Part shown: positions 1-64,000 of the stretch, one piece after another | Numbering within the stretch: the first letter of the stretch is position 1 | Layout of the letters: the number at the start of each line of letters is the position of its first letter | Source of the DNA: a virus | Taxonomy: Duplodnaviria > Heunggongvirae > Uroviricota > Caudoviricetes | Length of the DNA stretch: 64,000 bases | Direction: 5' to 3' (one strand) | Virus record (IMG/VR): IMGVR_UViG_3300043080_000590 | Location: 258,386-322,385 of that record | Position numbers and translations under genes: made by a program | The notes under the pieces: model-generated | What the model saw: only the letters and a program-made list of their open reading frames with translations | Database searches by the model: none | Told to the model about the DNA's origin: nothing

Positions 1-2
1 GA

Positions 3-1556
3 TATGAATTGGATTTAAGTTTTAGAGAGAATATAGGTGCAAAATTAGATAAATCTGATGTTGCAACATTAGCTAAAATACAGGCATTGTGTGAATATTG
101 TCAAGCAATAATTTATACCACTGTTGAAGGAGATACTTTAGCAAATATTTCTGTTGATTTATATGGAACTTCTATTTATGCAAGTGAAATAAAATATTTA
201 AATGTTGGTACATTACAAAAATATTCGGCAAATGATTTAATAGATGTAGGTACAAAAATTTTAGTATTTAGTTATGATGTAAAAGATAGTAAAGCAAGAG
301 AAGAATATACTGATTTATTAACAAATTCATTTGTTTCTACATTGGCAACTACTTTATATAATGAACAAACAGGTATAATAGACGTTGTAAATATGATTGG
401 TGTTACAAATTCAATGCTTACAGACCCTCTTATACCTCAAGTATTGCCTAATGAAATAATTAGTTTTGTTTTATCCGATTGTGATTCAGGTATTTATAAT
501 TCAATAGATATGAACTCAGAAACATTTATGAATGTTTATGATAATTCAGGTGCAGATTTAAAAATGAAAAGAACTGTTCCTGAGATAGATTCAATAATAC
601 ATTTTGGAGTTAGAGTAGCACCAAGTACGACAACACCACTTATAAACGCAGGTTACAACTTAGAGTTGTTAGGACACTTAATATTAGCTAAATCTGCTGC
701 TAGTAGATTTACTGCAACATTGTCAATGGTTGAAAATCCTGATATAAGAGTAGGTAATCCTATTAGGTTATTTACTTATGACGAACATCCTCAAATGGAA
801 ACAGGATTATGGAGCACTGATACATATCCTGAGCAAAGTGTTTATTATATAAATTCTATAAGTAGAAGTATTAAGGCTGATGGTGTTTCCACTATGTCGA
901 TAGATTTAGTTGGCGGTAGAATGATGGGAGAGGAAAGTATATATGATAAAATGTCAGTATTGTATTTAGGTTTTTATGTAATGCCTAATATGAATGATGC
1001 AACAAGAGCTTTAGCTGAACAATATTATAGTGAAAACTGGGGTAAAATTACTTCATCTTCTGAGGTTTCACTTAGTACAAATAGTGATGGTTCAGGTGGT
1101 ACTGATGATGGTATAACGGCTGATAATTCAAATGCAGTAGGATATTGTTTCAATACTCTTAAAAATAGACTTGGAATTAATACGGCAGCGATTTGTGGGG
1201 TATTAGGCAATTTATGGGTTGAGAGTAAATTTAACCCTGCCGCTAGTAATAAAGGTTCTCATTTAGGTCTTGCACAATGGGATAGTGTAACTAGATACCC
1301 ACGAATGAAAAAATATTGTTCTGAAAATGGGTATGATTATAAAACGGTTAAAGGTCAAATAGAATATGTTTGTTATGAAATGAAAAATTCATATGTAAAT
1401 ACATATAATTATTTAAAAGGGCTATCTAATACAGAAAGTAGCGTAACAGATGCAGCCGATTATGTAAGACTTCATTATGAGGTATGTGATGAACAAGGAG
1501 CACCGCAAAGACGGTCGCAAGCACTAAATTACTGGAAAACATATAAAGAAAGTTAA
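3..1556 (+). CDS. Tail-associated protein, 5'-truncated by window edge; LysM-like domain followed by C-terminal phage tail lysozyme-like domain
   Basis: The frame is open from the window start. A LysM-like segment (GDTLANISVDLYG...) is present. The C-terminus (GNLWVESKFNP...GLAQWD) resembles the phage tail lysozyme fold. It sits in the XkdP-like position, upstream of the baseplate genes. Confidence 0.55.
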   Translation, partial: YELDLSFRENIGAKLDKSDVATLAKIQALCEYCQAIIYTTVEGDTLANISVDLYGTSIYASEIKYLNVGTLQKYSANDLIDVGTKILVFSYDVKDSKAREEYTDLLTNSFVSTLATTLYNEQTGIIDVVNMIGVTNSMLTDPLIPQVLPNEIISFVLSDCDSGIYNSIDMNSETFMNVYDNSGADLKMKRTVPEIDSIIHFGVRVAPSTTTPLINAGYNLELLGHLILAKSAASRFTATLSMVENPDIRVGNPIRLFTYDEHPQMETGLWSTDTYPEQSVYYINSISRSIKADGVSTMSIDLVGGRMMGEESIYDKMSVLYLGFYVMPNMNDATRALAEQYYSENWGKITSSSEVSLSTNSDGSGGTDDGITADNSNAVGYCFNTLKNRLGINTAAICGVLGNLWVESKFNPAASNKGSHLGLAQWDSVTRYPRMKKYCSENGYDYKTVKGQIEYVCYEMKNSYVNTYNYLKGLSNTESSVTDAADYVRLHYEVCDEQGAPQRRSQALNYWKTYKES

Positions 1557-1573
1557 AAAAGAGGTGAAGTTAT

Positions 1574-3565
1574 ATGGCAACAAATAGTACGCCAAGTCTA
1601 TATTTAACAAATGGAACAATTGTACAGCATAATTGTAATAATGAAATGTACGCTGCTGCCCGTGAGAGAATATCAAATACTTATGTTAAAGGGCAAAGTA
1701 ATCCTGATTTAAGATTAAGATATTGTACAATTTCTAATTATAGAGACCAAAATGATAATTTACCAGAAGAACCAACAAGTGATGATTTAACTGATTTTTT
1801 CTTAGATATGAAAGGTATATATAGGGGTGATACCCATTGTGTTATTACCTCTTGGCTTTCAGGTAATGAAGGTGGTGTTTCTGGACCAACTTACTTTGGT
1901 GCAGATTGGAATTTGGAAGAAAATCAAAGTTATGAATTAAATGATAGAAAGCAACAATATAGTACAAATTCAGCACTTCCTTGTGTTAATTTATCAAGTC
2001 CTTTTATTTGGACAGGAAATGGTAGACATTGTGGTATTGATTTTGTACCACCTAAAAATAGTTTAATTATAACAGGTAAAGTTGATACAGGACAACAAGT
2101 TATATTGGGATATACAGCGACTAATCCAGAAGTAATTACTCCTGTTTTAAAACCTGGTGAAGTTTCAATTTCAGGATATGGCAATAATTATATTTATTGG
2201 GGACAATCTGACAAGATAAATATTTATTGTAAAGCAGAAAAAGATGAAAAAGATTTAGATGACCCTGATTATATGAATGATAGAGAAAATTGTAAATATA
2301 ATTCTAGTGATTGTGAATTGCAAATAAATATAAATGCAAATGATAGATTTATAGAAATTCTTGCAACAGAAGATAATGTAGAAGAAACAGAGGAAGAAGA
2401 TACAAATTACGCAAAACATAATAAATATCCACGTAAACCTGATGGTAGATGCCAAACATTAATAGTAATAACGCCACAAGATGTTACTGTCACTTGTAGC
2501 GATGAGTTTGGTTGTATTTCAAAATATAAACAAGATTCAGAATCTATATATAAAACTGTTACTACTAATGATGGCTATTTAACAGAAGAGGAAATGACTT
2601 CTGAATATATAAAAAGAAATGTTGATATTGAAGAAATAAAAATTGAAGAAGAACTGTCTGAAATAGGTATATTAAGAAAAGTATATGTTCCTAATAGTGA
2701 AGATTATGTTCAAGAAGAAATAACTCCTGATAAAATAACTAAAACTGTATATAAAGACGAAGAAAATCGTTATACAAAGCACGAAATGGACTCAGAAACA
2801 ATAGTTAAAACGGTATATACAGACGAAGGAGACCATTATACTAAAGAATCAATATCAAGAGATGAAATAATTAAAGAAATGTATAGTGGTAATGAAGAAG
2901 ATGGTGCTTATACAAGAGAAAGATTGACAACAGATAGTATTAAACGAGAAGTATTTGTTGATGAAAATAATAATTCATTATTGGAAATGACAAATGAAAG
3001 TATGAGTAAAAAAGTTGTTAAAGGTACAGAAGTTGTTGAAGAAAATATTTATTATGGTGACGATGAAGATGCAGGTAAAATTGAAGATTATGACACAATC
3101 GATGAAGCAAAAACAACATTAAGAATACATAGAAAAGTTTATGATAAAAATGACGATAAAGATAAATTGATTACAATAGAAGATGTTCAAAATGATGTAA
3201 TAAGATTTAAAACAGGTTTCTTTAAAGTAGATGCTGATAAGATTGACCTTGCTGGTCTTACATTTGGTCAAGCTTCTGATGAACCATTAAAGATTGAAGC
3301 AGATGATATTTTAATTCACGCTAGTCATAACCTTGTTATTTCAGGTGAAAATAGAATTAGTATTTATAGTACTGAATTTAAAGAACCTGATGAGGGCGGT
3401 ACTGTTGCTGATGAAAGTATTGAATATGGTGGTCTTGGAGCAAAAGGTGGATTTGGTGATAATACAGGTCAATATGAACCAGCAGATTGTGAAAATGAAC
3501 ATAGAATCGATATTGTTACAAATTATCTTACAAAGAGCTTTCCACTGGGTGAATTAACAAGTTAA
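1574..3565 (+). CDS. Tail/baseplate structural protein (XkdQ-position) with internal acidic tandem repeats
   Basis: RBS GAGGTG lies upstream of the ATG. It is in operon with the baseplate genes. Imperfect repeats of about 22 aa (TKTVYKDEENRYTKHEMDSE / TVYTDEGDHYTKESISRDE) span nt 2560-2960. Confidence 0.45.
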   Translation: MATNSTPSLYLTNGTIVQHNCNNEMYAAARERISNTYVKGQSNPDLRLRYCTISNYRDQNDNLPEEPTSDDLTDFFLDMKGIYRGDTHCVITSWLSGNEGGVSGPTYFGADWNLEENQSYELNDRKQQYSTNSALPCVNLSSPFIWTGNGRHCGIDFVPPKNSLIITGKVDTGQQVILGYTATNPEVITPVLKPGEVSISGYGNNYIYWGQSDKINIYCKAEKDEKDLDDPDYMNDRENCKYNSSDCELQININANDRFIEILATEDNVEETEEEDTNYAKHNKYPRKPDGRCQTLIVITPQDVTVTCSDEFGCISKYKQDSESIYKTVTTNDGYLTEEEMTSEYIKRNVDIEEIKIEEELSEIGILRKVYVPNSEDYVQEEITPDKITKTVYKDEENRYTKHEMDSETIVKTVYTDEGDHYTKESISRDEIIKEMYSGNEEDGAYTRERLTTDSIKREVFVDENNNSLLEMTNESMSKKVVKGTEVVEENIYYGDDEDAGKIEDYDTIDEAKTTLRIHRKVYDKNDDKDKLITIEDVQNDVIRFKTGFFKVDADKIDLAGLTFGQASDEPLKIEADDILIHASHNLVISGENRISIYSTEFKEPDEGGTVADESIEYGGLGAKGGFGDNTGQYEPADCENEHRIDIVTNYLTKSFPLGELTS

Positions 3566-3584
3566 TATATTATTAAATTATTCA

Positions 3585-3621
3585 ATATCCCTTATTTCAT
3601 TTAATAAGGGATATTTTTATT
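3585..3621 (+). terminator. Rho-independent terminator
   Basis: Hairpin atatcccttat / ataagggatat followed by a T-run. Confidence 0.6.
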
Positions 3622-3692
3622 AAATTAAAATCACAAGTAATAGTTTTTTTATTTAATATATAAAAGAAAAATAATAAAAGGGTGGTTGCAAA

Positions 3693-4181
3693 ATGAGTTA
3701 TGATATTAAAGGGTTTAATGCTTGTAATCATACTGTAAATAATAAAATTTACGATTATCAACTTTGTCCTAAATGTTATGGTAAGGGATATTATTTTGAT
3801 GTGTATTTTGATAAAGAAGGAAAAATAGCTACAACAACTGATGAAGCCAAATTGCAACAAGAAATGTTAAAGGTTATAATAGACCATAAATATGACAATT
3901 TATTTCATCAAGATTGGGGTAGTCAGTTACATTCATTAATTGGTAGTAAAAACGATACAATAACAAAAAACAAAATAAAAATGTTAGCAAGACAAGCAGA
4001 AGAATATTTACAAAAAGTTCAAGTTGTAGAATTTAATGAAAATAATACATTAGAAGCAACAGAAATAATACAAGATATTGTATCTGTAAACGTAAAAGAA
4101 GTAGGCCCAACAGCTTATTTAATTTCAATAATTGTTTCTAATACGGTTGGAGATGTAATGTCACAGACATTAGAAATTTAA
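3693..4181 (+). CDS. Small baseplate protein (gp25/XkdS-like position)
   Basis: RBS AAGGGTGG. It is a 162-aa ORF immediately upstream of the baseplate-J-like gene. Confidence 0.4.
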   Translation: MSYDIKGFNACNHTVNNKIYDYQLCPKCYGKGYYFDVYFDKEGKIATTTDEAKLQQEMLKVIIDHKYDNLFHQDWGSQLHSLIGSKNDTITKNKIKMLARQAEEYLQKVQVVEFNENNTLEATEIIQDIVSVNVKEVGPTAYLISIIVSNTVGDVMSQTLEI

Positions 4182-4202
4182 AATTATAGGAGGTGAAATG
4201 AT

Positions 4203-7200
4203 TTGATAACTTTAAAAACATTAAACGAAGTTGTACAGGGAATGATAGACAATATACACGATAAAGTACCTAAGGCAGATACCAAGGAAGGTACTTTTTT
4301 AAGAGATGTTTTTATTGACCCTGTTGCAGATGAAGTTGTTGGTTTAAACTTTGATATGAAAATTATGGAAACAAACCAATCAATATTAACTGCTACTGAT
4401 GAAGATTTGGATAGATTGGCTTCAAATTATGGTATAACAAGAAATGAAGCAACAAAATCTTCTGGTTTTATAAGGTTTTATTTTAAATCAACAGATGTTG
4501 ATACTGTTATATATGCTAGTACGGTTGTACAAACAGTTCCAACATATGCAACAGCATCTAAATCATTTACTACAACTAATACAAAAGATATTTATTATGT
4601 AAGTGATAATACTACATTAGACCGTGAACAATATGAGTATTATCAAATAATAAATCTTTCAAATTTAACATTAGGAGATAGTGGATATTACTACTACGAT
4701 GTAGAAGCATTATCTTCTGATACAGGAAGTGCTTATAATGTTAGTGCGAATACAATAATAAGAAAAAGTTCTACACTAGATACCAATATATTAACATTTG
4801 GTAATACCATTGCTTTTACAGGTGGTTCTGATAATGAAACGGATATTTCATTAAGAATGAGAATTAGACTTGCATTATTAGGTGCTAACATTGGTACAAA
4901 ATATGGTTATTTATCTTATGTTTATAATTCAGATTATGTAGAAGATGTAAATGTTGTTTCTGCTGGTGATGCTGATATGCTAAGAGATTTAAATGATAGC
5001 TATGAACATTCAGGCGGTATGGTTGATATATATGTTAAAGGTAAAAAAGCAGATACAGCAACATTTACTTCAAAAATAAGTCTTAACAATCTTGGGTATA
5101 CAGATAGTTACGCATATACCCCATTGGTTATTAATTCAAAAAGAAAACCAATTATAGATATAAATTCAATTACATATAATAGAGTTTTAAGTGACGGTAC
5201 AACAACGACAAGATATTTAAGAAATGCTTCTAATTATGATTATGAAGCCACTTATACTAATTTAACTGAATTAGGCTCTACAATGTTGTTTGAAGATGCC
5301 GATATTGAAGTTACAAGACTTTCACAAATGAGTAAAATAATAGACGAACTTGAAGAAAAGATAAATGACCCACAACAAAATTTTTATGATTTTTTATATT
5401 TAGATTCAGAAAATTCTGCTGGCTATATAGGTGCAGATGGCTCTAATTTAAATGGATATGAACCTGAATATAATGGTTCTAATAAGAATTTTAATGTTTA
5501 TAGTAATTTTTTATATTGTTTACCAGATACAGATATAAAAGCTCCATTTACATATGCAATGTATTATAGATATCTTTATACAGAAAATGGAGATATTACA
5601 GAAGACCAAAAAAGATATTTTGCCATTAAATTTTCTTTTGGTGTTGGTGCTGGTGAAACTGTAACTAATAGTATAGTAAGAGATGAAAATGGTGTAACAT
5701 TATACTACTGTAATAAATCTATTGAAAATGTCGAAGATTTTTCAGAAGAATTAAAAAGATTAGAAGATGAAAATGGTAAGGAAATAAAATTGACTGGTCC
5801 AGTTTTTGATGATAATGGATATGTAGTTACAGAAGGTACAAAGTTTTATACACCTGATTATTCATATAACAACGAAGATGATTGTTATTATTATTCTGTC
5901 GATTCAAGTACTATACAAGACTTTATTGATAAATCTACATTAAGTGGTACAGAAGATTTAGAACAAGGCAATTATTTCTTTTATGTAAAATTTAGTGATG
6001 ATATTTATAGCGGTAATATTATGGGTGATAATTTTACAAGTTATACATCTTATGAATATTATACTATAAAGCAAGAATACATCCTTTATAAGGACGATTT
6101 AGGCGAATGGACTTTTTATACTATAAATGATGACGATTTTGTTTCAGGTGCAAGTATTGATGATAGAATGAAACAAATTATGTATAATATTTGTACTTCA
6201 AATATATCTAATAATATTGTTACAAAATTAACAACAGTTGATAAGTCTATTGATATAGACCAAGAAACTTATGTTGCAGACGTTCATGGTTATATAAAAG
6301 AATATTATGGTGATGGCGAGACAACTAATGATTATTATGAATATTACAATCTTAATTATGAGGGTAATCAAAAACTCCCATATAAATTTACAGTTCATAG
6401 AAATATATATAATGAAATTATTGCTATTGATTTTGTTTTCGCTGTTGAAGATATGGTAAATACTGATGCAGAAGCAGATGCTTTTTACTATTTTCCTAAT
6501 TATGAATATACAATTATTAGATGTTTAGATACTAAAACAAAATTGTATATTTATGAAAAACTAGAAACTCCTAATAAAAATTATTTTAAAGATACAAAAT
6601 TAACTTATTCTAATTTCTTTACTACTTCAAGTACATTATTAACTGAAACAGTAGAACCTTTAGTAAATCAAGGAGTAACAAGTTCTTCCGTGGCTGTTGT
6701 TATTCTTTCTGATTATATTACTGAAACAACTATGCAGAATAATATACTTTTACAATTGAGTAATTATAAAGATAAAATGTTTAATTATAAGTCAGATATT
6801 GATTTTGGTAATGAAACAACAAATACAATAAAAGTTTATAACAAACCATATGTATATGTACAATTAGAATTAACCAATGATGAAAAAATAGTAAATGTAA
6901 AAGTATATGTTAGTTCAATTCCCAATGTTGGTATTGTTAGTTGTCATTTGATTATATATAATACTAATTATGACGATAATGTTGTTGGTTTTATTGATGA
7001 AGAAGCAATTTATTCCACAGATAATAGTGATGCTGACATAAATAATGGAGAGTATTTAGAAAATTATACAATGGTAGACGGTATTATTGATATTACTATT
7101 AGTTCAGATGCTTCTATTTATTATAGAGAGGATAAAGATACTTGTATCTTTGAAAGGAATTTCTATAGAAAAAGTTATGAAAAAGATGGTGAAACTTGTT

Positions 7201-8042
7201 ATTCGACCATGGATTTAAATTTCTCACTCAGCAATATAAATATTTATAGTGTTGATGAAATTTTAATGAGTTATGAAGCAAAAGATGCGGATATTGTATT
7301 TGGTGGACTTGAATATCCATCAACAGTTCAATTTGCTGCTGAAAATGCAGTTATTGTTATGTTCTCTATTACAGAACATATCGTAAACAGTAAAATTTAT
7401 AAAATTGATATGACATTTCCACTTTCTTATTTGGATGTAGATTATCCTTTGGATGTTACATTTGTGAAAAAAGCTGATGAATTTTATGTAAGAAATTATA
7501 CTGTACCTGATTTTGCATTAATGGAAACGAATTCTAGTTTATATAGTGGCAGCATAATGTCAAATTATAGAATCAAGTGGTTTAATCCGTATAATATTCT
7601 TGATGATACAAATACTATTGGAACAAATTGTTATATAACAGTAAGTTATAATTATAATTCTTTAATTTATACATTACAACAAAAAATAGCTTCTGTTAAG
7701 TGTTTAACAGCAGATGTTTTAATAAAATCAGCAGAAGAATATCCATTAGAAATCTTATTAAGTGTTCAATTTGATGATACACAAGAAATTAGTGATACTA
7801 AAACAAATATCATTGATACATTAACAGAACAAATAAATGATAATTCTCAGTTAGGTACAACACTTAAAAAATCAGATATTATAGCAACAGTTCAAAGAAT
7901 GGACGGCGTTTATTATGTGGAATCTTCTGAAACTGAAATAAGAAAAATGCACGGAGAAGCTCAAAAAATAATTAAATTAAAAGGTAATCAATATTTTTAT
8001 TTAAGAAATATTGCCATTACAACTATTGAAGATACAGAATAA
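4203..8042 (+). CDS. Baseplate J-like protein, greatly extended (1279 aa)
   Basis: The N-terminal 250 aa resembles the Baseplate_J/gp6/XkdT family (…EGTFLRDVFIDPVADEV…LDRLASNYGITR…). A long C-terminal extension is rich in N, Y and D. Confidence 0.6.
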   Translation: MITLKTLNEVVQGMIDNIHDKVPKADTKEGTFLRDVFIDPVADEVVGLNFDMKIMETNQSILTATDEDLDRLASNYGITRNEATKSSGFIRFYFKSTDVDTVIYASTVVQTVPTYATASKSFTTTNTKDIYYVSDNTTLDREQYEYYQIINLSNLTLGDSGYYYYDVEALSSDTGSAYNVSANTIIRKSSTLDTNILTFGNTIAFTGGSDNETDISLRMRIRLALLGANIGTKYGYLSYVYNSDYVEDVNVVSAGDADMLRDLNDSYEHSGGMVDIYVKGKKADTATFTSKISLNNLGYTDSYAYTPLVINSKRKPIIDINSITYNRVLSDGTTTTRYLRNASNYDYEATYTNLTELGSTMLFEDADIEVTRLSQMSKIIDELEEKINDPQQNFYDFLYLDSENSAGYIGADGSNLNGYEPEYNGSNKNFNVYSNFLYCLPDTDIKAPFTYAMYYRYLYTENGDITEDQKRYFAIKFSFGVGAGETVTNSIVRDENGVTLYYCNKSIENVEDFSEELKRLEDENGKEIKLTGPVFDDNGYVVTEGTKFYTPDYSYNNEDDCYYYSVDSSTIQDFIDKSTLSGTEDLEQGNYFFYVKFSDDIYSGNIMGDNFTSYTSYEYYTIKQEYILYKDDLGEWTFYTINDDDFVSGASIDDRMKQIMYNICTSNISNNIVTKLTTVDKSIDIDQETYVADVHGYIKEYYGDGETTNDYYEYYNLNYEGNQKLPYKFTVHRNIYNEIIAIDFVFAVEDMVNTDAEADAFYYFPNYEYTIIRCLDTKTKLYIYEKLETPNKNYFKDTKLTYSNFFTTSSTLLTETVEPLVNQGVTSSSVAVVILSDYITETTMQNNILLQLSNYKDKMFNYKSDIDFGNETTNTIKVYNKPYVYVQLELTNDEKIVNVKVYVSSIPNVGIVSCHLIIYNTNYDDNVVGFIDEEAIYSTDNSDADINNGEYLENYTMVDGIIDITISSDASIYYREDKDTCIFERNFYRKSYEKDGETCYSTMDLNFSLSNINIYSVDEILMSYEAKDADIVFGGLEYPSTVQFAAENAVIVMFSITEHIVNSKIYKIDMTFPLSYLDVDYPLDVTFVKKADEFYVRNYTVPDFALMETNSSLYSGSIMSNYRIKWFNPYNILDDTNTIGTNCYITVSYNYNSLIYTLQQKIASVKCLTADVLIKSAEEYPLEILLSVQFDDTQEISDTKTNIIDTLTEQINDNSQLGTTLKKSDIIATVQRMDGVYYVESSETEIRKMHGEAQKIIKLKGNQYFYLRNIAITTIEDTE

Positions 8043-8056
8043 GAGGTGATGTTGTT

Positions 8057-11000
8057 TTGAATAATGGTATAAGATTAAATAGTTTTGATTATGGCATTAA
8101 TAATACATTAAGAAATAATATCACTTCTTCAACTGAACCTGTAACCGCATATAAAGCTTTATTTGAAGCACAATTTGATATAATTTTTGGTAATAGTGTT
8201 TCATTAGTTGATGGTTCTTTTTCAGGAACATTAAAAGGTATTCCTTTTAAAAATATTATTGATAGATTAAATTTTGTTTATTGTGTTTTTAAACAAGAAG
8301 GTTCTCAAACTGGCATAATGTCTGTTTCTAATGGAATGAAATTTTGTTATGATTTAAGTATTTTTGATAGCGAACACGTTAATAGTAATAGAACCATACC
8401 ATTTTATATGGAGAACAGAAAAACAAAAGAAGTAGATGAAATATTAAATGAATTACAAGAACAAAATTCTTATTTTGATACTATAATGAGTGAATACATT
8501 AGCTCATATTCTCAAAGAAATACCTTTGCAGATGTAAAAAGAGTATTATTTATGGAAGTTGATTTTTATATTCTTGTTATTAATCAAAATGGTTCAGAAT
8601 ATACTGATTGTAAATTATATAATCTTTTTGAATATTTAAAGGAATGTGCTAAAAATACTTATAGTGAAAGTACAGAAGAAGAATTTAAACAATATGAATT
8701 GGATATAAGAAATACAGACAATACTCTTGAATTATTTAACAGCGATAATTATTATTACAAATTAAATTATCCTAATCAAGAAATATTTGATGGAGATATA
8801 TTAAGTAGTATAGTTTCCAAAATGGAAAATTTATATTCAACATATTCTACAAATAGTATTACCTCTATTAAATACTGGTTGCCTTTTGTATCTCCTGATA
8901 GATTTAGTACTTATGTGAATGATGTTTATTCAAAAATAGAAGCTGATGGTAGAAAATTTTCTCATTATCCAAATGTAGTTGAATATTATTATTGCATTTT
9001 AATAAGTAGAATTACAGGGTATTTATTAACAGGTAATACTTTGTTAAGTGCTGATTTACGTTTGGGCGGTCCTAATGTAATGGATATTGAAAGTACATGG
9101 GCGAGATATATATTATTTCATTATAAATATGATAACTCAGAATTAACTGGTGGCATAAGACAATATTTTGCTTTTTATACTTTTTATAATGATAATTATT
9201 ATTCAGCAAAAGATACTTCAAACATATATATAGATAATAAATTTCATTATGAAGATATAAAGTATTTAACAGAAGGTAATTTACTTTATGACTTAAAAAA
9301 TGATGCTGAAAAAAATATAGTTTTTACTAATGAATGTAATTATTTTAAAGTATATTCTGAATATGAATCTTTAGAAGAAGGTGTATCAACTCAAAAAAAT
9401 AGTAATGCTTATGATGAAATACAAAATATGCTTTACTTATTAAAAGTAGATACATGGTCTTTTAAAAACAAATTATTTAGTGCTGATGAAGATACAAGTG
9501 GTTTAGTTGTTTTTAAAAGTAATATAAAAGATAGTCCTAGTAATTTTATTAAAAAACCTGATTATTATTTATATAGTCGTTTAGGTAATTATTCAATAGA
9601 TTTTAATTACTTAAAAGACGATGAAGATGTAGGTGACGGTGGATATAGTCAGATAAGTTTTTATGATAGTGAAGAATCCCAAACAGATAAATTATTTATT
9701 TTATGGAATTGTACAACTTCAAGAAGATTGTTGTATTCTCATTATACAAGAAGTTATTATAAATTTGTAATACCAAACGATAGTTTAGGTTATCTCACTT
9801 ATTCAGCTGCCACAGAAGAAGAAACAAAATTAACAGGTAATCTTTATATTTACTTTGATGATGATTTAGGTATTGTTTATATTAAAGAGCATAATGATTT
9901 ATCTGCCACTACATTAAAATTCTTAACTAATAAATATACTTCAATAAATAGTTATTTTCAAACAACAATAAAACATTTATTAAATATGTTGCCATTGTCA
10001 TATAATACAGAAATTATTGATACTAACTTTTATAAAATATTACGAACTGCGGCTATTCAACTTGCAGAAACAAAATATGGATTACAAAAAGTAAAACGTG
10101 GTATGTGGCTTAACGCTTTGGATGACGATGGAATAGAACAATGTGATGATGATTTACTATATAACAACTTTGGTAGTATGATAGATTTGCCTAAAAAAGC
10201 AAAATGGAGTTACGACCAATATAGAGCTATGATTAGTGCTGTATATGAGGTTCTTATAAAAGGACCAAATAAAGAAAGTATGCAGAACGCTATAAAGAAA
10301 TTCACAGGTTATGAAAACTATTTATATGAGTTATATAAAAATGACGAATATATCTTTTCTAATTTAACAGTAGATAAACAATTTAGATTTGCTGTGCAAA
10401 TATTAAAAGATTTAGATACTTATGATGATAGTGCTGAAATGATGGAAAATGTAAAATTTTTATTGGATATGATAAAACCTGCTCACACATTATACTTAAT
10501 ATATGTTGGTTTATCTTCAAGTGAAACAATAGATGTTACTAATAATTTTACAGACACAGATTTTTTTGAAAATGAAATGCTTTTAAGAGAAGCTACATTT
10601 GGTGCTGATGTTGATAGTGCTTTTCAATTATTCCCAAGTGAAAATACATTAAGTAGATTATTATTAAATGAAGATTATTGGAAAAATGTAAATGGTTGGG
10701 ATAGTACATATAATGGAACAACACAATATATGTGGTTGCAATATGTACAAGAAAAATTAAATGAAAAAAATGCACCCTATCGTAGATTGGCTGTTAATCA
10801 AAGTAAAGTTGAAGCTATATTTGCACAAGATATGTATGCTGATTTAAAAGAAATATATACAGATATAAGAAATAATACATATAATACTCTTAAAGAAGAT
10901 TTTGAAGCATTAATTACACCTCAAACTAGTGGAGAATATTATAGTTTACAATATGTAACGGAAGATTATCATTGCGAAAACACACTTGGATATGAAACTC

Positions 11001-11737
11001 ATTTAAAAGTAGATACTGATGTAAATGGATTCCAAAAATATATTGATTTAGACCCCGAACGTGATAAAATTACTGAAATAGCTAGTATACATAACGAAGA
11101 AAAATTAAAAATGGAATTAAACAAATATAATAAAAATAGCATAAAAAGAATGAATGTAGAGGGTACTAAACTTATATATTTTGAAAATAATGAATTTGTT
11201 GATATAAAAGACAAAGAAACAATTACAGTATATCAAAATGGTGTTTCAGTTACTTATAATGCTTTTGATTTTCTTGAATTAAATGATGAATATGCTTATG
11301 GTATAATATTAAATAACAATCTTATTACTTATGAAACTTCTGATATTTTTACTATTTTATATGTACCTGTTGGTCAATATGATAGTTTAAACGATAAAGA
11401 AATAAAAGAAGATTTTAATCAAGCTACAATATTTATGAGATTAGAAGATGCAAGGATAACAGACCCATTTAAATTAGCTTCAAATAATATGGGTTATACC
11501 ACAGAAGAAAAAATAGAAAAACTATGTTATGGTAAGTTAATTGGTGCAAAGAAAAACTTTAGAACTGCAAATAATATTGGTTATACAATGTTAGGTACAT
11601 TAAGAACAAAATTAAATTCAATTATGACTATTGATATGTCAAGTAGAAATAACAAACCTTTAACGGAAGAAGAATTAAAATGGATAGATATAATGAACGA
11701 ATATCAAGAATTAAAAGTTAATATAATAAACGAATAA
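8057..11737 (+). CDS. Large tail fibre / baseplate wedge protein (1226 aa)
   Basis: It lies immediately downstream of baseplate J in the same operon, with RBS GAGGTG. The size and composition are typical of a fibre protein. Confidence 0.45.
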   Translation: MNNGIRLNSFDYGINNTLRNNITSSTEPVTAYKALFEAQFDIIFGNSVSLVDGSFSGTLKGIPFKNIIDRLNFVYCVFKQEGSQTGIMSVSNGMKFCYDLSIFDSEHVNSNRTIPFYMENRKTKEVDEILNELQEQNSYFDTIMSEYISSYSQRNTFADVKRVLFMEVDFYILVINQNGSEYTDCKLYNLFEYLKECAKNTYSESTEEEFKQYELDIRNTDNTLELFNSDNYYYKLNYPNQEIFDGDILSSIVSKMENLYSTYSTNSITSIKYWLPFVSPDRFSTYVNDVYSKIEADGRKFSHYPNVVEYYYCILISRITGYLLTGNTLLSADLRLGGPNVMDIESTWARYILFHYKYDNSELTGGIRQYFAFYTFYNDNYYSAKDTSNIYIDNKFHYEDIKYLTEGNLLYDLKNDAEKNIVFTNECNYFKVYSEYESLEEGVSTQKNSNAYDEIQNMLYLLKVDTWSFKNKLFSADEDTSGLVVFKSNIKDSPSNFIKKPDYYLYSRLGNYSIDFNYLKDDEDVGDGGYSQISFYDSEESQTDKLFILWNCTTSRRLLYSHYTRSYYKFVIPNDSLGYLTYSAATEEETKLTGNLYIYFDDDLGIVYIKEHNDLSATTLKFLTNKYTSINSYFQTTIKHLLNMLPLSYNTEIIDTNFYKILRTAAIQLAETKYGLQKVKRGMWLNALDDDGIEQCDDDLLYNNFGSMIDLPKKAKWSYDQYRAMISAVYEVLIKGPNKESMQNAIKKFTGYENYLYELYKNDEYIFSNLTVDKQFRFAVQILKDLDTYDDSAEMMENVKFLLDMIKPAHTLYLIYVGLSSSETIDVTNNFTDTDFFENEMLLREATFGADVDSAFQLFPSENTLSRLLLNEDYWKNVNGWDSTYNGTTQYMWLQYVQEKLNEKNAPYRRLAVNQSKVEAIFAQDMYADLKEIYTDIRNNTYNTLKEDFEALITPQTSGEYYSLQYVTEDYHCENTLGYETHLKVDTDVNGFQKYIDLDPERDKITEIASIHNEEKLKMELNKYNKNSIKRMNVEGTKLIYFENNEFVDIKDKETITVYQNGVSVTYNAFDFLELNDEYAYGIILNNNLITYETSDIFTILYVPVGQYDSLNDKEIKEDFNQATIFMRLEDARITDPFKLASNNMGYTTEEKIEKLCYGKLIGAKKNFRTANNIGYTMLGTLRTKLNSIMTIDMSSRNNKPLTEEELKWIDIMNEYQELKVNIINE

Positions 11738-11769
11738 TTAAATGATTCTTTTTTTAGAATAAATGATTT

Positions 11770-11820
11770 AATGGTGGGTTTTATAGGAAAACTATCTAAT
11801 AAAACTCACCATTTTATTTA
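11770..11820 (+). terminator. Rho-independent terminator
   Basis: Long hairpin aatggtgggtttt...aaaactcaccatt followed by a T-rich tract. Confidence 0.5.
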
Positions 11821-11895
11821 TATTTAAATTAAGGTATTAAGTACAAATTTCTAATATATATAAAATTAATAAAATAAAGAAGGGGGGAAATAAAT

Positions 11896-13860
11896 ATGGC
11901 TTACGACCCAAGTTTTACAAGACCTGCTATTGGTAAGTATAGTGATGATAACGCATTTGTTTCTATTGTTGGCGGCTCTGATGCTTATTTATTAGAAGAT
12001 GAAGTCAATGAAATGCAGTGGATTCAATTCAACAAAAAAAGAGAAATGATGAAACAAATGAATACCAATGGTATGATAGTTGATAAAATTAAGCAAAGAA
12101 ATAGTAGTACGCCCTCATATACAATATATAAAAATAGTGAATATGCTACAAATTCTAATACATTCTTTGTTAAGAATTTTGATTATATTATAGATGGTTT
12201 GACAGCTAATATTTATGGTGCTGCATTAGCAAATAGTAATATTGATACTATTACAAGGGAAGGATATAATGAAATTGTTCTGCCTGAACCTGAAACAACA
12301 TCAGAATATTATTATGACTTTGTTTATTTAGAAGTTTATTTAAAAATAATTGATTTTACTAATGAAGCAACATCAGTTAATATTCCTACATATGGTGGTG
12401 TTAATAATAAAACCATTTCTTTTGATATGATAGACCCAAGAATATCATTAAGAACTTCAAAAAGAGTTCAATTACAGTGGAAAATTAGTTCTACAAGATT
12501 AACAACAGAACCTACTGTAAATAACATTGGTTCTATTATGACAAGTATCACTTCTAGCATTTCAAAAAGTAATATTAAATATGATTCAGAAGAAGAATAT
12601 TATTATTCTGAATCAACAGATGCTTCTCATTTAATAGGTGAAAGTAATGAAAAGGCAAGGATATATGCAATGCCTATGTTCTCTGTTTTAAGAACAAATT
12701 CAGCACTTATTGAGAAAGTTAATATAACAGATTTCAGAGATACTTCAAGAAGTAAAAATTGTATGAGTATTACTGATGAAGAACTTAATAATTATATTAA
12801 TAGAATTGAAAAACTTGAAGAAATATTAAATTATGTAGTTATTTCTACAAATAATGACCAAAAAGCTTATGGATTATCAATGAATAGACAAACAAGTAGT
12901 TTTGTTGGTTCTGATTCTGTTGAAGATGGTAAAACAATAGATATGTATACTGGTAGAGAAGTAAAGGTTACTAATTATGCAGAAGATGATAAAGATAATT
13001 ATGTATTTGCTATTGTTAATTTAGGTAATCATTATTGTGGTCAGGTGGGTGAAGTTTGGTGCTATCAAAAAATAGATACAACACCATCTGTATCAAATAC
13101 TTATGGTACGTATTGTGTTTGCAATTCAGGTAATAGCAGTATTTTGTTTAATGCTTTTGATTTTAATAAAAACAACCAAGAAATCACCTGTGGTATTGCG
13201 ACTTCAAATGGATTAAATGGTGTTGAAATTACCATACCAAGAACATTCTTAGAAACAAATAATATTGTATCTAGTAATGCTTTGGATAAATGTATTATAT
13301 ATGCAATTCCTCTTTATGAAGAAGATAAAAAACCAACAGAAGAAATTCCAAGTGTAGGTGATATCTTCTACGATTATAATGATGCTGAAAAAATTACAAC
13401 TACAAGTGATACCGTTCATTTCTATTTGTTTAACTCAGGTGCAACAGGAATTCCGTTGCAATGGTTTGTATTATATACAGGTAATTCAACAAACTTATCT
13501 ATGGGTAATATTATATTTGATGGTACTTCAAAAGTTGATGATGCTTTTGGTTATCATTATTGTAAAAAAGTTACAACCAATGGTTTTGGTTCAATAAATG
13601 TTTTATTAGGAACTCCAAGAAAAAAAGATTATATGAAATATTATAATCCTAATGATGTTGATGATGGTTATTCAATTGAAAGAGTTGAACAAATGCCCAA
13701 ATTGGGTGAAATATATATAGAACAAAATGATGATGTATTTATGATAAATACAAGTGGTAGAGGTATTAATGGTGATGCCGATACACAAATAAGATATTTA
13801 ATATTTAAAAATGCTTATCTTTTAGCATCAGATTCTGTTGATACAGTTACAGTAATTTAA
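11896..13860 (+). CDS. Tail fibre protein
   Basis: Strong RBS GAAGGGGGG. It is a 654-aa protein of fibre-like composition in the structural module. Confidence 0.4.
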   Translation: MAYDPSFTRPAIGKYSDDNAFVSIVGGSDAYLLEDEVNEMQWIQFNKKREMMKQMNTNGMIVDKIKQRNSSTPSYTIYKNSEYATNSNTFFVKNFDYIIDGLTANIYGAALANSNIDTITREGYNEIVLPEPETTSEYYYDFVYLEVYLKIIDFTNEATSVNIPTYGGVNNKTISFDMIDPRISLRTSKRVQLQWKISSTRLTTEPTVNNIGSIMTSITSSISKSNIKYDSEEEYYYSESTDASHLIGESNEKARIYAMPMFSVLRTNSALIEKVNITDFRDTSRSKNCMSITDEELNNYINRIEKLEEILNYVVISTNNDQKAYGLSMNRQTSSFVGSDSVEDGKTIDMYTGREVKVTNYAEDDKDNYVFAIVNLGNHYCGQVGEVWCYQKIDTTPSVSNTYGTYCVCNSGNSSILFNAFDFNKNNQEITCGIATSNGLNGVEITIPRTFLETNNIVSSNALDKCIIYAIPLYEEDKKPTEEIPSVGDIFYDYNDAEKITTTSDTVHFYLFNSGATGIPLQWFVLYTGNSTNLSMGNIIFDGTSKVDDAFGYHYCKKVTTNGFGSINVLLGTPRKKDYMKYYNPNDVDDGYSIERVEQMPKLGEIYIEQNDDVFMINTSGRGINGDADTQIRYLIFKNAYLLASDSVDTVTVI

Positions 13861-13881
13861 AAGTAAAGGGGTTAAAATATA

Positions 13882-14742
13882 ATGGATAATAAAGATACAT
13901 TTAAGACACCTACTGGTCAAATAAATATGACTTTATTTAAAGGTGATTACGATATTAAGACAGGTAAAATAACTGGTGAAATTTTACAAGAAAGTGAAGA
14001 CCATAATATTATTGTAAATATGGCTTCTGTACTTATGGCAAGTAGAATGTGCCCTAAAGGTTTAACAGAAACTTCTGATACTGTCGTTGCTATTCCTTGG
14101 GTTCAGACAGATGGTTATACAATAACAAACGCTAACGGTGAACAACAATATGTTTCTAATACTAATTCAGGTTCATCAGATGGTATTGGTGTTGTTTCTG
14201 CTTCAACAATTGGTACTGCTTCTGCTACATCTAATTATTCAGCAACACAAGCATCATACCCTTTTGGTTATGGTTTTCAATGCCTAGCTATTGGTAATGG
14301 TGATTATGGTATTAATACAGGTTGGTCTGATACAGAAAAGGCTACTTATTTGTTTAATCCTGAAACCAATAATCAACCTGCTGACCAAAAATTAAAAACA
14401 GGTCTTATTCATGAAATATTTAGAAAACAGATTACAAGTTGGTCTTTCTTAGATACAGAAGGTAATGTTTCTAATACAGAAACAAATATTTTAAAATTAA
14501 CTACATTATTTACAGCTGATGAAGCACCTGGTCAATATATTGTTGAAATGGGTTTGTTTGGTGGCGATGCTAATGTAGTTGATTATAATTCTATTACTAA
14601 TGCTGTTCATATTGATGAGTATTGTAAAGAAGGTAATGCAAACGGCAATAGAAAAGGTCATATGTTCAATTATAAGATTTTTAAATCTTGGAATAAAATT
14701 GAAGGTAGTTCATTATTAGTAAATTGGATTATAACATTCTAA
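13882..14742 (+). CDS. Tail fibre / receptor-binding protein
   Basis: RBS AAAGGGG. It is a 286-aa ORF at the end of the structural operon and is rich in G, S and T. Confidence 0.35.
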   Translation: MDNKDTFKTPTGQINMTLFKGDYDIKTGKITGEILQESEDHNIIVNMASVLMASRMCPKGLTETSDTVVAIPWVQTDGYTITNANGEQQYVSNTNSGSSDGIGVVSASTIGTASATSNYSATQASYPFGYGFQCLAIGNGDYGINTGWSDTEKATYLFNPETNNQPADQKLKTGLIHEIFRKQITSWSFLDTEGNVSNTETNILKLTTLFTADEAPGQYIVEMGLFGGDANVVDYNSITNAVHIDEYCKEGNANGNRKGHMFNYKIFKSWNKIEGSSLLVNWIITF

Positions 14743-14754
14743 AATAATAATTAA

Positions 14755-14783
14755 AGAGGTAGAAAAAATCTACCTCTTTTTTT
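14755..14783 (+). terminator. Rho-independent terminator closing the structural operon
   Basis: Hairpin agaggtag(aaaaaat)ctacctct followed by TTTTTT. Confidence 0.7.
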
Positions 14784-14793
14784 AAAAAAAGTG

Positions 14794-14822
14794 TTGACAA
14801 AACATAAAAAAAGTAGTATAAT
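14794..14822 (+). promoter_or_regulatory. Sigma-A-type promoter (TTGACA-17-TATAAT), member of a conserved promoter family
   Basis: TTGACA at 14794-14799 and TATAAT at 14817-14822, with a 17-nt spacer. Confidence 0.7.
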
Positions 14823-14854
14823 GTAAATACATTAAGAGATAGGAGGAATAAAGA

Positions 14855-15196
14855 ATGACAACTTCAATAAAAGATAAAGATATTATAGAATCCGAGATAT
14901 ATTCAATTTTGTATGGTTATGGTGCAACTGATGATTTTATTGAAAAAGTAATTGCAAGTGGTAAATGTTACTTGTGTGATAGTGTGGAAGATTTTTGTTT
15001 TGATGTTCTTAAAGAATTTCAGCCTGAATTGTATGATGCACTTTATAAAACAGATAAAACATTAGGTGTTGCACCAATAGATTATTTTGATATAGATAAA
15101 TATTTTCTTTTAATAAAAGAGAAATTTGATGAATTTTTATTCTATTCAAATCATAGTGATAGGGTTTTATTTATTGACAAGTATAGAAAGTTTTAA
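14855..15196 (+). CDS. Hypothetical protein (moron-like cassette)
   Basis: RBS AGGAGG upstream of the ATG. It is bracketed by a promoter and a terminator. Confidence 0.5.
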   Translation: MTTSIKDKDIIESEIYSILYGYGATDDFIEKVIASGKCYLCDSVEDFCFDVLKEFQPELYDALYKTDKTLGVAPIDYFDIDKYFLLIKEKFDEFLFYSNHSDRVLFIDKYRKF

Positions 15197-15230
15197 AAAA
15201 GAGGTGGCATTATTTACCACCTCTTTAATT
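15194..15230 (-). terminator. Bidirectional hairpin terminator
   Basis: Hairpin agaggtgg...ccacctct with T-runs on both sides. It is stronger when read on the minus strand. Confidence 0.5.
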
Positions 15231-15288
15231 ATTAGAACTTAATTATTAAAAACTATTTGTTAAAAAATAATTTATTAAAAAACGATTT

Positions 15289-15567
15289 TTAAAGAAATTC
15301 TTTAGCATCATCAATAAAATTAACAAACTTATTAAAACATTCTTTAATATTATCTAAATCATTAAGTGCGTTAATAGGAATAATAAAACCATTCTTTGAA
15401 GCACCTGAATAACCACCCTCAGTTGTTGCAATCTTAAATTGTCTTGCATTTAACTGTAATGTTCCCTTTTGCTTGTTTTCTTCTAAAGAAAATTTCCATT
15501 CTTTATCATCACTAACTTTATAACTTGTTGAAGCTAAAGTATTAAACTTTTCATTCCAATCAGCCAT
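15289..15567 (-). CDS. Hypothetical protein
   Basis: 92-aa ORF co-oriented with the helicase block. An RBS-like AGGAG lies upstream on the minus strand. Confidence 0.4.
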   Translation of the reverse strand: MADWNEKFNTLASTSYKVSDDKEWKFSLEENKQKGTLQLNARQFKIATTEGGYSGASKNGFIIPINALNDLDNIKECFNKFVNFIDDAKEFL

Positions 15568-15628
15568 TTTATTTCAACTCCTTAATTTTTATTTAATTAT
15601 TTATATTTATTTTTTTATTTTTTGTAAA

Positions 15629-18136
15629 TTACTTTTTTAATAATCTCATATCAAACTTTTTAATTTCCCAAGCTTCTTCTGTTCTATATAATTTTTCTCT
15701 TGTTCTGGCGTGTCTACGAAGCATAGGTGTATAATCTTGAAAATCAAACACAATAGCTCTTTTCTTTTCTTTACCTGTTTCAGGATTTTTATATAGTCTT
15801 AATACTCTACCCACTCTTTGAAAAGCTCTTGTGGAACTACGACCACCACCTGCTAATATCAAAATCTCTAAGTTAGGTATGTCAAGTCCTTCATCTGCTA
15901 TTGTACTACCTATTAAGATTTCTACAAAACCATCTCTTACACCTTGAATAACAGCCTTTCTTCTTACAGCATCATCCTTACCTGATAAAAATTCTACATT
16001 AGCAATTCTAACTAATTTATCTTTACCTGTCTTATCATCAGTTACTTGAACTGCTTTTTTTACTATTTCTATCTTTTTAGATAACATTTTTAATATTGTT
16101 TCTCCGTGTTCTACTTGTTGAATTAATATTAAGATAGGTGCGTGTTTTACTTCTCTCATTTTAACTGCTATACTAACAACAATTTGATTTCTTTCTATAT
16201 TATTAGCAATAGCTTCTTTATAAACTTTATTATAAGATTTACCTTGAAAAACTCTTTTGTAAGGAATAAAGTAAATAGTACAAGGCACTAAATATCCCCA
16301 TTCAATAAGTTTGCTTGCTGAAATATCATTTTCTTCTTTTCTTCTATCTAGTGCTGCTTCTAATAATAAATCAGCACCATCTTCTCTCCACGGAGTGGCT
16401 GATACACCAATTCTATAATAAGCATTTTTAGCCCATTTAGATATTTCTACAAATGTATTAGAACCTATATGATGACATTCATCAAATAAAATCATATTAG
16501 AATCTTTAATATCTTCTTCTGTTGTTGATTGAGCAGAATAAACAGTTATATCTCTTTTCTTGTTTATGCCACCACCAACAATACCTACTTCTTCCCCTAA
16601 AAACTTTCCAATTTCATCTTTTAGCTGTGTACATAAAGTTAATTTATCAGCAAAAATTGAAACAGGTCTAACATTAAACTTATCAATTAATCCTGCCATT
16701 ATAAATGTATTATGCGTTACTATAAAATCTTTACAAATAAATGTATGTAATGGACTATCTACTGCTATACACTTCATTTCAGACTTTGTAGGTAATGGAG
16801 TTATTGAAACAATTTTTAAAGCATTATAATGATGATTTTTGCCTATTCTTCTATTCTTAAATCTTTCAGTATGTTTTTTTGATGTAAATAATTTATCATC
16901 ACAGCCACGAACATGAATATACCACGTTTTGTTTCTATATCTATCACTATTAATTGTTCTTTTATCTAATACAATTTTCGCTCTATATCCAAGACTATTT
17001 AATAAAAATTGTACATCTTCTACTAATCGTTTGCTAACGGAACAATAAGTAATATGTCCTTTACTATTTACAGTACCATCTGTATCAAATAGTCCTTGTA
17101 AAAGTGCTATTCTGTCATTAACATCAGAAAATTTATATTCTTCGGGAATAAATTTATCTTCGCTTTTAATTCTTCCAAAAACCTTATGTATATAATCTCT
17201 TAAATTATCTTTTTTTCCACCGCAACCATATGTGTATTGAATCCTGTCTTTATGTCCATTTTTAAATTCTCCACCAAATTGTCTTGCTAAATCTTTTACT
17301 TTATTAATTACATCTTCCTCTGTATTTGTAAAAGTAATTTGTCTTTGAGAAAAGCCACCATCGCCTAATAATGCTCCCAATAAATATGGCGGTAAAAATA
17401 AATCTTTTTTCTCAAACTGAATTGGCTTACATACGGGAATGCTTAGAACTAAATTTCTTCCTGTTTTGATTTTATGATTGTTTAATATTTCTTCAACAGT
17501 TTTTACTTGCCATTTATTTTTTGAAAGATTGTCTCTTGTTGCAAATTTCCATAAATGATTTTTACAACATTTAATAGTTGTACCATCGTTAAATACTATT
17601 TCATATTCTTGTTGCTCACCTTGTGGATATTCTCCGATAACAGTTGTTTTATCTCCATTTTCATCAAAAACAATACTTCCTACGTGAATATCTTTTAATG
17701 GAACAAAACCATCAGGGGTTAGAATTGGCGTATCTAAGGGAATCGACTTGCCGCCGCCCGTACTGACCCTTACTATTTCCCTGTTTGAGGCGTTATCAAT
17801 TATTTTTTGTTGATAATCTCTCGCTTTTAACTCTACTTTTGAACCATCAGGTAAAGTCAAATATTCTTGTAATGCAAAATTAGCATTTTGTTCGGGTACT
17901 ACTCTTGTATCTGTTATTTTATATCCAATATTATTTTCTTCTAATATTTCATATACATAATTTAATAAACCAGTATAGGTCTTTTTTGTTTTTCTATTGT
18001 ACAAATGTCTTATTTGAATATATTCACAACCAAATTCTTTTACTTCAAAACTTAATTTTTCCCATATCTTTAATTCAATATCTTTTGAAAAACCAATCAA
18101 CTTTGAATATACATTATCAATTATAATTTCTGCCAT
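15629..18136 (-). CDS. SF2 (DExH) DNA/RNA helicase precursor containing an intein
   Basis: Walker A STGGGK|...|T is split by the intein. Motif II is DECHH and motif VI is QRVGRVLR. The extein is about 489 aa. Confidence 0.8.
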   Translation of the reverse strand: MAEIIIDNVYSKLIGFSKDIELKIWEKLSFEVKEFGCEYIQIRHLYNRKTKKTYTGLLNYVYEILEENNIGYKITDTRVVPEQNANFALQEYLTLPDGSKVELKARDYQQKIIDNASNREIVRVSTGGGKSIPLDTPILTPDGFVPLKDIHVGSIVFDENGDKTTVIGEYPQGEQQEYEIVFNDGTTIKCCKNHLWKFATRDNLSKNKWQVKTVEEILNNHKIKTGRNLVLSIPVCKPIQFEKKDLFLPPYLLGALLGDGGFSQRQITFTNTEEDVINKVKDLARQFGGEFKNGHKDRIQYTYGCGGKKDNLRDYIHKVFGRIKSEDKFIPEEYKFSDVNDRIALLQGLFDTDGTVNSKGHITYCSVSKRLVEDVQFLLNSLGYRAKIVLDKRTINSDRYRNKTWYIHVRGCDDKLFTSKKHTERFKNRRIGKNHHYNALKIVSITPLPTKSEMKCIAVDSPLHTFICKDFIVTHNTFIMAGLIDKFNVRPVSIFADKLTLCTQLKDEIGKFLGEEVGIVGGGINKKRDITVYSAQSTTEEDIKDSNMILFDECHHIGSNTFVEISKWAKNAYYRIGVSATPWREDGADLLLEAALDRRKEENDISASKLIEWGYLVPCTIYFIPYKRVFQGKSYNKVYKEAIANNIERNQIVVSIAVKMREVKHAPILILIQQVEHGETILKMLSKKIEIVKKAVQVTDDKTGKDKLVRIANVEFLSGKDDAVRRKAVIQGVRDGFVEILIGSTIADEGLDIPNLEILILAGGGRSSTRAFQRVGRVLRLYKNPETGKEKKRAIVFDFQDYTPMLRRHARTREKLYRTEEAWEIKKFDMRLLKK
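16709..17746 (-). other. Intein (346 aa) with LAGLIDADG homing endonuclease domain inside the helicase P-loop
   Basis: It begins with Ser (SIPLDTPILT...) directly after GGGK. It ends ...FIVTHN and is followed by Thr+1, which restores GKT. The two LAGLIDADG motifs are LLGALLGDGG and LLQGLFDTDGTV. Confidence 0.7.
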
Positions 18137-18158
18137 AACTTTTTCCTTTCCTTGTAAC

Positions 18159-18569
18159 TTAACTTAAACTTAGTATTATTAATGAAATTATTAAATATGT
18201 TTGAGATATAATAAAACGAATAAAAGAATATTTGGGATTAAATATATAATCTTCTATTCTATAACTTGTCATAAGATTTCCAAATAACATATCGTAAATT
18301 AACATACCGCAATACAAGTAGCCTAAACAGTCGATTATTACATTAGTTATTAAATAATTTACAAATAGAATTACTAATATAAACGCAACAATAGAAGAAA
18401 CATAAATATTTGTAATTATTTCATCACTATATTCACTACTTATCATTCTATCAATATGTTTTTTTACTGATTTATCAAAACTTTCTTTATCTATTGTGCT
18501 TTTAACATTCATACATTTATAGATAATAAGAAAAGCAAATAACATTTTAATTAAAAACATAAACATCAT
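18159..18569 (-). CDS. Small integral membrane protein
   Basis: 136 aa with 3-4 hydrophobic helices. Confidence 0.4.
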   Translation of the reverse strand: MMFMFLIKMLFAFLIIYKCMNVKSTIDKESFDKSVKKHIDRMISSEYSDEIITNIYVSSIVAFILVILFVNYLITNVIIDCLGYLYCGMLIYDMLFGNLMTSYRIEDYIFNPKYSFIRFIISQTYLIISLIILSLS

Positions 18570-18574
18570 TCTTT

Positions 18575-18946
18575 CTATATTATAATTACTTCTATTTCAT
18601 CTTCATAATGAAGAACTGTTTCAATCATATCATCATAATCATCTTCTAACCTATAAGGATAATCTTTTAATTTAACAAAACCTCTGCAATATCTAATCAT
18701 AAATTCTATATCAGCCATATTAACAGTAATTCTTTGCCAGTTATAATTAAATAAATGAGTTAATAAATCTTCTAAATCTCTGCGAGTATATAACTTCCAC
18801 CCGTTTTTACTTTTTCTTTCCAATCGAGGAATTACATTTCTATCTTCCCATTTTCTTATAGCCTTTGTAGTTTTATTTAATAAATTAGCTACGTCTGTTA
18901 TTGTATATGTTTCTTGTTTTAATATTTCTAACATTTTTCTTGTCAT
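18575..18946 (-). CDS. MerR-like HTH transcriptional regulator
   Basis: N-terminal segment ITDVANLLNKTTKAIRKWEDRNVIP matches the MerR-type helix-turn-helix. Confidence 0.5.
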   Translation of the reverse strand: MTRKMLEILKQETYTITDVANLLNKTTKAIRKWEDRNVIPRLERKSKNGWKLYTRRDLEDLLTHLFNYNWQRITVNMADIEFMIRYCRGFVKLKDYPYRLEDDYDDMIETVLHYEDEIEVIII

Positions 18947-19069
18947 ATTTAATCACCTAATTTATATATTGATAATTAAATGAAAAATTAAATATAAGTT
19001 AAAAAATAATTAAGAATAGATAGGCAATATATTTATTTAAAAATATGTTCTATTTTATAAATGAGGTGA

Positions 19070-19972
19070 TTGTATATGATAAATATAACAAAATGCACAA
19101 GTACAGCTAATACAACAGTTAAAAGTAATAGAAGTATTAAGTATATTGTTATTCATTACACAGCTGGCACAAGAAGTACTGCTGGTTCTGCTAAAGCAAT
19201 TGCTCAATATTTTGGCAGAAGTTCAACAGGTGCATCAGCAGATTTTATTGTAGATGATGCTACTATTGTTCAGTTTAATCCTGACCCCAAAAATCGTTAT
19301 TGCTGGTCAGTAGGTGGTAGCAAATATTCAAATCCTGCCACTTCCGTGGGTGCTACTTATTATAACAAGTGTACTAATTCTAACAGTATCAGTATTGAGA
19401 TGTGTAGTAGTAAAACTAATACATCAAGTTTACTTGCCAGTGACACGGACTGGTATATTACAGATGCTACAACAAATAATGCAGTAGAATTGACAAAGTA
19501 TTTGATGAACCTTTATAATATTCCTGCAAGCAATGTTATAATGCACCACCACGTTACAGGCAAGATTTGTCCTAATCCTTGGTGTGTGAATGAGAGCAGA
19601 CTTAGCAAGTGGAATGCTTTCAAAGCAAAATTAACAGGTACTACTGTTGAAAAAGAAGAAGTAAAAGAAACTAAGAAATTTATTTTTGTTAAAGCAAATA
19701 TTTTAGGCAAGAGCTGTGAAATTACAGGCTTTAATGAAAATGATGAAAATTGGGTAAAAATTACTTCTATTTTAGAAGCTTTAGGCTACACAACAAAGTG
19801 GAATAATACAAAAAAGAGAGCTATTGCTGTTAAAGACGGTAAAGAAACTTTTTTGGATATTAGAACATATATATCTGTTGATAGTATTTCTTTTGCTCCT
19901 CTTAGGGAGTTGTGTGAATTCTTGGGATTCACAGTAACTTGGAGTAAAGAAGACGGCATAATTGTAAAATAA
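19070..19972 (+). CDS. N-acetylmuramoyl-L-alanine amidase (endolysin) with C-terminal cell-wall-binding region
   Basis: Amidase_2/PGRP signatures are present: IVIHYTAG, ISIEMC and MHHHVTGKICPNP. RBS GAGGTG. Confidence 0.8.
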   Translation: MYMINITKCTSTANTTVKSNRSIKYIVIHYTAGTRSTAGSAKAIAQYFGRSSTGASADFIVDDATIVQFNPDPKNRYCWSVGGSKYSNPATSVGATYYNKCTNSNSISIEMCSSKTNTSSLLASDTDWYITDATTNNAVELTKYLMNLYNIPASNVIMHHHVTGKICPNPWCVNESRLSKWNAFKAKLTGTTVEKEEVKETKKFIFVKANILGKSCEITGFNENDENWVKITSILEALGYTTKWNNTKKRAIAVKDGKETFLDIRTYISVDSISFAPLRELCEFLGFTVTWSKEDGIIVK

Positions 19973-20003
19973 AATATACTAATTACTTCGATTGAAAAAA
20001 AGA

Positions 20004-20036
20004 AAAGGACTACATTTGTTTGTAGTCCTTTTTTAT
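20004..20036 (+). terminator. Rho-independent terminator after endolysin
   Basis: Hairpin aaaggactaca / tgtagtcctt followed by TTTTT. Confidence 0.7.
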
Positions 20037-20060
20037 ATATATGTAAAGTTTTTAATTTTT

Positions 20061-20653
20061 GATGATTTTTAAAATTATTAGTATTAATACGAAATTATAA
20101 TTGATAATGTATATTCAAAGTTAATATTTACTTTCCAGTATATTAGTATTAATACTTTATTTTTTAATAATTCAAAAACAGGTTGGGGCATATTTACTTT
20201 CCAGTATATTAGTATTAATACAATGCAGTGTTAGACGTTGCGACGGCTAAAGTCAAATTTACTTTCCAGTATATTAGTATTAATACTCAGTTACGTTGAA
20301 GCAAGGCAATAAGTCTTTTAATTTACTTTCCAGTATATTAGTATTAATACATTTTATATTAACCTCACTTGCAACAAGCCAATATAATTTACTTTCCAGT
20401 ATATTAGTATTAATACTAAATTCACCTCTTGTTACTCCTCATCATTAGTATCATTTACTTTCCAGTATATTAGTATTAATACGAAGAAATAATGTAACTT
20501 ACGATAAATCTACTTTATTTACTTTCCAGTATATTAGTATTAATACTTTTCAACTGGTGTAAATGCAATATTCACAGCATATTTACTTTCCAGTATATTA
20601 GTATTAATACCCGTTCAGTGTACAGTAGTACATTTTATTAGTATTTGAAATAC
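20061..20653. CRISPR. CRISPR array: 8 identical 30-nt repeats (ATTTACTTTCCAGTATATTAGTATTAATAC) plus degenerate repeats at both ends; about 9 spacers of 34-36 nt
   Basis: Perfect repeats start at 20126, 20192, 20257, 20321, 20387, 20453, 20517 and 20581, with a regular 64-66 nt period and unique spacers. The reverse complement GTATTAATACTAATATACTGGAAAGTAAAT ends in GTAAAT like clostridial type I-B repeats, so minus-strand transcription is possible. No cas genes are present in the window. Confidence 0.85.
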
Positions 20654-20850
20654 TAAATCTGTCGAACCCATTGAAAAGTTAATTCCAAATATTATTTTTT
20701 ATTCATTATTTACTTTATTCTCACAAAAACATAAGTAAATAAAGTGTTTTCAAACTTTCTGTCTATCTCTTAGTAATTTTACATTATTATACATCGACAG
20801 AATTAAAAAACTAAAAAAATAAAAAGTATTTATACTATAATATTGAATTT

Positions 20851-20985
20851 GGTGAGTGGTGGGCTTCTTAGGTCAAAGCGGTGCAAGTCTTAAAGTTCTA
20901 TCGCAAGTATTGAACGATATGTGAAGTGAACTACCCTCACCTTTCGGACGGTAAATCGCCCGAAGTCACCAACTAAGGGTGCTTA
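20851..20985. ncRNA. GC-rich island (about 50% GC in a 27% GC background) with nested helices; candidate structured non-coding RNA of unknown class
   Basis: GGTGAG-t-GG at 20851-20859 pairs with CC-CTCACC at 20933-20940. There is an internal hairpin ttcgg-acgg-taaat-cgcc-cgaa. A TATAAT-like box lies at 20836-20841 just upstream. No ORF is present. Confidence 0.3.
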
Positions 20986-21181
20986 TAAAAAATAGTTTTA
21001 AAAACTTTACAATATTATAATATAATATTTTCCTTAATTTGTCAAGTGTTTTTTGTAAAAAATTGTATTGTTAAAACGTCTCAGAATCAATTTTAAGACC
21101 TATAACGATTTATTGTGAATAAATATTAAGTAAACTATTTATACCCTCTTAAAATTGATTTTAAAACTATTTAAACAATAA

Positions 21182-21215
21182 AAACGTTGAGTAGAGTTAC
21201 CCAACGTTTTTTTTA
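21182..21215. terminator. Bidirectional rho-independent terminator
   Basis: Hairpin aacgttg...caacgtt is flanked by A-runs and T-runs on both strands. It sits at the 3' end of the minus-strand gene 21213-21545. Confidence 0.6.
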
Positions 21216-21545
21216 TTGTTGAACTTCATTATCTGTTTCTTCTGCAATTTCTCCCATTTCAGCTTTAACTGCTTCTTTATATTTATTAAAAAACATAGTA
21301 CAATAACTACCAAAGTTTGAAAAATCCGTGCCCATGCTACAATTCGGATTGAAAGGATTGTTAGAATCATTTCCTGGAAAGCAACTATCTGAAATTGTAA
21401 CATTGTTTTCATTTTCAAAACTTTTAATTGCAGTAGAAAAGTTATTCATTACTCTTATTAACTCATTTCTACATAAATCAAATTGACCTTCTAATTCTTG
21501 TGTATTAATCGCAGAAGTTTTCATCAATCTTTTCATTTTTAACAA
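21213..21545 (-). CDS. Hypothetical protein (110 aa)
   Basis: ORF in an intergenic island. It overlaps the spurious ORF 21197-21418 in the other frame. Confidence 0.4.
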   Translation of the reverse strand: MLKMKRLMKTSAINTQELEGQFDLCRNELIRVMNNFSTAIKSFENENNVTISDSCFPGNDSNNPFNPNCSMGTDFSNFGSYCTMFFNKYKEAVKAEMGEIAEETDNEVQQ

Positions 21546-22143
21546 CCTCTCTATTGATTATTTTATAAATAAATATACTACCTAACGAATTTCCCAAAGT
21601 TACAAATAAAATAAATGATATAGAATAAATATTTATTTTATTTGCTAAAAATATATAAAACATATCAGCAACACAGTGTTCAGCACCAATTAAAATAAAT
21701 ACTGCTATACATAATATTACTGCTACTATTTTCATTATTGCTTCATTACTTTTTTTATATACTTCAACTGCAATAAATATTAAAATACCGCATAAAAATG
21801 AAAAAAATAAAATTTCAAAAATAGTATAATTTAATTTCAACTCAACTATTGTTTCTATATTAATGGCTTTTATTTTACAAGTATTTCTATAACACAATGC
21901 TGTAATAAAACATCCAAGCAGATTTCCTATCCATATAATTAATAATTCTAAGGAATTTTCATTCTCAGTAATATAACCAATTTTCCCTGTATACAAATCT
22001 AATTTAAAAAAAAGTATTGTTAGTAATCCTATGGAAAATAAAAAACTGCCGATAATTTTGTCAGTGGATAAGAATACGATACTTGCAATACTAATCATAA
22101 TTCCTGCTAGAAATGCAGATAAAAATAAATTAAGAAATTTCAA
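21505..22143 (-). CDS. Polytopic membrane protein (about 6 TM), possible superinfection-exclusion or abortive-infection type
   Basis: 212 aa that are strongly hydrophobic. It is divergent from the replication module. Confidence 0.45.
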   Translation of the reverse strand: MKFLNLFLSAFLAGIMISIASIVFLSTDKIIGSFLFSIGLLTILFFKLDLYTGKIGYITENENSLELLIIWIGNLLGCFITALCYRNTCKIKAINIETIVELKLNYTIFEILFFSFLCGILIFIAVEVYKKSNEAIMKIVAVILCIAVFILIGAEHCVADMFYIFLANKINIYSISFILFVTLGNSLGSIFIYKIINREVVKNEKIDENFCD

Positions 22144-22149
22144 AATAAT

Positions 22150-22800
22150 CTCCCCTTGCTAAAATTATATCTTAATTTTTATATAAAATAATTTTCAAGT
22201 TTTATAGCAAGAAAAAATAGCTAAAATGACTTCTCTATCTATATTTAAAACTTAGTTTAATTTATCAAACTTTATTTTTATTTGGACATAGTTGAAGTTT
22301 TATCTGGACACTAAATAGATAAGTAATAAATTACTTATCATCTAAATAATTTTTTATATATTAATGAAATTAATTATAAAGTAATATTAATTATAATTAT
22401 ATTAAAAATTTATAATATACAATAATTAATATTAGATGTAATAATTATTAGTATAAGATATACAATTTTTAATATTAAACAAAATTATAAAAAATAATTC
22501 ATTAAAAAATTTATAAGATTTCAGTTTTAAAAAATATAAAGTTTTTTTATTTTTAGAAAAGATAGCAAAAAAGAAAGAACAGGAAGCGGAGAATGCTTCG
22601 CATTGCTCCGCTTAGTCACTTCGTGACTGAAATAACACTGATTTGTTTTGTTGCTTTCTTTCAAAAATAAGAATTGTTGTAATTTTACAATTTATTTAAT
22701 TTACAACCACATTTGTAATATTTTTAGTTTCCATTGAAAAAATTTTCACAAATTCATTATAATACAATCAAAAGCAAAAAAAACATAAGAAAGGTTGGTG
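22150..22800. promoter_or_regulatory. 650-nt non-coding control/origin-like region with direct repeats, palindromic operators, an AT-rich tract and a GC-rich nested hairpin
   Basis: A TGGACA direct repeat is present (atttggacatag / atctggacacta). A palindrome agataagtaat-aaa-ttacttatct lies at about 22318-22345. There is an extreme A+T tract at 22360-22520. A GC hairpin gcggagaatgcttcgcattgctccgc plus gtcacttcgtgac lies at 22585-22632, enclosed by gaaagaa/ttctttc. Inverted repeats ttgtaattttacaa and ttacaaccacatttgtaa lie at 22676-22722. Confidence 0.45.
22734..22763 (+). promoter_or_regulatory. Putative promoter (TTGAAA-18-TATAAT) for the replication operon
   Basis: TTGAAA at 22734-22739 and TATAAT at 22758-22763. 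Confidence 0.4.
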
Positions 22801-22807
22801 TGAAAAT

Positions 22808-24721
22808 ATGAATTATAAAAGAGATTGCAAAAGAAAGAATATATCTTATATATCAATGTCAAAGTATTTGTATTCTCTTGTATTACCAAAATGTAATATT
22901 GTTTTGGGTTCATATTTTACATCTATCTATTTTCAAATATATTTAAATGTTTGTCATGATAAAACATTAGAGTTATGGAAACATAATAAATGTTGGATAG
23001 GACAAGATACAATTTCTAAAATATTAAATTGTTCAAGACAAACAGTAAGTAAAACAATAAATTATTTACTTCAACTTAAACTTATTAGTAAAAGCAAAAG
23101 GGGATTACATAATGTTTATCAACTTGAAAATGATAACATTGAAGAAGAAATAAATTTAGATAAGTTTAATTCTTTTATTGAAACAGAATTATTAAAACTT
23201 GCAAAGGATTTAAAAAAAGATACTTTAAAAATTACAGAGAAATTTAATATTTTAAATTCAGAAGTAGCATATCATAAAGATGGTTTAAAGAAATTTCTTA
23301 CTAAAAAGAAGTTTTATGATACAAATAAGATAAGAAAAGAAATAGCAGAAATTGAAAAAGACAATCAAGGTATAACTATATTTTATTTGAATGATGTTTT
23401 AACAATAAACAATCATAAACAAAAATATAGAGCTATTAGAAATGGTATTAGTCAAAGTTCTATTAGTAAATATATAACTTATTGTGAAAAGCGAGGATTA
23501 TTAAATACTATGAATGAGAAAGTAGAAAAGAAAAAAGAATTTGAATGTCCTATTTGTAAAAATTCTTTTGATACAAATAGAAGTTTATGTATGCACATTT
23601 CAAAGACTAAAGAAAATAATCACATATTATTAAATAAACTTCGTCAAGTAGATAAAACAAAAACTATTTTAGAAGTTTATCTTAATAATAAATCACAGTT
23701 TACAGAAATGGAAGTTTCTTATAAAAATATTGAATGTGAAAATTGTTCAGGTAATTGTAGATTGTGTTACAAAGAATTCAAAGATGAGTTTAAAACTTGT
23801 TCACAAGATAGGAAAAAAGCTTTTGTTAAACAAGAACAAATGTATATTGTTTCTATTGATAAAAAAGAAAAAGCAAAAGTAGCAAAAGCTAAACAAAAGA
23901 AGAAAGATGATATCAATAGTGTTGGTAATTTGATGAAGTATTTTTATGATAAAACGCAAACATTATCACCAAGTTTTTCTAAGGAATGTGGTCAAATAAA
24001 AATTTTATTAAATAAAGGCTATACTGGCGATGAAATAAGAATTACTATGGATTATTTGATAGATAGAAAAAATGTAGATTTACGTTTTATTAATCGTTCT
24101 ATTGAAGATGCTTTAGTAGAGCAAAAATATAAGAATGAATTAAATATGTTAAATACAGCTCCGTATTTAGTAAATCTTTTTCATACTAAGTTAGGGGTTA
24201 AATTAAATTTATTCAATTTAGTTAAAGAAAGTAATAAGATACAACAAGTATTAGATGCAGGTTATTCAGCTTTAGATATTAAAAAAACAATTAAGTATAT
24301 GCAATATAAGGATATTAAAGTACTTAATTATATTCCTAATATGATTGAAGAAGCAATAGATTTTTATGCAGATAAATCATCTGAAAATAATGATAATAAG
24401 AAAATTGAAGATATTGTTAGTGAATTAAGGTTTAGTATGACTTCAATAGAAAATATTGAAGAAAAGTATAAAGAAACGGCATTAAAATGTGCAGAGAAAA
24501 TCTTTATAGATAAATCATACTTTAAAAAAGATTTAACTAAGTTTGAATGGGCTTATACTATTAAATTAAGGTTGACAAAAGATTTAATAAAAGATGGTAT
24601 TAATGAAAAGAATAATAAAAAATGGTTATGTGAAACAAATAATTGTAATTATTCTAAAGAAGATTTTATTAGTTGGCTTAAAACTCAATTTGAAAAAAAT
24701 AATATAGATTATATTTTATAA
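22808..24721 (+). CDS. Replication initiator/organiser-like protein (winged HTH, C2H2 zinc finger, DnaD-like C-terminal repeats)
   Basis: The HTH is QDTISKILNCSRQTVSKTINYL. The C2H2 finger is CPICKNSF...CMHISKTKENNH. It is the first gene of the loader and DnaB operon. RBS AAAGGTTGGTG. Confidence 0.45.
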   Translation: MNYKRDCKRKNISYISMSKYLYSLVLPKCNIVLGSYFTSIYFQIYLNVCHDKTLELWKHNKCWIGQDTISKILNCSRQTVSKTINYLLQLKLISKSKRGLHNVYQLENDNIEEEINLDKFNSFIETELLKLAKDLKKDTLKITEKFNILNSEVAYHKDGLKKFLTKKKFYDTNKIRKEIAEIEKDNQGITIFYLNDVLTINNHKQKYRAIRNGISQSSISKYITYCEKRGLLNTMNEKVEKKKEFECPICKNSFDTNRSLCMHISKTKENNHILLNKLRQVDKTKTILEVYLNNKSQFTEMEVSYKNIECENCSGNCRLCYKEFKDEFKTCSQDRKKAFVKQEQMYIVSIDKKEKAKVAKAKQKKKDDINSVGNLMKYFYDKTQTLSPSFSKECGQIKILLNKGYTGDEIRITMDYLIDRKNVDLRFINRSIEDALVEQKYKNELNMLNTAPYLVNLFHTKLGVKLNLFNLVKESNKIQQVLDAGYSALDIKKTIKYMQYKDIKVLNYIPNMIEEAIDFYADKSSENNDNKKIEDIVSELRFSMTSIENIEEKYKETALKCAEKIFIDKSYFKKDLTKFEWAYTIKLRLTKDLIKDGINEKNNKKWLCETNNCNYSKEDFISWLKTQFEKNNIDYIL

Positions 24722-24744
24722 AGAACAAGAAAGGAAGAATTATT

Positions 24745-25455
24745 ATGCTGTTTTATAATAAAGAAGAAAAAGAAAAATTAAAATCTAAGTGGAATAATGT
24801 CTTTGTTATAAATTGTACAAAATGTGAGGGTACAGGTTTTTATAATGAAGATGGTAAGACAAAACAATGTTCTTGTATGAAAAAAGCTATTAAATGTTAT
24901 AACTTAGAATTATCTAATATTCCAGTAGTTAATTTTAATGTTTCTAAAGATTCTGTTACTAAGAAAGTTAATTATAATTTTAATGATTACTTTGAAATTA
25001 TACAGAATGAGGTTTTTAAAACTAAAAATCTGTATTTATATAATATTTCATTTACTCTTAATAGTGAAATTGTAGCATATATAGCAAGGACTTTAATTGA
25101 TAAAGAAAATAAATTATCTAAGAAACAATTAAAGATACAATATGTTGTATATGAAGATTTAGTACAATTATCTTTAAAACAAAATTCGGATAAAGAAGCA
25201 AAAGATAGATTAAATGATTTATTCCGCAAGCCTGATGTTTTATTTATAGATAACGTGGGAGCTGAAACAGGTTTTGGTAATACAAGTAAGCATAATATTA
25301 AATTACTACAATTAATTCTTAAAACAAGATATAATGATGTTAAATCTACAATCATATCTTCAAAATTAAATTATTCAGACGTTGAAAAGTTTTACAGCGA
25401 AGATGTAATTGAAATGATTTCGACATATGATTTTGTAAAAGAAGTAGAATTATAA
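24745..25455 (+). CDS. DnaC/IstB-like helicase loader homologue lacking a Walker A motif; N-terminal Cys4 zinc ribbon
   Basis: A Walker-B-like LFIDNVGAE is present but no GxxxxGK[ST]. The Cys cluster is CTKCEGTG...CSC. It is positioned directly upstream of dnaB. Confidence 0.4.
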   Translation: MLFYNKEEKEKLKSKWNNVFVINCTKCEGTGFYNEDGKTKQCSCMKKAIKCYNLELSNIPVVNFNVSKDSVTKKVNYNFNDYFEIIQNEVFKTKNLYLYNISFTLNSEIVAYIARTLIDKENKLSKKQLKIQYVVYEDLVQLSLKQNSDKEAKDRLNDLFRKPDVLFIDNVGAETGFGNTSKHNIKLLQLILKTRYNDVKSTIISSKLNYSDVEKFYSEDVIEMISTYDFVKEVEL

Positions 25456-25483
25456 AAATAAATCATAATTTTAAGGTGATAAT

Positions 25484-26830
25484 ATGGACAATGTAATAGA
25501 GAAAAAGTTTTTAGCATACTTAATGTATGATAAAAAGTATATTTCTAAAGCAATAAATACAATAGAAATAACACCCAAGCATTTACAAACAACATATGCA
25601 GTATATAGTTTAATAAGAAAATATTTTGTAAAATATGGTGTTATTATTTCTGATGATGCAATAAATAGTTCTTTTAAAAAGAATAAAATTGATGATAAGA
25701 CGATAATAACGTATAAATCAATTTTTTCAGATATAAAATATTTTAATACTGATGAATTTTCAGATGGTGAATTTGAATCTATTTGTGATGAATTAGAAGA
25801 TAATTATAAAAGATTCGAAGTATTAGAATTAGCTGAATCAATTATTACTAAAGGAAGTAATTGTAGTGAAAAATCTTTCGATGAATTAAAAACTCAAATA
25901 AGTAAATTGTCTGTTCGTTTGAATACAGATAAAAGTAATGTAAAGGAAGAGGGTTCAATCCAAGAAAGAATAAAAGCAAGAAAAGAAAGATATGAGGAAA
26001 TAAAGAACAATCCTAGTATGATTGTTACTTATCCCACTGGATTTAGTAGAATTGATGATGAAAGCGGTGGATTTGCACCAAGTGAACTTATTTACATAAT
26101 AGGTAGAAAAGGTGATGGTAAATCTGTTTTAATGCTTAACTTAGCACACAATATGTGGATAAAAGGATTAAATGTTATATTATTTAGTTTGGAAGTTCCA
26201 CAAGAAGCTTATGAAAGAAGATTTGATGCAAGAGCTGCTGGTATTTCAAGTAATGGATTAAAATTTGGCAAGTTATCAGAAGATGAAGAAGAAGTATATA
26301 ATGATTATTTGCAAAAATTAAGTGAAGGCTTATCTATCAATGGAGATAAAGTTGGTACAATGTATATTATTGACGTACCACGTATGTGTACTCCATCTTT
26401 TTTAGCCGAGAAAGTAAAAGAAGTAGAATTAAAAATGGGAATAACATTTCATGTAGTTATTTCTGACTATGCAGGTATTATGCAACCAGATATGAAATTT
26501 GGTGAATTAAGATTAGACCAAGCAGAAATAGCATTGGAATTAAAACAATATGCAAGAACAACAGATAAGGTAGTAATAACCGCCGCACAGATGAACAGAA
26601 TAGGTAAAAATCAAAAGAAAACAGAAACAGATGCTATTGCTGAGTCTGATGCTATTGCAGACCATATAGATTGGGGTATTGCTATAAAAAAAGTTAGTGA
26701 ACAAATTGGCATAATAGAATCATTTAAAACAAGAGATGCTGCTCCTTTTGAGTTTCATTTTAATAGAAAGTTTAGTAAAATGTTAATTGAAGAATTAGAT
26801 GATGATATTAGTAACTGGGATAAAATGTAA
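25484..26830 (+). CDS. dnaB: Replicative DNA helicase, DnaB family
   Basis: Walker A GRKGDGKS, Walker B IIDV..., and the H4 motif ITAAQMNR. It has a DnaB-like N-terminal domain. Confidence 0.8.
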   Translation: MDNVIEKKFLAYLMYDKKYISKAINTIEITPKHLQTTYAVYSLIRKYFVKYGVIISDDAINSSFKKNKIDDKTIITYKSIFSDIKYFNTDEFSDGEFESICDELEDNYKRFEVLELAESIITKGSNCSEKSFDELKTQISKLSVRLNTDKSNVKEEGSIQERIKARKERYEEIKNNPSMIVTYPTGFSRIDDESGGFAPSELIYIIGRKGDGKSVLMLNLAHNMWIKGLNVILFSLEVPQEAYERRFDARAAGISSNGLKFGKLSEDEEEVYNDYLQKLSEGLSINGDKVGTMYIIDVPRMCTPSFLAEKVKEVELKMGITFHVVISDYAGIMQPDMKFGELRLDQAEIALELKQYARTTDKVVITAAQMNRIGKNQKKTETDAIAESDAIADHIDWGIAIKKVSEQIGIIESFKTRDAAPFEFHFNRKFSKMLIEELDDDISNWDKM

Positions 26831-26853
26831 TTTACAAAAAAGGAACGGTAAGA

Positions 26854-27432
26854 ATGGAATTTAAAAACAAAAAGTATTTATATGATTATGTAAAATCAGA
26901 AATAAATAATATGGCTTATATACAACAATTTGTACCTTTAAAGAAAACAGGATTAGTATTTAAAGGTAAATGTCCTTTTCATACAGAAAAGACTGCTTCT
27001 TTTACTGTTTATCCAACTGGTTATACAACTAAGAAAGGTGTTCAAAATTATACAAGCTTCTATTGCTTTGGTTGCGGAGCAGCAGGAGATATAATTAAAT
27101 TTAAACAGTTAAAAGATAATATTGATTCATATTCAGAAGCTGCCTTACAATTAGCAGAAGAATATGGATTAAATGTTGTTGATGAACAAGATGTAAAAAT
27201 GAATTATTTAAAAAATAAATTGTCTTTAGGTGATAATGAAAAACTTTTAAGTTTTGAAGATATCAATTTAACTTGCAGTATGATTATTCATAACTATTTA
27301 AAACACCATCCTAATGATATGAGTAAAGTAAATGATATATTTATTTATTTAGATAATGAATTAAATGAAAGAAATACTATTGAAGCACAAAGTCTAATTC
27401 AAGAAATTGATGATAAAGTAAATAATCTTTAA
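26854..27432 (+). CDS. DnaG-type primase zinc-binding (CHC2) domain protein; no TOPRIM or RNA-polymerase domain
   Basis: The CHC2 finger is CPFHTEKTASF...CFGCGAAGDIIKF. The protein is only 192 aa. Confidence 0.6.
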   Translation: MEFKNKKYLYDYVKSEINNMAYIQQFVPLKKTGLVFKGKCPFHTEKTASFTVYPTGYTTKKGVQNYTSFYCFGCGAAGDIIKFKQLKDNIDSYSEAALQLAEEYGLNVVDEQDVKMNYLKNKLSLGDNEKLLSFEDINLTCSMIIHNYLKHHPNDMSKVNDIFIYLDNELNERNTIEAQSLIQEIDDKVNNL

Positions 27433-27500
27433 ATAGTTTTGTAAATATAATATATTATCATATAGGCTCTTTTATTTGTTAAATAAAGGGCTTAAATTGT

Positions 27501-27890
27501 ATGGAGGGGTTAATATCTGTGTATAGTATTGATGAAACTGCTGAACGACTTGAAAATCTCATTCACGAAGATGCTATTGTTAGAAATGAAATAAGAAGAA
27601 TAGTTCATGGTTATTTTATAAATAATGTTGAGAAAGCTAAGAATAGTATTATATATGAAGAAAAAGACGGTACTTTTTATTTGAAGAAAAATTATAAAGA
27701 TATTATTTTAGAAGAAATTAAAAACAACGAAGAATTTTTAAATTTGGTTTCTAAAAGATATGAAAGATTATATGCTCCACCTATTTCTTTAAGTGAAATA
27801 AAGAATAAAATGAATATATTCAAAAGAAGTATATGTGATTTTAGTTTTGAAAAATCTAGTTTCTTAGCTTTCAAAAAATGTATTTGTTAA
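27501..27890 (+). CDS. Hypothetical protein
   Basis: 129-aa ORF with RBS GGAGGGG. Confidence 0.4.
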   Translation: MEGLISVYSIDETAERLENLIHEDAIVRNEIRRIVHGYFINNVEKAKNSIIYEEKDGTFYLKKNYKDIILEEIKNNEEFLNLVSKRYERLYAPPISLSEIKNKMNIFKRSICDFSFEKSSFLAFKKCIC

Positions 27891-27924
27891 TTGTTATATT
27901 CCTTAATTTTATTTATTTTTTATA

Positions 27925-27952
27925 AAAGCTGTTAAAATAACAGCTTTTTTTG
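27925..27952 (+). terminator. Rho-independent terminator
   Basis: Hairpin aaagctgtt(aaaat)aacagcttt followed by TTTTT. Confidence 0.65.
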
Positions 27953-27994
27953 TTTATAAGATTATAAATATTTTTTAGAAAGAAGGTAATACAC

Positions 27995-30250
27995 TTGATA
28001 ATCAAGACTTTACATTTAAAAGGTTTCACTTCATATATTGATTCTGAAATGACTTTTGATACAAATGATAAGTTTATTGCAACTATTACAGCTCCAAACG
28101 GTTCTGGTAAATCTTCTATACTTGAAGCTATTACTACTGCTTTATTTTATAGAGCAAGAGGTGTAGATAGTAGAGGTACAGGTATGGATGACCTAATAAA
28201 CAATGAATGTGATTCTTTTGAAATTACATTAGAGTTTATTATGGATAATAATGATTATAAAATAATTAGAAAGAAAACAAGAGGTGGAAAACATGAATTA
28301 GAGTTTTTTGTCAATAATGTATCTCAAACAGAAAAGATAAATGACACACAAGATAAGATAAATAAAGTTATTAAAATGAACTATGATACATTTTTAGATA
28401 CTGTTTGTATTGGACAGGGTAAGTCTGATAACTTTATGAAGAAAAAGCCTAATGAGAGAAAAGATGTATTTGTTGAAATTCTTAATTTAAATCAATTTGA
28501 AGTATTAGAAAAACATACTAAGGATTTAAAGAAAGAGTTATCTACACAACTTATTGAAAAAGAAAATACTTTATATTTGTTGCAGGACAGTGTAAGTAAA
28601 GAAGATGAATATAATTCCTTAATTACTCAATATTCTTCTTATGCTAAAGATTTTAATAATAAAATATTAGATAAGGAAATAGAATTAAAGAAAGTAAGAG
28701 AAGAAAAAGCTCAATATGATTTAATTATTAAACAGAACGAACAACTTTTAAATCATAAAAAGAATATTTATTCTTCTATCAACAATACAAAGAATAAAAT
28801 ATCTACTACTGAAAATAAAGTTAATTCTTTTAATACTAAAATAAATAATTTAAAAGTTAAGTTTGTTAATAATAAGAAGAATATTGTTAATTATCAAGAG
28901 AATATAAAAGAATATGAGGAAGAATTAAATAGTATTGTTATTGAAGAAACAAATGATGATAAGACTTCAATAAATAATCAGATAGAAGAAATATTACAAC
29001 ATAAGAATGATTTAGAAACAGAAAAGACACAGCACTTAACTAATATTAAATCATTTAAGAACCAAATTGCTGAATATAAAACACAGTATAATAATTTAAA
29101 TGAATATAATAAGGGTGAATGTGAATTTTGTGGTAATGAAATTACTGCTGAACATAAAGAAAAACATTTAAATGATTTAACTAAGAAGATAAATGCTCTT
29201 ACTGAGAATATTGAAGAAAATAATAAACTTTGCGAAGATATTGTTGGTAAGGTTAATGAATTAAAAACTAAATATGTTTCTTATAAAAATGCTTTAAATG
29301 ATATTGATGAAAAAGTAAAAGAAATAAATAAATTAAAAATACGACAAGAGAAATTAAATTCTGCTATTTCTAATTATACGGATAAGATAACTTCTTTAAA
29401 AGAAGAAATGGCTGAAATTAAAGAACAAAAGACAGAGTATGATAATGAAATTATTTCTTTAAATAAAGAAATAGAAGATTTAAAAAATGAATTAATAGAT
29501 TTTAACAAGCAGTATGAAGAATGTAGTGTTGAAGAAATTGAAACTAAAACATTTAATGATGGTGAGTTAGAATTTGATATTTCTAATTTAAGAGATAAAT
29601 TAGTAAAGGCTGAATCTAACAAAGCTGTTTATGAAGAAAAGATAGTGGAAATAAATAATAATAAACAGAAATTAAATGAAGTATTGAAAGAAATTGAAGA
29701 TATAACTACGCAAATATCTGACTATGAATCTTTAATTGAAGCTTTCGGTAAGAAAGGTATACAAGCTAATATTATTGCTAATGTATTACCTGATGTAGAG
29801 AATGAAATAAATGAAGTATTAGATGTTTTATTTAATAATTCTACTACAATAGAATTTATTACGCAGAAAGACGATAAGAAAACAAAAGCTAAGAAAGAAA
29901 TATCTTTAGAAACATTAGATATAGTTATTCACGATAAAGATAGAGATAGAAATTATGAAACTTATAGTGGTGGAGAAAAGTTCAGAATCGACTTTGCGTG
30001 TCATATAGGTATGGCTAAATTCTTAGCTAAGAGAGCTAAAGCTAATATAGAGTTCTTTATGATTGATGAGGGATTAGGTAGTCAAGATGATGAAGGTAGA
30101 GAGAATTTTATATTAACTGTAAATAAGTTAAGTGATATGTTTAAACAGATATTTATAATTACTCATATAGATGAAGTAAAGGATGCTTTTGATAAAAAGA
30201 TAATTATAAATAAAGATAATGTTTATGGCTCAAAAATTGAAGTACTTTAA
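27995..30250 (+). CDS. SbcC/Rad50-family SMC-like recombination ATPase
   Basis: Walker A APNGSGKSS, a long coiled coil, a zinc hook CEFC, the signature YSGGEKF and the Walker B/D-loop FFMIDEGLGSQDDE. Confidence 0.75.
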   Translation: MIIKTLHLKGFTSYIDSEMTFDTNDKFIATITAPNGSGKSSILEAITTALFYRARGVDSRGTGMDDLINNECDSFEITLEFIMDNNDYKIIRKKTRGGKHELEFFVNNVSQTEKINDTQDKINKVIKMNYDTFLDTVCIGQGKSDNFMKKKPNERKDVFVEILNLNQFEVLEKHTKDLKKELSTQLIEKENTLYLLQDSVSKEDEYNSLITQYSSYAKDFNNKILDKEIELKKVREEKAQYDLIIKQNEQLLNHKKNIYSSINNTKNKISTTENKVNSFNTKINNLKVKFVNNKKNIVNYQENIKEYEEELNSIVIEETNDDKTSINNQIEEILQHKNDLETEKTQHLTNIKSFKNQIAEYKTQYNNLNEYNKGECEFCGNEITAEHKEKHLNDLTKKINALTENIEENNKLCEDIVGKVNELKTKYVSYKNALNDIDEKVKEINKLKIRQEKLNSAISNYTDKITSLKEEMAEIKEQKTEYDNEIISLNKEIEDLKNELIDFNKQYEECSVEEIETKTFNDGELEFDISNLRDKLVKAESNKAVYEEKIVEINNNKQKLNEVLKEIEDITTQISDYESLIEAFGKKGIQANIIANVLPDVENEINEVLDVLFNNSTTIEFITQKDDKKTKAKKEISLETLDIVIHDKDRDRNYETYSGGEKFRIDFACHIGMAKFLAKRAKANIEFFMIDEGLGSQDDEGRENFILTVNKLSDMFKQIFIITHIDEVKDAFDKKIIINKDNVYGSKIEVL

Positions 30251-30374
30251 TTAGATTTTGTAAATTATAAATATATGAAATTATAATTATAGAGTTTTTT
30301 TGTTTTTAAGTTATAGATATAAGGTCGTAAAAAATAAAAAAATGAAAAAAATAAACATTTTTTGTTAAAAACAC

Positions 30375-30403
30375 TTGACAAAAAATGTATATTGTAGTAG
30401 AAT
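30375..30403 (+). promoter_or_regulatory. Sigma-A-type promoter (TTGACA-17-TAGAAT)
   Basis: TTGACA at 30375-30380 and TAGAAT at 30398-30403. It lies upstream of the HU gene. Confidence 0.55.
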
Positions 30404-30487
30404 GAAGCTATCAAATAGAAAACAATGTTTGATAAAGCAATAAAAAATCATTATACAAAAAAATAAAAAAGAAAGGAAATTAAAAAA

Positions 30488-30775
30488 ATGACAAAGAAAG
30501 AATTTGCACAGAAGGTAGCAGAAAGACTTGACACAACACAGGCAAATGCAGCAAGAAGCATTGATGCAGTTTTTGACATTCTTGCAGAAACATTAGAGGC
30601 TAATGATACATATAGCCAGCAGGGTTTTGGTACATTCAAGACTAAGAAGCAGGATGCCGCAACAAGAAGAAATCCTGCAACAGGTGAGGTTATGGAGTGT
30701 CCTGCAAAGTATGTTCCTAAGTTTTCTTATTCACCAAAGGTTAAGACTGCAATCGCAAGCATTACAGTTGAGTAA
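30488..30775 (+). CDS. hup: HU/IHF-family histone-like DNA-binding protein
   Basis: The GFGTFKTKKQDAATRRNPATGE arm motif is present. The gene is markedly more GC-rich than its surroundings. Confidence 0.85.
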   Translation: MTKKEFAQKVAERLDTTQANAARSIDAVFDILAETLEANDTYSQQGFGTFKTKKQDAATRRNPATGEVMECPAKYVPKFSYSPKVKTAIASITVE

Positions 30776-30814
30776 TTTGGTTATTAGCTATAAGTAAAAA
30801 CCTTCTTTCAAGAG

Positions 30815-30851
30815 AAATGTAGATAAGTATTTTGCTTATCTACATTTTTTA
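30815..30851 (+). terminator. Rho-independent terminator
   Basis: Hairpin atgtagataag(tattttg)cttatctacat followed by TTTTT. Confidence 0.7.
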
Positions 30852-30868
30852 TAACACAGAGGAATACT

Positions 30869-31615
30869 ATGAAAATATTAAAAAGATTATTACCAATTAT
30901 ATTTATTTTAATATTATGGGGTATAGGTAGTTTATTTACAAAACCTTTATTTTTACCATCGCCGATAAAAGTATTTAATACATTTATCTCTTTATTACAA
31001 AATGGTATGCTAGTAAAAGGGTTTGTATATTCATTTATTAGAATATCTATTGCAACATTATTATCAATGTCTATAAGTGTTATTTTATCTATTTTAATTA
31101 TGAATAGTAAAGTAATTGATGATTTAATGACACCTATAACGAATTTTTTAAGATATTTACCTATTACAGCATTTTATCCATTGTTAATGATGTGGTGCGG
31201 AATAAATGAAAGAATGAAAATAAGTTTTTTATTTTTAGCAACTTTTGTTTATTTTTTACCTACATTAGTTTTAACAATGAAAGATATAGACCAAAATCTA
31301 ATAGATACGGCATTAACAATAGGAGTTAAAAAATATCAGTTAGTATATAGAATAATCTTACCTTATTGCTTACCTGTTATTTGTAAGACTTATTTAATGA
31401 TGTATGGAATTGGTTGGACTTATATAGTGATTGCTGAAACAGTAAATGCTAAGTTTGGATTAGGGCATTTAATAAATGTTGCAACGTCAAGAGGTAGAAC
31501 TGACCAAGTATTTGTTGTATTGATAATAATTATTTTATTTAGTTATTTATTTGATACATTATGCTCTTATGTAATTGAAAAAATATTTAAATGGAAATAT
31601 ACAGAAAGGAAGTAA
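30869..31615 (+). CDS. ABC transporter permease, NitT/TauT (SsuC/TauC-like) family
   Basis: It has 6 TM helices and matches BPD_transp_1-type sequence (…IAETVNAKFGLGHLI…). Confidence 0.7.
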   Translation: MKILKRLLPIIFILILWGIGSLFTKPLFLPSPIKVFNTFISLLQNGMLVKGFVYSFIRISIATLLSMSISVILSILIMNSKVIDDLMTPITNFLRYLPITAFYPLLMMWCGINERMKISFLFLATFVYFLPTLVLTMKDIDQNLIDTALTIGVKKYQLVYRIILPYCLPVICKTYLMMYGIGWTYIVIAETVNAKFGLGHLINVATSRGRTDQVFVVLIIIILFSYLFDTLCSYVIEKIFKWKYTERK

Positions 31616-31619
31616 TATA

Positions 31620-32429
31620 ATGAATAATAAAAACAATAAAGATAAGTTTAATTTTTTAAAATCTATAATTATTATAGGTGTTATCGTTTTAATTTTAATT
31701 ATATTGTTACTTTGTTCAATAAGAGTTGTTCCTGGCGGTTCAACAGGTGTAGTAGTTAGATTAGGTGCAATACAAGAAGATACTTTAAAAGAAGGTTCAA
31801 GCTTTGTTACACCATTTATTACAAAAGTTGTTAAAATAAATAATAAAGTAGTAAGAACTGATGTAACAGGTACTTCTGCTTCTAAAGATTTACAAACAGT
31901 AACATTTACTGTATCTGTTAATTATCAAGTAATTCCTGAAAAGTCTGCTTACATATATAGAACATTAGGTGAAGATTACGAAAATGTAGCATTAAGACCT
32001 GCTGTACAAGAATGTGTAAAGTCTGTTGTATCTAAATATACAGCAGAAGAATGTATTACTAATAGACAAGAATTAAGTACTCAAATGAAAGAGGAATTAA
32101 ATCATAAAGTCTATGAGTATGGTATTGTTGTAGCAGATATAAATGTAATAAATTTTGATTTCTCAGCTGAATTTAATGCTGCAATTGAACAAAAAACTAC
32201 TGCACAGCAAAACGCTTTAAAGGCTGAACAAGATTTAGCAAGAATTAAAATAGAGGGAGAACAAAAGATTGCACAGGCAGAAGCTGAAGCAAAGGCAAAT
32301 GAGATTAAAAATGCTCAAATTACCGATAATACTTTAAAAATGAAGTTCATTGAAAAATGGAATGGTGAACTTCCTGCTGTTGTTGGTTCAGAGGATAATT
32401 TATTTAGTGTAGATAATTTCATAAAATAA
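31620..32429 (+). CDS. SPFH/band-7 (stomatin/prohibitin/HflC-like) membrane protein
   Basis: An N-terminal TM helix is followed by an SPFH core (VVPGGSTGVVVRLGA...) and a C-terminal A/E/Q-rich coiled coil. The start was moved to the ATG at 31620, after RBS GGAAG. The ORF-track start overlaps the permease. Confidence 0.7.
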   Translation: MNNKNNKDKFNFLKSIIIIGVIVLILIILLLCSIRVVPGGSTGVVVRLGAIQEDTLKEGSSFVTPFITKVVKINNKVVRTDVTGTSASKDLQTVTFTVSVNYQVIPEKSAYIYRTLGEDYENVALRPAVQECVKSVVSKYTAEECITNRQELSTQMKEELNHKVYEYGIVVADINVINFDFSAEFNAAIEQKTTAQQNALKAEQDLARIKIEGEQKIAQAEAEAKANEIKNAQITDNTLKMKFIEKWNGELPAVVGSEDNLFSVDNFIK

Positions 32430-32523
32430 TTTTTCAGACAAGAGGACTTACTAAAAGTCCTCTTATTTTTATATTTTAAATATTTATTTTAATTATAAAT
32501 AAATATAAGGAGCGTTTTTGTTT

Positions 32524-33642
32524 ATGAAAAATAGAATTTTAAAAAGATTATCTGCAATTAATTTGACAGATAAGGAAGAAAATTTTTTATTTTTACTTGA
32601 AGATTTAGATTTTGGTAAGGCTACAATTAATGATATAAGAAAAGAATTGTCAAATGGTGAGAAAACAATAAATGATATTGCTAAAGAATTAAAACTTACT
32701 GATGAGAAATTAGATGGTTTTGATTTAGGTGAGGATGAAAAAGCTAATAAAGATTCATTTAGTGCAGGTACTACTAAAGCACTTAAAGATTTTATTAAAG
32801 ATAATAGATTTCCAATAGAAGATTTAAAAGATATTGGTGATATGGTAAATAGTAGTAATACAGCTTTCTTTGAAAGTTTAGTAAAGGCTGATAGTAGAAA
32901 AGAATTTAGTGCTGATGTTTATATTAAAGCATTACAGTTAAATGACCAGTATAGTTCTGATAAGATGGATAAGCTTATTGTTTATCTTTCAAATGTTAAG
33001 AGAAAAGTAAGTTTAAATACTCTTGATTATTTTGAAAATATGTTTTTACCAGCAGATATTGAAAAACTTTCTGACGATAGATTTAAACATACTTTTATTG
33101 CAAGTGGTACACTTAATGCTGTTGCTTCTTTAGCAAAAGTTCCTAGGTCATCAGAATTAGTAAATGATATTATTACTGTAATGGTTGATTTTGACGTACA
33201 TCACGCAATTGCTAATATGGTTTATTGTTATTTGAAGAATAAGAATAATATGGACTTAATGGAAGAATTTTGCGAGGAAGTTCCAAGAGCAGACAAGGGT
33301 ACAGAAGATGATGCTGCTTGGAAAGTAATTAGAAGAATCCTTGCTGAAAATGATAGAAGTTTCGCAGAGTTTGTTTTGGATGATTTAGGTATTGTAAAGA
33401 AATTCTTAAATGATGATGAAGCAATGAAAGATATGGAAGATTTGTATGAGGAATACAAGGGCAATGCAACAAAGTTTAAGATTTTTAAAGATTGTCTTGC
33501 AGATGGCATAATTGATGAAGAAGAAATTTCAGAAATAATGTTCCAGAATGATACTGATAGAGAACATTTTGAGGATGAAGAAGAATATATCAATACATAT
33601 AGCAAGAGAAATAAAATTCGTATGAGAATGGGTAAAAGATAA
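32524..33642 (+). CDS. Acidic hypothetical protein
   Basis: About 372-aa ORF with RBS AAGGAG. Confidence 0.45.
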   Translation: MKNRILKRLSAINLTDKEENFLFLLEDLDFGKATINDIRKELSNGEKTINDIAKELKLTDEKLDGFDLGEDEKANKDSFSAGTTKALKDFIKDNRFPIEDLKDIGDMVNSSNTAFFESLVKADSRKEFSADVYIKALQLNDQYSSDKMDKLIVYLSNVKRKVSLNTLDYFENMFLPADIEKLSDDRFKHTFIASGTLNAVASLAKVPRSSELVNDIITVMVDFDVHHAIANMVYCYLKNKNNMDLMEEFCEEVPRADKGTEDDAAWKVIRRILAENDRSFAEFVLDDLGIVKKFLNDDEAMKDMEDLYEEYKGNATKFKIFKDCLADGIIDEEEISEIMFQNDTDREHFEDEEEYINTYSKRNKIRMRMGKR

Positions 33643-33659
33643 TTATATAAAATTATTAT

Positions 33660-33690
33660 AAGGGAACTTTATTGAGTTCCCTTTTTTATA
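33660..33690 (+). terminator. Rho-independent terminator; a second hairpin plus T-run lies at 33741-33772
   Basis: agggaact...agttccct followed by TTTTTT, then agtagttt...aaactact followed by TTTTTTTT. Confidence 0.65.
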
Positions 33691-33798
33691 TTTTGAAAAA
33701 TCATTCAATAATACTAAAAGAAAATATGTATAGTTTACTTAGTAGTTTAAAAAAACTACTTCTTTTTTTTATATTTTAAAAAAAGGTAGGTGATATAA

Positions 33799-34065
33799 AT
33801 GAATGAAAGTTTAACAGTAGAAATTTCTTCATATACAAAGGAAGATAAGCTTATTACAAGTGAAAAATTTGATATACCGCTTAAATTATTTAGTGACCAA
33901 ATGTTTATTCCTATTTTCTATAATGGTCTTAAAAAAACATATTATGACAATGATGTAATTGAAAATTATGAAGAAACACATAATGGTTTCTGTGAAGTTA
34001 CAATTAAGGCTTTTAATAAAAAATTAAATGCTAAAGTAGTAACAGATATAAAAAGAAACTTCTAA
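33799..34065 (+). CDS. Hypothetical protein (88 aa)
   Basis: RBS GGTAGGTG. Confidence 0.35.
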   Translation: MNESLTVEISSYTKEDKLITSEKFDIPLKLFSDQMFIPIFYNGLKKTYYDNDVIENYEETHNGFCEVTIKAFNKKLNAKVVTDIKRNF

Positions 34066-34083
34066 AAATAATTATTAAAAACA

Positions 34084-34112
34084 TTGACAATGTTTAAAAT
34101 TTGTTGTATAAT
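34084..34112 (+). promoter_or_regulatory. Sigma-A-type promoter (TTGACA-17-TATAAT)
   Basis: TTGACA at 34084-34089 and TATAAT at 34107-34112. It lies inside the ORF-track start of the ATPase gene, which implies a downstream start codon. Confidence 0.6.
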
Positions 34113-34154
34113 GAACTTGTTAAAATACCTATATTTTATGGAGGTACAACCGAA

Positions 34155-34751
34155 GTGATTATTAAAAATTTACATTTTCAATATGATAATAATATTGTTT
34201 TTGATAAATTAAATTTAAAATTTGAAGATAATCAAATAAATTGTATTGTTGGTAAATCTGGTGTAGGCAAATCTACATTATTAAAATGTATTGCAGGTTT
34301 GTTAAAATATAAGGGAGATATTTTAATAAATGATGAAAAAATAAATATTGATGATGTTTTTATGATGCACCAAAGCTATACTAATTTTCCTTGGCTTACT
34401 TGTTTAGATAATGTTTTATTCCCTATAAAAATAAAAAGAAAAATAAATAGTGAAGATAAACAGCAAGCTATTGATTTGTTAAATAAAGTAGGACTTAAAA
34501 ATAATTTAAATGATTATCCCAATCAATTATCAGGTGGTATGCAACAAAGACTAGCATTAGCAAGAACATTATTAATACAACCTAAAATATTACTTATGGA
34601 CGAACCATTATCCGCATTGGATAATAATACAAGAACTCAAATGCAAAACCTAATATTAGACTTACACAATTCTATACATAACACAATTATTCTTGTTACG
34701 CATAGTGAATATGAAGCTAAATTATTAGGTGATAAAATAACAAAATTATAA
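34155..34751 (+). CDS. ABC transporter ATP-binding protein (NitT/TauT family)
   Basis: Walker A GKSGVGKST, ABC signature LSGGMQQR and Walker B LLMDEP. The start is reassigned to the GTG at 34155, after GGAGGT. Confidence 0.75.
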   Translation: MIIKNLHFQYDNNIVFDKLNLKFEDNQINCIVGKSGVGKSTLLKCIAGLLKYKGDILINDEKINIDDVFMMHQSYTNFPWLTCLDNVLFPIKIKRKINSEDKQQAIDLLNKVGLKNNLNDYPNQLSGGMQQRLALARTLLIQPKILLMDEPLSALDNNTRTQMQNLILDLHNSIHNTIILVTHSEYEAKLLGDKITKL

Positions 34752-34771
34752 AAGAAAGGAAGTTTTTACTT

Positions 34772-35320
34772 ATGGCAAAAAGTTTATTTGAAAAATTAGG
34801 ATTGGTGGAAAGTGAACCTATACAACCTATTTCTTATGACGTTGAAGATATATCGTCTGATGATACAGAAGAAGAAATAGAAACAACAGATTTTAATGAG
34901 GAATTGATTTATCCTGATGAAATTTATAAAAATGCTAAATACGAAAATGAAAATAGTATTTATAAAATTCAGGAATTTAAAGAGGCATTACCTAAAACAA
35001 TGTCAACAGAAATGATGAAGCAATCAGTTTTGGGTATATTAAAACCTACTAACTTAGATGTAAATGATTTAATTGAAGATGGTAAGGCAAGAATAAATAT
35101 CTTAAATCATAATATAGCATCTCTTAATGCAGAAAAAAATGATTATGTAGATATTCTTTCAAAAGAAATTGCCGAATTACAGGCTAAGATAGAAAAGAAT
35201 AAAATTGATATAAATAATAAAGAAGTTTTCTCTGCAAAGCAATTAAGTGTAATTGAAGATGAAATTAATAAGATAAATAGTATAATTAATTTCATTAGTA
35301 GTTCTACGGAAGGAGAATAA
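34772..35320 (+). CDS. Acidic coiled-coil protein
   Basis: 182 aa. Confidence 0.4.
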   Translation: MAKSLFEKLGLVESEPIQPISYDVEDISSDDTEEEIETTDFNEELIYPDEIYKNAKYENENSIYKIQEFKEALPKTMSTEMMKQSVLGILKPTNLDVNDLIEDGKARINILNHNIASLNAEKNDYVDILSKEIAELQAKIEKNKIDINNKEVFSAKQLSVIEDEINKINSIINFISSSTEGE

Positions 35321-35323
35321 AAA

Positions 35324-36127
35324 ATGATTAATGGCACGTTATTTGGAATAGGTGCAGTATTAGCAATATTGGCAACAACCAAAGTTTTATTTCCTAATGC
35401 TAAATTATTTATTCTTATTGAAGGTTTCTTTAGTGGTTGGGTAGAAGATAAAACTAAAACCCCTGACGGAGCTAAAGCTGTATATAATAAAAAAATTCAA
35501 GAATTACAAGAATCATATAATAAGGCAAATGATACTTTACAAAAAGTAACAGGTAGAAAAATGACAATTCAAAAAGAATTAGATAGTTATACGGAAGAAT
35601 TATCTAGTATAGAAAAGAATTGTGAAGCGTTAGCAAAGAAACAAATGTTTGATAAGATAGAACCTTTATCAGAACGTAGAGAAGATATTCTTTTAGAAAT
35701 AGAGCAAAGGAAACACATTCTTGAAGAATTAATTCCGCAGGTTGAAGAAGCTAAAATGATAAATACTAAACTTCAAGAAAACCTTTCTAATATGAAAAAA
35801 GAAAAAGAGAGAATTTTAAGAGAATTAGAAACTAAGAAGCAAATGAAAGAAATCTATGATGAAATGGATGAACTTAAAAATGTTTCAACAACAAATCAGA
35901 TGATAAATACAGTTCGTGAAGGAGTTAAGGAGCTTTCAGAACAGGCTGAGGGTGCTAAAGAGATTTATAATAATAAAAAGTCTACTAAGTATGAAAGAGC
36001 CAAAGAAGAAGCTCAAAAAGCCATATCTTCTAATTATGTAGAAGAATTAAAAAAGAAATATGGTAATAATTCTACTAAGACAAATAGTGCTGAGGTAGAG
36101 AAACAAAAAGTAACTGTTAAAGCTTAA
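35324..36127 (+). CDS. Membrane-anchored long coiled-coil protein, PspA/IM30-like organisation
   Basis: An N-terminal TM helix is followed by about 230 aa of heptad-rich coiled coil. RBS GGAAGGAG. Confidence 0.3.
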   Translation: MINGTLFGIGAVLAILATTKVLFPNAKLFILIEGFFSGWVEDKTKTPDGAKAVYNKKIQELQESYNKANDTLQKVTGRKMTIQKELDSYTEELSSIEKNCEALAKKQMFDKIEPLSERREDILLEIEQRKHILEELIPQVEEAKMINTKLQENLSNMKKEKERILRELETKKQMKEIYDEMDELKNVSTTNQMINTVREGVKELSEQAEGAKEIYNNKKSTKYERAKEEAQKAISSNYVEELKKKYGNNSTKTNSAEVEKQKVTVKA

Positions 36128-36208
36128 TTTTGTTGTTTAGAGAAAAATTCTCTTTACATATATACTATTTATAATACTTTTTTAAAAAGAAAGGAGCAGT
36201 ACAAAACA

Positions 36209-37762
36209 ATGTTGAGATTGACAACAAAAGGGAAAATTGCCATTTTAATTTTGCTTTTAATTATTATTGGCGTAGCAGGATTCTTTGGTGTAAAAAAGGG
36301 TTGGATTAAGACAGGTAATATTAAAGAAAAGATTGAAAATATTACTTCTTCTGTTGGTTCAACAAGTAAGGCAAGTAAGAGTAAAACAACGCAGGAAAAG
36401 ACCAATGTAATCAATTTATCTTATGACGAATGGACAGGGTGGAAAGAGATTTTAGATGCTCAATCAAGAGGATATTATGATGAAGAAGGTATTACTGTTA
36501 ATATCAGTGTAATGAATGATGCTACTGATAGTTCTAATGCTTTAATTAGCGGAGATTTAGATGCAGCAGGTTATACTGTTAATAGATATGCTTTCTTAAT
36601 GGATAAATTCAAGCAGAACAATGTTGATGTTGCAATGCCTATTATTATTAATAGAAGTAGCGGAGGTGATGGCATTATTGCTGATGCTGATATCAATTCT
36701 ATTAAAGATTTAGTAGGTAAAAAGGTTGGTGTTCCAAGATTTAGCGAAGCACAAACTTTAGTTGAATGGTTTGTTTCTAAGTCTGATTTAACAGACGATG
36801 AAAAGAGTAAAATAGAATATGTATATTTTGATACACCTGACGAAACTGCAAGTGCTTATTTCGCAGGTGAAATAAATGCTGCTGCTACTTGGCAACCATA
36901 TTTAACACAAGCACAAGAAAGCACAGATAGTCATATTCTTATTGATACAAGCAATGCTACAAGTCTTGTATTGGACGGTATTGTATTTAGACAGGATTAT
37001 CTTGATGTAAATGCAGATACAGTTGAAAAGTTCATCAGAGCTACTTTAAAGGCTTATGATGATTACAACGATACTGATTATACAGCATTAAGAAATAATA
37101 TGTCTATGTTTTCAAGTATGAGTGATGAAGAAATTGCTGATACATTACCTGATGCAACATTATTAAATTGGAATGAAAATATGGAAGTATTAGCCGATGA
37201 AGCTGTTATTCTTTATAGAGATATGTCTAATATTTGGAATGATTTAGGAGAAACAGCTTATCCTGATATGGCAGAACAAGCATTTACTACTACATATATG
37301 AGTGCTTGTGAAGATTTAAAAACTGCTGATATAAAAACTGTTTCAGTTACAGCAGAACAAAAGGAAGAAGTTAAGAATAATTCAGATAATTATGATGCTT
37401 TAATAAATGCACAAGCAACAATTAACTTTAAGGCAAATTCAGCAGTATTTGCAGACCAAGAAGAAGCTGCTAAAGCATTAGACGAATTTGTTGATACTGC
37501 TAAAATGCTTGATGGTGCAATTATTATGATTGAGGGTAACTCAGCTAATACAAATGGTGCTACTGAAAATAGTGAGTTTGATATTAAACTTACAGAACAA
37601 AGAGCTAAGACTGTTGCTAATTATTTCATTAGTAAAGGTATTGATAGTTCAAGATTTATTACTGTTGGTAATGGTATTGGTAATCAGATAGCAGATAACT
37701 CCACAGAAGAAGGTAGAGCTAAGAATAGAAGAACTGATATTAAATTCATTATTGCTGAATAA
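36209..37762 (+). CDS. Fusion protein: NitT/TauT-family substrate-binding domain (NMT1/SsuA-like) plus C-terminal OmpA-like peptidoglycan-binding domain
   Basis: It has an N-terminal TM anchor. The SBP region is …DAAGYTVNRYAFLMDK…. The OmpA-C motif is TVANYFISKGIDSSRFITVGNGIGNQIADNSTEEGRAKNRRTDIKF. Confidence 0.65.
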   Translation: MLRLTTKGKIAILILLLIIIGVAGFFGVKKGWIKTGNIKEKIENITSSVGSTSKASKSKTTQEKTNVINLSYDEWTGWKEILDAQSRGYYDEEGITVNISVMNDATDSSNALISGDLDAAGYTVNRYAFLMDKFKQNNVDVAMPIIINRSSGGDGIIADADINSIKDLVGKKVGVPRFSEAQTLVEWFVSKSDLTDDEKSKIEYVYFDTPDETASAYFAGEINAAATWQPYLTQAQESTDSHILIDTSNATSLVLDGIVFRQDYLDVNADTVEKFIRATLKAYDDYNDTDYTALRNNMSMFSSMSDEEIADTLPDATLLNWNENMEVLADEAVILYRDMSNIWNDLGETAYPDMAEQAFTTTYMSACEDLKTADIKTVSVTAEQKEEVKNNSDNYDALINAQATINFKANSAVFADQEEAAKALDEFVDTAKMLDGAIIMIEGNSANTNGATENSEFDIKLTEQRAKTVANYFISKGIDSSRFITVGNGIGNQIADNSTEEGRAKNRRTDIKFIIAE

Positions 37763-37779
37763 TTATTCTAAATATTATA

Positions 37780-37815
37780 AAGACCTGATAATATTTCAGG
37801 TCTTTTTTATTTTTC
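37780..37815 (+). terminator. Rho-independent terminator
   Basis: Hairpin agacctga(taatattt)tcaggtct followed by TTTTTT. Confidence 0.7.
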
Positions 37816-37843
37816 TTAAAAGGACTTTTTTCGGGGGAATATT

Positions 37844-38680
37844 ATGGAAAGGTTAATTAAAGAAATTCCTAATAATACATTTCATAGATTGTTAAAAAGT
37901 GAATTAGAAGATAACGTAAAAGAAAAATTCTATTTCTGTATTAATGATAAAAAAGTTAGTATAGATAAAATTAATACTTTTAATACTGGAATTGTTTTTT
38001 ATTTTGATGGAAATAAAATTATTTGTTTAGATAATATTGATGAAGAAGAAATAACAGAATTATTTTCTAATGTAAAAGAATATTTAATAGATATATTTGA
38101 TAATTTCAATTATGAAATATATTCTAATAATAAAAAATTAGAAGTTGGCTTGTTAGATATTATACAAGAATTTAGTTCAGCAAAAACTTCAACAAATATA
38201 ATTAATCGTATATATAAAAATACTGAATTTACCCCTAATTCACTTGTTTTAGATTATGGTGGTGGCAAATATGACAGTTCTATTGAATATTTAGCTAAAA
38301 AAGATGTAACTGTTTTAGTTTATGACCCATATAATCAAACTTCTGAACATAATAAAAGAGTTCTTAATATTGTTGAAGAAAACAATGGTGCTGATTATGT
38401 TGTTTGTTCAAATGTATTAAATGTAATTAAAGAATGTTCTATTATTGAAAATATATTAGAAGATTTAGATAAATATTGTAAAAAAGGTGGCATCATTAGA
38501 ATTTGTGCTTGTGTTCTTGATGGTTCTAATAAAGCCAAACCTAATAAGAAAAATGATACATTTCAAAAGAACAAAAAAACAAAGTATTATAATGATTTAA
38601 TAAATAATTTTTTTGGAGATAAAGGTTATACTGTTGAAACAGTTAAAGACCATTCTGAAATTTTTAACATAAAAAAGTAG
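37844..38680 (+). CDS. Class I SAM-dependent methyltransferase-like protein
   Basis: Motif I-like LDYGGGKYD and a post-I acidic residue VLVYDPYN. Confidence 0.4.
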   Translation: MERLIKEIPNNTFHRLLKSELEDNVKEKFYFCINDKKVSIDKINTFNTGIVFYFDGNKIICLDNIDEEEITELFSNVKEYLIDIFDNFNYEIYSNNKKLEVGLLDIIQEFSSAKTSTNIINRIYKNTEFTPNSLVLDYGGGKYDSSIEYLAKKDVTVLVYDPYNQTSEHNKRVLNIVEENNGADYVVCSNVLNVIKECSIIENILEDLDKYCKKGGIIRICACVLDGSNKAKPNKKNDTFQKNKKTKYYNDLINNFFGDKGYTVETVKDHSEIFNIKK

Positions 38681-38687
38681 GTGAAAA

Positions 38688-39275
38688 ATGATGCTTGATA
38701 AAAAAGCCTTACTTTATACAAAAACAACAATAGTTGAGTTTTTAAGAGGTTATATATATAATTCAGAAAACTATGCACATCTATTGCCCGATAAGGTTAC
38801 TGTTGAAGATATACAAGCTATTAAAGTATATGATGGTACACCTGATGTATTAACAGACTTTCCTATGGTTGTTATTTCTGGTACGACAGGTAATGTACAA
38901 CAGCTAGGATTGGCTGATTTTAAACAAGAACAGTATAATGAATTTGGTGATGTAATAGGTTACTTATATGGTGGTAATTATACATTTAGTTTAACAATGG
39001 AATGTGCCTCTTTAAGTTCTTATATGAATGAATTTTTGGCAGACTTTTTAGTTTCTGCATTAAGAATATATTTGTATAGAAAGTTAGAACAAAAAGGCAT
39101 ACTCATTACTCAAATTAATTATAACGGTGATTCTACTGTTATGGATAAGAATAATGTAATATATATATCAAATGTAGGATTTTCAACATTTAATCAATGG
39201 TCAGAATATATTGACTTGCTTGACATTAAAAATGTTACTATTGATATGGATGTTGAAGATAAAACTAAAAAATAA
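38688..39275 (+). CDS. Hypothetical protein
   Basis: 195-aa ORF with RBS AGGTGA. Confidence 0.4.
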   Translation: MMLDKKALLYTKTTIVEFLRGYIYNSENYAHLLPDKVTVEDIQAIKVYDGTPDVLTDFPMVVISGTTGNVQQLGLADFKQEQYNEFGDVIGYLYGGNYTFSLTMECASLSSYMNEFLADFLVSALRIYLYRKLEQKGILITQINYNGDSTVMDKNNVIYISNVGFSTFNQWSEYIDLLDIKNVTIDMDVEDKTKK

Positions 39276-39283
39276 ATATTATT

Positions 39284-39316
39284 AGAGAGGAAATTGATTT
39301 TTCCTCTCTTTTCTTA
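39284..39316 (+). terminator. Rho-independent terminator
   Basis: Hairpin agagagg...cctctct followed by TTTTCTT. Confidence 0.65.
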
Positions 39317-39341
39317 TATATTAAAATGTAATGAAACAATA

Positions 39342-39370
39342 TTGACAAACAATAAAAAATATGGTATAAT
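39342..39370 (+). promoter_or_regulatory. Conserved-family promoter with extended -10 (TTGACA-17-TGgTATAAT)
   Basis: TTGACA at 39342-39347 and TGGTATAAT at 39362-39370. Confidence 0.7.
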
Positions 39371-39394
39371 AAAACATAAACAAGGAAATTAAAA

Positions 39395-40483
39395 ATGAAA
39401 ATATTAATAAGTTTTTTAAATCAAAATAGTAAAGATAAAATTATTTCACCTTTTGTTAATTATAAAGATTGTGCGGCTAATGATGATAATTTAATTATTC
39501 CAGGTATTTTAAAAATTGATTATTCATCAACAGGAATTAAATGTTATTGTTATTCTTTATATATTGCTGAAATAATTATTTCTTCTATATGTACGGTAAG
39601 TGTTTCAGAAGATAATAATAATGGAAATGTTGTATTTCCTAACAATTTAGATTCAATTATGTTGGATTGTAATATATTTAGTTTTAATAAAATATTAGAA
39701 CTTGCTGTTAATGGTACAACTAATTACATAAATACAGAGAAAGAACAAATAAAAGCAAATATGTCATTATCTCAATGGCTGTCTGCTGATATAAATGTTA
39801 ATGATGGTAAAGCACTTATTAAACTACAATGCAATAATTATAATGTTTCTGTTAGTGATAAATCAGCAAAAGTATTTTGTGATAGAATAAAAGAACATCC
39901 TTTAATATTTGCGGATAATTTAAAGAAATATTTTGATTTTGGTTCTGAAATAAAAATTGAACCTAAAATTGAATATATTTATTTTTATAAAATGCTTAAA
40001 TCTGATACTGGATATAAAAAATATTCTAATTTTATCAATGACAACAAAAATTTAAACTTCAAATATAATGCAGGGAAAGAATATACTTGTAATTTATCTG
40101 ATACAGGTAAGATTGAATTTAAACTTGTTGATATAGGAGATAAATATCCCAAAAGAATTATTTTTCAATCGGGGGAATATGATGATTTAAGCGTTTTAAC
40201 TAAGTTGAAGAAATATTTTAATATAAATAATATTTCAATTATTGCAAAGGTTAGTAATTTAAAACTGTCTTTAGATAGTCTTTTAAATAAATTGAATTTT
40301 TACAAGGACGAAGATTTTTTTGTTTTTGCTAATGTAAAAGATAATTTAAAAGCTACATATAATATTTATAACAATATTATGAACATTAGACAGGATATAA
40401 AAATTGATGAAATAGATACAATAGATAATGAAAAAAATAAAGTTGAGGAATTAATAGAGGAGTTTGTAAGTTATAATGAATAA
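39395..40483 (+). CDS. Hypothetical protein (362 aa)
   Basis: RBS AAGGAAA. Confidence 0.45.
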   Translation: MKILISFLNQNSKDKIISPFVNYKDCAANDDNLIIPGILKIDYSSTGIKCYCYSLYIAEIIISSICTVSVSEDNNNGNVVFPNNLDSIMLDCNIFSFNKILELAVNGTTNYINTEKEQIKANMSLSQWLSADINVNDGKALIKLQCNNYNVSVSDKSAKVFCDRIKEHPLIFADNLKKYFDFGSEIKIEPKIEYIYFYKMLKSDTGYKKYSNFINDNKNLNFKYNAGKEYTCNLSDTGKIEFKLVDIGDKYPKRIIFQSGEYDDLSVLTKLKKYFNINNISIIAKVSNLKLSLDSLLNKLNFYKDEDFFVFANVKDNLKATYNIYNNIMNIRQDIKIDEIDTIDNEKNKVEELIEEFVSYNE

Positions 40484-40503
40484 AATATAAGGAGCTGATA
40501 TTC

Positions 40504-41016
40504 GTGAAACAATATGTTTATTTTGTAAAAGCAGGTTTTTTAGGTAAACTCAGTGACGAAATACATTGTGAGTATGATAATTTAAACTTTGTAATAAATA
40601 ATGGTAATATATATAAGACAGAATTATTACATCTTAAATTAAATAAAGACTTTAATGAAACAACTTTTCATTTAAGTAGAAAAGTAAAAGAAAAATTATT
40701 TTTCTTAACTCCAAGAGGTATATCATTATGTATAGAAAAGATTTATACTAAGATAGACAAAAAACATATTAAGAACGAATATCATATTATATTAAAATAT
40801 CATGACATTGCATATACACCTATGACAGCTTATCTCGATAAAAAAATAAGTTTTGCAGAAATGAAAAAGATATATGCTGTTTTTAATGAATGTTCTAAAA
40901 AAGAAAAGTATATAGTTTTTGAAACAAAAAAAGAAGCTATAAAATATTGTAAAAGTTATAATTTGGAAATTGTTCAAAATTATTTAATAAACACAATAAG
41001 AGAAGTAGAATTGTAA
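40504..41016 (+). CDS. Hypothetical protein
   Basis: GTG start after AAGGAG. Confidence 0.4.
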   Translation: MKQYVYFVKAGFLGKLSDEIHCEYDNLNFVINNGNIYKTELLHLKLNKDFNETTFHLSRKVKEKLFFLTPRGISLCIEKIYTKIDKKHIKNEYHIILKYHDIAYTPMTAYLDKKISFAEMKKIYAVFNECSKKEKYIVFETKKEAIKYCKSYNLEIVQNYLINTIREVEL

Positions 41017-41043
41017 AAATAAAATGTAAAGGAAGAATTGATA

Positions 41044-41382
41044 GTGAAAATTTTGAAAATGGATAGTAAACCAATAAAAAATTACGAAAATCTATTTGTT
41101 TGTCATATAAATCAATTAGATAGTAATTTTACGGAAACAAATAAATGGTTGAATTGTTTTCTTATTATTCCTAATATAACTACGTTAGTAAAGACTAAGA
41201 AAAAGAATTCAGACCAATATTATTATATAATGATACACGATATAGTTAAGTTTAATACATTATGGGCAGGACTTTTAAATTTAGCAAAGCAACCTGTTGT
41301 TGTAGATACGATAGTAAGTAATAGATTAGTAGTATGGTTTTATAAAAAACTTTACTTTACTAAGGAGGCAAATATAAAATGA
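41044..41382 (+). CDS. Hypothetical protein
   Basis: The exact start is uncertain among TTG, GTG and ATG. The end overlaps the next gene (ATGA). Confidence 0.3.
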   Translation: MKILKMDSKPIKNYENLFVCHINQLDSNFTETNKWLNCFLIIPNITTLVKTKKKNSDQYYYIMIHDIVKFNTLWAGLLNLAKQPVVVDTIVSNRLVVWFYKKLYFTKEANIK

Positions 41383-42104
41383 TTTATTTAACAGGAGATA
41401 CACACGGTGATTTCAGAAGAATAATAAGATATGATTTAACTGATAAGGATTATATAATTGTATGTGGTGATTTTGGTATTTGGCATAAAGGTCAGAATGT
41501 CAGTTTCGATTATCTTGCTAAATTACCTTATAAAATATTATTTGTAGATGGTAATCATTCTAACTTTGATTGGTTAAAAGAATTTCCTATTGAAGATTGG
41601 AATGGTGGTAAAGTTCAATTCATAAGAAAGAATATTATTCATTTAATGCGTGGATATGTTTTTAACATTGAAGGTAAAACAATATTTACTTTCGGTGGTG
41701 CAAGGTCAGTAGATGTACAAGGTGGTATATTAGATAAAAATGACCCAGATTTTAAAAATAAAAAGTTGTTTGCAGAGAATACAGGCAGACCTTATAGAAT
41801 AGACCATGAATCTTGGTGGAAAGAAGAAATGCCTAATGAAGAAGAAATGAAACGTGGTATTGATAATCTTAATAAAATAAACAATAAAGTAGATTATGTG
41901 ATTACTCACGCTACTTCTGATTGTATATTAAAACAAATATCAGATTTCTTTACTGATGATTTAATTACTAATTATTTTGCTTTAATAAGAAATAAAATAA
42001 CTTTTGATAAATGGTATTTTGGTCATTATCATATTGATGAAAATATTACAGATAAAGATATTTGCTTATATTATAGAATAATAGAATTAGGTGAAACTTT
42101 ATAA
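41379..42104 (+). CDS. Calcineurin-like metallophosphoesterase (Ser/Thr phosphatase or Mre11-like core motifs)
   Basis: Motifs GDTHG, GDFG and GNHSN are present. The protein is 241 aa. Confidence 0.65.
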   Translation: MIYLTGDTHGDFRRIIRYDLTDKDYIIVCGDFGIWHKGQNVSFDYLAKLPYKILFVDGNHSNFDWLKEFPIEDWNGGKVQFIRKNIIHLMRGYVFNIEGKTIFTFGGARSVDVQGGILDKNDPDFKNKKLFAENTGRPYRIDHESWWKEEMPNEEEMKRGIDNLNKINNKVDYVITHATSDCILKQISDFFTDDLITNYFALIRNKITFDKWYFGHYHIDENITDKDICLYYRIIELGETL

Positions 42105-42123
42105 GTACGAAGGGAAGATAAAA

Positions 42124-42552
42124 ATGTATTATGTTTATTGTTCAAAAATCTATGAAAAGAAAAAGGTTAATAAAGAACTATTGAAAAGGTCAATAAGTGA
42201 TTTTATGTTAAATTTAAAAGATATAATACCTGTTTATCGTTATCTTGTAAGAACAGAAGATAAATCTTTAAAGTTTTTATTTAAACTAATGGGGTATCAA
42301 TTATTTTACCAACAAATTGATAATGACGATTTATATGACATACATATTTATAATGGACGAAACCGTGTAAGTGATTTAGAAACAACTGTTTCAGAATATC
42401 TTTATGTTGAAGATATTCTCTTATCAGACGATATTGTTTTTAAAGATAAAATCCTTAAAGGCGTATTGGTAAAAAATTTTGGTAATATTGTAGAAATACA
42501 AGATAACTTTAAAAATTGTCAATTTGAATATTTTTATTTAGAAAATAAATGA
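42124..42552 (+). CDS. Hypothetical protein
   Basis: Start set at the ATG after GAAGGGAAG. The ORF-track start overlaps the upstream gene. Confidence 0.4.
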   Translation: MYYVYCSKIYEKKKVNKELLKRSISDFMLNLKDIIPVYRYLVRTEDKSLKFLFKLMGYQLFYQQIDNDDLYDIHIYNGRNRVSDLETTVSEYLYVEDILLSDDIVFKDKILKGVLVKNFGNIVEIQDNFKNCQFEYFYLENK

Positions 42553-42561
42553 GGTTTTAAT

Positions 42562-42933
42562 ATGAAAGATTTAATTTTAGGTATAATTTTTATTTTAATG
42601 TGTGTTGCTTTTGATGATTTTATTTTTACTTTAATATTTGAATATATTAGAAGAATGATAAAAGTTAAGCATAAACATATATTGGTTTTTTCATTTTGTT
42701 TTGTATGTGCTGTATTTTATGTTATAACTATGTTTTTTATAACCAATATATTCGCAAAGTTATTTGTATCTGGTTTTTTGCTTGCTATTGTAAATATATT
42801 CCATTTAGAATTTCAGGATATATTTATAGAATATGATTGTAGCTTTTTTACAAGATGTATTGTTCAATTATTGTCTTGGGTTGTTTTATTCTTCTTGACA
42901 TTATTGTTCTTTTCAACACCTATAATTGTATAA
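42562..42933 (+). CDS. Small membrane protein (about 4 TM)
   Basis: 123 aa that are hydrophobic. Confidence 0.45.
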   Translation: MKDLILGIIFILMCVAFDDFIFTLIFEYIRRMIKVKHKHILVFSFCFVCAVFYVITMFFITNIFAKLFVSGFLLAIVNIFHLEFQDIFIEYDCSFFTRCIVQLLSWVVLFFLTLLFFSTPIIV

Positions 42934-42942
42934 AAATATTTT

Positions 42943-42973
42943 ACCCACGGTATTTTATCGTGGGTATTTTTAT
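42943..42973 (+). terminator. Rho-independent terminator
   Basis: acccacg(gtattttat)cgtgggt followed by a T-run. Confidence 0.65.
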
Positions 42974-42986
42974 ATTTTAAAATAAG

Positions 42987-43217
42987 GTGATAAAAATGGT
43001 TAAAGTTATAAAGTTAAATAAGAAAAAAATAGATTTGCAAGATATATTTGAAAATCATCAAGAACTTTTAGAACTGACAAGTAAATTATGTTTAAATGAA
43101 AATATAATGGATAAAGAAATTGCTGATAAAATAAATAGTTATTATGAAAAGTTAAATATTTTATATAATGACTTGTTTGATATTGGTATTAATATGGAAT
43201 TTTATAATAAAGTATGA
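42987..43217 (+). CDS. Hypothetical small protein
   Basis: 76 aa with RBS AAGGTGA. Confidence 0.35.
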   Translation: MIKMVKVIKLNKKKIDLQDIFENHQELLELTSKLCLNENIMDKEIADKINSYYEKLNILYNDLFDIGINMEFYNKV

Positions 43218-43284
43218 ATTTGAGGTTTAATTTTTAAAATTTTCCTTTTATATTATAAAAAACCTAATGAAAGGAAGATTGAAA

Positions 43285-43818
43285 ATGAAGAAGTATGATG
43301 TAAACAACAATTGTATTTATTACAAAGAAAAACAAGGAGTAACAACCACATCAAATTGGTGGGATTTGACTTTACCGCAGCAGGAAGTAAGTTTAACACA
43401 AGAAGATTATGATTTTTGTAACTGTTGCAAGGAAGTATATAATGCTAACGATATTGTTAATGTAGAAATTCCTTGTGAAAATAAGGTTGTTATCGTTACA
43501 TTTGCAGATGGCACTAAGATTAAGACAGTATGTGATGAACAGGACACATTCACATTAGAAATGGCTATTTCTATCGCTATTACTAAGAAGTTGCTTGGTG
43601 GTACAGGAGCTTATAATAGAGCAATTAAACAGGGTATAAATGCTTATAAGGATAGAATTAAGGCAGAAGAAAAACAAGCCGAAAATGATAGAATTTATTA
43701 TGCAAGAAAGGCTAAGAAGGAAGCTAAGAGAAAATTAAAAGAAGAAAAGAAAAGAGAACAGTTCAAAAATGATTTAACATCAGCTATTGTTGAAGCATTA
43801 AAGACGTTGGAAAAATAA
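43285..43818 (+). CDS. Hypothetical protein with Cys cluster and basic C-terminal tail
   Basis: Start at MKKYDV after AAAGGAAG. CNCC...C...C motifs are present. The C-terminus is K/E-rich. Confidence 0.4.
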   Translation: MKKYDVNNNCIYYKEKQGVTTTSNWWDLTLPQQEVSLTQEDYDFCNCCKEVYNANDIVNVEIPCENKVVIVTFADGTKIKTVCDEQDTFTLEMAISIAITKKLLGGTGAYNRAIKQGINAYKDRIKAEEKQAENDRIYYARKAKKEAKRKLKEEKKREQFKNDLTSAIVEALKTLEK

Positions 43819-43834
43819 TTTGGGGTGAATATAT

Positions 43835-44098
43835 ATGGAAAAAAGAGATGAGGTAATTAATTATTACTATAAGAAGTTAAAGCAATTACATAAAAGAGCT
43901 TTTCCTGAATTAACAGTAGGTCAGGTTATTAGTAAAGCCATCGAATATAATAATTCTTTCTATAAGGAAGAACTTACAGATATTGCTGATATGACCGAAG
44001 AAGAATTACTTAAATTATTTGAAGCGTTTGCTGAATATTATAATGAAAAGAAAAATTTGCAAGTAGAAGAAAATGAAGAGGAAGAAAAGGTAGAATAA
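43835..44098 (+). CDS. Hypothetical small protein
   Basis: 87 aa with RBS GGGGTGA. Confidence 0.35.
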   Translation: MEKRDEVINYYYKKLKQLHKRAFPELTVGQVISKAIEYNNSFYKEELTDIADMTEEELLKLFEAFAEYYNEKKNLQVEENEEEEKVE

Positions 44099-44379
44099 TG
44101 AAAAATTCTAAAGAGCAGGTATTTTTTTGTAAATGCGGTTGTCATAATGGCATTTGTTTTAAGTTTGATTATGATGAGGAATGTACTCCTACTTTGAATA
44201 TTTCTTTAGTAAATGATTTGTTTTATATAAATCAATTAGGATTTTTTAAAAGATTTATTGAAAAATTAAAGAAAATATATTGTATTATTTTCAATAAAGA
44301 ATATTATTACTTTGATATAGTTATCGAATACGAAGAAATTAATCGTTTAAAAGAAATAATAAATTGTATAGGAGAATAA
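44098..44379 (+). CDS. Hypothetical Cys-rich small protein
   Basis: Contains CKCGCHNGIC. It is translationally coupled to the upstream gene (TAATG). Confidence 0.35.
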   Translation: MKNSKEQVFFCKCGCHNGICFKFDYDEECTPTLNISLVNDLFYINQLGFFKRFIEKLKKIYCIIFNKEYYYFDIVIEYEEINRLKEIINCIGE

Positions 44380-44382
44380 AAA

Positions 44383-44610
44383 ATGTCTTTTGATGAATTA
44401 AGTTATGAGGAATTAACGGAAAAGTCTGTCGAGAAGTCAGATAGATTTGGCAGATGCTTTATTTGTAGGGGTACAACAAAGTATAAGGATTTTTGTTCTG
44501 ATTTATATGTTTGCTGCGAAGCTTGTTTAAAAGAAGAACTGAAATGGTTAGAACAAAATCAAGATGTTGAGGAAGAAAGTTTTATAGGAAAAATGAGAAG
44601 TTATTACTAA
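44383..44610 (+). CDS. Hypothetical zinc-ribbon small protein
   Basis: Contains CFICRG...CCEAC. Confidence 0.35.
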   Translation: MSFDELSYEELTEKSVEKSDRFGRCFICRGTTKYKDFCSDLYVCCEACLKEELKWLEQNQDVEEESFIGKMRSYY

Positions 44611-44616
44611 TATTAC

Positions 44617-44648
44617 AAGAGGAGGATTAATTGCCTCCTCTTTTTTAT
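44617..44648 (+). terminator. Rho-independent terminator
   Basis: aagaggagg(attaattg)cctcctctt followed by TTTTTT. Confidence 0.75.
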
Positions 44649-44658
44649 TAAAAAACAG

Positions 44659-44687
44659 TTGACAAAACATAAAAAATATGGTATAAT
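44659..44687 (+). promoter_or_regulatory. Conserved-family promoter with extended -10 (TTGACA-17-TGgTATAAT)
   Basis: TTGACA at 44659-44664 and TGGTATAAT at 44679-44687. Confidence 0.75.
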
Positions 44688-44718
44688 ATATGTAATCAAA
44701 TAAAAGGGAGAAAAATAA

Positions 44719-45012
44719 ATGAATAATGATGTACATAGTATAAATATGTTACTAATGGCAAAAGAAATAATACGATATGAAATACAAGAAGTTTTAGATA
44801 ATGAAAATGATTTACCAACTCATATATTCTTTTGGTTGAAATATCATTTTGACTCTGCTTATCCAGTAGTCGCTATGGAAAGTATTTTAAATAGTGAGGG
44901 TAAAGAAAGCGAATATTATAAAACTTTTAGTTCTTATAAACAAGTAATAGATATTTTTAAAAGACAATTAATTACAACAAGTATGAACTTGCAAGCTGAA
45001 CAAAACAATTGA
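44719..45012 (+). CDS. Hypothetical protein
   Basis: 97 aa with RBS AAGGGAG. Confidence 0.4.
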   Translation: MNNDVHSINMLLMAKEIIRYEIQEVLDNENDLPTHIFFWLKYHFDSAYPVVAMESILNSEGKESEYYKTFSSYKQVIDIFKRQLITTSMNLQAEQNN

Positions 45013-45043
45013 ATTTAAAAAATTATGAAAGGGGATTTGATTT

Positions 45044-45208
45044 ATGGAATATATTATTGTTGGTGCTATAGTTATTTGTGCGATACATCTTTTAGTAGTT
45101 GGCATAGATAATATTATAAATAATAGAATATCTTTGCATACAATAGCTTGGGTATTCTTAATCATTGTGACATATATTTTATATAAATGGAATCCCTTGG
45201 GATTGTAA
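45044..45208 (+). CDS. Unlisted small membrane peptide (54 aa)
   Basis: The ATG at 45044 follows AAAGGGGA. It has two hydrophobic segments (MEYIIVGAIVICAIHLLVVG...). It is absent from the ORF track, which appears to use a 60-aa cut-off. Confidence 0.35.
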   Translation: MEYIIVGAIVICAIHLLVVGIDNIINNRISLHTIAWVFLIIVTYILYKWNPLGL

Positions 45209-45217
45209 GGTGAATTT

Positions 45218-45760
45218 ATGAGAAAATATGCTAATAACGAAGAAGTTTTCGAATATTATTCTATTCCATACAAATATCCATATTTAAGTGATGCTCAAAT
45301 TTTTGTTTATTTATATACAGAAGAAATAGATAAAGATTTAGTTTCTCAATATATGGATGAACCACAATTTTTAATGAACTTATACAAGTTCTTGTCAGGA
45401 GGAGATAAAATTGAGTTAATAAAGAAAATAACAAGATTATGGAAATTACTTGATTTAAATGATAATGACGAATTTATATTTTTTCAGTCAATAGTTTTCT
45501 TGTCTAATATAAATAAAAAATTATACTGTCAAGGATATAATATATACTGTGATATTGATGTACTTGTAAATCAGTTACCATTTCTTTTATTCAAGACAAG
45601 CGAAAGACGTGAAGAAATTATAAATAATGTACAGATGTATGCTTCAGACGATACTAATAATAGTATGGACTATCAACTAAATATGCTATTTGCAGAACTT
45701 TCTGTTCTTATTGGCAAAGAACATATTAAGATTTATTCACTGCTTTTAAATAAACAATGA
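45218..45760 (+). CDS. Hypothetical protein
   Basis: 180 aa with RBS AAGGTGA. Confidence 0.4.
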   Translation: MRKYANNEEVFEYYSIPYKYPYLSDAQIFVYLYTEEIDKDLVSQYMDEPQFLMNLYKFLSGGDKIELIKKITRLWKLLDLNDNDEFIFFQSIVFLSNINKKLYCQGYNIYCDIDVLVNQLPFLLFKTSERREEIINNVQMYASDDTNNSMDYQLNMLFAELSVLIGKEHIKIYSLLLNKQ

Positions 45761-46268
45761 GAGGTGTTGAATAATATGTATTTGAATTTAACGGACGTTT
45801 TTGACATAGGATGTAATATAGATTGTAATTCTGATTATCTAATAGATAATTTTGATTGGTATGATTTTTGTTATAATCATATTGATTATTATTATGACGA
45901 TGATAATTGTGTAGAGGATTATGATTTTTCAATTTATGAAAAGAAAGATTTAAATATACTGAAAAGTTATTTAACTAATTGTATTGAATTTCCTAATAAT
46001 GGAGATATTCAAAAGTGTTTGGATTTATTTAAAGTTAGAAATATCTCTGAACTTAAAGACAATTATTTAAAAGAACTTAGTCTTTTCCGAGTTACAGACA
46101 ATGTTGAGGAAATTGTTGCAACAATAAAGAATTGTTGTAATTTCAATGTAGAGAGGTTAAAGAAATCAGTTGTAGATACTATTATTGAAATAAGGCAACC
46201 GCAATCTCACTGGCTTTAGACGGTGGGTTAAGGTTGCCAAAAGTATAAAATTGTAGTATAATCTTATT

Positions 46269-46673
46269 ATGGAAGTATGGAAATCAAAGAACAGACACAA
46301 GTATTTATTACAATATCATATAATCTTTGTATGTAAATACAGAAAGAAATTATTTACATTTGATAGAATATTAGATGACATAAAACAGTTTTCGTATGAG
46401 ATATGTCAAAAACACAGTGTAATAATTAAATATATGGAAACTGATAAAGACCATATCCATTATATGATAGAAACAGAACCAACGATGTCTGTTAGTAAAA
46501 TAGTAAATCTTATGAAAAGTTATACAACATATCATATATGGAAACGCTATTCGGTTTATTTAAGAAAACGCTATTGGAAAGAAAATACTTTTTGGACTAA
46601 TGGATGTTTTGCTTGCAGTGTAGGAAATGTTTCGGAAGAAATGTTAAAAGAATATATAGAAAATCAAGGTTAA
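46269..46673 (+). CDS. tnpA: IS200-like Y1 transposase TnpA
   Basis: 134 aa. The HxH motif is HIHYMIE and the catalytic Tyr region is YTTYHIWKRY. Confidence 0.8.
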   Translation: MEVWKSKNRHKYLLQYHIIFVCKYRKKLFTFDRILDDIKQFSYEICQKHSVIIKYMETDKDHIHYMIETEPTMSVSKIVNLMKSYTTYHIWKRYSVYLRKRYWKENTFWTNGCFACSVGNVSEEMLKEYIENQG

Positions 46674-46680
46674 AAAGGCG

Positions 46681-47794
46681 GTGACAGCGATGTTAAAGGC
46701 ATACAAATACAGGATTTATCCCAATGAAGAACAAAAGATATTGTTAGCAAAAACATTCGGCTGTTGCCGTTTTGTTTATAATAAAACACTTGCATACCGT
46801 AAAGAAAAATATGATAGTGAAAGAAAGTCTGTTAGTAAAACAGATTGTAATAATTACTGCAACAGAGAATTAAAGACAGCATATGAATGGCTGAAAGAAG
46901 TGGATAAATTTGCCCTTACCAATGCTGTTTACAATATGGATAATGCTTATCAAAAATTTTTTAAGGAACATACAGGCTATCCTAAATTTAAAAGTAAGCA
47001 CGACAATAACAAATCATATACAACCAATTATACCAATGGTAATATTGACGTAGATTTTGAGAACGGAAGAATAAAACTCCCAAAACTTAAACAAGTAAAG
47101 GCAAAACTACACAGAGTTTTTGACGGACAAATAAAATCAGCCACAGTTTCACAAGTACCGAGCGGAAAATTTTTTGTATCTGTTCTGGTGGAAACCGAGC
47201 ATAAAGAACTTCCACATAAACAAACGAATATTGGGTTAGATTTAGGAATTAAGGATTTGTGTATAACATCTAATGGTAAAATTTATAAAAATCCTAAAGT
47301 AATAAAAAGGTATGAGAAAATGTTGACAAAGTTGCAAAGACAACTTGCACACAAAAAAAGAGGAAGTAATAATTATTATAAAGCAAGGAAACGGGCTGCA
47401 TTGTGTTATGAAAGAATAAAAAATACAAGAAAAGATTATTTGCATAAAATTTCAAAAGAGATTATAAGCGAAAACCAAGTTATAGTTTCAGAAGATTTGC
47501 AAATAAAAAATATGATGAAAAACGATAATCTTTCAAAAAATATAGCTGATGTATCATGGTATGATTTGACAAGGCAGTTGGAATATAAAGCAAAATGGAA
47601 TGGCAGAGAATACGTTAAAGTAGATACTTTTTATGCAAGCAGTCAAATTTGTTCCGAATGTGGATATAAGAACGCAGAAGTAAAGGATTTGTCTGTTAGA
47701 AAAATGGATATGTCCGAAATGCGGAAAAGAGCATAACAGAGATACAAATGCAGCAAAAAATATATTAGCGGAAGGACTAAGACAAATAGCATAA
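46681..47794 (+). pseudogene. tnpB: IS605 OrfB/TnpB (RuvC-like, Zn finger) with +1 frameshift in an A-run near 47700-47710
   Basis: The ORF stops after ...[15 protein letters not shown]. The +1 frame continues [29 protein letters not shown], which is the canonical TnpB zinc-finger end, down to the stop at 47792-47794. Confidence 0.7.
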
Positions 47795-47901
47795 AACAAA
47801 TATATAGGGCAGGAACTGTCCGAATTTACGCCTGTGGAGATAGTAGGTTGCGAGGTCTGAGAAACAGGAAGCCCGTTGGCTTTAGACAACGGGTAGTTCA
47901 C
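47795..47901 (+). ncRNA. Putative TnpB omega-RNA (right-end element RNA) scaffold
   Basis: A GC-rich structured right end lies directly 3' of tnpB (…gcccgttggctttagacaacgggtag…). By the known architecture of TnpB systems, the guide would be the about 16 nt immediately downstream (atttatacaactaatg). Confidence 0.4.
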
Positions 47902-48118
47902 ATTTATACAACTAATGAAGATGCTATAAATACTATAATAGTTAATATTGGTGAAGATTATGTAAATGATTTTAAAGAAAAGTATTATTCAGAAAAATAT
48001 TATTAATATAATTTAAATGTTGTAAGGCAGGTAATGTAACAGTTATCTGCTTTTTTTGTATATAAAATATATTCTTTTTTAATAGATTTATTTTTTTAAT
48101 AAAAAGGTGGGTAATATA

Positions 48119-48634
48119 ATGAAAAGATTATTAAAGAAAGCATCTAAATCTTTGAATTTAGATTTGAATGCTGTTTTTAATCTTTGCAATAGTGAAGATT
48201 GCTTTGATTATATTGAAGATAATTTCAATTGGTACGATTTTTGCTCAGACTACGTAGAATATGAATATGACGAAAATTCAGTAGATACTTATGATATTAC
48301 AATTAGTGAAAATTCAGTATTAAGAATTGTTAAAGAGTTTTTAGAAGAAAATATTGTTTTTCCTAGTAATATTCAAGAATGTTTAGACTTATTTAAAGAC
48401 AATAATTTATCTGAACTTAAAAATACATATTTAAAAAATTGTGATATCTTTGATTATTTAAATGATGAAGAAGCTATTGAAGAAATTAAACAAATTAGTG
48501 GTTTTAATGCAGAAAAATTAAAAAAGGCTGTATTGAATTGTCTTGTTGAATCTTGGATTTTTGCAGAAAAATATGGTCAAGTAGAAAGAAACATAATTGA
48601 AATAGGTAATGAATACGCAGACGAATTTAAATAA
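48119..48634 (+). CDS. Hypothetical protein, intact paralog of the IS-interrupted gene
   Basis: RBS AAAGGTGG. Conserved motifs N(F)xWYDFC and ...ECLDLFK...LSELK are shared with 45764. Confidence 0.5.
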   Translation: MKRLLKKASKSLNLDLNAVFNLCNSEDCFDYIEDNFNWYDFCSDYVEYEYDENSVDTYDITISENSVLRIVKEFLEENIVFPSNIQECLDLFKDNNLSELKNTYLKNCDIFDYLNDEEAIEEIKQISGFNAEKLKKAVLNCLVESWIFAEKYGQVERNIIEIGNEYADEFK

Positions 48635-48789
48635 GAGGAAATTTGCAGTTTTGAATGTTATCTTAACATATAAAAATTCTTCTTTAAAAAAATAATTATA
48701 TTTTTATATAAGTAGGTAAATAAAATGTTTACCTACTTATTTTTTGTGCGTAAACATATTATTAAATTATTTTATAAGGAGGAAATAAT

Positions 48790-49047
48790 ATGGATATGGA
48801 TTTACATATTAAAACTTTTAATAAATCTCAAATGAATGAGATATTAAAATTATTAGCTTGGATGGAGCTGTGTGGTAATATTGGTCATTGTTCAGATTTT
48901 ACAGTAAGATTTGATGGCGATGGTCAAGCTAATTTAAAAGTTAGTTTCGATAATGAAGCTATACAAAATTCTTATGATGAAATGAGAAGAAAGTCACTTA
49001 GACAATATGATGAAAGTAGTAAAGAACCAAAGTTTATTATTGAGTAA
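48790..49047 (+). CDS. Hypothetical small protein
   Basis: 85 aa with RBS AAGGAGG. Confidence 0.4.
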   Translation: MDMDLHIKTFNKSQMNEILKLLAWMELCGNIGHCSDFTVRFDGDGQANLKVSFDNEAIQNSYDEMRRKSLRQYDESSKEPKFIIE

Positions 49048-49062
49048 AGGAGGAACAAAGTT

Positions 49063-50019
49063 TTGATTTTAGAAAATCAAACAGTTGTTATTCAATGGAC
49101 GGGGCGTAATAGAAAAGAATATGAGGAATTAGGATATATCTTTACTAAATTTGGAGACCCGTTAGAAATTAAAGTAGAACATTTACATAAAGGTTCTCAT
49201 GAAGAAGTTTGGTATGAATGTGATAATTGTCAAAAAAAAGATAAAAGAGAATATAGAAAACTTCTTAAACAAGATATACATTATTGTAAAAAATGTTGTA
49301 CAATTAGACGAGAAGAAACTTGTATGAAAAAATATGGAGTAAAAAATACATTTCAGAGTGAAGAAAAAAAGGAAAAAATGCGACAAACTTGGAATAGAAA
49401 ATATGGAGTAGATAGCCCTTTAAAAAATAAAGAAATACACGATAAAGTAGAAGCAACCTGTATGAAAAAATATGGGGTAAAAAATACTTTTCAAGTAAAA
49501 GAGTTTCAAGAAAAAGGTAGACAGACAATAATTGAACGCTATGGAGAAGATTATTATAAAGAAAAAGCACTTACAATGATAAGAGCTTTAAATAATAAAA
49601 ATAGCTCAACAAGAACTTCTAATAATCAAGCAAGTATTTGTAATTGGACAAATGGTACTTTAAATTATAGAGTAAATAAATATTCTTTAGATATTAGAGT
49701 AAATGATAATTTGTATATTGAATACGATGGTTCAGGACATACATTACCTGTTATTTTAAAACAAGTTTCTAAAAAAGTTTTTAAGAAAAAAGAATTATAC
49801 AGAAACAAATATATGGAAAACTTGGGATATAAACTTATAAGGGTTATTAATCGTCAAGATGTTGATTTAAATAAAGATGAATTTTTAAAGTTATATAATT
49901 TCTGTGTTGATTATCTTAAAAATACAAATTATAAATGGATAAAAATTTATTATGACAAACAAATTGTTATAAGTAATATTTTTAAAAAAACTTTTGAAGA
50001 GGTGATAAATAATGAGTAA
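49063..50019 (+). CDS. Putative free-standing homing-endonuclease-like protein: N-terminal triplicated KYGVxNTFQ modules plus C-terminal Vsr/DUF559-like (PD-(D/E)xK) nuclease domain
   Basis: Three repeats of C(M)KKYGVKNTFQ... are present. The C-terminal segment YIEYDGSGH...ENLGYKLIRV resembles the DUF559/Vsr fold. It abuts the gyrB start, and the stop and start overlap. Confidence 0.45.
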   Translation: MILENQTVVIQWTGRNRKEYEELGYIFTKFGDPLEIKVEHLHKGSHEEVWYECDNCQKKDKREYRKLLKQDIHYCKKCCTIRREETCMKKYGVKNTFQSEEKKEKMRQTWNRKYGVDSPLKNKEIHDKVEATCMKKYGVKNTFQVKEFQEKGRQTIIERYGEDYYKEKALTMIRALNNKNSSTRTSNNQASICNWTNGTLNYRVNKYSLDIRVNDNLYIEYDGSGHTLPVILKQVSKKVFKKKELYRNKYMENLGYKLIRVINRQDVDLNKDEFLKLYNFCVDYLKNTNYKWIKIYYDKQIVISNIFKKTFEEVINNE

Positions 50020-50329
50020 TAATTATGATGTTGGGCAAATATCGTCTTTGGAAGGATTAAAATCCGTGCAATGTAAGCCAGCCATGTATGTAGGTTCTAC
50101 CTCCCAAGATGGTGTAAACCAAATAATTTATGAAGTATGGGATAATTCATTTGATGAATACAATGCAGGGTATGGAAATAGTGTTGATGTTCTTATTGAT
50201 AAGGACAATTATATAACTATTGAAGACCACGGTAGAGGTATTCCTGTTGGACCTCATGCTACTTGGAAAAATCCCGATGGTACACCGCAAGATACATTAA
50301 CAGGCGTATTAACAAGATTACACTCAGGT
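50012..50329 (+). CDS. gyrB: DNA gyrase subunit B, exon 1 (ATPase N-terminus, ends ...TRLHSG)
   Basis: Sequence ...VQCKPAMYVGSTS...EVWDNSFDE...EDHGRGIPV... is GyrB-like. The ORF stops 5 codons into intron 1. Confidence 0.8.
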
Positions 50330-50661
50330 AAGGGAATGATTGCTTGAGTATAAAACCACTTTAATTGAATTTTATATAAATAAAAATAATATAAAATTGC
50401 TGGAAACCTCTAAGATTTAAATTACTACAACATAATCGGAAATGATAGGTGTGAAAGTTAAAAAAATTTAAAATACATGAGCAATCAGCAGCCAAAATTC
50501 TAAGTATGATTAAGTTATATATGAATAAGGTTCAACGACTATCGAAAACGTAAGAAATATTTTTACAAGTGAGTAGAGTACATATATGAAAATATATGGA
50601 AACGAGTGGCACATTTTTTATGTGAAGATATAGTCTAATTTATATTGAAAAATATAAGTTG
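50330..50661 (+). ncRNA. Group I intron 1 (ORF-less, 332 nt)
   Basis: P1 forms between exon CUCAGGU and the IGS GCUUGAG at 50343-50349, with a U-G wobble at the splice site. Core elements are P aattgctggaaa (50393), Q aatcagcagcc (50481), R gttcaacgactatcg (50529) and S aagatatagtct (50624). The 3' terminal nucleotide is G, and the spliced product reads LHSG|GKLF. Confidence 0.8.
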
Positions 50662-51658
50662 GGTAAATTATTTGCTAATGGGGAATCAGGATATTTTAGT
50701 ACGATAGGCACGTATGGTCTGGGAGCAAAACTTACTAACGCTTTATCTGATGATTTTATCGCTAAAGTGAAAAGAAATGGTAGAATTTATCGGCAAACAT
50801 TTAAAAAAGGTAGACCTACCTCTGATGTTGAAATTATTGGTACTGTTGATTTAAATGATACAGGAACTAAAATTACGTTTCATCCTGACTCTACAATATT
50901 TAAAACGACAATTCAACCAAATGATAAAAAATTACAAAACAGACTTGATGAAATAACTTCTTTAAATACTAATTTAAAAGTTAATTATAAAAATGAATTG
51001 GCTAATGTAGATACAACATTTTATTATCCTAATGGTATCGCTGATTATATAAATAAGAAGTTGTTAAAAGATAAAAAACTTTTGTTCGAAGAACCAATTT
51101 ATTATTCAAGTGAATACGTGGATAATGATGAAACTATTAAAGTTGAATTTTCTTTAATGTATGTTGATGATGTGGAAAGTAATGAAATTATTAAAACATT
51201 TGCTAATAATGTATCAACAAAAGAACACGGTACACATTTAGTAGGTTTTAAAGAGGGTTACAAAGAAGCTATTAATCAATATTCAATAAGTAAAAAATGG
51301 ATAACCGAACCCATTGAGATTAAATATCTAATGGATAATATTTGTTTAATTGTATCTGTTAAGTTAAGAGAATGTGAGCTTGATGGACAAACAAAAAATA
51401 AATTAGGTAATTTAATAGCTAAAGATGGTGTTGCTAATGTTGTTAAAGAATACTTTAATAAATTAAGTAAAGAACAACAAGTAGTAATACAAACAATAGT
51501 TGAAAGAGCTAATAAAGTAAAAGAAGCAGAAGAAGCTGCAAGGAGAGCAAGAATAAACACAAGGACTGCTAATAAAATAAAGAAAATAGCATTACCTGGT
51601 AAACTTGCTGATTGTAGTAGCAATAAAGGATATAGTGAGTTATTCTTAGTTGAAGGAG
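50662..51658 (+). CDS. gyrB: DNA gyrase subunit B, exon 2 (…GKLFANGESGY…LADCSSNKGYSELFLVEG)
   Basis: GyrB ATPase-transducer and the start of TOPRIM. The ORF-track ORF is 50659-51666. The exact 3' boundary is uncertain by 1-2 nt. Confidence 0.75.
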
Positions 51659-52038
51659 TAGCCTAAGGCAGAAACTCCCTATTAAGTAGTAATATTTAAT
51701 AGAAAATTTCTTTAATTGCTGGAAGTTCCTAAAATTAATTATACCTTATAAAAGGTTGCGAAAGTAGAAAAAAATAATTAAATGATATATGGTGATAGTA
51801 AACCTAAGTATTATAAGAAATAATAATTTCTAACAATGGATAATCAGCAACAAAATATATAAATAAAAAATATATATGTTCAACGACTATGCTTTAAAAA
51901 GCAGTAGGATAAAAGTTTATCTGAAATGGGAAAATACTTAAATGTTTAAGTATATGATATAGTCTATGCACTAATGAAAGTTAGTGAAAAACTAAATGTT
52001 TTTATTATAGTTTAACAAACTATGGTTAATGTAATTAG
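51659..52038 (+). ncRNA. Group I intron 2 (ORF-less, about 380 nt), same subfamily as intron 1
   Basis: Core elements are P aattgctggaag (51711), Q aatcagcaac (51843), R gttcaacgactatgc (51879) and S atgatatagtcta (51954). The 3' end is G at 52038. The 5' junction is placed by protein homology (EG|DSAGG). Confidence 0.7.
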
Positions 52039-52106
52039 ATTCTGCTGGTGGTTCAGCAAAGAACGCAAGATATAGAGAATTTCAAGCTATATTACCATTA
52101 AGAGGT
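52039..52106 (+). CDS. gyrB: DNA gyrase subunit B, exon 3 ((D)[22 protein letters not shown])
   Basis: 68-nt micro-exon encoding the invariant [16 protein letters not shown] segment. It is absent from the ORF track. Confidence 0.75.
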
Positions 52107-52416
52107 AAGGAATTTGCCTCTACATTTCTAACTGTTTGATATAACAGGGTATGCTTAAAAACGATTTAAATTCGTTTTAAGGCTTGCTAACGAGGAAAGC
52201 TTAACATTATACATATAAGTCAAAATATGTTCAGGTGAAGTCAATCTCGTGCGAAATATAGCGATTTAATAATCGCTGTTCGTGTATCGACTATCCTAAG
52301 TTAGATTAGGAGTACAGGTTTTATAAAACTTGGAAATGGAATGACCGTTTTAAAAAGTTTGACAAACTTATAGGCTAAGAAATAGTCAGTGCTATTAGAA
52401 ATAATAGATTATAATG
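52107..52416 (+). ncRNA. Group I intron 3 (ORF-less, 310 nt), different subfamily
   Basis: P1 forms between exon AGAGGU and the IGS GCCUCU at 52116-52121, with a U-G wobble at the splice site. The 3' terminal nucleotide is G at 52416. The spliced product reads LRG|KILNTEKA. Confidence 0.7.
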
Positions 52417-53216
52417 AAAATCCTTAATACTGAAAAAGCCAGTTTTGAAAAAGCATTAAATTCAGATGTTATTAAATCATTTATTGCTGCAATAGGAACA
52501 GGTATAGGAAAGAATTTTAATATAGATAAATGTAGATATGATAAAATAATTATGATGTGTTTTACAGAAGATACGCAAGTAAAACTTTTAAATGGTACAA
52601 ATCCAACTTTTAAAGAATTAGTTGAAATGGAAGAAAAAAATCCCAATCAAACTTATGAAGTTTATTCAAAAAATAGTAATGGAAAAATTGTACACGGTAA
52701 AGCACATAACCCAAGAATTACAAGTTATATTCACGAATTAGTTGAGTTGACATTAAATAATAATGAGGTTGTTAAATGTACAAGAAATCATTTATTTATG
52801 CTTAATGATGGTACATATAAAGAAGCTCAATTATTAACGACAGAAGATTGTTTAATGAGTATGCAGGAAGAATGTAATAGGATTATTAATAAACAAATTG
52901 TTACTCTTGACCATTTAATTCCTGTCTATGATATAACAGTAGAGGAATATCATAACTTTGCTTTAAATAGTGGTGTGTTTGTTCATAACTGTGATGCGGA
53001 CGTTGACGGTTATCATATCTCAAACTTAATTTTAACTTTTATATATAATTATATGCGACCTTTAATTGAAAATGGTTATATATATTTAACAGTACCACCT
53101 CTTTATAAAGTTATTACTAAAAAGGAAAGTCTTTATATAAGAGATGATATTGAGTTAAAAGAATATAAAAAGAAACACCCAAGAGAAAATTTAGAAGTAC
53201 AAAGATTTAAGGGGCT
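52417..53216 (+). CDS. gyrB: DNA gyrase subunit B, exon 4 (TOPRIM), containing a mini-intein
   Basis: Sequence KILNTEKASF...IGTGIGKNF...KIIMM[intein]CDADVDG...PPLYKV...QRFKGL. The ORF-track ORF is 52414-53250. Confidence 0.8.
52558..52989 (+). other. Mini-intein (144 aa, no endonuclease domain) in the GyrB TOPRIM motif
   Basis: It starts CFTEDTQVKL with Cys1. Block-B-like CTRNH is present. It ends GVFVHN and is followed by Cys+1. Removing it restores IIMM-CDADVDG, matching the conserved IIMTDADVDG motif. Confidence 0.75.
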
Positions 53217-53587
53217 AACTCTTTGTCCTGACCCCTATTCATTTTATTAAGTAAGTTTAATACTTGCAAACGGAAAGAGCCTAAGTATGTTTAGAAAAAT
53301 ATTTTTGTAATAATTTAAAATATTTTTGCAATATAAGGTAATCCCGTGGGAAGATATTTAGAAAATATTTTTTTAGAAAGTGTTTTTTAGAAAGTGTTTT
53401 TAAATAATTATTTTTTAAATATAGCCTGTACAGACTAAAGGTAGGAAACCTTGTAGGAATAAATTAAATTCCGAAACAGTGAATAGTTATATTATGTTGG
53501 TATTGTTTTTATAAATCTTTAAATACTGTTAAAATAATATAAATAAAGATATAGTCGGCGGTTTATAGAAATATAAATTAAACGCAT
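53217..53587 (+). ncRNA. Group I intron 4 (ORF-less, about 371 nt)
   Basis: P1 forms between exon AAGGGGCU and the IGS GACCCCU at 53230-53236, with U53216 wobble-paired to G53230. An S-like aagatatagtcgg lies at 53546 and R-like gtacagactaaa and P-like aatcccgtgggaag are present. It contains a 15-nt tandem repeat at 53377-53406. Confidence 0.65.
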
Positions 53588-53774
53588 AGGAGAAATGGAT
53601 TACGAAGAACTCAAAGTCACTACAATGGACCCAGCAACAAGAGTGTTAGAAAAGATTGCTATTGATGATGTTGAAGAAATGGTAGAAGCATTTAATGTAT
53701 GTATGGGAAGTAATGTAGAGATAAGAAGAAAATTTATTGAAGAAAACGCTCAGTCAGTAAATTTAGATAATTAA
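53588..53774 (+). CDS. gyrB: DNA gyrase subunit B, exon 5 (C-terminus (L)GEMDYEELKVTTMDPATRVLEKIAIDD...FIEENAQSVNLDN)
   Basis: It matches the conserved GyrB C-terminus GLGEMNxEQLWETTMDP...RRxFIEENA. It is absent from the ORF track. The 5' boundary is uncertain by 1-3 nt. Confidence 0.7.
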
Positions 53775-53822
53775 AATTGTTTTATATCGTATTTTTACTA
53801 TAAATAAAACAAGGAGTGTTGG

Positions 53823-54032
53823 ATGATGAATAAAATCAAAAATAGATTAAATAAATTTGCAGCTGATGAAGAATGGACAGTTGAAACAGCTTGGGATAAG
53901 TTGTTAGATTTAGGTGTAAGTGAAGAAACATTACAGGTAGTAACAGACATAAATGGTTATAGATTGGATGTACTTGAAGATGTTCTTTATGCAACACAAG
54001 GTTATCATTCTTTTGACCAACTTGATGATTAA
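53823..54032 (+). CDS. Hypothetical small acidic protein
   Basis: 69 aa with RBS AAGGAG. Confidence 0.4.
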   Translation: MMNKIKNRLNKFAADEEWTVETAWDKLLDLGVSEETLQVVTDINGYRLDVLEDVLYATQGYHSFDQLDD

Positions 54033-54042
54033 TTATTTTAAT

Positions 54043-54078
54043 AAAGTCTTACTTTTTTAGTAAGGCTTTATTTTTTTA
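54043..54078 (+). terminator. Rho-independent terminator
   Basis: aaagtcttac(ttttttag)taaggcttta followed by TTTTTTT. Confidence 0.65.
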
Positions 54079-54127
54079 TTTAAAAATAATATAATAAATC
54101 AAATAATTTAAAAAAGGAGATAATTTT

Positions 54128-54499
54128 ATGAGTTTGGCAAATATTTTAACAGAAGCAGTAGAACTTAATGTTATACCTAATGATAAGAAACTTTATGTTG
54201 TATATGATATTAATGAAGTAAAGTTTGATAATGAATTACACCCTAAATTATTAGATTGGTTAAATGAAGATTGTTACAAAAATTGTGATTATATTGCATT
54301 TCTTATTTATTTTTTTGATATAAAGGGTAATAATTACAATCCTGTTATACTTACAAATGGAAGATTACAAATTGTAAATTATTCGGCAGTAGGAATGTAT
54401 TCTTATGATGATTTTTATAATGCTAAGATATTTAATAATAAAAATATTTTTGTTAATAACGGTGTTAATATTATTAATAGAGGCATTGACAAAGAATAA
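54128..54499 (+). CDS. Hypothetical protein
   Basis: 123 aa with RBS AAGGAG. Confidence 0.4.
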   Translation: MSLANILTEAVELNVIPNDKKLYVVYDINEVKFDNELHPKLLDWLNEDCYKNCDYIAFLIYFFDIKGNNYNPVILTNGRLQIVNYSAVGMYSYDDFYNAKIFNNKNIFVNNGVNIINRGIDKE

Positions 54500-54514
54500 A
54501 AAATATGGTATAAT
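54486..54514 (+). promoter_or_regulatory. Conserved-family promoter with extended -10 (TTGACA-17-TGgTATAAT)
   Basis: TTGACA at 54486-54491 and TGGTATAAT at 54506-54514. Confidence 0.7.
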
Positions 54515-54534
54515 GAAGTAAGGTGATAATGATT

Positions 54535-54693
54535 GATGAATAAAACAAAAGAAATAATTATTTCACTTGTTTATTTTTTAATAATACTAATAGTGGCGAT
54601 TTTTTATAGTGTATTAGAATTTGCAATACTAGTTATCTTTCTCTTTTGTTTTGCAATTTATTTAATATACAATTTTATAAAAAAGAAAGGGTA
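54535..54693 (+). CDS. Unlisted small membrane peptide (52 aa)
   Basis: The ATG follows AAGGTGA. It has two TM-like segments and is the first ORF after the promoter at 54486. Confidence 0.35.
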
Positions 54694-54701
54694 AATTTTA
54701 A

Positions 54702-55337
54702 ATGTATAAAATTATAATATTTAATACAATATTTAGTATAGTATTAGGTTTTTTAATATTATCAACGTATAAACTTGTTCGTTATAATAAACCTTTAGAA
54801 AATAAAGTTGCTACTATTTTTTCGTCTTTTGTTATTGGATATTTATATTATTATTTAATACAAACCATTCCAATAACCTTTAATTATTTTGTAATTGCTT
54901 TAAGTAGTATTATATTTTCATACTTAGTTGCTCGTTTAATTGATACACGGGTTGTCAATAAAATTATAGAGATTTTAAAAATAAGAAGGACAAGTAATCC
55001 TATAATTTGGACGGATTTAATTGATATGAAAAATACAATGAAGTTAGAAATAAAAATGTCTGATGGATATAAATATATAGGCTATATGGGTGTTACTGAG
55101 GAATACAATCAAACTCCTATGGTATCTTTATATGGTTATAAAGTTTTTAATATTCAAAATGAAATAATAGCAGACTATTCAAAGATTCCTAATAGATTGA
55201 TTGTTTTGAATACTGCAAAAGCAACTTCTATTGAAGTTATATATGGAAAGAATACTATCAAAGGAAAAGAATATAAAGAGTTTTTAGAAAACATAAAAGA
55301 TGAAGATTATAATTATGTATTTGAGAAAGGAGAATGA
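54702..55337 (+). CDS. Membrane-anchored hypothetical protein
   Basis: 211 aa with N-terminal TM helices. Confidence 0.4.
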   Translation: MYKIIIFNTIFSIVLGFLILSTYKLVRYNKPLENKVATIFSSFVIGYLYYYLIQTIPITFNYFVIALSSIIFSYLVARLIDTRVVNKIIEILKIRRTSNPIIWTDLIDMKNTMKLEIKMSDGYKYIGYMGVTEEYNQTPMVSLYGYKVFNIQNEIIADYSKIPNRLIVLNTAKATSIEVIYGKNTIKGKEYKEFLENIKDEDYNYVFEKGE

Positions 55338-55805
55338 GTGTTGAGAAAAGTAGCTATTTATACAGATGGAGCTTGTTCAGGAAATCCTGGCAAAGGTGGA
55401 TATGCTTTTATTTTAAGAACTAAGATTGAAGATAAAATACACGAAAAATCTTTTAGTAAAGGCTATCAAATGACAACTAATAATAGAATGGAACTATTAG
55501 GTGTTATAGATGCTTTATCAAGATTAAAATATCCTTGTGAGGTAACTGTTTATTGTGATAGTCAGTATGTAGTAAATGCAATAAATAAGAATTGGTTGCA
55601 AAGTTGGATAAATAATAATTGGAAAAATGGCACGGTTAAAAATATTGATTTATGGAAAAAACTTTTACCTCTTTTAGGAGAACATACAGTAAAGTTTGTA
55701 TGGGTAAAAGGTCATAGTGACAATGTTTTCAATAATAGATGTGATGAATTAGCTGTACAGGCTATGAGTGGTGAACTATTTATTGACGAGGGATATAATA
55801 AATAG
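55338..55805 (+). CDS. rnhA: Ribonuclease HI
   Basis: Motifs VAIYTDGACSGNPG, NNRMEL, VYCDSQYV and VKGHSD..N.CDELA are present. The GTG start follows AAAGGAG. Confidence 0.8.
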   Translation: MLRKVAIYTDGACSGNPGKGGYAFILRTKIEDKIHEKSFSKGYQMTTNNRMELLGVIDALSRLKYPCEVTVYCDSQYVVNAINKNWLQSWINNNWKNGTVKNIDLWKKLLPLLGEHTVKFVWVKGHSDNVFNNRCDELAVQAMSGELFIDEGYNK

Positions 55806-55824
55806 AAAGAAAGGAGTAATATTT

Positions 55825-56007
55825 ATGCAAACACCTGAATTAGAATTTCAATATAAACAAGTTGTTCATAAGGAAACAGGAAAATTATTTACTGTATATA
55901 ATGTAAGAGATAAAAATGGTTTTCCATTTTTCTTAATATTTGATAATAATGAATGGAAATATGTTTCTGCTAAATATTTTACTCCTATGGTATGGAGAAA
56001 TATATAA
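55825..56007 (+). CDS. Hypothetical small protein
   Basis: The ATG follows AAAGGAG. The ORF-track start at 55768 lies inside rnhA. Confidence 0.4.
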   Translation: MQTPELEFQYKQVVHKETGKLFTVYNVRDKNGFPFFLIFDNNEWKYVSAKYFTPMVWRNI

Positions 56008-56019
56008 GGAATTGATGTT

Positions 56020-56502
56020 ATGCAAATAAACAAACAAAATAAAATATGTTTCTTTTGTGATAATTGTTTTAATACTTATTTTATTGATTTGAACGTAAAA
56101 AATCATAATTTAGAATATCCTTATATATTTGTTTCAATGTATTGTACTAATTGTGAATCAGAAGGTAATGTTTTTGAAGTTGATGAAAATATTATTGATA
56201 GTATTGCTTTGCTTAATAAAAAAGGTTATACTACAAGATATTCCTGTGGTGGTCATGAATATGAGGATGATTCAGCAGGATATATTCAATTCGAAAGTAG
56301 TATGAAAAATAAAGAGATATTTACAACATTACCTGAGAGTTGGATATTAGAAGATTTAACAAATAAAAAGGATATTTATAAATCTTACATAATACGACAA
56401 AAAGATAAATTAAGTAAGCATTTTACTAATGAACAATTATTAAAAGTAAATAATGAATTATATGATTGGGTAGTAAGTTTGCCAAATATAAGAAAGGGAT
56501 AA
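56020..56502 (+). CDS. Hypothetical Cys-rich protein
   Basis: 160 aa with CFFCDNC and CTNC motifs. Confidence 0.4.
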   Translation: MQINKQNKICFFCDNCFNTYFIDLNVKNHNLEYPYIFVSMYCTNCESEGNVFEVDENIIDSIALLNKKGYTTRYSCGGHEYEDDSAGYIQFESSMKNKEIFTTLPESWILEDLTNKKDIYKSYIIRQKDKLSKHFTNEQLLKVNNELYDWVVSLPNIRKG

Positions 56503-56504
56503 AA

Positions 56505-56729
56505 ATGAGAGATAAAAATAGATTGTATGACTTTTATGATGAATTAAGAGATATACATATAAAATATTTTCCTGACTTAAGATTTACACAACTTGTTGAG
56601 GTTGTTAATAATTATATAACTAAATATCACTATGTAGATTCTTTTTATGTAGAAGAAAAAGCTTTTATTGGATATTTAAAACAATATACAAAACAAGTGT
56701 TCGGTGATAAATATGAAGAAAGAGAGTAG
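56505..56729 (+). CDS. Hypothetical small protein
   Basis: The ATG follows AAGGGA. Confidence 0.35.
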   Translation: MRDKNRLYDFYDELRDIHIKYFPDLRFTQLVEVVNNYITKYHYVDSFYVEEKAFIGYLKQYTKQVFGDKYEERE

Positions 56730-56752
56730 AAAACTACCCTCTTTCTTTTTAT
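56721..56752 (+). terminator. Convergent terminator hairpin
   Basis: agagagtag(aaaa)ctaccctct followed by TTCTTTTT. Confidence 0.55.
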
Positions 56753-57330
56753 TCTCCTAAAAGTTTATTTATTTCTTCTAATCTTGCAAGTAACTTGTTT
56801 TTTTCTTCGATGAGTTTATCTCTATCAGTTTTATCTTCAATAACTTCAACTTTTACATTTTCATCAGGATTTTCAAGATACTTCTTATAAAGATGCTCAG
56901 AAACATTTATAAGCTCCATCACTGTTCCTTTGTCAATAGAAGAACCCCAATATTTAGCACTACCGCCACTATCAATGTTACCTGAGATAAGAGCTACATC
57001 ATCATCTGTAATATATCCACCACTATCTCTACTTGTAGCGTGGCAAAGTATCTTACCAAACATTGTAATATCTCCACGTTCTTCCCAAGCATCTTCCAAA
57101 AATGTAAGTCTGAGTTTCAACTTATTACAATCAACTTCATCAGTTTTACCATATACGTCAAACATTATGTTCCTGCACCGTTCTACAAATTCTTTAGGAA
57201 TTGACCAACACTTTTTTGAAGCGTTCCATCTTGCACCGCCAATACCTTTAATCTTTTTTACAAAATCTGCATTATATGGTGTGAATATATTAGCCTTTTC
57301 TTCTTCTACTTTAATCATTAAATCTGTCAT
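56749..57330 (-). CDS. Hypothetical protein (193 aa), coiled-coil C-terminus
   Basis: It is driven by the minus-strand conserved promoter at 57382-57410. Confidence 0.45.
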   Translation of the reverse strand: MTDLMIKVEEEKANIFTPYNADFVKKIKGIGGARWNASKKCWSIPKEFVERCRNIMFDVYGKTDEVDCNKLKLRLTFLEDAWEERGDITMFGKILCHATSRDSGGYITDDDVALISGNIDSGGSAKYWGSSIDKGTVMELINVSEHLYKKYLENPDENVKVEVIEDKTDRDKLIEEKNKLLARLEEINKLLGE

Positions 57331-57381
57331 AATTATTATCTCCTTAAAAAAGTTTTAATGTTTTTGTTTTACTGTAAGTAT

Positions 57382-57410
57382 ATTATACCATACTTTTTAT
57401 CATTTGTCAA
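57382..57410 (-). promoter_or_regulatory. Conserved-family promoter on minus strand (TTGACA-17-TGgTATAAT)
   Basis: The reverse complement reads TTGACAAATGATAAAAAGTATGGTATAAT. Confidence 0.7.
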
Positions 57411-57623
57411 GTATTTTTAGTAATTTTGTGATTTAAATAAAAAATATAAGGAGCAATTGAAATGAAAAAATTGGTTGGAAAAGTCTGCTAATATTAGTAT
57501 ATACAAAGCTGTTGGTAATGTAAAAATTATTGTTAATAATTTTATTGAAGATATTTTAACTGCTTTATGATGAAGAATTAATTAATGATAATTATGCGTT
57601 GTATTTATTAGGTGAATTTAAGA

Positions 57624-57655
57624 AAGGGTGGATTTTATTCCACCCTTTTATTTTT
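57624..57655. terminator. Hairpin terminator
   Basis: aagggtgga(ttttatt)ccaccctt followed by a T-run. Confidence 0.55.
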
Positions 57656-58229
57656 AAAGTTTTGTTTCAGTATAACTTGCAAAGTATGGTGCTACCATAT
57701 TTTCATATACCATAAGGTGTTCTTTTTTTAAAGTGTCTGCAAGCCAACTTAAAACGCAATTTTCATCATAAGCTTCTTTTGAAATTGATTTAGAATTGCA
57801 TATATTGTTTTTTAATCTGTTTATTTTTACTCTATTGAGATTGATAAAAGCCATAAAATCTTCAAAGTAGATATATGGACTCATTCCTAACTCATTAAGT
57901 TTTGTGTTACATTCAACTACTCTTTGAATAAGAGAAACAAATATAGAATCCTTACCATAAGTATTTATAATATTTAAAAACGTATTAATAGTTTCAGTAT
58001 CTTCTATAAGATTGTTAATTCTTAAAAATCTAAGACTTCTCCAATATTTAACATCATATTTAGCATATATTTCAAAATGCTCAGGCTTATTACCATAAAT
58101 AGTCAAACAATCCGTTCCCATACTTTTAATGTCTTTTATTTGTTTTTCGTTTAACATAGGTTTAATTGATTCAAACAATTTTAATACCAATAATTTTTCA
58201 TTATTTTCGTTTGTTTTTGATTTTTCCAT
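57654..58229 (-). CDS. Hypothetical protein, paralog A of a tandem pair
   Basis: The start is reassigned to MEKSK after AAGGAGG, because the ORF-track start at 58289 overlaps its own promoter. Confidence 0.5.
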   Translation of the reverse strand: MEKSKTNENNEKLLVLKLFESIKPMLNEKQIKDIKSMGTDCLTIYGNKPEHFEIYAKYDVKYWRSLRFLRINNLIEDTETINTFLNIINTYGKDSIFVSLIQRVVECNTKLNELGMSPYIYFEDFMAFINLNRVKINRLKNNICNSKSISKEAYDENCVLSWLADTLKKEHLMVYENMVAPYFASYTETKL

Positions 58230-58260
58230 TATAAATCCTCCTTTATTGTTTTCTAAGTGT

Positions 58261-58289
58261 ATTATACTATATTTTTTATTATTTGTCAA
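58261..58289 (-). promoter_or_regulatory. Conserved-family promoter on minus strand
   Basis: The reverse complement reads TTGACAAATAATAAAAAATATAGTATAAT. Confidence 0.65.
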
Positions 58290-58305
58290 TATTTTTTTAT
58301 AAAAA

Positions 58306-58328
58306 AGAGTGGATTATATCCACTCTTT
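58306..58328 (-). terminator. Rho-independent terminator (minus strand)
   Basis: The reverse complement reads hairpin agagtgga...tccactct followed by TTTTTT. Confidence 0.6.
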
Positions 58329-58925
58329 AAATACTTCTTTTCATTTCATAACTCGGAAAATATGGTGCTACTATATTTTCATATATCATTAGATGCTCTT
58401 TTTTATGTAACTTGTAAGCCAATTTAAAACGCAATTTTCATCATATAATAACTTTGACGGTGCGTGAGAAGAATTAGAATTTTCTGTCAATCTAATTATA
58501 TCATTCTTGTTTTCTACAAGGAATGAAATTAAATCATCAAAATATATATAGTTGCTTAATCCTAAATAATTAAGTTTTATATTACATTCAACAACTCTTT
58601 TAACAAGACAGACAAATATTGATGTTTCTCCAAATTCCTCTACAAGTTCTAAAAACTTAGTAATACTTGTTGTATCAAAAATATTATTGTTCTTGAAAAA
58701 TCTTACATGATACCAGTACTTAAAATCATAGTTAGAATATATTTTAAAATCTTCTGGTTTTGAACCAAAATCTAATAAACAATCCACTCTTTGATTTTCA
58801 ATATCTTTTATTTGTTTTTTATTTAATATAGGCTTTATAGTTTTAAATAATTTAGTGCTTTTTTTTATTATTTCTTTTGATATGAATATTTCTTTTGATA
58901 CAAAATCATAGTACATTTTAAACAT
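58323..58925 (-). pseudogene. Paralog B of the tandem pair with a frameshift near 58390-58400
   Basis: The ORF ends ...TSYIKKSI at 58389. The next frame encodes HLMIYENIVAPYFPSYEMKRSI, which is homologous to the paralog A C-terminus EHLMVYENMVAPYFASYTETKL. Confidence 0.5.
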
Positions 58926-58949
58926 CCCCTTTTTGAATTTATTGAGTAT

Positions 58950-58978
58950 ATTATACTATATTTTTTATCATTAGTCAA
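58950..58978 (-). promoter_or_regulatory. Conserved-family promoter on minus strand (TTGACT-17-TATAAT)
   Basis: The reverse complement reads TTGACTAATGATAAAAAATATAGTATAAT. Confidence 0.65.
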
Positions 58979-59051
58979 GTATGTTAAAAATTTTTTTTAT
59001 TAAAAAAAATAAATATTTCAATTATATAAGAAAAAAGCGAGGTGAAAAAGA

Positions 59052-59522
59052 ATGAGTAAGTATAGTGGAAAATGTGATTTCTGTGATATGATTGAAATTC
59101 ACGGTATAGACAAAATATTGAATAGCAGAGTTTTTGTTGGTGACGAAGAAGTATTTTTAAAATCAGAAAAAGATTGTATTAAATATTATCCTTATGTTGT
59201 TTCTACTTCTCATACAGATAAAGACGGTGGTACATTTCATTTAACAGATAGGTCTTGGGTAGATATTGAAGAAGAAGGAATGTTGAAAATTTATTTAAAT
59301 ATATTTATTAGATACTTTAATAAATGCCAAAGAAATAATATAGAATATAAGATAGAAGATGCTGTTAAGCAAACATTAAGTAGTGATGAAAAAGCCGTTT
59401 TAGAATTAGCTAATAGAGTAAAAGATAATGGTAAAAAAGCTACTTATGAAGGTGTACATTTAAAATTGTATGATTATTATAGAAATGAGTTGAAAAAGAA
59501 ATTAGAAGAAAGTATTGAATAA
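59052..59522 (+). CDS. Hypothetical protein
   Basis: 156 aa with RBS GAGGTGA. Confidence 0.4.
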   Translation: MSKYSGKCDFCDMIEIHGIDKILNSRVFVGDEEVFLKSEKDCIKYYPYVVSTSHTDKDGGTFHLTDRSWVDIEEEGMLKIYLNIFIRYFNKCQRNNIEYKIEDAVKQTLSSDEKAVLELANRVKDNGKKATYEGVHLKLYDYYRNELKKKLEESIE

Positions 59523-59567
59523 TTATATTAAATTATTTATTAATTAAAAAATATAGGGGGAATAATA

Positions 59568-59849
59568 ATGGAAAATAAAAAGAGTAGTATTTTTACAAAG
59601 ATAGTTCTTTATGTTCTTGTCTTTCTAATTGGCGGTGCTATTGCTTGTGCTTCTACTGTTTATGTATATAGCTCAAAAACTTTTGCTATTGAAGTATTTG
59701 ACGAAGATAATAATTATTTATCCACAATAACAGAAAGATGGAGAAGCTGTCAGATAAAGAATAATTCTATTGTTGCTATTAAATCAGATAATAGTACAGA
59801 AGAAATTGGTTTTGGAGAAGGTAGTGTAATAATAAGACCTATTGAATAA
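59568..59849 (+). CDS. Small membrane-anchored protein
   Basis: 93 aa with RBS GGGGGA and an N-terminal TM helix. Confidence 0.4.
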   Translation: MENKKSSIFTKIVLYVLVFLIGGAIACASTVYVYSSKTFAIEVFDEDNNYLSTITERWRSCQIKNNSIVAIKSDNSTEEIGFGEGSVIIRPIE

Positions 59850-59853
59850 TTTA

Positions 59854-59882
59854 AAGAGAGGATAATTTCCTCTCTTTTTTAT
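59854..59882. terminator. Bidirectional terminator
   Basis: aagagagg(ataattt)cctctctt followed by TTTTTT. Confidence 0.65.
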
Positions 59883-60325
59883 TTTCTTAAATACTCATTG
59901 GCTAATAATAAAAACTCCATAGGGTCAGAAATGATTTTCCTCTTATTATCATTAATTACTTTTACAGATTTATTTTTAGGTAAACTTAAAAAATGATGTA
60001 AACAAACAGTTATATCTTTATTATTAGCTATTTTAAAAAGTAAAGGAATACAATTATCTCCACAATTAGAAATATTAAAAATCATTTTAGGTTTAGAGTA
60101 AATAAGTATTAATGTTTTTACTCCCATAGAAAGATTTATAGGAGAAAATGTACCTAAAATATCGTTTTTTATAATATTATTATCTATAACTTCTGAATTA
60201 TCTATTTCTTTAATCATTCTTTTTACAAAATTATCAGAAAACCATTTATCTTTATAAGAATTATTAAAATATAAATCTGTATTATATATTTCGTCTTTAT
60301 GACTTCCAAAATATATTTTAAGCAT
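59879..60325 (-). CDS. Hypothetical protein (148 aa), divergent partner of the AAA ATPase
   Basis: ORF on the minus strand. Confidence 0.4.
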   Translation of the reverse strand: MLKIYFGSHKDEIYNTDLYFNNSYKDKWFSDNFVKRMIKEIDNSEVIDNNIIKNDILGTFSPINLSMGVKTLILIYSKPKMIFNISNCGDNCIPLLFKIANNKDITVCLHHFLSLPKNKSVKVINDNKRKIISDPMEFLLLANEYLRK

Positions 60326-60419
60326 TTAAAAACACTTCCTTTCTTTTAATAATATTTATTTTAATAAACTTTCTTAATATATATTTATATATAGATTTAA
60401 ATAATTGAGGTGTAAGATA

Positions 60420-61376
60420 ATGAGTGATAAACAAAATTTAGATATATTTAGCTCTCCTAAGAGATTATATGAAAAATTAAATGAGAATGGGTATATATGT
60501 ACGAAAGAGTTAGCTTTAATTGTTTATTTAGCATATAAGTTAGATAGACCTATAAATCTTGCAGGTTTACCTGGTTGTGGTAAAACAGAGATAGCTAAAC
60601 AGGTAGCATTTTTAATGAATGGTACAGACCCCATTAGATTACAATGCTATGATGGACTTAGTGCAGAAGAAGCATTATATTCTTGGAATTATCAAAAACA
60701 ATTATTATATATTGAAGCTAATAAGAATAATCAAGATTGGGAAGCTATGGAGAATGATTTATATTCAGAAAAATTTATTTCTCCACGTCCATTATATAAA
60801 GCAATTACATCTGATAAGAAAGAAGTATTGTTAATTGATGAAATAGATAAAGCCGATGAAGATTTTGAATCTTTTTTATTAGAGTTTCTTGCAGAACAAC
60901 AAATATCAATAGCTGAGAATAAAACAATAAAAGCTAAGAATAAACCATTGGTTTTTATTACTTGTAACGATAAAAGAGAACTTTCAGAGGCATTTAAAAG
61001 AAGATGTTTATTTCTATATATCGATTATCCATCTGTAGAAGAAGAAATAAAAATAGTGTTAGCTCACGTTCCTAATATAAATAATTTATTAGTATCACAG
61101 ATAGTTACGTTTGTAGATAAAATAAGAAATGATAAATTAAAAAAAGCTCCGTCTATTTCAGAAACTATTGACTGGGCAAAAACATTAGTTACTTTAAATG
61201 TAAAAGAATTATCTCCATCTGTTATTAAGCAAACAATGAATGTGTTATTAAAAACTCAATCTGATATTGAAATAGGCAATAGAAAAACTAATCAATATTA
61301 TAAAGAATTACCTAAAGAATCTATTGTTAAGATAGATACAGTAGAAGATGTTAGTGATGATGAATGGAATTTTTAA
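60420..61376 (+). CDS. MoxR/AAA_5-like AAA+ ATPase
   Basis: Walker A LAGLPGCGKTE and Walker B LLIDEIDKAD are present. The ATG start at 60420 follows GAGGTG. The ORF track uses the TTG at 60405. Confidence 0.65.
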   Translation: MSDKQNLDIFSSPKRLYEKLNENGYICTKELALIVYLAYKLDRPINLAGLPGCGKTEIAKQVAFLMNGTDPIRLQCYDGLSAEEALYSWNYQKQLLYIEANKNNQDWEAMENDLYSEKFISPRPLYKAITSDKKEVLLIDEIDKADEDFESFLLEFLAEQQISIAENKTIKAKNKPLVFITCNDKRELSEAFKRRCLFLYIDYPSVEEEIKIVLAHVPNINNLLVSQIVTFVDKIRNDKLKKAPSISETIDWAKTLVTLNVKELSPSVIKQTMNVLLKTQSDIEIGNRKTNQYYKELPKESIVKIDTVEDVSDDEWNF

Positions 61377-61383
61377 AAAACAC

Positions 61384-61411
61384 TTGACAAAATATAAAAG
61401 TGTAGTATAAT
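61384..61411 (+). promoter_or_regulatory. Conserved-family promoter (TTGACA-16-TATAAT)
   Basis: TTGACA at 61384-61389 and TATAAT at 61406-61411. Confidence 0.6.
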
Positions 61412-61470
61412 ATAATTATAAAAAAGTAATAACATGTATTATTTATTTAATAAAAAAGGAGATAATAAAA

Positions 61471-61968
61471 ATGAAAAGATTAGCAGATAATGAAGAAAGT
61501 TCTTGGTTAGGAATAATTGAAGCAAATGAAAATAAAATTATTGATGCAATAGCAGAAGCTTATGCTATAACAATAAGACGTTCAGACCTCAAAGCAACTG
61601 TTAGTATCGATGACGAAGGTAATGTAGAAGTATGGACACAGCCACAAGGTGGAACTTCTTTCAATAGTAGAGAAGATGTAATAGATTTGTGTAATATTGA
61701 AAATGTTAATTATGAACTTGTAATTAGCGATAAAGATTTTAAAGCGGAATTAAAAGATAGTTTGTCAGAAGAAGATTTTGCAGAAATTGAAGAATATGTA
61801 AAAGAAAATGATTGTTCTTATATAGAAGCAGTTGAGGACTACTTTGATGAATATATTGATTTGCTTCACGCATTAGAAGGTGAAGAAATTGAATACGAAG
61901 CAACCGAAGGTGCAAGAGATTATGCTAATGTTAAGTATGATGATATAGTTGCAGAGTGGATGTATTAA
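61471..61968 (+). CDS. Highly acidic hypothetical protein
   Basis: 165 aa with RBS AAAGGAG. Confidence 0.4.
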   Translation: MKRLADNEESSWLGIIEANENKIIDAIAEAYAITIRRSDLKATVSIDDEGNVEVWTQPQGGTSFNSREDVIDLCNIENVNYELVISDKDFKAELKDSLSEEDFAEIEEYVKENDCSYIEAVEDYFDEYIDLLHALEGEEIEYEATEGARDYANVKYDDIVAEWMY

Positions 61969-61983
61969 AAAAAATAAATTTTT

Positions 61984-62013
61984 AAGGGTATGTTTTATAC
62001 ATACCTTTTTTTA
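61984..62013 (+). terminator. Rho-independent terminator
   Basis: aagggtatg(ttttata)catacctt followed by TTTTTT. Confidence 0.65.
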
Positions 62014-62085
62014 TTGCAAAAATTAACAAAAAGTAAGATTCTTAATATTAAATAATAAGATGTTTGTATAAAAGGAAGTGAAGAA

Positions 62086-62394
62086 ATGACAGCTGAAACA
62101 AAACAAGGTATTATTTTTAATAGAATGGAGAAGGAGCTAAATATTTTTAAAAACTCTATATTTTGCAAGAGTAAAAAAACTATTGAAAATAATAATTATG
62201 AATATTTTGTAAAAAAGTGTATAGTTGATTGTTTTGATTTGTTTTCTTTTAATATTAAAATATTAAACAATTTAATGGATAAAGATACACCGTTACAATA
62301 TTTGTACGATACATACCTTGCTGATTGTGAAGTTAATGTTCTTTTTTTCTTTAAAGATTATATCAACAAAACAGGAGAAATTAAAGATGGTTGA
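62086..62394 (+). CDS. Hypothetical protein
   Basis: 102 aa with RBS AAGGAAG. Confidence 0.4.
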   Translation: MTAETKQGIIFNRMEKELNIFKNSIFCKSKKTIENNNYEYFVKKCIVDCFDLFSFNIKILNNLMDKDTPLQYLYDTYLADCEVNVLFFFKDYINKTGEIKDG

Positions 62395-63415
62395 ATTAAT
62401 AAATGGTGATTGCATAAAAAAAATGAAGAATATACCAAGTAAATCAATAGATTTAATTTTATGTGATTTACCTGATATAAAAAATAATAATATTTATAGT
62501 ACGGATAAGACCATTCCACTTAATAAGTTATGGAAGCAATACAACAGAATAATTAAAGATAATGGTGTAATTGTTTTATTCAGTCAAGAACCATATAGTT
62601 CATTATTAAGAATTAGCAACTTAAAAATGTATAAATACGATTTTGTATGGGTGAAAGATACAAAAACTAATTTTATGAATTGTAACTATCAGCCATTAAA
62701 CAACTTAGAATATATATCTGTATTTTCTAAAGCTACAGCTTGTAAATCAGATAATATAATAAAATACAATCCTCAATTCACAATAGAAAATAATTCAAAA
62801 ATATACCCTTACAATACTTTATTTTATGATACTGTTAAACCAAGTAAAAAAATACATCCACAAGAAAAACCAATTGATTTATTAGAATATTTAATAAAAA
62901 CATTTACTGATAAAAACGATTTAGTGTTAGACAACTGTATGGGCAGTGGAAGTACAGGCATTGCTTGTATTAATACTAATAGAAATTTTATAGGAATAGA
63001 AAAGGATAAGAATTATTACATAAAAGCAAGTAATAGAATTGAAGACTATAAAAATAGTATTTTATTAACTCAGGCAGTGAATGTAACAGTTGATTATATT
63101 AACGAAGATTATGAAGAATATGATGAAAATTATGATGAAGAAGAAAACATTGAAGATAGTGTTCAAGATTTTGAAATAAATTGTTTTGAATTACCTAAAC
63201 GTGATATTGAAGATATTTCAGAAGATATTAAAAATGATGAAATACAATTAGGAAATAATTATTTTTTTAGAAAACCTGAGCAATTAGATAAGGTAGAATT
63301 TATTTCTTTTAAAAAACCTTACGATGAGTATTCAGAACCATTTAATTCTGAAAGATTTGAAAATATTTTTGAAAAGGAAAGGTTTTATGAAGAAAAGCCT
63401 TTAGAAAGAAAATAA
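62387..63415 (+). CDS. DNA methyltransferase (N6_N4_Mtase family, beta-class) with atypical DLPD in place of DPPY and an acidic C-terminal tail
   Basis: The SAM motif is LVLDNCMGSGSTGIAC. A DLILCDLPD segment occupies the usual position of DPPY. Confidence 0.55.
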   Translation: MVELINGDCIKKMKNIPSKSIDLILCDLPDIKNNNIYSTDKTIPLNKLWKQYNRIIKDNGVIVLFSQEPYSSLLRISNLKMYKYDFVWVKDTKTNFMNCNYQPLNNLEYISVFSKATACKSDNIIKYNPQFTIENNSKIYPYNTLFYDTVKPSKKIHPQEKPIDLLEYLIKTFTDKNDLVLDNCMGSGSTGIACINTNRNFIGIEKDKNYYIKASNRIEDYKNSILLTQAVNVTVDYINEDYEEYDENYDEEENIEDSVQDFEINCFELPKRDIEDISEDIKNDEIQLGNNYFFRKPEQLDKVEFISFKKPYDEYSEPFNSERFENIFEKERFYEEKPLERK

Positions 63416-63423
63416 TTAGAAGG

Positions 63424-64000
63424 GAAATAAAACATGAAATTATATAACAAAGATTGTTTAGAAGTTTTAAATAGATTAGAAGATAATTCAATAGATTTAT
63501 TGATTACTGACCCCCCCTATCCCGTAACTTCAAGAGGTTCAGCAGGTAATAGTGGTGGTATGATGCAGAAAGATGTAAATAAAAAAGGTAAGGTTTTTCA
63601 ATTTAATGATATTAAATGTGAAGATTATGCACCTGAATTTTTTAGAATATTAAAAGACGGTAGCCATTGTTATGTAATGACTAATCACGTTAATTTAATT
63701 AATATGCTTAATACTTTTACTAATTGTGGTTTTCATTTTATTAAATGCTTAATTTGGAATAAAGGCAATAAGATTATGGGTCAGTATTATATGTCACAAT
63801 TTGAATACATACTCTTTTTTAGAAAAGGCAAAGGCGTAAAAATAAATAATTGTGGTACATCTGATATTTTATCTATTCCTAATAAAAAGAAAAAAGATGA
63901 GAATGGAAAGAACTTGCACGATACAGAAAAACCAGTTGAGCTTATGGAAATATTAGTTGGTAATTCAAGTAAAGAAAATGATACAGTTATTGACCCATTT
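63424..64000 (+). CDS. DNA methyltransferase (N6-adenine/N4-cytosine, DPPY motif), 3'-truncated by window edge
   Basis: The DPPY motif is IDLLITDPPYPV. The ATG follows GAAGGGAAA. The frame is open to the window end. Confidence 0.65.

Follow-up and report, generated by a model that had tools for sequence, protein, structure and literature searches.

A family of near-consensus putative promoters

The window, that is the whole stretch of 64,000 nt that was analysed, contains 11 clear members and one weak copy of a promoter-like family, and these are most probably strong promoters for the host housekeeping polymerase (sigma-A/sigma-70), from which a phage of a low-GC Firmicute would express its non-structural genes at once (probability about 0.8). 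As such genes would be expressed on DNA entry, the promoters most likely belong to the early class. The sequence anatomy of the family, its enrichment, its orientation to genes, the absence of homology in its flanks and its recurrence in unrelated phages and in host genes are direct observations.

The window belongs to a large phage whose host is a low-GC Firmicute and is a distant relative of Bacillus phage G (Donellivirus), the nearest cultured relative (46% identity for DnaB and 35% for a baseplate protein). No close DNA relative is found in INPHARED, no identical DnaB protein is on record, and a search of IMG/VR for loci based on DnaB gives relatives at about 26% identity only.

The consensus is 29 nt long, TTGACAAA-NN-ATAAAAAATATGGTATAAT, in which the NN positions are variable (CA, AC, GA, TG or TA). 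A first-pass annotation of this DNA had described the motif as TTGACAAA(A/C)ATAAAAAATATGGTATAAT, a string that is one base short and is absent from the window even at 3 mismatches. It had also placed ten copies in the window, and a promoter-like site is present at all ten positions on the strand given there. Seven of these make up a tight core, with no more than 3 mismatches over 27 positions (14794, 39342, 44659, 54486, 57410-, 58289- and 58978-), and 30375, 34084 and 61384 are degenerate members. Two copies are additional to the earlier list, 46234+ with a -35 box of TTGCCA, and the weak 21045- (Table 1). A stricter scan for TTGACAAA / TRTRG-TATAAT recovers 11 members.

The pattern TTGACA-N15-19-TATAAT occurs 9 times in the window against an expectation of 0.44, a count that none of 100 shuffles reaches; looser hexamer matches (at least 9/12) are not enriched in this window of 25% GC. 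One further TTGACA-18-TATAAT site, at 19490, is regarded as a chance or unrelated occurrence because of its position within the endolysin gene and its lack of every feature of the family.

The copies span 14.8-61.4 kb, and the scan of the window finds none in the structural block at 1-14.7 kb. Every copy lies upstream of, and faces, a gene or an RNA. The protein-coding targets have a ribosome-binding site and a start codon with a leader of 21-84 nt, except at 46234 where the leader is 6 nt. The core copies face ORFans for which no protein family is found, among them the 113-aa product of 14855-15196. At the sequence level, the hexamers, the enrichment and the orientation to genes support the assignment in the first-pass annotation to a putative sigma-A/sigma-70-type promoter family.

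Table 1. Positions in the window of the promoter-like copies and of the intrinsic terminators that precede four of them. Copies are named in the text by their lower coordinate on the plus strand and by their higher coordinate on the minus strand.
Feature	Position	Strand	Sequence features	Context
Intrinsic terminator	14753..14779	+	dG -15.2; T7 then A7 run abuts -35 region	After gene 13882-14742
Core promoter	14794..14822	+	TTGACAAAACATAAAAAAAGTAGTATAAT; 17-nt spacer	-10 box to ATG 32 nt; gene is 113-aa ORFan 14855-15196
Weak family-like promoter	21017..21045	-	TTGACAAATTAAGGAAAATATTATATTAT, upstream ttttttacaaaaaacac; -10 box TATTAT	Faces ~400-nt leader and CRISPR-like array
Degenerate member	30375..30403	+	TTGACAAAAAATGTATATTGTAGTAGAAT; -10 box TAGAAT	Upstream of HU-like DNA-binding protein gene 30488-30775
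Degenerate member	34084..34112	+	TTGACAATGTTTAAAATTTGTTGTATAAT	Upstream of ABC-transporter ATPase operon 34155-37762
Intrinsic terminator	39284..39309	+		Follows gene 38688-39275; 32 nt before promoter 39342
Core promoter	39342..39370	+	0 mismatches, full TRTG	Heads operon beginning 39395
Intrinsic terminator	44617..44642	+	T6 then A6 run is UP-like tract of promoter 44659	
Core promoter	44659..44687	+	0 mismatches, full TRTG	Upstream of 97-aa ORFan 44719-45012 and subsequent genes
Family-like promoter	46234..46262	+	TTGCCAAAAGTATAAAATTGTAGTATAAT; -35 box TTGCCA	Left end of IS200/IS605 element
Core promoter	54486..54514	+	0 mismatches, full TRTG	Overlaps 3' end of ORF 54128-54499; heads 6-gene unit
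Core promoter	57382..57410	-	1 mismatch, full TRTG	Predicted to drive monocistronic gene 56749-57330(-)
Core promoter	58261..58289	-	1 mismatch, TATAG	Predicted to drive monocistronic gene 57654-58229(-)
Intrinsic terminator	58304..58328	-	T-run then A-run is UP-like tract of promoter 58289	After gene 58389-58925(-)
Core promoter	58950..58978	-	-35 box TTGACT, TATAG	Predicted to drive gene 58389-58925(-)
Member with 16-nt spacer	61384..61411	+	TTGACAAAATATAAAAGTGTAGTATAAT, upstream tttttaaaaaacac	Predicted to drive 61471-61968, then terminator 61984-62008

Promoter anatomy

The -35 box is TTGACA in 10 of the 12 copies, the exceptions being TTGACT (58978) and TTGCCA (46234), and the -10 box is TATAAT in 10, with TAGAAT at 30375 and TATTAT at 21045. 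They are separated by 17 bp in 11 copies and by 16 bp in one (61384); this is also the sole exception among the ten copies listed previously, 9 of which, and not 7 as had been counted, have an exact 17-nt spacer. The extended -10 TG that had been noted in several copies is confirmed as TGn in four (39342, 44659, 54486 and 57410). These four carry the full TRTG, five more carry TRTR, and a G is found at -13 in 11 of the 12. The TATGG sequence fits the known Gram-positive TRTG extended -10 or -16 element (PMC7698491).

Upstream of the -35 box an A-run of at least 5 nt, ending 2-3 nt before the box, is present in 8 of the 12 copies, and in 6 a T-run of at least 5 nt lies upstream of the A-run. 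These UP-like tracts are missing at some copies (39342 and 54486). UP elements are composed of A and T tracts, with a critical role for the adenines at -41 to -43 (PMC4390567). The A/T tract of the family, at about -40 to -57, matches this description, and binding by the alpha subunit's C-terminal domain is predicted. Downstream of the -10 box the discriminator is AT-rich, and 11 of the 12 copies have a purine as the 7th nucleotide after the box (A in 9), mostly following a pyrimidine. The same pattern is seen in a general sample of 128 phage promoter sites (see below).

Terminators and transcription units

Most copies had been described as lying directly after a terminator. When a strong GC-rich hairpin with a T-run no more than 35 nt upstream of the -35 box is taken as the definition, this is true of only 4 of the ten (14794, 39342, 44659 and 58289), and no such terminator lies within 35 nt upstream of 30375, 34084, 54486, 57410, 58978 or 61384. 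The T7/A7 sequence of the terminator at 14753..14779 constitutes the UP-like tract of the promoter at 14794. The accompanying idea of insulated cassettes is partly supported: it holds for three or four monocistronic units, and other copies head operons of 5-11 genes.

The 6-gene unit of the promoter at 54486 ends at a bidirectional terminator (56716-56747). Both genes of the adjacent minus-strand pair, 58389-58925(-) and 57654-58229(-), are paralogs with 53% amino acid identity. A small plus-strand gene between 57410 and 57649 was considered and rejected, as its ATG open reading frame has just 9 codons. The product of 30488-30775 matches PF00216 (3.7e-24). In the IS200/IS605 element that has the copy at 46234 at its left end, tnpA matches PF01797 and TnpB is encoded at 46681-47736; the predicted start site of this promoter is the A of the tnpA ATG, so that the mRNA would be leaderless.

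A CRISPR-like array at 20076..20610(-) consists of 8 identical 30-nt repeats, GTATTAATACTAATATACTGGAAAGTAAAT, and a truncated ninth, with 8 unique spacers of 34-36 nt, and is followed by a terminator at 20032-20003. The weak copy at 21045- appears, from its position and orientation, to drive this orphan phage array. No cas genes are found in the window, TnpB being part of the IS element. The repeat has no match in viral contigs, and none in metagenome contigs either as the exact repeat or as a pattern of repeat end, gap and repeat start. The whole array gives no meaningful match to phages and plasmids, spacers 3 and 6 have no protospacer in viral contigs, and seven spacers have no match in local sequence collections. 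An Rfam search with the leader RNA returns nothing credible.

Conservation of the spacer and its recurrence elsewhere

Scans of the loci of relatives with the hexamers only, such that the spacer and flanks formed no part of the search pattern, return the same consensus, TTTTT.AAAAAA..C-TTGACAAA-..-ATAAAA-..-TRTRG-TATAAT. The motif also occurs well beyond these relatives. Lactococcus phages of the 949 group match it with 94% identity over 36 nt, and a gut gokushovirus (5.5 kb, five annotated genes) with 87% over 45 nt, the sampled DNA having 46% GC. The exact 29-mer, with its spacer, is present in both. It is found too upstream of Ruminococcus rplS (PF01245, 7e-49), and before a response-regulator gene and a G5-domain gene, in MAGs of Clostridia whose GC content is 27-44%. 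In bacterial genomes exact copies are few, with 10 stretches among 185,579 species genomes, at least one of which (L021) is phage DNA.

For comparison, 128 phage promoter sites of the form TTGACA-N12-TATGG-TATAAT were collected, unbiased as to the rest of the spacer and the flanks. A is enriched at -29/-28 and at -22 to -19 in this general sample, even at 40-54% GC. In the subset of at least 40% GC the frequency of A, for which the background is 0.27, is 0.47-0.63 at -44 to -40, 0.75 at -29, 0.61 at -28 and 0.53-0.63 at -22 to -19, and C reaches 0.76 at -36. Only at -25 to -23 is the family unusual, in having an ATA that is near-invariant. In the window this ATA and the full A-run are near-invariant (7 of 8 hexamer-selected sites), and they are so in the gut relatives too. 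They are not conserved in this way in the general sample (n=128) or in phage G, and this part of the spacer conservation therefore goes beyond a general preference of the polymerase.

Sigma-70 senses both the sequence and the conformation of the spacer, with distortion of open complexes at -23/-24 (PMC3130263). The conserved spacer is probably imposed for the most part by the polymerase. TATGG would act as the extended -10, while the AA at -29/-28, together with an A-tract spanning -23 to -19 and the flexible TpA step at -24/-23, would provide a composition and conformation that holoenzymes of the sigma-70 family sense. Each promoter would combine every known element of strength, namely cTTGACA, an optimal 17-bp spacer, TRTG(n) as TATGG or TATAG, TATAAT and an AT-rich discriminator. 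In about two-thirds of the copies the A-run at -44 to -39, following a T-run, would act in a UP-like manner and bind the alpha subunit's C-terminal domain. At copies closely preceded by a terminator, the terminator's T-run would double as the distal half of the UP element. From features of this kind we infer promoter activity, dependence on sigma-A, early timing and strength, as well as a structural role for the spacer.

Alternative explanations

A tentative, and on balance doubtful, extension of the polymerase-based reading is that the spacer block, made up of C at -36, AA at -29/-28, the A-tract at -23 to -19 and TpA at -24/-23, is an unnamed core-promoter element that the polymerase of low-GC Firmicutes reads directly or via DNA shape. 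Convergence on this element would have taken place in phages as dissimilar as gut microviruses, siphoviruses of lactococci and myoviruses like phage G, the gain being that host promoters are out-competed. In such a case the ATA at -25 to -23 could be an additional contact for a factor specific to the gut clade. That same near-invariance of the ATA and the full A-run in the window and the gut relatives, and not in the general sample or phage G, is what would be expected if AAA-NN-ATAAAAA were instead an operator laid over the promoter, by which a DNA-binding protein of phage or host would switch the early set off (or on) together. The phage does encode an HU-family protein (30488-30775) and a MerR-type helix-turn-helix protein (18575-18946), either of which would be a candidate, the former by analogy with TF1 of SPO1, an HU homologue that binds at early promoters. 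An operator is nonetheless improbable: the same spacer occurs where a regulator cannot be common, in a gokushovirus of five genes, in phages of the 949 group and at the Ruminococcus rplS promoter, the 29-mer as read has neither dyad nor direct-repeat symmetry, and what flanks the block within the spacer is the TRTG element already known. The regulator-binding site proposed in the first-pass annotation is thus unlikely as a phage-specific operator, given that the motif is shared by lactococcal phages, gut microviruses and a ribosomal-protein gene of Ruminococcus.

The same annotation also offered recent promoter duplication, in which a single promoter, or a cassette of promoter and terminator, would have been copied recently and dispersed by a mobile element or by recombination, the copies not being kept alike by selection. 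This is rejected because the similarity stops at the edges of the promoter: the copies are alike only from about -4 to +34 of the motif, and by blastn with flanks of +/-200 nt the likeness ends within ~5 nt of it. The copies at 14794, 44659 and 58289 are also alike over ~20 nt further upstream, but this extra stretch is merely a T-run and an A-run. One family-like copy does lie inside the IS200/IS605 element, and the genes of two neighbouring cassettes on the minus strand, 57654-58229 and 58389-58925, form the sole paralogous pair downstream of the promoters. However, the paralogous proteins are 53% identical whereas their promoters are 93% identical, which suggests that the duplication is old and that selection has since acted on the promoter. 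Both NN positions are free to vary among the copies, and the same consensus occurs in phages that have almost no other DNA in common with the window, which leaves recent duplication with very little probability. Reading of the motif by a phage-encoded sigma factor or a phage-modified polymerase, which would mark a middle or late class, is equally hard to credit. The related phage G does encode sigma factors, and a late-transcription coactivator of phages is matched below threshold (E = 0.009) by the gene at 61471-61968, but the hexamers agree exactly with the housekeeping consensus, the structural module lacks the motif, host housekeeping genes such as rplS use it, and no sigma factor gene is found in the window.

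Implications and comparison with known systems

The finding is real but ordinary, since large Gram-positive phages usually hijack the host RNA polymerase in this way; arrays of near-consensus host-type early promoters are well established in large lytic phages, and the present family does not overturn current understanding. Its use is as a promoter model for uncultivated large phages of gut and rumen Firmicutes, TTTTT.AAAAAA..C-TTGACAAA-NN-ATAAAA-NN-TRTRG-TATAAT with a start at the purine 7 nt downstream, which may help to mark out early transcription units and to identify promoters, strong and portable, with which Clostridia can be engineered. The comparison of unrelated phages and host genes also suggests that the spacers of strong sigma-A promoters are more constrained than in the textbook picture.

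To our knowledge no promoter analysis of phage G has been published. Its region at 440-470 kb (30 kb) contains 39 promoters, roughly one for each small ORFan gene and often directly after a terminator, and these have the same layout as in the window: a terminator T-run, an A-run ending in 'cag', the -35 box, a 17-nt spacer, TRTGA and TATAAT. No such promoters are found in the late region of phage G (1-50 kb), as is likewise the case in the structural block of the window. The two differ in the -35 box, which is TTTACA in phage G and TTGACA here, in the upstream half of the spacer, which is variable in phage G, and in the conserved leader, which is another sequence in phage G, taaattATAAataa.

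Like the present family, the early promoters of T4 and those of the host-takeover module of SPO1 vary less among themselves than host promoters do and lie nearer to consensus, with conserved positions beyond the hexamers that include the extended -10 and upstream A-tracts, and often there is one promoter per small early gene. The hosts and the details of the consensus differ from those of the window. T4 additionally modifies the polymerase (Alt).

In Kayvirus vB_SauM-515A1, 58 early promoters with the pattern TTGACW-17-TRTGN-TATANT were identified from steps in RNA-seq coverage together with a PWM scan (PMC7698491), whereas the promoters of the window are predictions. As in the window, a large phage of a Firmicute carries near-consensus promoters of the host sigma-70 type with an A/T-rich UP region, and its units are delimited by intrinsic terminators (PMC7698491). 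The Kayvirus has a separate late class that lacks a -35 box, and its published consensus lists no conserved block in the upstream part of the spacer (PMC7698491), in contrast to the near-invariant AAA-NN-ATAAAA(A) at -30 to -19 in the window.

A literature search gave no useful published promoter consensus for the 949-group phages. Lactococcus phage 949 itself is near-identical from the -35 box through the spacer to the -10 box, with cTTGACAAACCATGAAAAATATGGTATAAT lying between a terminator and nrdD, and gut Gokushovirinae have a similarly near-identical arrangement, ttttttcaaaaaaactcTTGACAAAATAGAAAAAGTATGGTATAAT. The 949 group (siphoviruses) and the gokushoviruses (ssDNA microviruses) are unrelated lineages that carry a single copy or a few copies per genome, in contrast to the dozen or so found here.

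Composition and anatomy of the promoter family

A promoter-like site is present at every coordinate given by the first-pass annotation, on the strand stated there; the literal consensus reported with them, a string one base short, does not occur in the window even at three mismatches. The true consensus is a 29-mer, TTGACAAA-NN-ATAAAAAATATGGTATAAT, in which two bases vary, not one. Dinucleotide shuffles of the window predict 0.44 occurrences of TTGACA-N15-19-TATAAT; nine are observed, and no shuffle reaches nine. Looser hexamer matches (at least 9 of 12) are at chance level in this 25% GC DNA, and therefore near-perfect sites alone are meaningful. Mismatch and PWM scans give a tight core of seven copies and three degenerate members. 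Tightening the scan to blocks (TTGACAAA with TRTRG-TATAAT, spacer 16–18) gives 11 members, among them one previously overlooked (P46234); a weaker site, P21045(-), has the family's upstream tract and -35 box. The spacer is 17 nt in nine of the original ten sites, not seven, and the extended -10 (TGn) ascribed to several copies is found in four.

None of the members falls within the structural module of the window, and each faces a downstream gene or RNA. The seventh nucleotide after the -10 box is a purine in 11 of 12 copies (A in nine), usually preceded by a pyrimidine. In protein-coding units the -10 box lies 21–84 nt from the start codon, save at P46234 (6 nt), and an RBS is present. The core copies sit ahead of ORFans and degenerate copies are upstream of the HU-like gene and the ABC-transporter operon, while P46234 lies inside the left end of an IS200/IS605 element, immediately 5' of tnpA, and P21045(-) is oriented towards a CRISPR-like array. 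Judged by sequence, the family has every feature of a sigma-70/sigma-A promoter with an extended -10 and UP element, as well as those of the phage early-promoter class.

Elements of the family promoter (numbered with the -10 box at -12 to -7) and features of the window (window coordinates)
Feature	Position	Strand	Details
T-run	about -53 to -48		
A-run	-44 to -39		
C	-36		
TTGACA	-35 to -30		
AA	-29/-28		
Two free bases	between AA and ATA		
ATA	-25 to -23		
A-tract	extending to -19		
TRTG	-17 to -14		
G	-13		
TATAAT	-12 to -7		
AT-rich discriminator	3' of -10 box		
Core promoters	14794, 39342, 44659, 54486	+	
Core promoters	57410, 58289, 58978	-	
Degenerate promoters	30375, 34084, 61384	+	
Baseplate-J protein, giant tail proteins	1–14.7 kb		
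Superfamily-2 helicase	15629–18136	-	ResIII and Helicase_C, LAGLIDADG intein-type domain between
Terminator after CRISPR-like array	20032–20003	-	
CRISPR-like repeats	20076–20610	-	8 identical, 30 nt (GTATTAATACTAATATACTGGAAAGTAAAT), and truncated ninth
CRISPR-like spacers	20076–20610	-	8 unique, 34–36 nt
Leader of CRISPR-like array	20611–21016	-	
Structured leader RNA	20840–21010	-	GC-rich, about 130 nt; MFE -40.4 kcal/mol, z = -3.1 vs shuffles
Formate/nitrite-transporter-family membrane protein	21505–22143	-	host-like; adjoins endolysin
Divergent intergenic region	22144–22807		664 nt, very AT-rich; GC-rich hairpin near 22560–22620
ABC-transporter operon	34155–37762	+	host-like; ATPase; NMT1/THI5-like binding protein fused to OmpA-family domain
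IS200/IS605 element	46234–48053	+	
TnpA	46269–46673	+	
TnpB	46681–47736	+	Cas12f1-like TNB domain
Homing endonuclease gene	49063–50019		upstream of topoisomerase II gene
Topoisomerase II large-subunit gene	50012–53600	+	split, at least three exons
Topoisomerase II exons	50012–50347; 50659–51666; about 52910–53250	+	
Group I intron	50356–50657		RF00028, 52.6 bits
Probable second intron	within 51667–52413		partial match, 24 bits
Possible third intron	within 53251–53594		
Gene behind P61384	61471–61968	+	sub-threshold PF16805 (phage late-transcription coactivator), E = 0.009, 16 bits vs cutoff 25

Identity of the phage and its host

The window comes from a large tailed phage. Its replication genes comprise a replication initiator, a DnaC-like loader, DnaB, primase and SbcC, and it further encodes an intein-containing helicase, an HU-like protein, an ABC-transporter operon, a DNA methyltransferase, many ORFans and a topoisomerase II interrupted by group I introns, one of them confirmed. 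Among cultured phages no close DNA relative was found; at the protein level the nearest is the jumbo Bacillus phage G (46% identity for DnaB, 35% for the baseplate protein). The sole DNA match among cultured and deposited phages is the TnpB part (77%, to a human faecal 'Bacteriophage sp.'). A Clostridia-type Firmicute of gut or rumen is the probable host, because the endolysin contains amidase_2 and Cu_amine_oxidN1 domains, motif-bearing MAG contigs are assigned mostly to gut or rumen Clostridia, and a 'Lachnospiraceae MAG' contig has three syntenic genes in common with the window.

Conservation of the copies and of the spacer

Recent promoter duplication had been offered as one source of the likeness between copies, which would leave similar flanks. 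When the copies are compared by blastn with ±200-nt flanks, similarity spans the motif from about -4 to +34 and no more, save in three copies where it reaches 20 nt further upstream, a stretch consisting only of a T-run and an A-run. A single pair of downstream genes is paralogous (57654–58229 and 58389–58925), with 53% identity between the proteins and 93% between the promoters. Copies differ freely at the NN positions. About ten uncultivated viral contigs with nearly no other DNA in common with the window carry the exact motif as well, and a hexamer-only scan of their available parts recovered the same consensus at sites outside the search pattern, often in arrays of about eight per 7–8 kb. 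The dissimilar flanks, the paralogous pair, the free variation at NN and the consensus in contigs with little other DNA in common together argue that the likeness is maintained by selection rather than recency.

The spacer conservation had in turn been ascribed to an overlaid regulator site, and four observations point to the polymerase instead. TATGG corresponds to the TRTGN extension of 58 early promoters of staphylococcal Kayvirus, TTGACW-17-TRTGN-TATANT (PMC7698491). In Clostridia MAGs of 27–44% GC the exact 29-mer, with its spacer, precedes ordinary host genes, namely Ruminococcus rplS (Ribosomal_L19, E = 7e-49), a gene for a response regulator and one for a G5-domain protein. A BLAST search of cultured phages with the consensus recovers it at 94% identity over 36 nt in the Lactococcus 949 group, which is unrelated, 3' of a terminator and 5' of nrdD, and at 87% over 45 nt, the upstream ttttttcaaaaaaactc tract included, in a 5.5-kb gut gokushovirus (46% GC in the sampled DNA). 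Finally, 120 viral stretches of 25–54% GC yielded an unbiased sample of 128 unique TTGACA-N12-TATGG-TATAAT sites. In its subset of at least 40% GC (background A frequency 0.27), C reaches 0.76 at -36, and A reaches 0.75 at -29, 0.61 at -28, 0.53–0.63 at -22 to -19 and 0.47–0.63 at -44 to -40, with no constraint at -27 to -23. On this evidence most of the 'extra' conservation is a general trait that strong sigma-A-type promoters show in phages infecting this range of hosts. Such a reading agrees with the sensing of spacer sequence and conformation by sigma-70, with distortion of open complexes at -23/-24 (PMC3130263), and with the composition of UP elements, A and T tracts in which adenines at -41 to -43 weigh most (PMC4390567). 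Peculiar to the window and its gut relatives are the near-invariant ATA at -25 to -23 and the full A-run, perhaps through host-specific fine tuning; these leave room for an overlaid factor on the spacer, to which we would assign a small probability. An HU-like protein of the phage could be such a factor, by analogy with TF1 of SPO1.

In seven stretches of uncultivated relatives (mostly from IMGVR_UViG_3300043105_000311, one from 3300043101_000176) the same promoter forms dense arrays, 8–9 per 7–8 kb. The initial transcribed sequence is conserved there (ATAAACAAGWTAAGAG), and a CACACA element lies in the leader about 40 nt downstream; P14794 alone in the window has part of this (TTAAGAGATAGG). 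A distinct second family occurs six times on the minus strand of IMGVR_UViG_3300031760_000003 (TTGACAAATTTTGCGGnnGGTGGTATAAT then ggaaattcgg), with unchanged hexamers but a GC-rich spacer that is conserved; it has the look of a repeated promoter-plus-leader unit that may serve RNA genes.

Terminators and transcription units

That most copies directly follow a terminator was overstated, as a strong hairpin and T-run within 35 nt upstream is present at four only (14794, 39342, 44659, 58289). The insulated-cassette picture holds in part. P14794 and P61384 head single-gene units, and three consecutive minus-strand genes at 56749–58925 have one core promoter apiece, one of these (58289) with a strong intrinsic terminator directly upstream; P39342, P44659 and P54486 head multi-gene operons. 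Where a terminator directly precedes a promoter, its T-run and then the A-run fill the distal and proximal UP subsite positions, and thus the juxtaposition probably serves promoter function as well as insulation.

Other features of the window

The most notable side observation is the CRISPR-like array, downstream of the weak P21045(-) and the structured leader. Some of its spacers are far more GC-rich than the phage. The 3' end of the repeat (...GAAAGTAAAT) resembles clostridial type I-B repeats. No cas genes were found in the window, where the array is orphan; searches found no match to the repeat in viral or metagenome contigs, to the whole array among cultured phages or plasmids, or to the tested spacers in viral contigs or compared loci. 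The leader RNA has no Rfam family and no obvious anti-repeat.

The IS200/IS605 element is inserted between paralogous genes (45764–46219 and 48107–48634, 46% aa identity). The divergent intergenic region lies 5' of the replication-initiator gene and is a possible origin of replication. By eye, a 'ATATATAAAA'-like string is common to intergenic regions 3566–3692, 11738–11895 and 48007–48106, ahead of structural and other genes without a family promoter, and could be a late-promoter -10 element.

Comparison with known promoter systems

The promoter family belongs to an already known kind and is not surprising. It is a sound and useful aid to annotating this uncultivated phage group, and hints at an under-appreciated spacer preference of the Firmicute RNA polymerase. 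Its layout is very clear in Bacillus phage G, where 39 near-identical promoters of the form tttttatttaaaaaacag-TTTACA-17 nt-TRTGA-TATAAT-taaattATAAataa occupy 30 kb (440487–470527), about one per small gene and often straight after a terminator stem. To our knowledge this array has not been described in print. No promoters of that family were found in the late region of phage G, and thus one promoter per small gene is a lineage habit of early regions, of which the window has a thinner version. The closest analogues of the window family are the early promoters of Kayvirus, T4 and SPO1, together with the phage G array.

Follow-up and report, generated by a model that had tools for sequence, protein, structure and literature searches.

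The gene at positions 15629 to 18136 of the window (the whole stretch of 64,000 nt that was analyzed) raises the question of what the 346 residues are that separate the Walker A lysine from the threonine in a DNA helicase. We consider it very likely that the gene encodes an XPB/UvsW-like helicase with a mobile class 3 LAGLIDADG intein in its Walker A motif, that splicing starts at an internal cysteine (Cys326), and that the freed endonuclease homes. The gene and its parts are as follows.

15629..18136, minus strand: precursor gene, a helicase-intein fusion of 835 aa (95.8 kDa) in a single unbroken ORF, stop codon included
18144..18153, minus strand: Shine-Dalgarno-like AAGGAAAGGA, 7 nt 5' of the ATG (sequence inspection only)
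17747..18136, minus strand: N-extein (aa 1 to 130), terminating in Walker A STGGGK (17747..17764) and colinear with aa 1 to 130 of the intein-less protein P0004
16709..17746, minus strand: intein (346 aa, 39.8 kDa), Ser1...Thr344-His345-Asn346
15632..16708, minus strand: C-extein (aa 477 to 835), whose first residue, Thr+1 (ACA), completes Walker A GGGK-T

The ORF begins with ATG. GGGK occupies precursor aa 127 to 130, and the insert occupies aa 131 to 476, exactly 346 aa (window 17746..16709), opening with SIPLD and closing with VTHN, after which Thr follows. The original prediction had placed the insert between the Walker A Lys and Thr, with Ser at position 1 and His-Asn before Thr+1, and the ORF translation bears out each of these points. 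A 502,690-bp JGI contig encodes a protein identical to the 835-aa precursor (P0001). Megablast of the precursor gene against 50,697 phage records returned no match, and a scan of IMG/VR returned no near relative, the top match being 44% identical.

Next, the protein was considered without its insert. Excision in silico gave a 489-aa protein with the motifs of an SF2 helicase, GGGKT (motif I, GxGKT), DECHH (motif II, DExH), SAT (motif III), and QRVGRVLR (motif VI, QRxGRxxR), and with two RecA-like domains. Three of the motifs lie in the C-extein.

16469..16483, minus strand: helicase motif II, DECHH, uninterrupted
16394..16402, minus strand: helicase SAT motif
15797..15820, minus strand: helicase motif VI, QRVGRVLR

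The Pfam ResIII match (1.2e-12) began only downstream of the insert, and Helicase_C was also matched. The spliced sequence aligned continuously over the junction to XPBII (5tnu; 3e-27), AfXPB (3e-24), and T4 UvsW (2e-11), and the helicase matched phrog_16, DNA helicase, at 3.7e-75. The NCBIfam XPB match (2e-12) fell under the equivalog cut-off; given this and the XPB and UvsW structure matches, the host protein is treated as a relative of XPB and UvsW and is not assigned as an ortholog. The phage itself would be large, low in G+C, and distant kin of Bacillus phage G, and its host gene would encode an XPB/UvsW-like SF2 (DExH) DNA helicase.

Precise removal of the insert has a natural counterpart. 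A 489-aa allele that lacks the intein (P0004) was found on the syntenic contigs L002 and L003 of a related phage.

L002 6001..7470: intein-less allele, insertion site at about nt 390, between ...ACTGGAAGTGGAAAA and ACATTTATGATGG...

The extein DNA is colinear with this allele and 92.1% identical to it, and the two genes differ in length by exactly 1038 nt. Motifs, Pfam domains, and the natural allele therefore agree with the earlier claim that removal leaves a 489-aa DExH helicase of superfamily 2.

To place the insert itself, its sequence and predicted fold were compared with those of known inteins and endonucleases, and the following parts were assigned.

17432..17746, minus strand: Hint N-terminal lobe with blocks A and B, modeled by AF2 as beta-strand
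17549..17569, minus strand: block B, CCKNHLW, with His64 (B:10) and Trp66 (B:12) aligned to His65 and Trp67 of the Mycobacterium smegmatis (Msm) DnaB-1 intein (6bs8)
16847..17431, minus strand: LAGLIDADG homing-endonuclease domain (Pfam LAGLIDADG_3; PI-PfuI and I-DmoI matches)
17351..17386, minus strand: LAGLIDADG motif 1, YLLGALLGDGGF (...LLGDGG), acidic residue kept
17069..17107, minus strand: LAGLIDADG motif 2, ALLQGLFDTDGTV (...FDTDGT), acidic residue kept
16709..16846, minus strand: Hint C-terminal lobe (blocks F and G), with His334 after block F
16757..16780, minus strand: block F, EMKCIAVD, with Cys326 (F:4) aligned to Cys118 of Msm DnaB-1
16709..16720, minus strand: block G, VTHN, with Thr344 (G:5), His345, and Asn346, the last aligned to Asn139 of Msm DnaB-1

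The roles of the Msm DnaB-1 residues are taken from PMC5222942. The original prediction had hinged on Hint-fold homology, and this was found for blocks A, B, F, and G. In phmmer searches of the PDB, the N- and C-terminal splicing regions of the insert matched solved inteins (gp41-1, 6e-8; Msm DnaB-1, 1.5e-6). The AF2 model of the intein (pLDDT 91.3, pTM 0.90) had PI-SceI as its best Foldseek match (E=4e-18, TM 0.74), with TliVMA, PI-PfuI, I-DmoI, gp41-1, and NpuDnaE also matched. The best PDB match, 6riz, is an engineered C1A/F65W/D107C variant of gp41-1 (PMC7664689), and wild-type gp41-1 (6qaz) scores below it; 6riz was accordingly rejected as proof that gp41-1 carries the Trp-Cys-Thr (WCT) triplet. 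An HMM built from 27 members of the intein family scored the window intein at 534 bits. The Pfam search that had been proposed as a check gave a divided outcome: LAGLIDADG_3 matched in two stretches (1.6e-17), and the Hint/intein models PF14890 and PF07591 gave no match to the window intein at E<=0.1, although some relatives were matched. The NCBIfam matches of the insert were only to intein-containing full-length equivalogs, far under their cut-offs. Hint homology is therefore drawn from the PDB phmmer matches and structure prediction.

The two LAGLIDADG motifs of the original prediction were both located, and together with the Pfam match and the sequence and fold matches to I-DmoI, PI-PfuI, and PI-SceI they correspond to a double-motif enzyme with the pseudo-dimer alpha-beta-beta-alpha-beta-beta-alpha fold. 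The junction residues His64, His345-Asn346, and Thr+1 are present, with little or no variation across the family. Compared with the intein of P0031, its closest relative, dN/dS over the three domains was 0.06 to 0.22 (endonuclease, 0.22; Hint C-lobe, 0.06), figures that are rough since dS is about 1 and near saturation. On motif anatomy that goes far beyond chance, the insert is a genuine intein with a nested, predicted homing endonuclease.

The splicing class was then assigned from conserved residues. The intein contains the WCT triplet (W66, C326, and T344), and mutation of Cys F:4 in Msm DnaB-1 abolishes splicing (PMC5222942). Every one of about 126 homologous inteins had HxW, Cys F:4, and THN, and the +1 residue was Thr in 122 and Ser in 4; Thr+1 of the window copy falls within the class 3 range (Ser or Thr, rarely Cys). 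In alignment A1 of family inteins, the catalytic residues H, W, C, T, H, and N were invariant. Residue 1, in contrast, was Ala in 86 of the homologs, Cys in 11, Pro in 10, Arg in 7, Ser in 4, and Gly in 2, and Ala1 and Cys1 variants were up to 99.4% identical. The family carries the published class 3 signature (PMC2807308, PMC7891396). The original definition of the class excludes a Ser, Thr, or Cys nucleophile at position 1 (PMC2807308); most homologs (Ala, Pro, Arg, or Gly) conform to it, and the window copy, with Ser1 (TCG), does not. It does conform to the later working definition, "no Cys at position 1 and Cys at C2:4" (PMC7891396). Judged by these residues, the intein is a member of the class 3 (WCT) family and not a typical Ser1 class 1 intein. 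Since residue 1 is mostly Ala in the homologs and otherwise Cys, Pro, Arg, or Ser, splicing is probably initiated by the internal Cys326 rather than by Ser1. The description "Ser1 intein" in the original prediction is thus right about the residue; the class 1 mechanism that it suggests is unlikely, given that the WCT signature puts the insert in class 3, whose first nucleophile is the internal Cys of block F.

The presence of Ser1 nevertheless allows a functional intein that splices by the class 1 route, in which an N-O acyl shift at Ser1 is followed by attack of Thr+1 on the ester, the WCT residues being inherited but auxiliary, as in a revertant or a dual-pathway intein on a class 3 scaffold. 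Ser1 is a competent class 1 nucleophile; it recurs in three other family members, P0031 among them, and Cys1 occurs in eleven. According to Tori et al., Ser or Cys is the first residue of 3 of 37 WCT inteins, whose mechanism they did not settle (PMC2807308). Most homologs, however, have Ala, Pro, Arg, or Gly at this position and Cys F:4 is invariant; block F:4 is this Cys, where class 1 chemistry is assisted by an Asp, and block B:7 is Cys in place of Thr. Moreover, grafting or removing such residues was not neutral in tested inteins (PMC7664689, PMC5222942), and the Ser codon TCG is a single base from the Ala codon GCG. We consider class 1 splicing unlikely, roughly a one-in-eight prospect, and hold the same modest expectation that Ser1 on the WCT scaffold is a working second nucleophile, which would make the intein a natural revertant to class 1 or one with two pathways. 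If it were, the relatives with Ala, Cys, Ser, Pro, or Arg at position 1 would form a natural series bearing on the disputed origin of class 3, by divergence from class 1 or by convergence (PMC7664689), and the series could be used to test whether a hydroxyl nucleophile gives a redox-insensitive route around Cys F:4, which is sensitive to oxidation. The combination of Ser1 with WCT, together with free variation at position 1, is inexpensive material for mechanistic work on class 3.

Two further readings deny protein splicing. A decaying or splicing-dead intein would leave an unspliced precursor and an inactive helicase whose role was covered by another phage or host helicase. Non-splicing class 3 relics are known, for example, Arsp-FB24 Arth_1007 (PMC3196547), and the relatives P0042 and P0047 have eroded endonuclease motifs. 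In the window copy, by contrast, nothing interrupts the ORF, no catalytic position has been lost (His B:10, Trp B:12, Cys F:4, Thr-His-Asn, and Thr+1), both LAGLIDADG acidic residues are kept, and the low dN/dS values apply; no second copy of the helicase was found within the 64,000-nt window, and the extein is under strong purifying selection relative to the intein-less allele (pN 0.026, pS 0.285). A dead intein is therefore quite improbable. Still less credible, to the point of being negligible, is an insert that is no intein, whether it be a LAGLIDADG endonuclease gene, carried by an intron or free-standing, or an extra domain inserted in this lineage of the helicase. LAGLIDADG endonucleases do occur in group I introns, and gyrB of this genome, in which a second intein is present as had been predicted, contains at least one group I intron (Rfam). 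The helicase insert, however, continues the reading frame of both exteins without a stop codon, and its endonuclease sits inside a Hint domain whose junction residues are canonical; Rfam found no intron there, and an intron-encoded endonuclease was rejected on these grounds. A folded domain left between the Walker A Lys and Thr would also destroy ATP binding.

We infer that the intein splices, that it uses Cys326 first, and that its endonuclease is active. In the proposed pathway, Cys326 of block F in the 95.8-kDa precursor would attack the Lys130-Ser131 peptide bond, aided by His64, Trp66, and Thr344, giving a thioester branched intermediate. Cyclization of Asn346 would release the 39.8-kDa intein, and an O-N shift would yield a 56.0-kDa helicase with its GGGKT P-loop intact. 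Ser1, one base from the codon for the family's usual residue, is probably incidental and not a required nucleophile. The freed intein would act as a homing endonuclease that cuts intein-less alleles, such as that on L002, at the P-loop coding sequence, and repair of the cut allele would copy the intein together with flanking extein sequence.

The extein DNA next to the intein was compared with the intein-less allele, and a divergent tract adjoins the insertion on both sides.

17747..17836, minus strand: upstream part of the divergent extein tract, co-conversion-like, adjoining the intein
16559..16708, minus strand: downstream part of the divergent extein tract, co-conversion-like, adjoining the intein

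Mismatch density was 22.5% within 60 nt on either side of the site and 6.6% elsewhere (Fisher p=1.2e-7). The 60-nt segment spanning the insertion site (extein nt 361 to 420, part of which is downstream) had 14 mismatches, and the two wholly downstream segments (extein nt 421 to 540) had 9 and 7, compared with a median of about 4 in the other segments. The upstream flank is rich in G+C (AGGGTCAGTACGGGCGGCGGCAAG); its last 30 nt are 60% G+C, in a window of 26% G+C. A cluster of mismatches at the insertion site is expected after homing. P0031 was ruled out as the donor of the divergent flanks, with 47% identity in the 30 nt upstream, and a donor was not found. Local selection for flanks compatible with splicing could also produce the divergence. 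The empty-site allele and the co-conversion-like scar suggest recent homing in an uncultured phage population.

How common is such an insertion? Homologs 45 to 52% identical to the intein are located after the P-loop GK in DnaB, ClpX-like, AAA_24, and PhoH proteins, and deposited phages have related inteins in their terminases and SF2 helicases, with unannotated copies in cultured jumbo phages; the intein also matched intein-containing terminase PHROGs (phrog_19299, 6.5e-42). One intein family thus occupies the same position, between GK and T, in at least six different P-loop ATPases. Comparison of the insertion site with those of known inteins, as the original prediction had proposed, showed that it is where P-loop inteins classically sit, and reports of class 3 inteins in phage helicases go back to 2009-2010 (PMC2807308, PMC5050341). 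A known intein family at that family's classic site makes the finding true but ordinary, and it leaves current understanding unchanged. It adds a well-supported example of a class 3 intein at the P-loop, in the SF2 helicase of a jumbo phage, with an exact empty-site allele, and it changes the annotation: the 835-aa ORF is to be read as an XPB/UvsW-like helicase that contains an intein and has a mature form of 489 aa, and not as one long helicase.

Known class 3 inteins reside in helicase-type ATPases, mainly at the P-loop, and most have LAGLIDADG endonucleases (PMC2807308, PMC7891396). The window intein shares Trp B:12, Cys F:4, Thr G:5, His-Asn, and Thr or Ser at +1 with the DnaB inteins of mycobacteriophage Bethlehem, M. 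smegmatis (DnaB-1, 6bs8), and M. chimaera (DnaB1). It differs from these three in having Ser1, where theirs is Ala or Pro, and from known class 3 DnaB inteins in its host, an XPB/UvsW-like SF2 helicase and not DnaB. Its sequence identity to the solved class 3 inteins is low, and the M. smegmatis and M. chimaera examples, unlike it, are mini-inteins without an endonuclease. The best structural matches, PI-SceI (the yeast VMA1 intein) and PI-PfuI, likewise combine Hint with a nested double-motif LAGLIDADG endonuclease, but they are class 1 inteins with Cys1, Cys+1, and an extra DNA-recognition region, only 15 to 18% identical, and lie in other host proteins at other insertion sites. The TerL1-a intein of mycobacteriophage terminase and other "classic" P-loop inteins are inserted, as here, where the invariant Walker A Lys meets the nucleophilic Thr (PMC5050341), although the TerL1-a host is a packaging ATPase.

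Nearer in host is gp251 of Erwinia phage Rebecca, a "putative RAD2/SF2 helicase" (MK514281), which like similar jumbo-phage helicases has a homologous LAGLIDADG WCT intein between the P-loop GK and T. The Rebecca intein, unannotated in its record, reads GKGK/ATTLDT...EHLW...QCITV...FIVTHN/T (slashes at the junctions); it has Ala1, is only about 33% identical to the window intein, and lies in another SF2 subfamily. The metagenomic homologs P0002 to P0053 have the same helicase, insertion point, and intein family as the window. Several have a second intein at motif II (DE/CHH), contiguous in P0027 and P0037 and apparently split in P0031 and in phage G gp221/gp223, which is absent from the window helicase. 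Most have Ala1 or Cys1, unlike the window copy; the closest, P0031, has Ser1 as in the window, and its intein is 72% identical.

The helicase gene and the segment that interrupts it were located as follows.

15629..18136, minus strand: intein-containing helicase ORF, 835 codons, ATG start, with AAGGAAAGGA ahead of the start
17746..16709, minus strand: intein segment, aa 131-476 (346 aa), with SIPLD at the start and VTHN at the end

The last residue of the Walker A sequence STGGGK is aa 130, and Thr directly follows the 346-aa segment. Sequence inspection confirmed every detail of the original prediction on the ORF and on the insert between the Walker A Lys and Thr, including Ser as the first residue, His-Asn as the last and Thr at +1 (SIPLD...VTHN/T); both LAGLIDADG motifs that it quoted were found. 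In silico removal of the segment yielded, as had been proposed, a 489-aa DExH helicase with GGGKT, DECHH, SAT, and QRVGRVLR. Pfam placed LAGLIDADG_3 (1.6e-17) within the segment, and the ResIII match (1.2e-12) started only past it, at profile position 37, with Helicase_C next.

Four independent lines of evidence, from sequence comparison and structural modeling, agree in pointing to an intein. A full-length protein search recovered an intein-less helicase (P0004) of exactly the predicted spliced length (489 aa; 95% identical). Its gene is present on two contigs (L002 and L003) whose neighbors match those of the window, with the common order amidase, MerR-like regulator, small ORF, helicase, and three more ORFs; extein DNA aligned to this allele gap-free at 92.1% identity, the sole length difference being the 1,038-nt insert. 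Among PDB sequences (phmmer), the insert matched gp41-1 (6.4e-8 and 2.9e-6), the Mycobacterium smegmatis (Msm) DnaB-1 intein 6bs8 over both the N- and C-terminal splicing regions (1.5e-6), and the M. chimaera DnaB1 intein, while PI-PfuI, I-DmoI, and PI-SceI endonucleases matched its middle. With 27 aligned family members as input, an AlphaFold2 model of the intein reached a mean pLDDT of 91.3 and a pTM of 0.90. Hint-fold homology, on which the original prediction had staked the identification, was found with Foldseek against the PDB: whole intein/endonuclease proteins, PI-SceI (E=4e-18, TM 0.74), TliVMA, PhoVMA, and PI-PfuI, were the best matches to the model, followed by I-DmoI and mini-inteins.

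As the fourth line of evidence, the spliced sequence aligned unbroken over the junction to archaeal XPBII (3e-27, residues 100-435) and also aligned to AfXPB/Rad25 (3e-24) and T4 UvsW (2e-11); these alignments identify the host, at the level of homology, as an XPB/UvsW-like SF2 helicase. The nearest phage relative, gp221/gp223 of Bacillus phage G (57% identity; L001 2983..5615), has an intact P-loop. The phage G homologue is two genes split at motif II (gp221 ends ...MFDE/CLSYDSKV... and gp223 has ...TLVHN/CHHLPS), with gp222, a 73-aa ORF, between them. This break has the look of an intein that is split by nature and splices in trans; P0027, P0037, and P0055 have the motif II intein in contiguous form, and P0031 (L011) has a second apparently split one.

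The insert shows the class 3 intein signature (PMC2807308, PMC5222942): Trp B:12 (W66), Cys F:4 (C326), Thr G:5 (T344), and Thr at +1. The HMMER alignment with Msm DnaB-1 paired W66 with Trp67, C326 with Cys118, and N346 with Asn139, exactly the residues named in PMC5222942, where mutation of Cys F:4 abolished all splicing and N-terminal cleavage. "Ser1 intein" was literally true, but the mechanistic class that it implied was wrong: the Trp-Cys-Thr (WCT) signature indicates class 3, not class 1. Cys326 would attack first, the N-extein would be passed on to Thr+1, and cyclization of Asn346 would follow, with Ser1 probably a bystander.

Class 1 or dual-route splicing in place of initial attack by Cys326 is the alternative to be weighed. 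The intein lies outside the original class 3 criterion, a position 1 without a nucleophile, and 3 WCT inteins out of 37 have Ser or Cys as their first residue (Tori et al., PMC2807308). It falls within the operational definition (position 1 not Cys, plus Cys at C2:4), as do 1,701 inteins, 82.5% of them with LAGLIDADG motifs (PMC7891396). Among ∼126 homologous copies from the 120 best database matches, HxW, Cys F:4, and Thr-His-Asn were universal and +1 was Thr (122) or Ser (4); residue 1 was Ala (86), Cys (11), Pro (10), Arg (7), Ser (4), Gly (2), or one of a few others, a handful of N boundaries being off register by two residues. The internal Cys is therefore fixed while position 1 can vary freely, as the class 3 mechanism predicts. 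In a clade of near-identical helicases (P0002-P0026), identity between Ala1 and Cys1 inteins reaches 99.4%, the value for P0012 and P0013, and because an Ala-Cys switch takes two base changes, position 1 toggles freely or via recombination. Across these 818-aa proteins, 16 of the otherwise near-identical P-loop inteins begin with Ala and 7 with Cys. The Ser1 codon of the window, TCG, is a single base from Ala GCG. We consider a class 1 or dual route unlikely and favor attack by Cys326.

Both catalytic acidic residues of the endonuclease domain are intact. Relative to the closest intein, that of P0031 (72% identical), dN/dS was 0.14 for the Hint N-lobe, 0.22 for the endonuclease, and 0.06 for the Hint C-lobe, rough values given a dS near 1. 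Mismatches to the intein-less allele reached 22.5% within ±60 nt of the site and 6.6% elsewhere (Fisher p=1.2e-7), and the 30 nt directly upstream of the intein (17747..17776, minus strand) have a G+C content of 60%, against 26% for the window. Such clustering beside a G+C-rich flank is the pattern expected of flank co-conversion, suggesting homing from a divergent donor. A search for the donor of the divergent flanks did not find one, and P0031 was rejected on flank sequence comparison. The upstream flank looks foreign, its Gly-Gly being encoded GGC GGC.

The predicted second intein, in gyrB, was borne out as a mini-intein in a mosaic gene.

50012..53774 (about), plus strand: GyrB homologue, at least five coding pieces
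50356..50657: group I intron (Rfam RF00028, 52.6 bits)
52110..52416: third gyrB gap
∼52558..52989, plus strand: mini-intein (∼144 aa) in ORF 52414..53250, Toprim DxD motif, Cys1/Cys+1
53595..53774, plus strand: last coding piece

The mini-intein junctions read IIMM/CFTEDT...VFVHN/CDADVDG. The gene probably holds more group I introns; a partial, sub-threshold match (51891..51984, 24 bits) lies inside the second gap. Directly upstream lies a 318-aa ORF (49063..50019, plus strand), possibly a free-standing homing endonuclease gene or something like it; its product contains Cys-rich motifs, and the unit KKYGVKNTFQ recurs in it. Two other genes are unusual as phage auxiliary genes: a formate/nitrite transporter homologue (21505..22143, minus strand; Form_Nir_trans, 4e-25), also represented on L002, and an NMT1/THI5-like plus OmpA-domain protein (36209..37762, plus strand).

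Homologous inteins (45-52% identity) occupy the same GK/T or GK/S site in several other ATPases: DnaB helicases, ClpX-like AAA+ proteins, PhoH, an AAA_24 protein, and terminase families that contain inteins. Several PhoH-like and AAA+ polypeptides (P0063, P0072-P0075, P0081, and P0115-P0120) carry two or three family inteins, those at the second PhoH site (GFLPG/PQPLD) with Pro1. In the window's own DnaB-like helicase (25484..26830, plus strand; DnaB_C, 1.5e-23), no insertion breaks the P-loop (GRKGDGKS), a potential unoccupied target for this family. By tblastn, 562 deposited phage genomes hold relatives of at most 35% identity, annotated as helicase, primase-helicase, or terminase. Many related RefSeq matches are named "DarB-like antirestriction," probably through the intein confounding annotation.

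Erwinia jumbo phage Rebecca gp251 (L012 1048..3630; MK514281), an 861-aa "putative RAD2/SF2 helicase," has the same arrangement as the window (GKGK/ATTLDT...FIVTHN/T), and its record does not annotate the intein, a class 3 LAGLIDADG element inserted at GK/T of the P-loop. The original interpretation is supported, with the mechanism refined from class 1 to class 3. The site between the invariant Lys and Thr of Walker A is the "classic" P-loop intein site (PMC5050341), and the description of class 3 inteins drew on phage and prophage helicases, most of the inteins being noted to lie in ATPase P-loops (PMC2807308), with a phage origin proposed (PMC4031507). The intein is therefore a new, fairly divergent representative of a well-characterized type, its sole slightly unusual feature being Ser1 on a WCT scaffold.

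What the first reader, a model, noticed from the sequence alone, without database searches (positions are those of the whole stretch)
20061..20653. Cas-less CRISPR array carried in a phage-like genome, directly downstream of the endolysin
Eight perfect 30-nt repeats, plus degenerate copies at both ends, alternate with about 9 unique 34-36 nt spacers. No cas gene exists anywhere in the 64-kb window. The reverse-complemented repeat ends ...GGAAAGTAAAT, resembling clostridial type I-B repeats. This suggests the array is transcribed on the minus strand and serviced by host Cas proteins. Phage-borne arrays are known in Clostridioides prophages and are thought to target competing phages. Spacer 2 (aatgcagtgttagacgttgcgacggctaaagtcaa) is notably GC-rich, which indicates a foreign target.
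Basis: partly seen in the sequence, partly recalled or inferred. Interest (0 to 1): 0.8.

Follow-up and report, generated by a model that had tools for sequence, protein, structure and literature searches.

The report
Cas-less CRISPR array in huge phage
A very large bacteriophage carries a real CRISPR array with a bacterial-style control region but no cas genes nearby, and its oldest spacer matches the helicase gene of the phage's own lineage; this is a known kind of phage-versus-phage weapon, documented here in unusual detail.

Summary
The array is real. It has eight identical 30-nt repeats (20126-20610), a degenerate terminal repeat (20061-20090) and eight unique 34-36 nt spacers. It is read on the minus strand. 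The region 20611-20799 is a leader that shares three spaced motifs with leaders of bacterial type I-B arrays. The "degenerate copy" at 20624-20653 is leader sequence, not a repeat. The repeat, GTATTAATACTAATATACTGGAAAGTAAAT, matches at most 24/30 positions of bacterial repeats ending TGGAATGTAAAT. One such array lies next to cas7-cas5-cas3-cas4-cas1 of type I-B. No cas gene occurs in the window or 10 kb either side; the only relative is an IS200/IS605 TnpB. The genome resembles Bacillus phage G and may reach about 500 kb, so cas genes elsewhere are not excluded. The oldest spacer matches the phage's own helicase gene 2 kb away at 34/35 positions. That site has a CCA PAM, and the single mismatch is at seed position 3. 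Related phages carry an array at the same locus with entirely different spacers. Most likely the array borrows Cas proteins in trans to exclude rival phages. No host with this repeat and no other target was found. This is a new member of a known kind.

The parts
20003..20032 (.). Hairpin terminator shared by the endolysin gene (+) and the array transcript (-). It lies 29 nt past the terminal repeat.
   Evidence: The terminator scan found a 12-bp stem followed by a T run on the minus strand. A T run also follows the hairpin on the plus strand.
20061..20090 (-). Degenerate terminal (leader-distal) repeat, GTATTAATACTAATAATTTTAAAAATCATC. Its 5' half is intact and its 3' half has diverged.
   Evidence: It is 21/30 identical to the repeat. 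The same degenerate repeat is conserved in related phages L147 and L148.
20091..20125 (-). Oldest spacer. The crRNA-sense sequence is ATTAACTTTGAATATACATTATCAATTATAATTTC, a near-self match to the helicase gene.
   Evidence: It matches window 18096-18130 at 34/35 positions, and the homology ends exactly at both spacer borders.
20126..20610 (-). Eight identical 30-nt repeats (crRNA sense GTATTAATACTAATATACTGGAAAGTAAAT) and seven spacers of 34-36 nt.
20611..20799 (-). Leader. Features, with minus-strand sequence first and plus-strand coordinates after: proximal motif TCGACAGA at 20658-20665, 48 nt from the first repeat; distal inverted pair TGTCGA (20794-20799) and TAGACA (20760-20765); a -10-like TATAAT (20786-20791) between them. 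The inferred transcription start is near 20779.
   Evidence: Alignment with bacterial type I-B leaders. 37 of 55 bacterial leaders have the distal pair and 36 of those also have the proximal motif, against 0.001 per shuffled leader. The motifs are 100% conserved in related phages.
18093..18130 (+). Protospacer of the oldest spacer (18096-18130) with its 5' PAM CCA (18093-18095). It lies in codons 3-14 of the phage's own helicase gene (15629-18136, minus strand). The one mismatch is at spacer position 3 and is a synonymous TTG/TTA Leu change.
   Evidence: The PAM CCA/CCT was derived here for the closest bacterial array and is published for C. difficile type I-B (PMC8406132, PMC4556805).
20851..20985 (.). 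GC-rich structured non-coding element directly upstream of the leader, at the place where cas2 sits in bacterial loci. Its strand and function are unknown, and whether it belongs to the array module is unproven.
   Evidence: It is conserved in all array-carrying relatives and has 5 compensatory base-pair changes. It has no Rfam match and contains no ORF of 30 aa or more.
21017..21045 (-). Strong sigma-70-like promoter match (TTGACA-17-TATTAT) pointing through the GC-rich element towards the array. It lies inside the block conserved with variant L005.
   Evidence: for the promoter match. Identity with L005 runs to 21063.

Best explanation
This is a functional-looking, cas-less CRISPR array of the type I-B lineage, carried by a very large, phage-G-like myovirus. 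It is transcribed on the minus strand from a promoter inside its own roughly 190-nt leader and terminates at the hairpin it shares with the endolysin gene. The pre-crRNA is most likely cut by a Cas6 and loaded into a type I-B Cascade supplied in trans, most probably by the bacterial host. The resulting complexes destroy other mobile elements entering the same cell, above all close relatives of the phage. The phage's own copy of the one identified target is spared by a mismatch in the seed.

Shown here:
- the anatomy of the array;
- its orientation;
- leader and repeat kinship with arrays next to type I-B cas genes;
- a PAM-flanked near-self protospacer;
- a complete change of spacers between related phages.

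Inferred:
- transcription and processing;
- the source of the Cas proteins;
- interference itself.
For: 1. Array anatomy: eight identical repeats, eight unique spacers of 34-36 nt, and a degenerate leader-distal repeat followed by a terminator.
The best identity to the phage repeat is 24/30. One such array (L123) is flanked by Cas7/Cst2-DevR, Cas5b, Cas3, Cas4 and Cas1b, with the Cas1b and Cas7 NCBIfam type I-B models above their cutoffs. Others (L062, L039) are flanked by Cas3, Cas4 or Cas1.
3. Leader homology: the phage has the proximal TCGACAG motif at -48, where 40 of 58 leaders (57 bacterial plus the phage's own) have it at -45 to -48. It also has the distal TGTCGA...TAGACA pair, as do 37 of 55 bacterial leaders against 0.001 per shuffled leader. 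The leader also ends ...ACGG; CGG is the commonest ending among the leaders (12 of 58).
4. Protospacer: the oldest spacer matches the phage's helicase gene at 34/35 positions (32-nt exact core, E = 9e-14). Homology ends exactly at both spacer borders, and the 5' flank is CCA.
5. PAM: CCA or CCT flanks most mapped protospacers of the closest bacterial array, L062. It is also the published C. difficile type I-B PAM (PMC8406132, PMC4556805). CCW makes up only 1.5% of trinucleotides in the window.
6. Seed: the one mismatch is at position 3, inside the 8-nt seed (PMC4556805).
7. Relatives: phages 84-90% identical (L147-L151) keep the CCA PAM but differ at spacer positions 1 and 6. Three of the seven differences in the first 240 nt of the gene fall in the six PAM-proximal bases.
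8. Turnover: those relatives have the same terminal repeat, leader and locus, but 2 or 5 entirely different spacers.
9. Precedent: virus-borne arrays that target nearby genes of close relatives, while the carrier's own locus is mutated, are documented (PMC6858448, PMC11656645, PMC7162821, PMC4173771).
Against: - No bacterial array with this repeat was found. The tandem 13-mer CTGGAAAGTAAAT is absent from 185,579 species-representative genomes.
- The phage repeat differs from the family at position 14 (C in 92% of family repeats, T in the phage). It also differs at position 24, inside the 8-nt 5' handle (T in 99%, A in the phage). Compatibility with a known Cas6 or Cascade is therefore unproven.
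- Seven of the eight spacers, and all seven spacers of the relatives, have no target in the window, its flanks, the related loci or INPHARED. The window array also has no credible match in PLSDB. Cores of six window spacers (the oldest and five of the seven others) are absent from IMG/VR.
- Only about 84 kb of a genome that may be 503 kb was inspected. The phage could encode its own Cas proteins.
- There are no expression data.
- Whether a single position-3 mismatch is enough to prevent self-cleavage in this system is unknown.
Confidence: 0.6

Rival explanations
1. The phage encodes its own Cas proteins elsewhere in its genome of about 500 kb and services the array itself, as some huge phages do.
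For: The endolysin occurs on a 502,690-bp contig. The baseplate protein resembles that of the 497.5-kb Bacillus phage G. Only about 84 kb was inspected. Huge phages with partial or complete CRISPR-Cas systems are known (PMC7162821). The phage repeat differs from every sampled bacterial repeat at two conserved positions. A private, co-evolved Cas6 or Cascade would explain that.
Against: No cas gene occurs in the window or within 10 kb either side. cas operons usually adjoin their array, and here the site where cas2 lies in bacterial loci holds a non-coding element instead. The leader and PAM are those of bacterial type I-B loci.
Confidence: 0.15
2. The array acts mainly as an RNA decoy or regulator rather than as a guide store. 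Its variant repeats would soak up host Cas6 or Cascade, or would mimic crRNA-like regulatory RNAs, and so weaken host immunity (Racr-like or crlRNA-like).
For: Phage-encoded repeat mimics that inhibit CRISPR-Cas are documented (PMC10651486; bioRxiv 10.1101/2024.10.29.618823). The phage repeat carries substitutions at the two most conserved free positions of the family, one of them in the 5' handle. That could yield defective complexes. No host array with the same repeat was found.
Against: Racrs are typically solitary repeats without a leader or spacers. Here there is a complete leader and eight spacers of canonical length. One spacer has a canonical PAM-flanked protospacer. The spacers change completely between relatives. 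All of this points to real spacer acquisition and guide use. The two roles are not mutually exclusive.
Confidence: 0.1
3. The array is an inert relic. On this view a piece of a host array, including a spacer the host had acquired against this phage, was captured by recombination and is carried without function.
For: The near-self spacer is the oldest one and is what a host immunised against this phage would carry. The window array is identical in the one other contig that spans it, from a second sample, and a further contig matches as far as it reaches.
Against: All eight repeats are perfectly identical. The leader motifs are 100% conserved across phages that are only 84-90% identical overall. 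The locus holds entirely different spacer sets in relatives. This implies maintenance and turnover, not decay.
Confidence: 0.08
4. The oldest spacer regulates the phage's own helicase. One route is Cascade binding without cleavage, made possible by the seed mismatch. The other is plain antisense pairing, because the minus-strand transcript is complementary to codons 3-14 of the helicase mRNA.
For: The spacer is complementary to the helicase mRNA beside its start codon. The target has an intact PAM and one seed mismatch. Repression by nuclease-free or mismatched CRISPR complexes has been proposed for huge phages (PMC7162821).
Against: Related phages with the same helicase and locus lack this spacer altogether, so it is not a conserved regulatory feature. 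The pattern fits the published 'targets relatives, own copy mutated' case (PMC6858448).
Confidence: 0.05
5. It is an ordinary tandem repeat, not a CRISPR array.
For: None beyond its periodicity.
Against: The intervening sequences are unique and of constant length. The repeat and leader are homologous to those of arrays that sit next to cas genes. One spacer has a PAM-flanked protospacer.
Confidence: 0.01

Closest known systems
CRISPR arrays carried by Clostridioides difficile prophages (phiCD630-1/2 and others; PMC4173771, PMC4556805, PMC8406132)
   Same: Both are cas-less arrays in phage genomes of low-GC Bacillota. Both have type I-B style repeats ending ...GTAAAT. The 5' PAM is CCA/CCT in both. 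The leader-distal repeat is degenerate in both. Spacers are directed at other phages.
   Different: In C. difficile the prophage repeats are those of the host's own arrays, and processing and interference are shown experimentally. Here no host array with the same repeat is known. The repeat is 30 nt, not 29 nt. The leader belongs to the TCGACA-motif subfamily; arrays with C. difficile-like repeats in the scan (for example C. moniliforme and C. thailandense) instead carry an ATTTACTGCAA leader motif. The carrier is a phage-G-like giant phage and not a temperate phage of about 50 kb.
Cas-less or cas-poor compact arrays of huge phages (Al-Shayeb et al. 2020, PMC7162821)
   Same: The array is compact (9 repeats here, against a published median of 6). 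It lies in a very large phage genome with no nearby adaptation or interference genes. In both cases the proposed role is to use host Cas proteins against competing phages.
   Different: That study reported phage-host repeat identity for some cases, which is not found here. The present case adds a full bacterial-type leader, a PAM-flanked near-self protospacer with a seed mismatch, and spacer replacement between near relatives.
Virus-borne mini-CRISPR arrays of Saccharolobus portogloboviruses SPV1/SPV2 and of many phages (Medvedeva et al. 2019, PMC6858448; review PMC11656645)
   Same: All are cas-less and preceded by a host-like leader. Spacers hit genes close to the array in closely related viruses. 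The carrier's own locus bears point mutations that prevent self-targeting. Related viruses carry different spacers at the same locus.
   Different: Mini-arrays hold 1-2 spacers and this one holds 8. Those are archaeal type I-A/I-D contexts. Reciprocal targeting between co-occurring relatives was shown there; here only one spacer has a known near-target.
Bacterial type I-B arrays with 30-nt repeats ending TGGAATGTAAAT (for example Clostridiaceae bacterium M8S5, Ruminococcus sp. AM36-2AA, Peptacetobacter sp. AB800)
   Same: Repeat length and 3' end, spacer length (34-39 nt), CCW PAM and the three-part leader motif architecture are shared.
   Different: The bacterial arrays sit next to cas7-cas5-cas3-cas4-cas1-cas2, and the phage array does not. 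The phage repeat has T instead of C at position 14 and A instead of T at position 24.
RNA anti-CRISPRs (Racrs, solitary repeat units; PMC10651486)
   Same: Both are phage-encoded copies of CRISPR repeats that depend on host Cas proteins binding them.
   Different: Racrs lack spacers of canonical length and lack leaders, and they act by forming defective complexes. This locus has the full anatomy of an acquiring, guide-producing array.

Membership tests
CRISPR array (generic) | Three or more near-identical direct repeats of 23-50 nt at regular spacing | tested here: met
   There are eight identical 30-nt repeats with a 64-66 nt period.
CRISPR array (generic) | Unique spacers of nearly constant length | tested here: met
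   There are eight spacers of 34-36 nt, mutually unrelated.
CRISPR array (generic) | A leader at one end and a degenerate repeat at the other | tested here: met
   The leader at 20611-20799 is homologous to bacterial leaders. The terminal repeat is 21/30 identical.
CRISPR array (generic) | Spacers derived from mobile elements, with a PAM next to the protospacer | tested here: met
   This holds for 1 of 8 spacers: 34/35 identity to the phage-lineage helicase gene with a CCA PAM. The other seven have no known target.
CRISPR array (generic) | Transcription and processing into crRNAs | not testable with these tools
   Only a promoter-like -10 element and a terminator were identified. No RNA data are available.
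Type I-B associated array | Repeat sequence shared with arrays adjacent to type I-B cas operons | tested here: inconclusive
   The phage repeat falls in the family range (best 24/30; family pairwise mean 22.1/30). It deviates at conserved positions 14 and 24, and no identical bacterial repeat was found. Type I-B cas genes were verified next to family member L123.
Type I-B associated array | Leader architecture of the family | tested here: met
   The proximal TCGACAG motif lies at -48 and the distal TGTCGA...TAGACA pair ends at -149, as in 36-37 of 55 bacterial leaders.
Type I-B associated array | 5' PAM CCN/YCN on protospacers | tested here: met
   CCA flanks the one mapped protospacer. The same PAM was derived from spacers of the closest bacterial array and is published (PMC8406132).
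Type I-B associated array | Adjacent cas6-cas8b-cas7-cas5-cas3-cas4-cas1-cas2 operon | tested here: not met
   No cas gene occurs in the 64-kb window or 10 kb either side. The array is an orphan within the inspected 84 kb.
Virus-borne cas-less array used in inter-virus conflict | Located in a viral genome without cas genes | tested here: inconclusive
   The phage context is clear: baseplate, tail lysozyme, endolysin, replication genes and similarity to phage G. However, only about 84 kb of a possible 503 kb was seen.
Virus-borne cas-less array used in inter-virus conflict | Repeats identical or nearly identical to those of the host's arrays | tested here: not met
   No such bacterial array was found in the species-representative genomes or in the JGI metagenome collection.
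Virus-borne cas-less array used in inter-virus conflict | Spacers match closely related viruses while the carrier's own locus is mutated | tested here: met
   The oldest spacer matches the carrier's own helicase at 34/35 (seed position 3 mismatch). It matches relatives L147-L151 at 33/35 (positions 1 and 6). The PAM is kept in all of them. No sequence with a perfect match was found.
Virus-borne cas-less array used in inter-virus conflict | Different spacers at the same locus in related viruses | tested here: met
   L147 has 2 spacers and L148/L150 have 5. None is shared with the window or between the two sets.
RNA anti-CRISPR (Racr / solitary repeat unit) | Solitary repeat or repeat-like RNA without canonical spacers or a leader | tested here: not met
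   The locus has nine repeats, eight canonical spacers and a full leader.
Type V (Cas12/TnpB-guided) array | Array adjacent to and used by a Cas12-family effector | tested here: not met
   The only RuvC-type ORF (46681-47736) scores above the IS200/IS605 TnpB equivalog cutoff (456 against 425 bits). It is paired with an IS200 TnpA and lies 26 kb from the array.

The most novel reading that the evidence does not exclude
The conserved block [promoter 21045-21017, structured GC-rich RNA 20985-20851, type I-B leader, array] may be one phage-specific module. In this reading the variant repeats (A in the 5' handle, T at position 14) and the upstream structured RNA reprogram or disable the host's type I-B machinery, rather than simply borrowing it. 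The near-self spacer would then act as a tuned regulator or kin-discrimination device rather than a relic. This would be a phage counter-defence and competition device built from a whole captured CRISPR leader-array unit plus a new RNA.
Probability: 0.1. Interest if true: 0.75.

Novelty: new member of a known kind. Interest (0 to 1): 0.45.

Why it matters
Cas-less arrays in phages are known, but few cases let the logic be read from sequence alone. This one has a complete bacterial-type leader, which implies it can both be expressed and receive new spacers. It has a canonical PAM-flanked protospacer in the phage's own lineage, with the carrier protected by one synonymous seed change. Sequence differences between relatives cluster in that seed. 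The spacers are completely different in phages that are otherwise 84-90% identical.

Together these features make it a clean natural example of CRISPR-mediated competition between sibling giant phages. They also suggest concrete experiments, for example on repeat compatibility and seed tolerance. As a by-product, the work defines a three-part leader motif shared by many type I-B arrays across Bacillota, Fusobacteria and Brachyspira. It also reveals a new structured RNA next to the phage leader.

Tried and rejected
- Near-identical DNA in cultured phages: the 10 kb around the array has no match. A sensitive BLAST of the array against INPHARED and PLSDB gave only chance-level hits.
- Exact repeat in IMG/VR: none.
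- Tandem 13-mer of the repeat's 3' end: none in GTDB species genomes. The JGI metagenome scan gave four hits, which on inspection were unrelated non-CRISPR sequences.
- Spacer targets: exact cores of six spacers (the oldest, and those numbered 2, 3, 4, 5 and 7 from the leader-distal end) are absent from IMG/VR. A six-frame peptide comparison of spacers with the window and relatives found only the helicase match. Spacers of the related phages hit nothing in INPHARED.
- More distant IMG/VR relatives found through the helicase (L008-L010, on contigs of 63-182 kb) have no array within 10 kb.
- TnpB as the array's effector: rejected. It is a standard IS200/IS605 TnpA-TnpB unit 26 kb away.
- The right-hand 'degenerate repeat' as an old repeat: rejected in favour of leader sequence.
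- The GC-rich element as a cas2 remnant or a known RNA family: there is no nucleotide or translated similarity to the regions upstream of bacterial leaders and no Rfam hit at E of 10 or less.
- The TCGACA motif as a plain -35 box: rejected. No consistent -10 element follows it at 16-18 nt in the bacterial leaders I inspected.
- Repeat hairpin: folding gives only weak structures, no better than shuffled sequences.
- Walking further along the contig was not possible, because only window-encoded proteins can be looked up.
- Sample accessions were not found in the paper library, so environment and host remain unknown.
Full report
**Observation.** The sequence holds eight exact copies of ATTTACTTTCCAGTATATTAGTATTAATAC. 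They start at 20126, 20192, 20257, 20321, 20387, 20453, 20517 and 20581. No further copy with 8 or fewer substitutions exists on either strand, and there is no other CRISPR-like array in the window. A ninth, degenerate copy lies at 20061-20090 and is 21/30 identical, with its plus-strand 3' half intact. This gives eight spacers of 35, 36, 35, 34, 36, 36, 34 and 34 nt, unrelated to one another. The feature is real and far beyond chance. The stretch at 20624-20653 is out of register, only 13 nt from the last repeat, and is part of the leader (see below).

**Genomic context.**
- The array lies just downstream of an Amidase_2 plus Cu_amine_oxidN1 endolysin (19076-19972) and converges on it. The two share a hairpin terminator at 20003-20032.
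- The window is phage DNA throughout. It contains a tail lysozyme, a baseplate J/wedge protein and very large tail proteins. It also contains a helicase interrupted by a LAGLIDADG intein, DnaB, primase, an SbcC-like ATPase, and a gyrase B gene interrupted by a group I intron and an intein. There are methylases and several host-like transporters.
- The baseplate protein is 35% identical to gp188 of the 497.5-kb Bacillus phage G (E = 5e-50).
- The exact endolysin occurs on a contig of 502,690 bp. The source is therefore probably a phage-G-like giant phage.
- Pfam scans of 60 ORFs found no cas family. The single related ORF (46681-47736) scores above the NCBIfam cutoff for IS200/IS605 TnpB. It is preceded by an IS200 TnpA and lies 26 kb from the array.
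- Ten kb beyond each end of the window also lacks cas genes. 'Cas-less' is thus shown for about 84 kb, not for the whole genome.

**Orientation and leader.** The reverse-complemented repeat is GTATTAATACTAATATACTGGAAAGTAAAT. They come from Bacillota, Fusobacteria, Brachyspira and others, and nearly all have 30-nt repeats ending TGGAATGTAAAT.

I aligned the 260 nt upstream of the first repeat of these arrays with the minus strand of 20611-20870. The alignment shows a shared architecture:
- a proximal TCGACA(G/A) motif 45-48 nt before the first repeat, present in 40 of 58 leaders (57 bacterial plus the phage's own); the phage has it at 48;
- a distal inverted pair, TGTCGA, about 30 nt, T(C/A)GACA, present in 37 of 55 bacterial leaders and in 0.001 per shuffled leader; the phage pair ends 149 nt from the first repeat;
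- a leader ending in ...CGG in many cases.

In the phage a TATAAT box lies between the two distal half-sites (minus strand, 20791 to 20786). It predicts a transcribed leader of about 170 nt, similar to the 170-200 nt reported for C. difficile (PMC4556805). In bacteria the 3' end of cas2 precedes the distal motif. In the phage the homology stops there.

Three observations fix transcription to the minus strand: the leader homology, the degenerate repeat at the far end and the terminator beyond it. They also show that the whole leader-array unit is of bacterial type I-B descent.

**Type assignment.** One family member (L123, Clostridiaceae bacterium M8S5) is followed by Cas1b, Cas4, Cas3, Cas5b and Cas7/Cst2-DevR. 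The Cas1b and Cas7 type I-B models score above their curated cutoffs. Two of the closest repeats (L062 Ruminococcus sp. AM36-2AA and L039 Eubacterium plexicaudatum) lie next to Cas3, or to Cas3-Cas4-Cas1.

The best identity between the phage repeat and any sampled bacterial repeat is 24/30. This is within the family spread (pairwise mean 22.1). However, the phage departs at position 14 (C in 92% of family repeats, T in the phage). No bacterial array with the phage's 3' 13-mer exists in 185,579 species genomes. The repeat is therefore a peripheral member of a type I-B family, and its cognate Cas proteins are unidentified.

**The near-self spacer.** The oldest spacer (20091-20125) matches the phage's own helicase gene at 18096-18130. 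The match is 32 nt exact (E = 9e-14) and 34/35 overall, and the homology ends exactly at both spacer borders. In crRNA orientation the 5' flank of this protospacer is CCA.

I derived the PAM of the closest bacterial array independently. Nine spacers of L062 hit uncultured human-gut phage contigs. Their 5' flanks are CCA for most and CCT for one, with a few CCG or shifted variants in partial matches. CCA/CCT, more broadly YCN, is also the experimentally established C. difficile type I-B PAM (PMC8406132, PMC4556805). CCW accounts for only 1.5% of trinucleotides in the window.

The single mismatch is at spacer position 3, inside the 8-nt seed, and is a synonymous Leu TTG/TTA change in codon 13 of the helicase. 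This has the hallmarks of a spacer acquired by a type I-B adaptation machinery from this phage lineage. The carrier is plausibly protected by a seed mutation.

**Relatives.** Members of the endolysin's 90% cluster led to five contigs from other samples (L147-L151). They are 84-90% identical to the window and have the same gene order. All carry an array at the same place, with the same degenerate terminal repeat, a leader whose motifs are 100% conserved, and a repeat differing by one base (GTATTAATACTAATATATTGGAAAGTAAAT). Their spacers are entirely different: two in L147 and five in L148/L150, none shared with the window or between the two sets.

Their helicase genes keep the CCA PAM and 33/35 identity to the window's oldest spacer, with mismatches at positions 1 and 6. 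Of the seven differences between the window and L147 in the first 240 nt of the gene, three fall in the six PAM-proximal bases of the protospacer. If the differences were placed at random, the probability of this is roughly 5e-4; this is my binomial estimate, made after seeing the data. The array is thus a maintained, turning-over feature of this phage lineage. The target's seed is a hotspot of variation, as expected under CRISPR pressure.

A second contig of the window's own strain, from another sample (L005), has the identical array. It then diverges at 21063 into a methyltransferase island.

**Targets not found.** The other seven spacers, including the GC-rich one (46% GC), and the seven spacers of the relatives have no match in the window, its flanks, the related loci or INPHARED. 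The window array has no credible match in PLSDB either. Cores of six window spacers are absent from IMG/VR. The phage itself is absent from those collections, so this is weak negative evidence.

**Mechanism.** The most likely explanation is as follows. The array is transcribed from its leader and processed and loaded by type I-B Cas proteins supplied in trans, probably by the host. It is used against competing mobile elements, especially sibling phages, and the carrier escapes through its seed mismatch. I put my confidence at about 0.6.

This is the pattern described for virus-borne mini-arrays. There, spacers hit nearby genes of close relatives, the carrier's own locus is mutated and the spacers differ between relatives (PMC6858448, PMC11656645). 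It also matches C. difficile prophage arrays (PMC4173771) and cas-less arrays of huge phages (PMC7162821).

Shown: anatomy, orientation, family kinship, the PAM-flanked near-self protospacer and spacer turnover. Inferred: expression, processing, the origin of the Cas proteins and interference.

Rival explanations:
- own cas genes elsewhere in the genome of about 500 kb (0.15);
- a decoy or regulatory RNA role, suggested by the unusual handle and position-14 bases (0.1; PMC10651486);
- an inert captured relic (0.08);
- autoregulation of the helicase (0.05);
- a non-CRISPR repeat (0.01).

**Novelty and score.** This is a new member of a known kind. A specialist would not be surprised that a giant phage carries a cas-less array. 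The complete leader, the seed-mismatched self-protospacer, the clustering of variation in the seed and the neighbouring structured RNA make it a good study case. Interest 0.45.

Noticed in passing
window 20851-20985 (also L005 9141-9275, L147 11432-11564, L148 6531-6663): A GC-rich, ORF-free element lies directly upstream of the CRISPR leader. It is conserved in every array-carrying relative and shows 5 compensatory base-pair changes between the two clades. It has no Rfam match. It looks like a new structured RNA, with strand and function unknown. A TATAAT box (20836-20841) precedes it on the plus strand, and a strong TTGACA-17-TATTAT promoter match (21045-21017) points into it on the minus strand.
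   Followed up: partly
loci L015-L134 (bacterial arrays), e.g. L123, L062, L045, L100: Bacterial type I-B arrays with repeats ending TGGAATGTAAAT share a three-part leader motif across Bacillota, Fusobacteria and Brachyspira. It consists of TGTCGA, about 30 nt, TCGACA some 130-160 nt upstream, plus TCGACA(G/A) 45-48 nt upstream of the first repeat. Arrays with C. difficile-like repeats instead carry an ATTTACTGCAA motif. The function (operator or integration signal) was not determined.
   Followed up: partly
window 15629-18136 (-); L148 2486-3955; L009 180-1151 and 4455-5390: The helicase carries a LAGLIDADG intein in the window phage (835 aa). The intein is missing in relative L148 (489 aa). 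In the more distant IMG/VR phage L009 the gene is split into two genes on opposite strands whose ends look like a split intein.
   Followed up: partly
window 49063-53250: The gyrase B region is heavily invaded. A group I intron (50356-50657, Rfam 52.6 bits) separates the HATPase_c part (50012-50347) from the DNA_gyraseB part (50659-51666). An intein sits in the Toprim part (52414-53250). A DUF7487 ORF precedes the region.
   Followed up: no
window 46269-47736 (+): A complete IS200/IS605 unit (TnpA 134 aa and TnpB 351 aa, both above NCBIfam cutoffs) lies inside the phage genome.
   Followed up: yes
window 21505-22143 (-), 30869-31615, 34101-34751, 36209-37762, 31575-32429, 35324-36127: Host-like membrane and transport genes sit in a phage genome. 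They include a formate/nitrite transporter, an ABC permease, an ABC ATPase, an NMT1-type binding protein fused to an OmpA domain, an SPFH/Band 7 protein and a PspA/IM30-like protein.
   Followed up: no
window about 21063; L005 9356 onwards: There is a recombination breakpoint. A second strain is 99.8% identical up to 21063 and then carries a run of DNA methyltransferases, ClpP and ClpX in place of the transporter and replication genes.
   Followed up: partly
window 18099-18130 and 20091-20122: The spacer and its protospacer form a 32-bp perfect inverted repeat 2 kb apart, bracketing the MerR-like gene, a 136-aa ORF and the endolysin. A short-read contig (L007) breaks exactly at both copies. 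Whether the segment ever inverts is unknown.
   Followed up: no
whole window; protein cluster P0001: The exact endolysin occurs on a 502,690-bp contig, and the baseplate protein is most similar to Bacillus phage G (497.5 kb). This suggests an uncultured phage-G-like giant phage with 26% GC. It occurs in at least eight JGI samples and two SRA runs.
   Followed up: partly

Follow-up and report, generated by a model that had tools for sequence, protein, structure and literature searches.

The leaders of CRISPR arrays are seen as AT-rich DNA with a promoter and with signals for integration. To our knowledge, the only RNA-level signal known in them is boxA, a short linear word to which NusB/E binds. 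Cis-acting RNAs known for processive antitermination include put of phage HK022, which consists of two hairpins, and EAR of the Bacillales, and both function without an expression platform. The aptamers of the purine and TPP riboswitches are three-way junctions, and type I-B CRISPR systems are not known to use a tracrRNA. CRISPR arrays can need an antitermination signal, boxA, in their leaders (Stringer et al. 2020, PMC7665894). Type I-B CRISPR of C. difficile uses CCW as its PAM, and the arrays of this organism have leaders of 170-200 nt and sigma-A-type promoters (PMC4556805). Compact arrays that lack cas genes are found in huge phages, which may employ the Cas proteins of their hosts (PMC7162821).

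The stretch of 64,000 nucleotides analyzed here (the window) contains genes for tape-measure and baseplate proteins, DnaB and SbcC and is of phage origin. What is new in it is a folded GC-rich domain located between a promoter and a CRISPR leader, which has no Rfam family. Like put and EAR, this element is clade-restricted, contains several hairpins, follows closely on a promoter and precedes a long transcript, being promoter-proximal, in cis and upstream of a U-rich tract in one predicted transcription unit; it differs from them in that it consists of a three-way junction and two hairpins and heads a CRISPR array. No put/EAR-like or Rfam similarity was detected in sequence or structure, and because of the missing Rfam match and the different fold the element would be at most an analogue of put and EAR and is not a member of either family. 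It resembles boxA in lying in the transcribed leader, where it would secure a full-length untranslated CRISPR transcript, whereas boxA is a short word and the element is a folded domain of ~135 nt. A boxA in the leader itself was considered and rejected, since no such word (E. coli GCTCTTTAACAA or Firmicute-like GTTCTTTGAAAAC) was found within 20611-21010 at three or fewer mismatches, and window-wide counts were at chance level.

The array is similar to the C. difficile type I-B arrays, including prophage-borne ones, in its 29-30-nt repeats ending in ...GTAAAT, ~35-nt spacers, CCW PAMs, sigma-A-type promoter and presence in phages that lack cas genes (PMC4556805). Its predicted transcribed leader is ~400 nt long, against 170-200 nt in C. 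difficile, because the GC-rich structured domain is placed between the promoter and the AT-rich leader. The features of the locus and the loci that contain the element are listed in Table 1.

Table 1. Features of the CRISPR cassette and its predicted RNA, with window coordinates, and further loci containing the element
Feature	Position	Strand	Description
Sigma-70-type promoter	21017..21045	minus	TTGACA (21045-21040), 17-nt spacer, TATTAT (21022-21017); 11/12
Pa hairpin	20967..20981	minus	CACC(C) / GGUG, variable loop
Pb hairpin	20943..20964	minus	UUCGGGCG / CGUCCGAA, 8 bp, loop AUUUAC; the ttcgg...ccgaa hairpin
Three-way-junction core	20851..20941	minus	consensus fold and pair counts
P1	20933-20941 paired with 20851-20860	minus	closes the core; GGTGAG-GG / CC-CTCACC
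P2	20894-20932	minus	8-nt bulge, 9-nt loop
J2/3	20880-20893	minus	UUUAAGACUUGCACC region; invariant 14-nt strand between P2 and P3
P3	20863-20879	minus	invariant
U-rich tract	20805..20825	minus	UUUUUAUUUUUUUAGUUUUUU; 25 nt downstream of P1; identical in all variants
AT-rich CRISPR leader	20611..20850	minus	~240 nt; 86-94% identical among variants
CRISPR array	20126..20610	minus	8 identical 30-nt repeats, 7 spacers of 34-36 nt
Partial terminal repeat	20076-20090	minus	end of the CRISPR array
Terminator hairpin ending the unit	20003..20032	minus	terminator scan
Element loci			L001 (same contig as L085), L084, L086, L087 (first 32 model positions only)
Element loci			L058 (same contig as L072), L071
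Element loci			L068 (same contig as L074), L075, L076 (cut at contig end), L077

The GC-rich island and its fold

The stretch 20851-20985 has a GC content of 47.4%, against a mean of 25.9% for the whole window (sd 5.2% among 135-nt stretches), and its flanks have 20.3% (20614-20850) and 17.4% (20986-21180). No other 135-nt stretch of the window is richer in GC, the fraction with an equal or higher value being 6e-5. The sequence-only reading had described it as a GC-rich, ORF-free block that is neither a tRNA, a tmRNA nor a member of a recognized class and that is situated between the CRISPR array and a terminator, and this description was borne out. No ORF of 30 aa or more was found on either strand in 20611-21196, each of the six frames of the element has stops, ARAGORN reported 0 tRNA or tmRNA genes in the whole window, and the terminator hairpin is at 21180-21211. 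No family in Rfam 15 was assigned to any of the three variants of the element (see below) at the gathering threshold or at E<=10, where only noise was obtained, e.g. rli117 at 14.9 bits and nrdJ at 19.9 bits.

The sole gathering-level Rfam match in the whole window was a group I intron (RF00028, 50356-50657, plus strand, 52.6 bits, E = 1.7e-10), which is away from the element and lies between the ORFs 49063-50019 and 50659-51666, an arrangement that suggests a split phage gene flanking the intron.

Exact-word scans and protein-anchored look-ups yielded homologues of the element in three variants, the window, L058 and L001 types. The consensus of these variants contains 33 pairs, and 99.2% of its cells are standard pairs, a value matched by 1 of 500 column shuffles; when the partners were slid by 1-3 columns, pairing dropped to 42-47%. 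Covariation was found in P2, where four double changes keep the pairing (GC/AU, UA/CG, UA/CG and CG/AU), while P1, P3 and J2/3 have no variation, and a G-U pair is found at the end of both P2 and P3. There are ~18 variable columns in the 116-nt core: eight make up the compensatory pairs, one disrupts a pair and the others are unpaired. Pb has no covariation, has an internal G-U at one of its eight pairs (an A-C if the plus strand is read), and contains one U-U mismatch in L058. In L001, an insertion of ~25 nt, itself a hairpin, is located exactly within the loop of Pa, and the closing pairs are retained.

Compared with shuffled sequences, the window sequence folds with z = -2.7 on the minus strand and z = -2.2 on the plus strand (-40.2 kcal/mol). 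For the L001 variant RNA, which adopts the consensus fold, z is -4.1, and the minimum-energy fold of L058 uses an alternative GGUG/CACC pairing. The evidence for the structure is thus good but thin: the covariation is based on three variants that are ~86-90% identical and all double changes are within P2, and P1, P3 and Pb are supported by invariance, thermodynamics and G-U asymmetry. The complementarity noticed in the sequence-only reading proved to be real as the closing helix P1, and the hairpin that it had placed inside the element is also real, except that it adjoins the domain closed by P1.

Sequence identity among the variants is 86-90% in the core and 86-94% in the adjacent AT-rich leader, and the core is therefore not better conserved than its neighborhood. 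The element is conserved as a structure and not as a sequence, and the signal is in the pattern of change and not in its amount. The similar conservation of core and leader would fit an island without an RNA function, be it a coding relic, a site acting at the DNA level or GC-rich sequence inserted neutrally that travels with the cassette, and there is a 17-mer in it (GCGGTGCAAGTCTTAAA, 20878-20894) that is identical to the codons of the triosephosphate isomerase GGASLK motif in dozens of unrelated genomes. This identity was judged to be a coincidence, and a coding relic was rejected because the isomerase similarity stops at the edges of the 17-mer and all six frames contain stops. The compensatory pairs among the variable columns, the insertion placed precisely in a hairpin loop and the retention of the fold in both apparent copies of one genome also speak against a non-functional island, which we consider very improbable. 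The GC island is a structured RNA of about 135-150 bases that matches no catalogued RNA family.

Strand, promoter and transcription unit

The best promoter-like site within 19900-21400 is the minus-strand TTGACA-17-TATTAT site, which is ~45 nt upstream of the element and directed leftward through it, with a predicted transcription start near 21010. The same hexamers and spacing were top-scoring in L001 and L071, whose flanks are independent of those in the window, in the case of L071 with an added TG; hexamers and 17-nt spacing are identical in the three variants, and the sequence of the spacer varies. The fold itself is asymmetric with respect to the strands. Pb, P2 and P3 contain one invariant G-U pair each, so that the consensus helices mirrored to the plus strand have three invariant A-C mismatches and a pairing of 90.2% as against 99.2%, and the change of Pa to CACU/GGUG in L058 converts a C-G pair to U-G on the minus strand and to a C-A mismatch on the plus strand.

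The sequence-only reading had proposed a non-coding RNA transcribed from the plus strand, with a TATAAT box at 20836-20841 as its promoter. The string does occur 10 nt upstream of the island, and the plus strand also folds well, as the energy given above indicates. However, the box has no -35 partner, was not reported by the promoter scan and is not conserved in L001, where its counterpart is CATATA/ATATAT, and no plus-strand terminator follows the element. Together with the mismatches in the helices, this makes a plus-strand RNA hardly credible. Since the G-U asymmetry, the conserved promoter, the unconserved plus-strand box and the orientation of the array all agree, the element is probably read on the minus strand, opposite to the earlier proposal.

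On the minus strand, the promoter is followed by the element (20851-20981), the U-rich tract and then ~0.8 kb of untranslated RNA up to the terminator. Upstream of the promoter this strand has a terminator-like site at 21211-21180, and downstream of the array it has another at 20032-20003; none was found between the element and the array. The sole hairpin before the U-tract has -0.6 kcal/mol and is no better than shuffled sequence (z = +0.45), and the terminator scan reported nothing at this site; the U-tract is therefore not regarded as an intrinsic terminator. Because no terminator separates the two, the element is more likely to be the 5' domain of a CRISPR precursor than a gene of its own. 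The simplest reading of the predicted sites is one RNA of ~1 kb with a ~30-nt 5' tail, the structured domain, the U-tract, the leader, the array and the terminator, and on this model we consider it fairly probable that a structured minus-strand RNA is co-transcribed with the array. Of the earlier suggestion of a novel non-coding RNA, the conserved, structured and non-coding nature without a known family thus holds, and a stand-alone gene is doubtful.

It is also conceivable that the same promoter gives rise to an independent small RNA of ~190 nt, which would act in trans on targets such as the host, competitor phages or Cas proteins. Its 3' end would be generated by termination or processing at the U-tract or by Cas6 cleavage at the first repeat, and the array would be expressed by readthrough or from a weak promoter in the leader. 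A compact fold followed by an invariant U-tract is consistent with such an RNA, as is a weak promoter-like TATAAT in the leader (20791-20786, in the window and in L058), the distance of which from the first repeat, ~175 nt, fits the 170-200-nt leaders of C. difficile (PMC4556805); viral CRISPR-like regulatory RNAs are also known (bioRxiv 10.1101/2024.10.29.618823). Against it, the U-tract lacks a terminator hairpin, and the TATAAT in the leader has no -35 element and is destroyed in L001 (GTGGTAAT).

A further point against such an RNA is that its complementarity to the repeat is not significant. The element resembles a tracrRNA in being a small structured RNA beside a CRISPR array, and part of P2 seemed to read as the inverse of the repeat; it differs in that it contains no anti-repeat and the array is type I-B-like. 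The best duplex between element and repeat has -10.2 kcal/mol, against a background of -9.4 +/- 2.4, and was matched by 157 of 500 shuffled repeats and by 32% of the other 147-nt stretches of the window, and a tracrRNA or anti-repeat was rejected because this energy is at background. A trans-acting small RNA is considered rather unlikely, and co-transcription of the element with the array is retained as the preferred reading.

Several further observations were made along the unit. A helix of 7 bp is possible on the minus strand between 21008-21014 and 20785-20791 (UAUUGUA / UAUAAUA) and would enclose the element and the U-tract; it keeps its pairing in L001 in spite of five substitutions (UGUCAUA / UGUGGUA), and most of its 5' strand is at or above the predicted transcription start. 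A weak direct repeat of 22 nt (20770-20791 and 20998-21019) overlaps the same region. It hints at an insertion of the element between the promoter and an ancestral leader of ~175 nt, a scenario that was not adopted, the repeat being weak in L001 and L058. Within the leader, a degenerate repeat-like stretch (~20631-20652) is located 17-18 nt from the first repeat, and an AU-rich hairpin at 20700-20745 has arms like the ...AAAGUAAAU end of the repeat and its complement. All variants retain both features.

The cassette, its carriers and its targets

The element was found in eleven further distinct contigs of related huge phages, in two of which it is truncated at the contig end. Complete copies scored 144-150 bits with the covariance model R1, the end-truncated L076 copy scored 137 bits, and no second copy was found in the window with this model, even when its filters were switched off. 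In every copy for which flanks are available, the order is promoter, element, AT-rich leader of ~240 nt, type I-B-like array and terminator.

Homology to three differently flanked loci stops at 21052-21062, just past the -35 element (16 nt). In L082 and L083, the two convergent genes that flank the L001 copy are directly adjacent and the cassette is absent, and in L075 an identical element is followed by a different array and a different repeat-proximal leader. The shared boundary, the loci without the cassette and the exchange of the array indicate a discrete cassette of ~1 kb (20000-21062 in the window, L001:10906-12045), which has been found with three right flanks and several left flanks. 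The unit of promoter, element, leader, array and terminator thus behaves, as judged from these comparisons, as a movable, self-contained cassette of ~1.05 kb.

Just to the right of the cassette in the window is a gene for a membrane protein of the formate/nitrite-transporter family (21505-22143, minus strand, Pfam E = 4e-25), and L068 contains a six-gene DNA methyltransferase cluster in its place. Beyond the right boundary of the cassette, but before the terminator at 21180-21211, there is an inverted repeat of 28 nt (21071-21098 / 21147-21174, 82% complementary), which is seen only with the right flank of this window.

The carriers appear to be a clade of huge phages related to phage G. The longest contig was 502,690 bp for each of the anchor proteins P0001 and P0121 (window-type) and P0241 (L001-type), both window-type and L001-type cassettes are present in JGI sample 3300043081, and Bacillus phage G encodes a homologue of P0241 with 53% identity. 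From the shared contig size, the shared sample and the phage G homologue, the sequence comparison assigns the carriers to a phage-G-like clade with paralogous copies, in which one genome of ~500 kb probably carries at least two copies of the cassette. The fold is kept in both apparent copies of one phage genome.

No homologue was detected by blastn in phage and plasmid collections. Exact 17- and 18-mer scans of one-genome-per-species contigs and of a metagenome set, which diverged copies would escape, also gave no homologue, the output of the 17-mer scan of the genome contigs being mostly tpiA genes and random matches and that of the metagenome scan random matches only. Exact-word scans of viral contigs gave nothing new beyond L001 and L058, amidase-anchored viral loci gave no new homologue, and no cassette was found at more distant homologues of the amidase, the methyltransferase and the L001 flank gene. 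Outside the small phage clade, exact-word scans, which are insensitive to diverged copies, thus detected no element-like match.

The crRNA repeat, read on the minus strand, is GUAUUAAUACUAAUAUACUGGAAAGUAAAU (GTATTAATACTAATATACTGGAAAGTAAAT), which we take to resemble Clostridial type I-B repeats. Two spacers of related cassettes match genes of sister huge phages that are located a few kb from the cassette, a gene for a 110-aa protein and a DUF7768 gene. A spacer of L075 (L075:4332-4365) matches an L071-type phage gene (L071:6898-6931) at 30 of 34 positions, with the PAM 5'-CCA, and a spacer of L071 (L071:5471-5493) matches a window-type phage gene (L074:7984-8006) at 21 of 23 positions, with the PAM 5'-CCT. 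The copy of the target in the carrier itself has more mismatches in both cases, with CTA in the case of L075 and with CCT retained in that of L071. CCA and CCT appear as PAMs only with a crRNA from the minus strand. The 30-nt repeat, its ...GTAAAT 3' end, the spacers of ~35 nt and a 5'-CCN PAM were all found as in type I-B systems, and the array is accordingly classified as type I-B-like from its repeat and PAM.

No cas genes were present among the nine ORFs neighboring the array, which cover ~7 kb to its left and 4 kb to its right. Five of them encode a helicase with a LAGLIDADG intein, a MerR-like protein, an amidase endolysin, the formate/nitrite-transporter-like membrane protein and a replication protein, and the remaining four had no family match. 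The helicase is an 835-aa ResIII/Helicase_C protein (15629-18136, minus strand), in which a LAGLIDADG homing-endonuclease domain at residues ~336-428 is probably an intein. The targeting of sister phages by the spacers looks like an arms race of phage against phage that is carried out by type I-B Cas proteins of the host.

Possible roles of the RNA domain

The best explanation of the GC island, which we give an even chance of being correct, is that it is the folded 5' domain of a minus-strand CRISPR precursor transcript within a self-contained cassette. That this phage-specific RNA domain controls the virus-borne array in cis, by making the RNA polymerase of the host resistant to termination or by sensing a cellular signal, is a tentative proposal.

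Control of elongation, or readthrough, by antitermination is our preferred mechanism, favored because the RNA is promoter-proximal, clade-restricted and multi-helix and precedes a U-tract and a long untranslated transcript; by this analysis it is a possibility, with a probability well short of even. The element would act in cis on the expression of the array, its nascent fold making RNA polymerase resistant to pausing and termination in the manner of HK022 put or EAR RNA. This resistance would last through the invariant U-rich tract and the untranslated, AT-rich ~0.9 kb that the leader and the array make up, and full-length pre-crRNA would then reach Cas6 and Cascade of the host. A stabilizer that blocks 5' exonucleases was considered unlikely, because ~30 unpaired nucleotides would precede the first hairpin.

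Alternatively, the three-way junction might bind a metabolite or a signaling nucleotide and gate transcription of the array as a riboswitch-like sensor. Like the purine and TPP aptamers, the element is a junction with conserved unpaired strands in a 5' leader, and a sensor would be compatible with the several helices of the junction, its invariant 14-nt strand, the 8-nt bulge and the location close to the promoter, as well as with the alternative GGUG/CACC pairings, one of which appears in the minimum-energy fold of L058. The invariance of the strand, however, says little with just three close variants, and the element differs from the purine and TPP aptamers in that no expression platform, Rfam match or known ligand accompanies it and its distribution, in a single phage clade, is very narrow. 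Neither a competing terminator nor a ribosome-binding site was found, and there is no terminator-like site from the element to the array and no downstream ORF that a transcriptional riboswitch could act on. A classical riboswitch is therefore unlikely, because of the lack of an expression platform and the narrow distribution, and a sensor of any kind is given a low probability. Among the proposed roles, control of elongation by antitermination is thus ranked first, followed by a trans-acting RNA and then by a sensor.

In conclusion, a folded, covarying domain of ~135 nt in front of the pre-crRNA would add a regulatory layer to CRISPR expression, in a setting in which a virus appears to borrow the Cas machinery of its host against sibling phages, its spacers targeting genes of related huge phages. 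As the cassette is ~1 kb in size and self-contained, this idea can be tested directly with reporter constructs. If it is true, the element would be the first structured RNA known to regulate a CRISPR array, and a huge phage could time and tune the deployment of host Cas proteins against its competitors.
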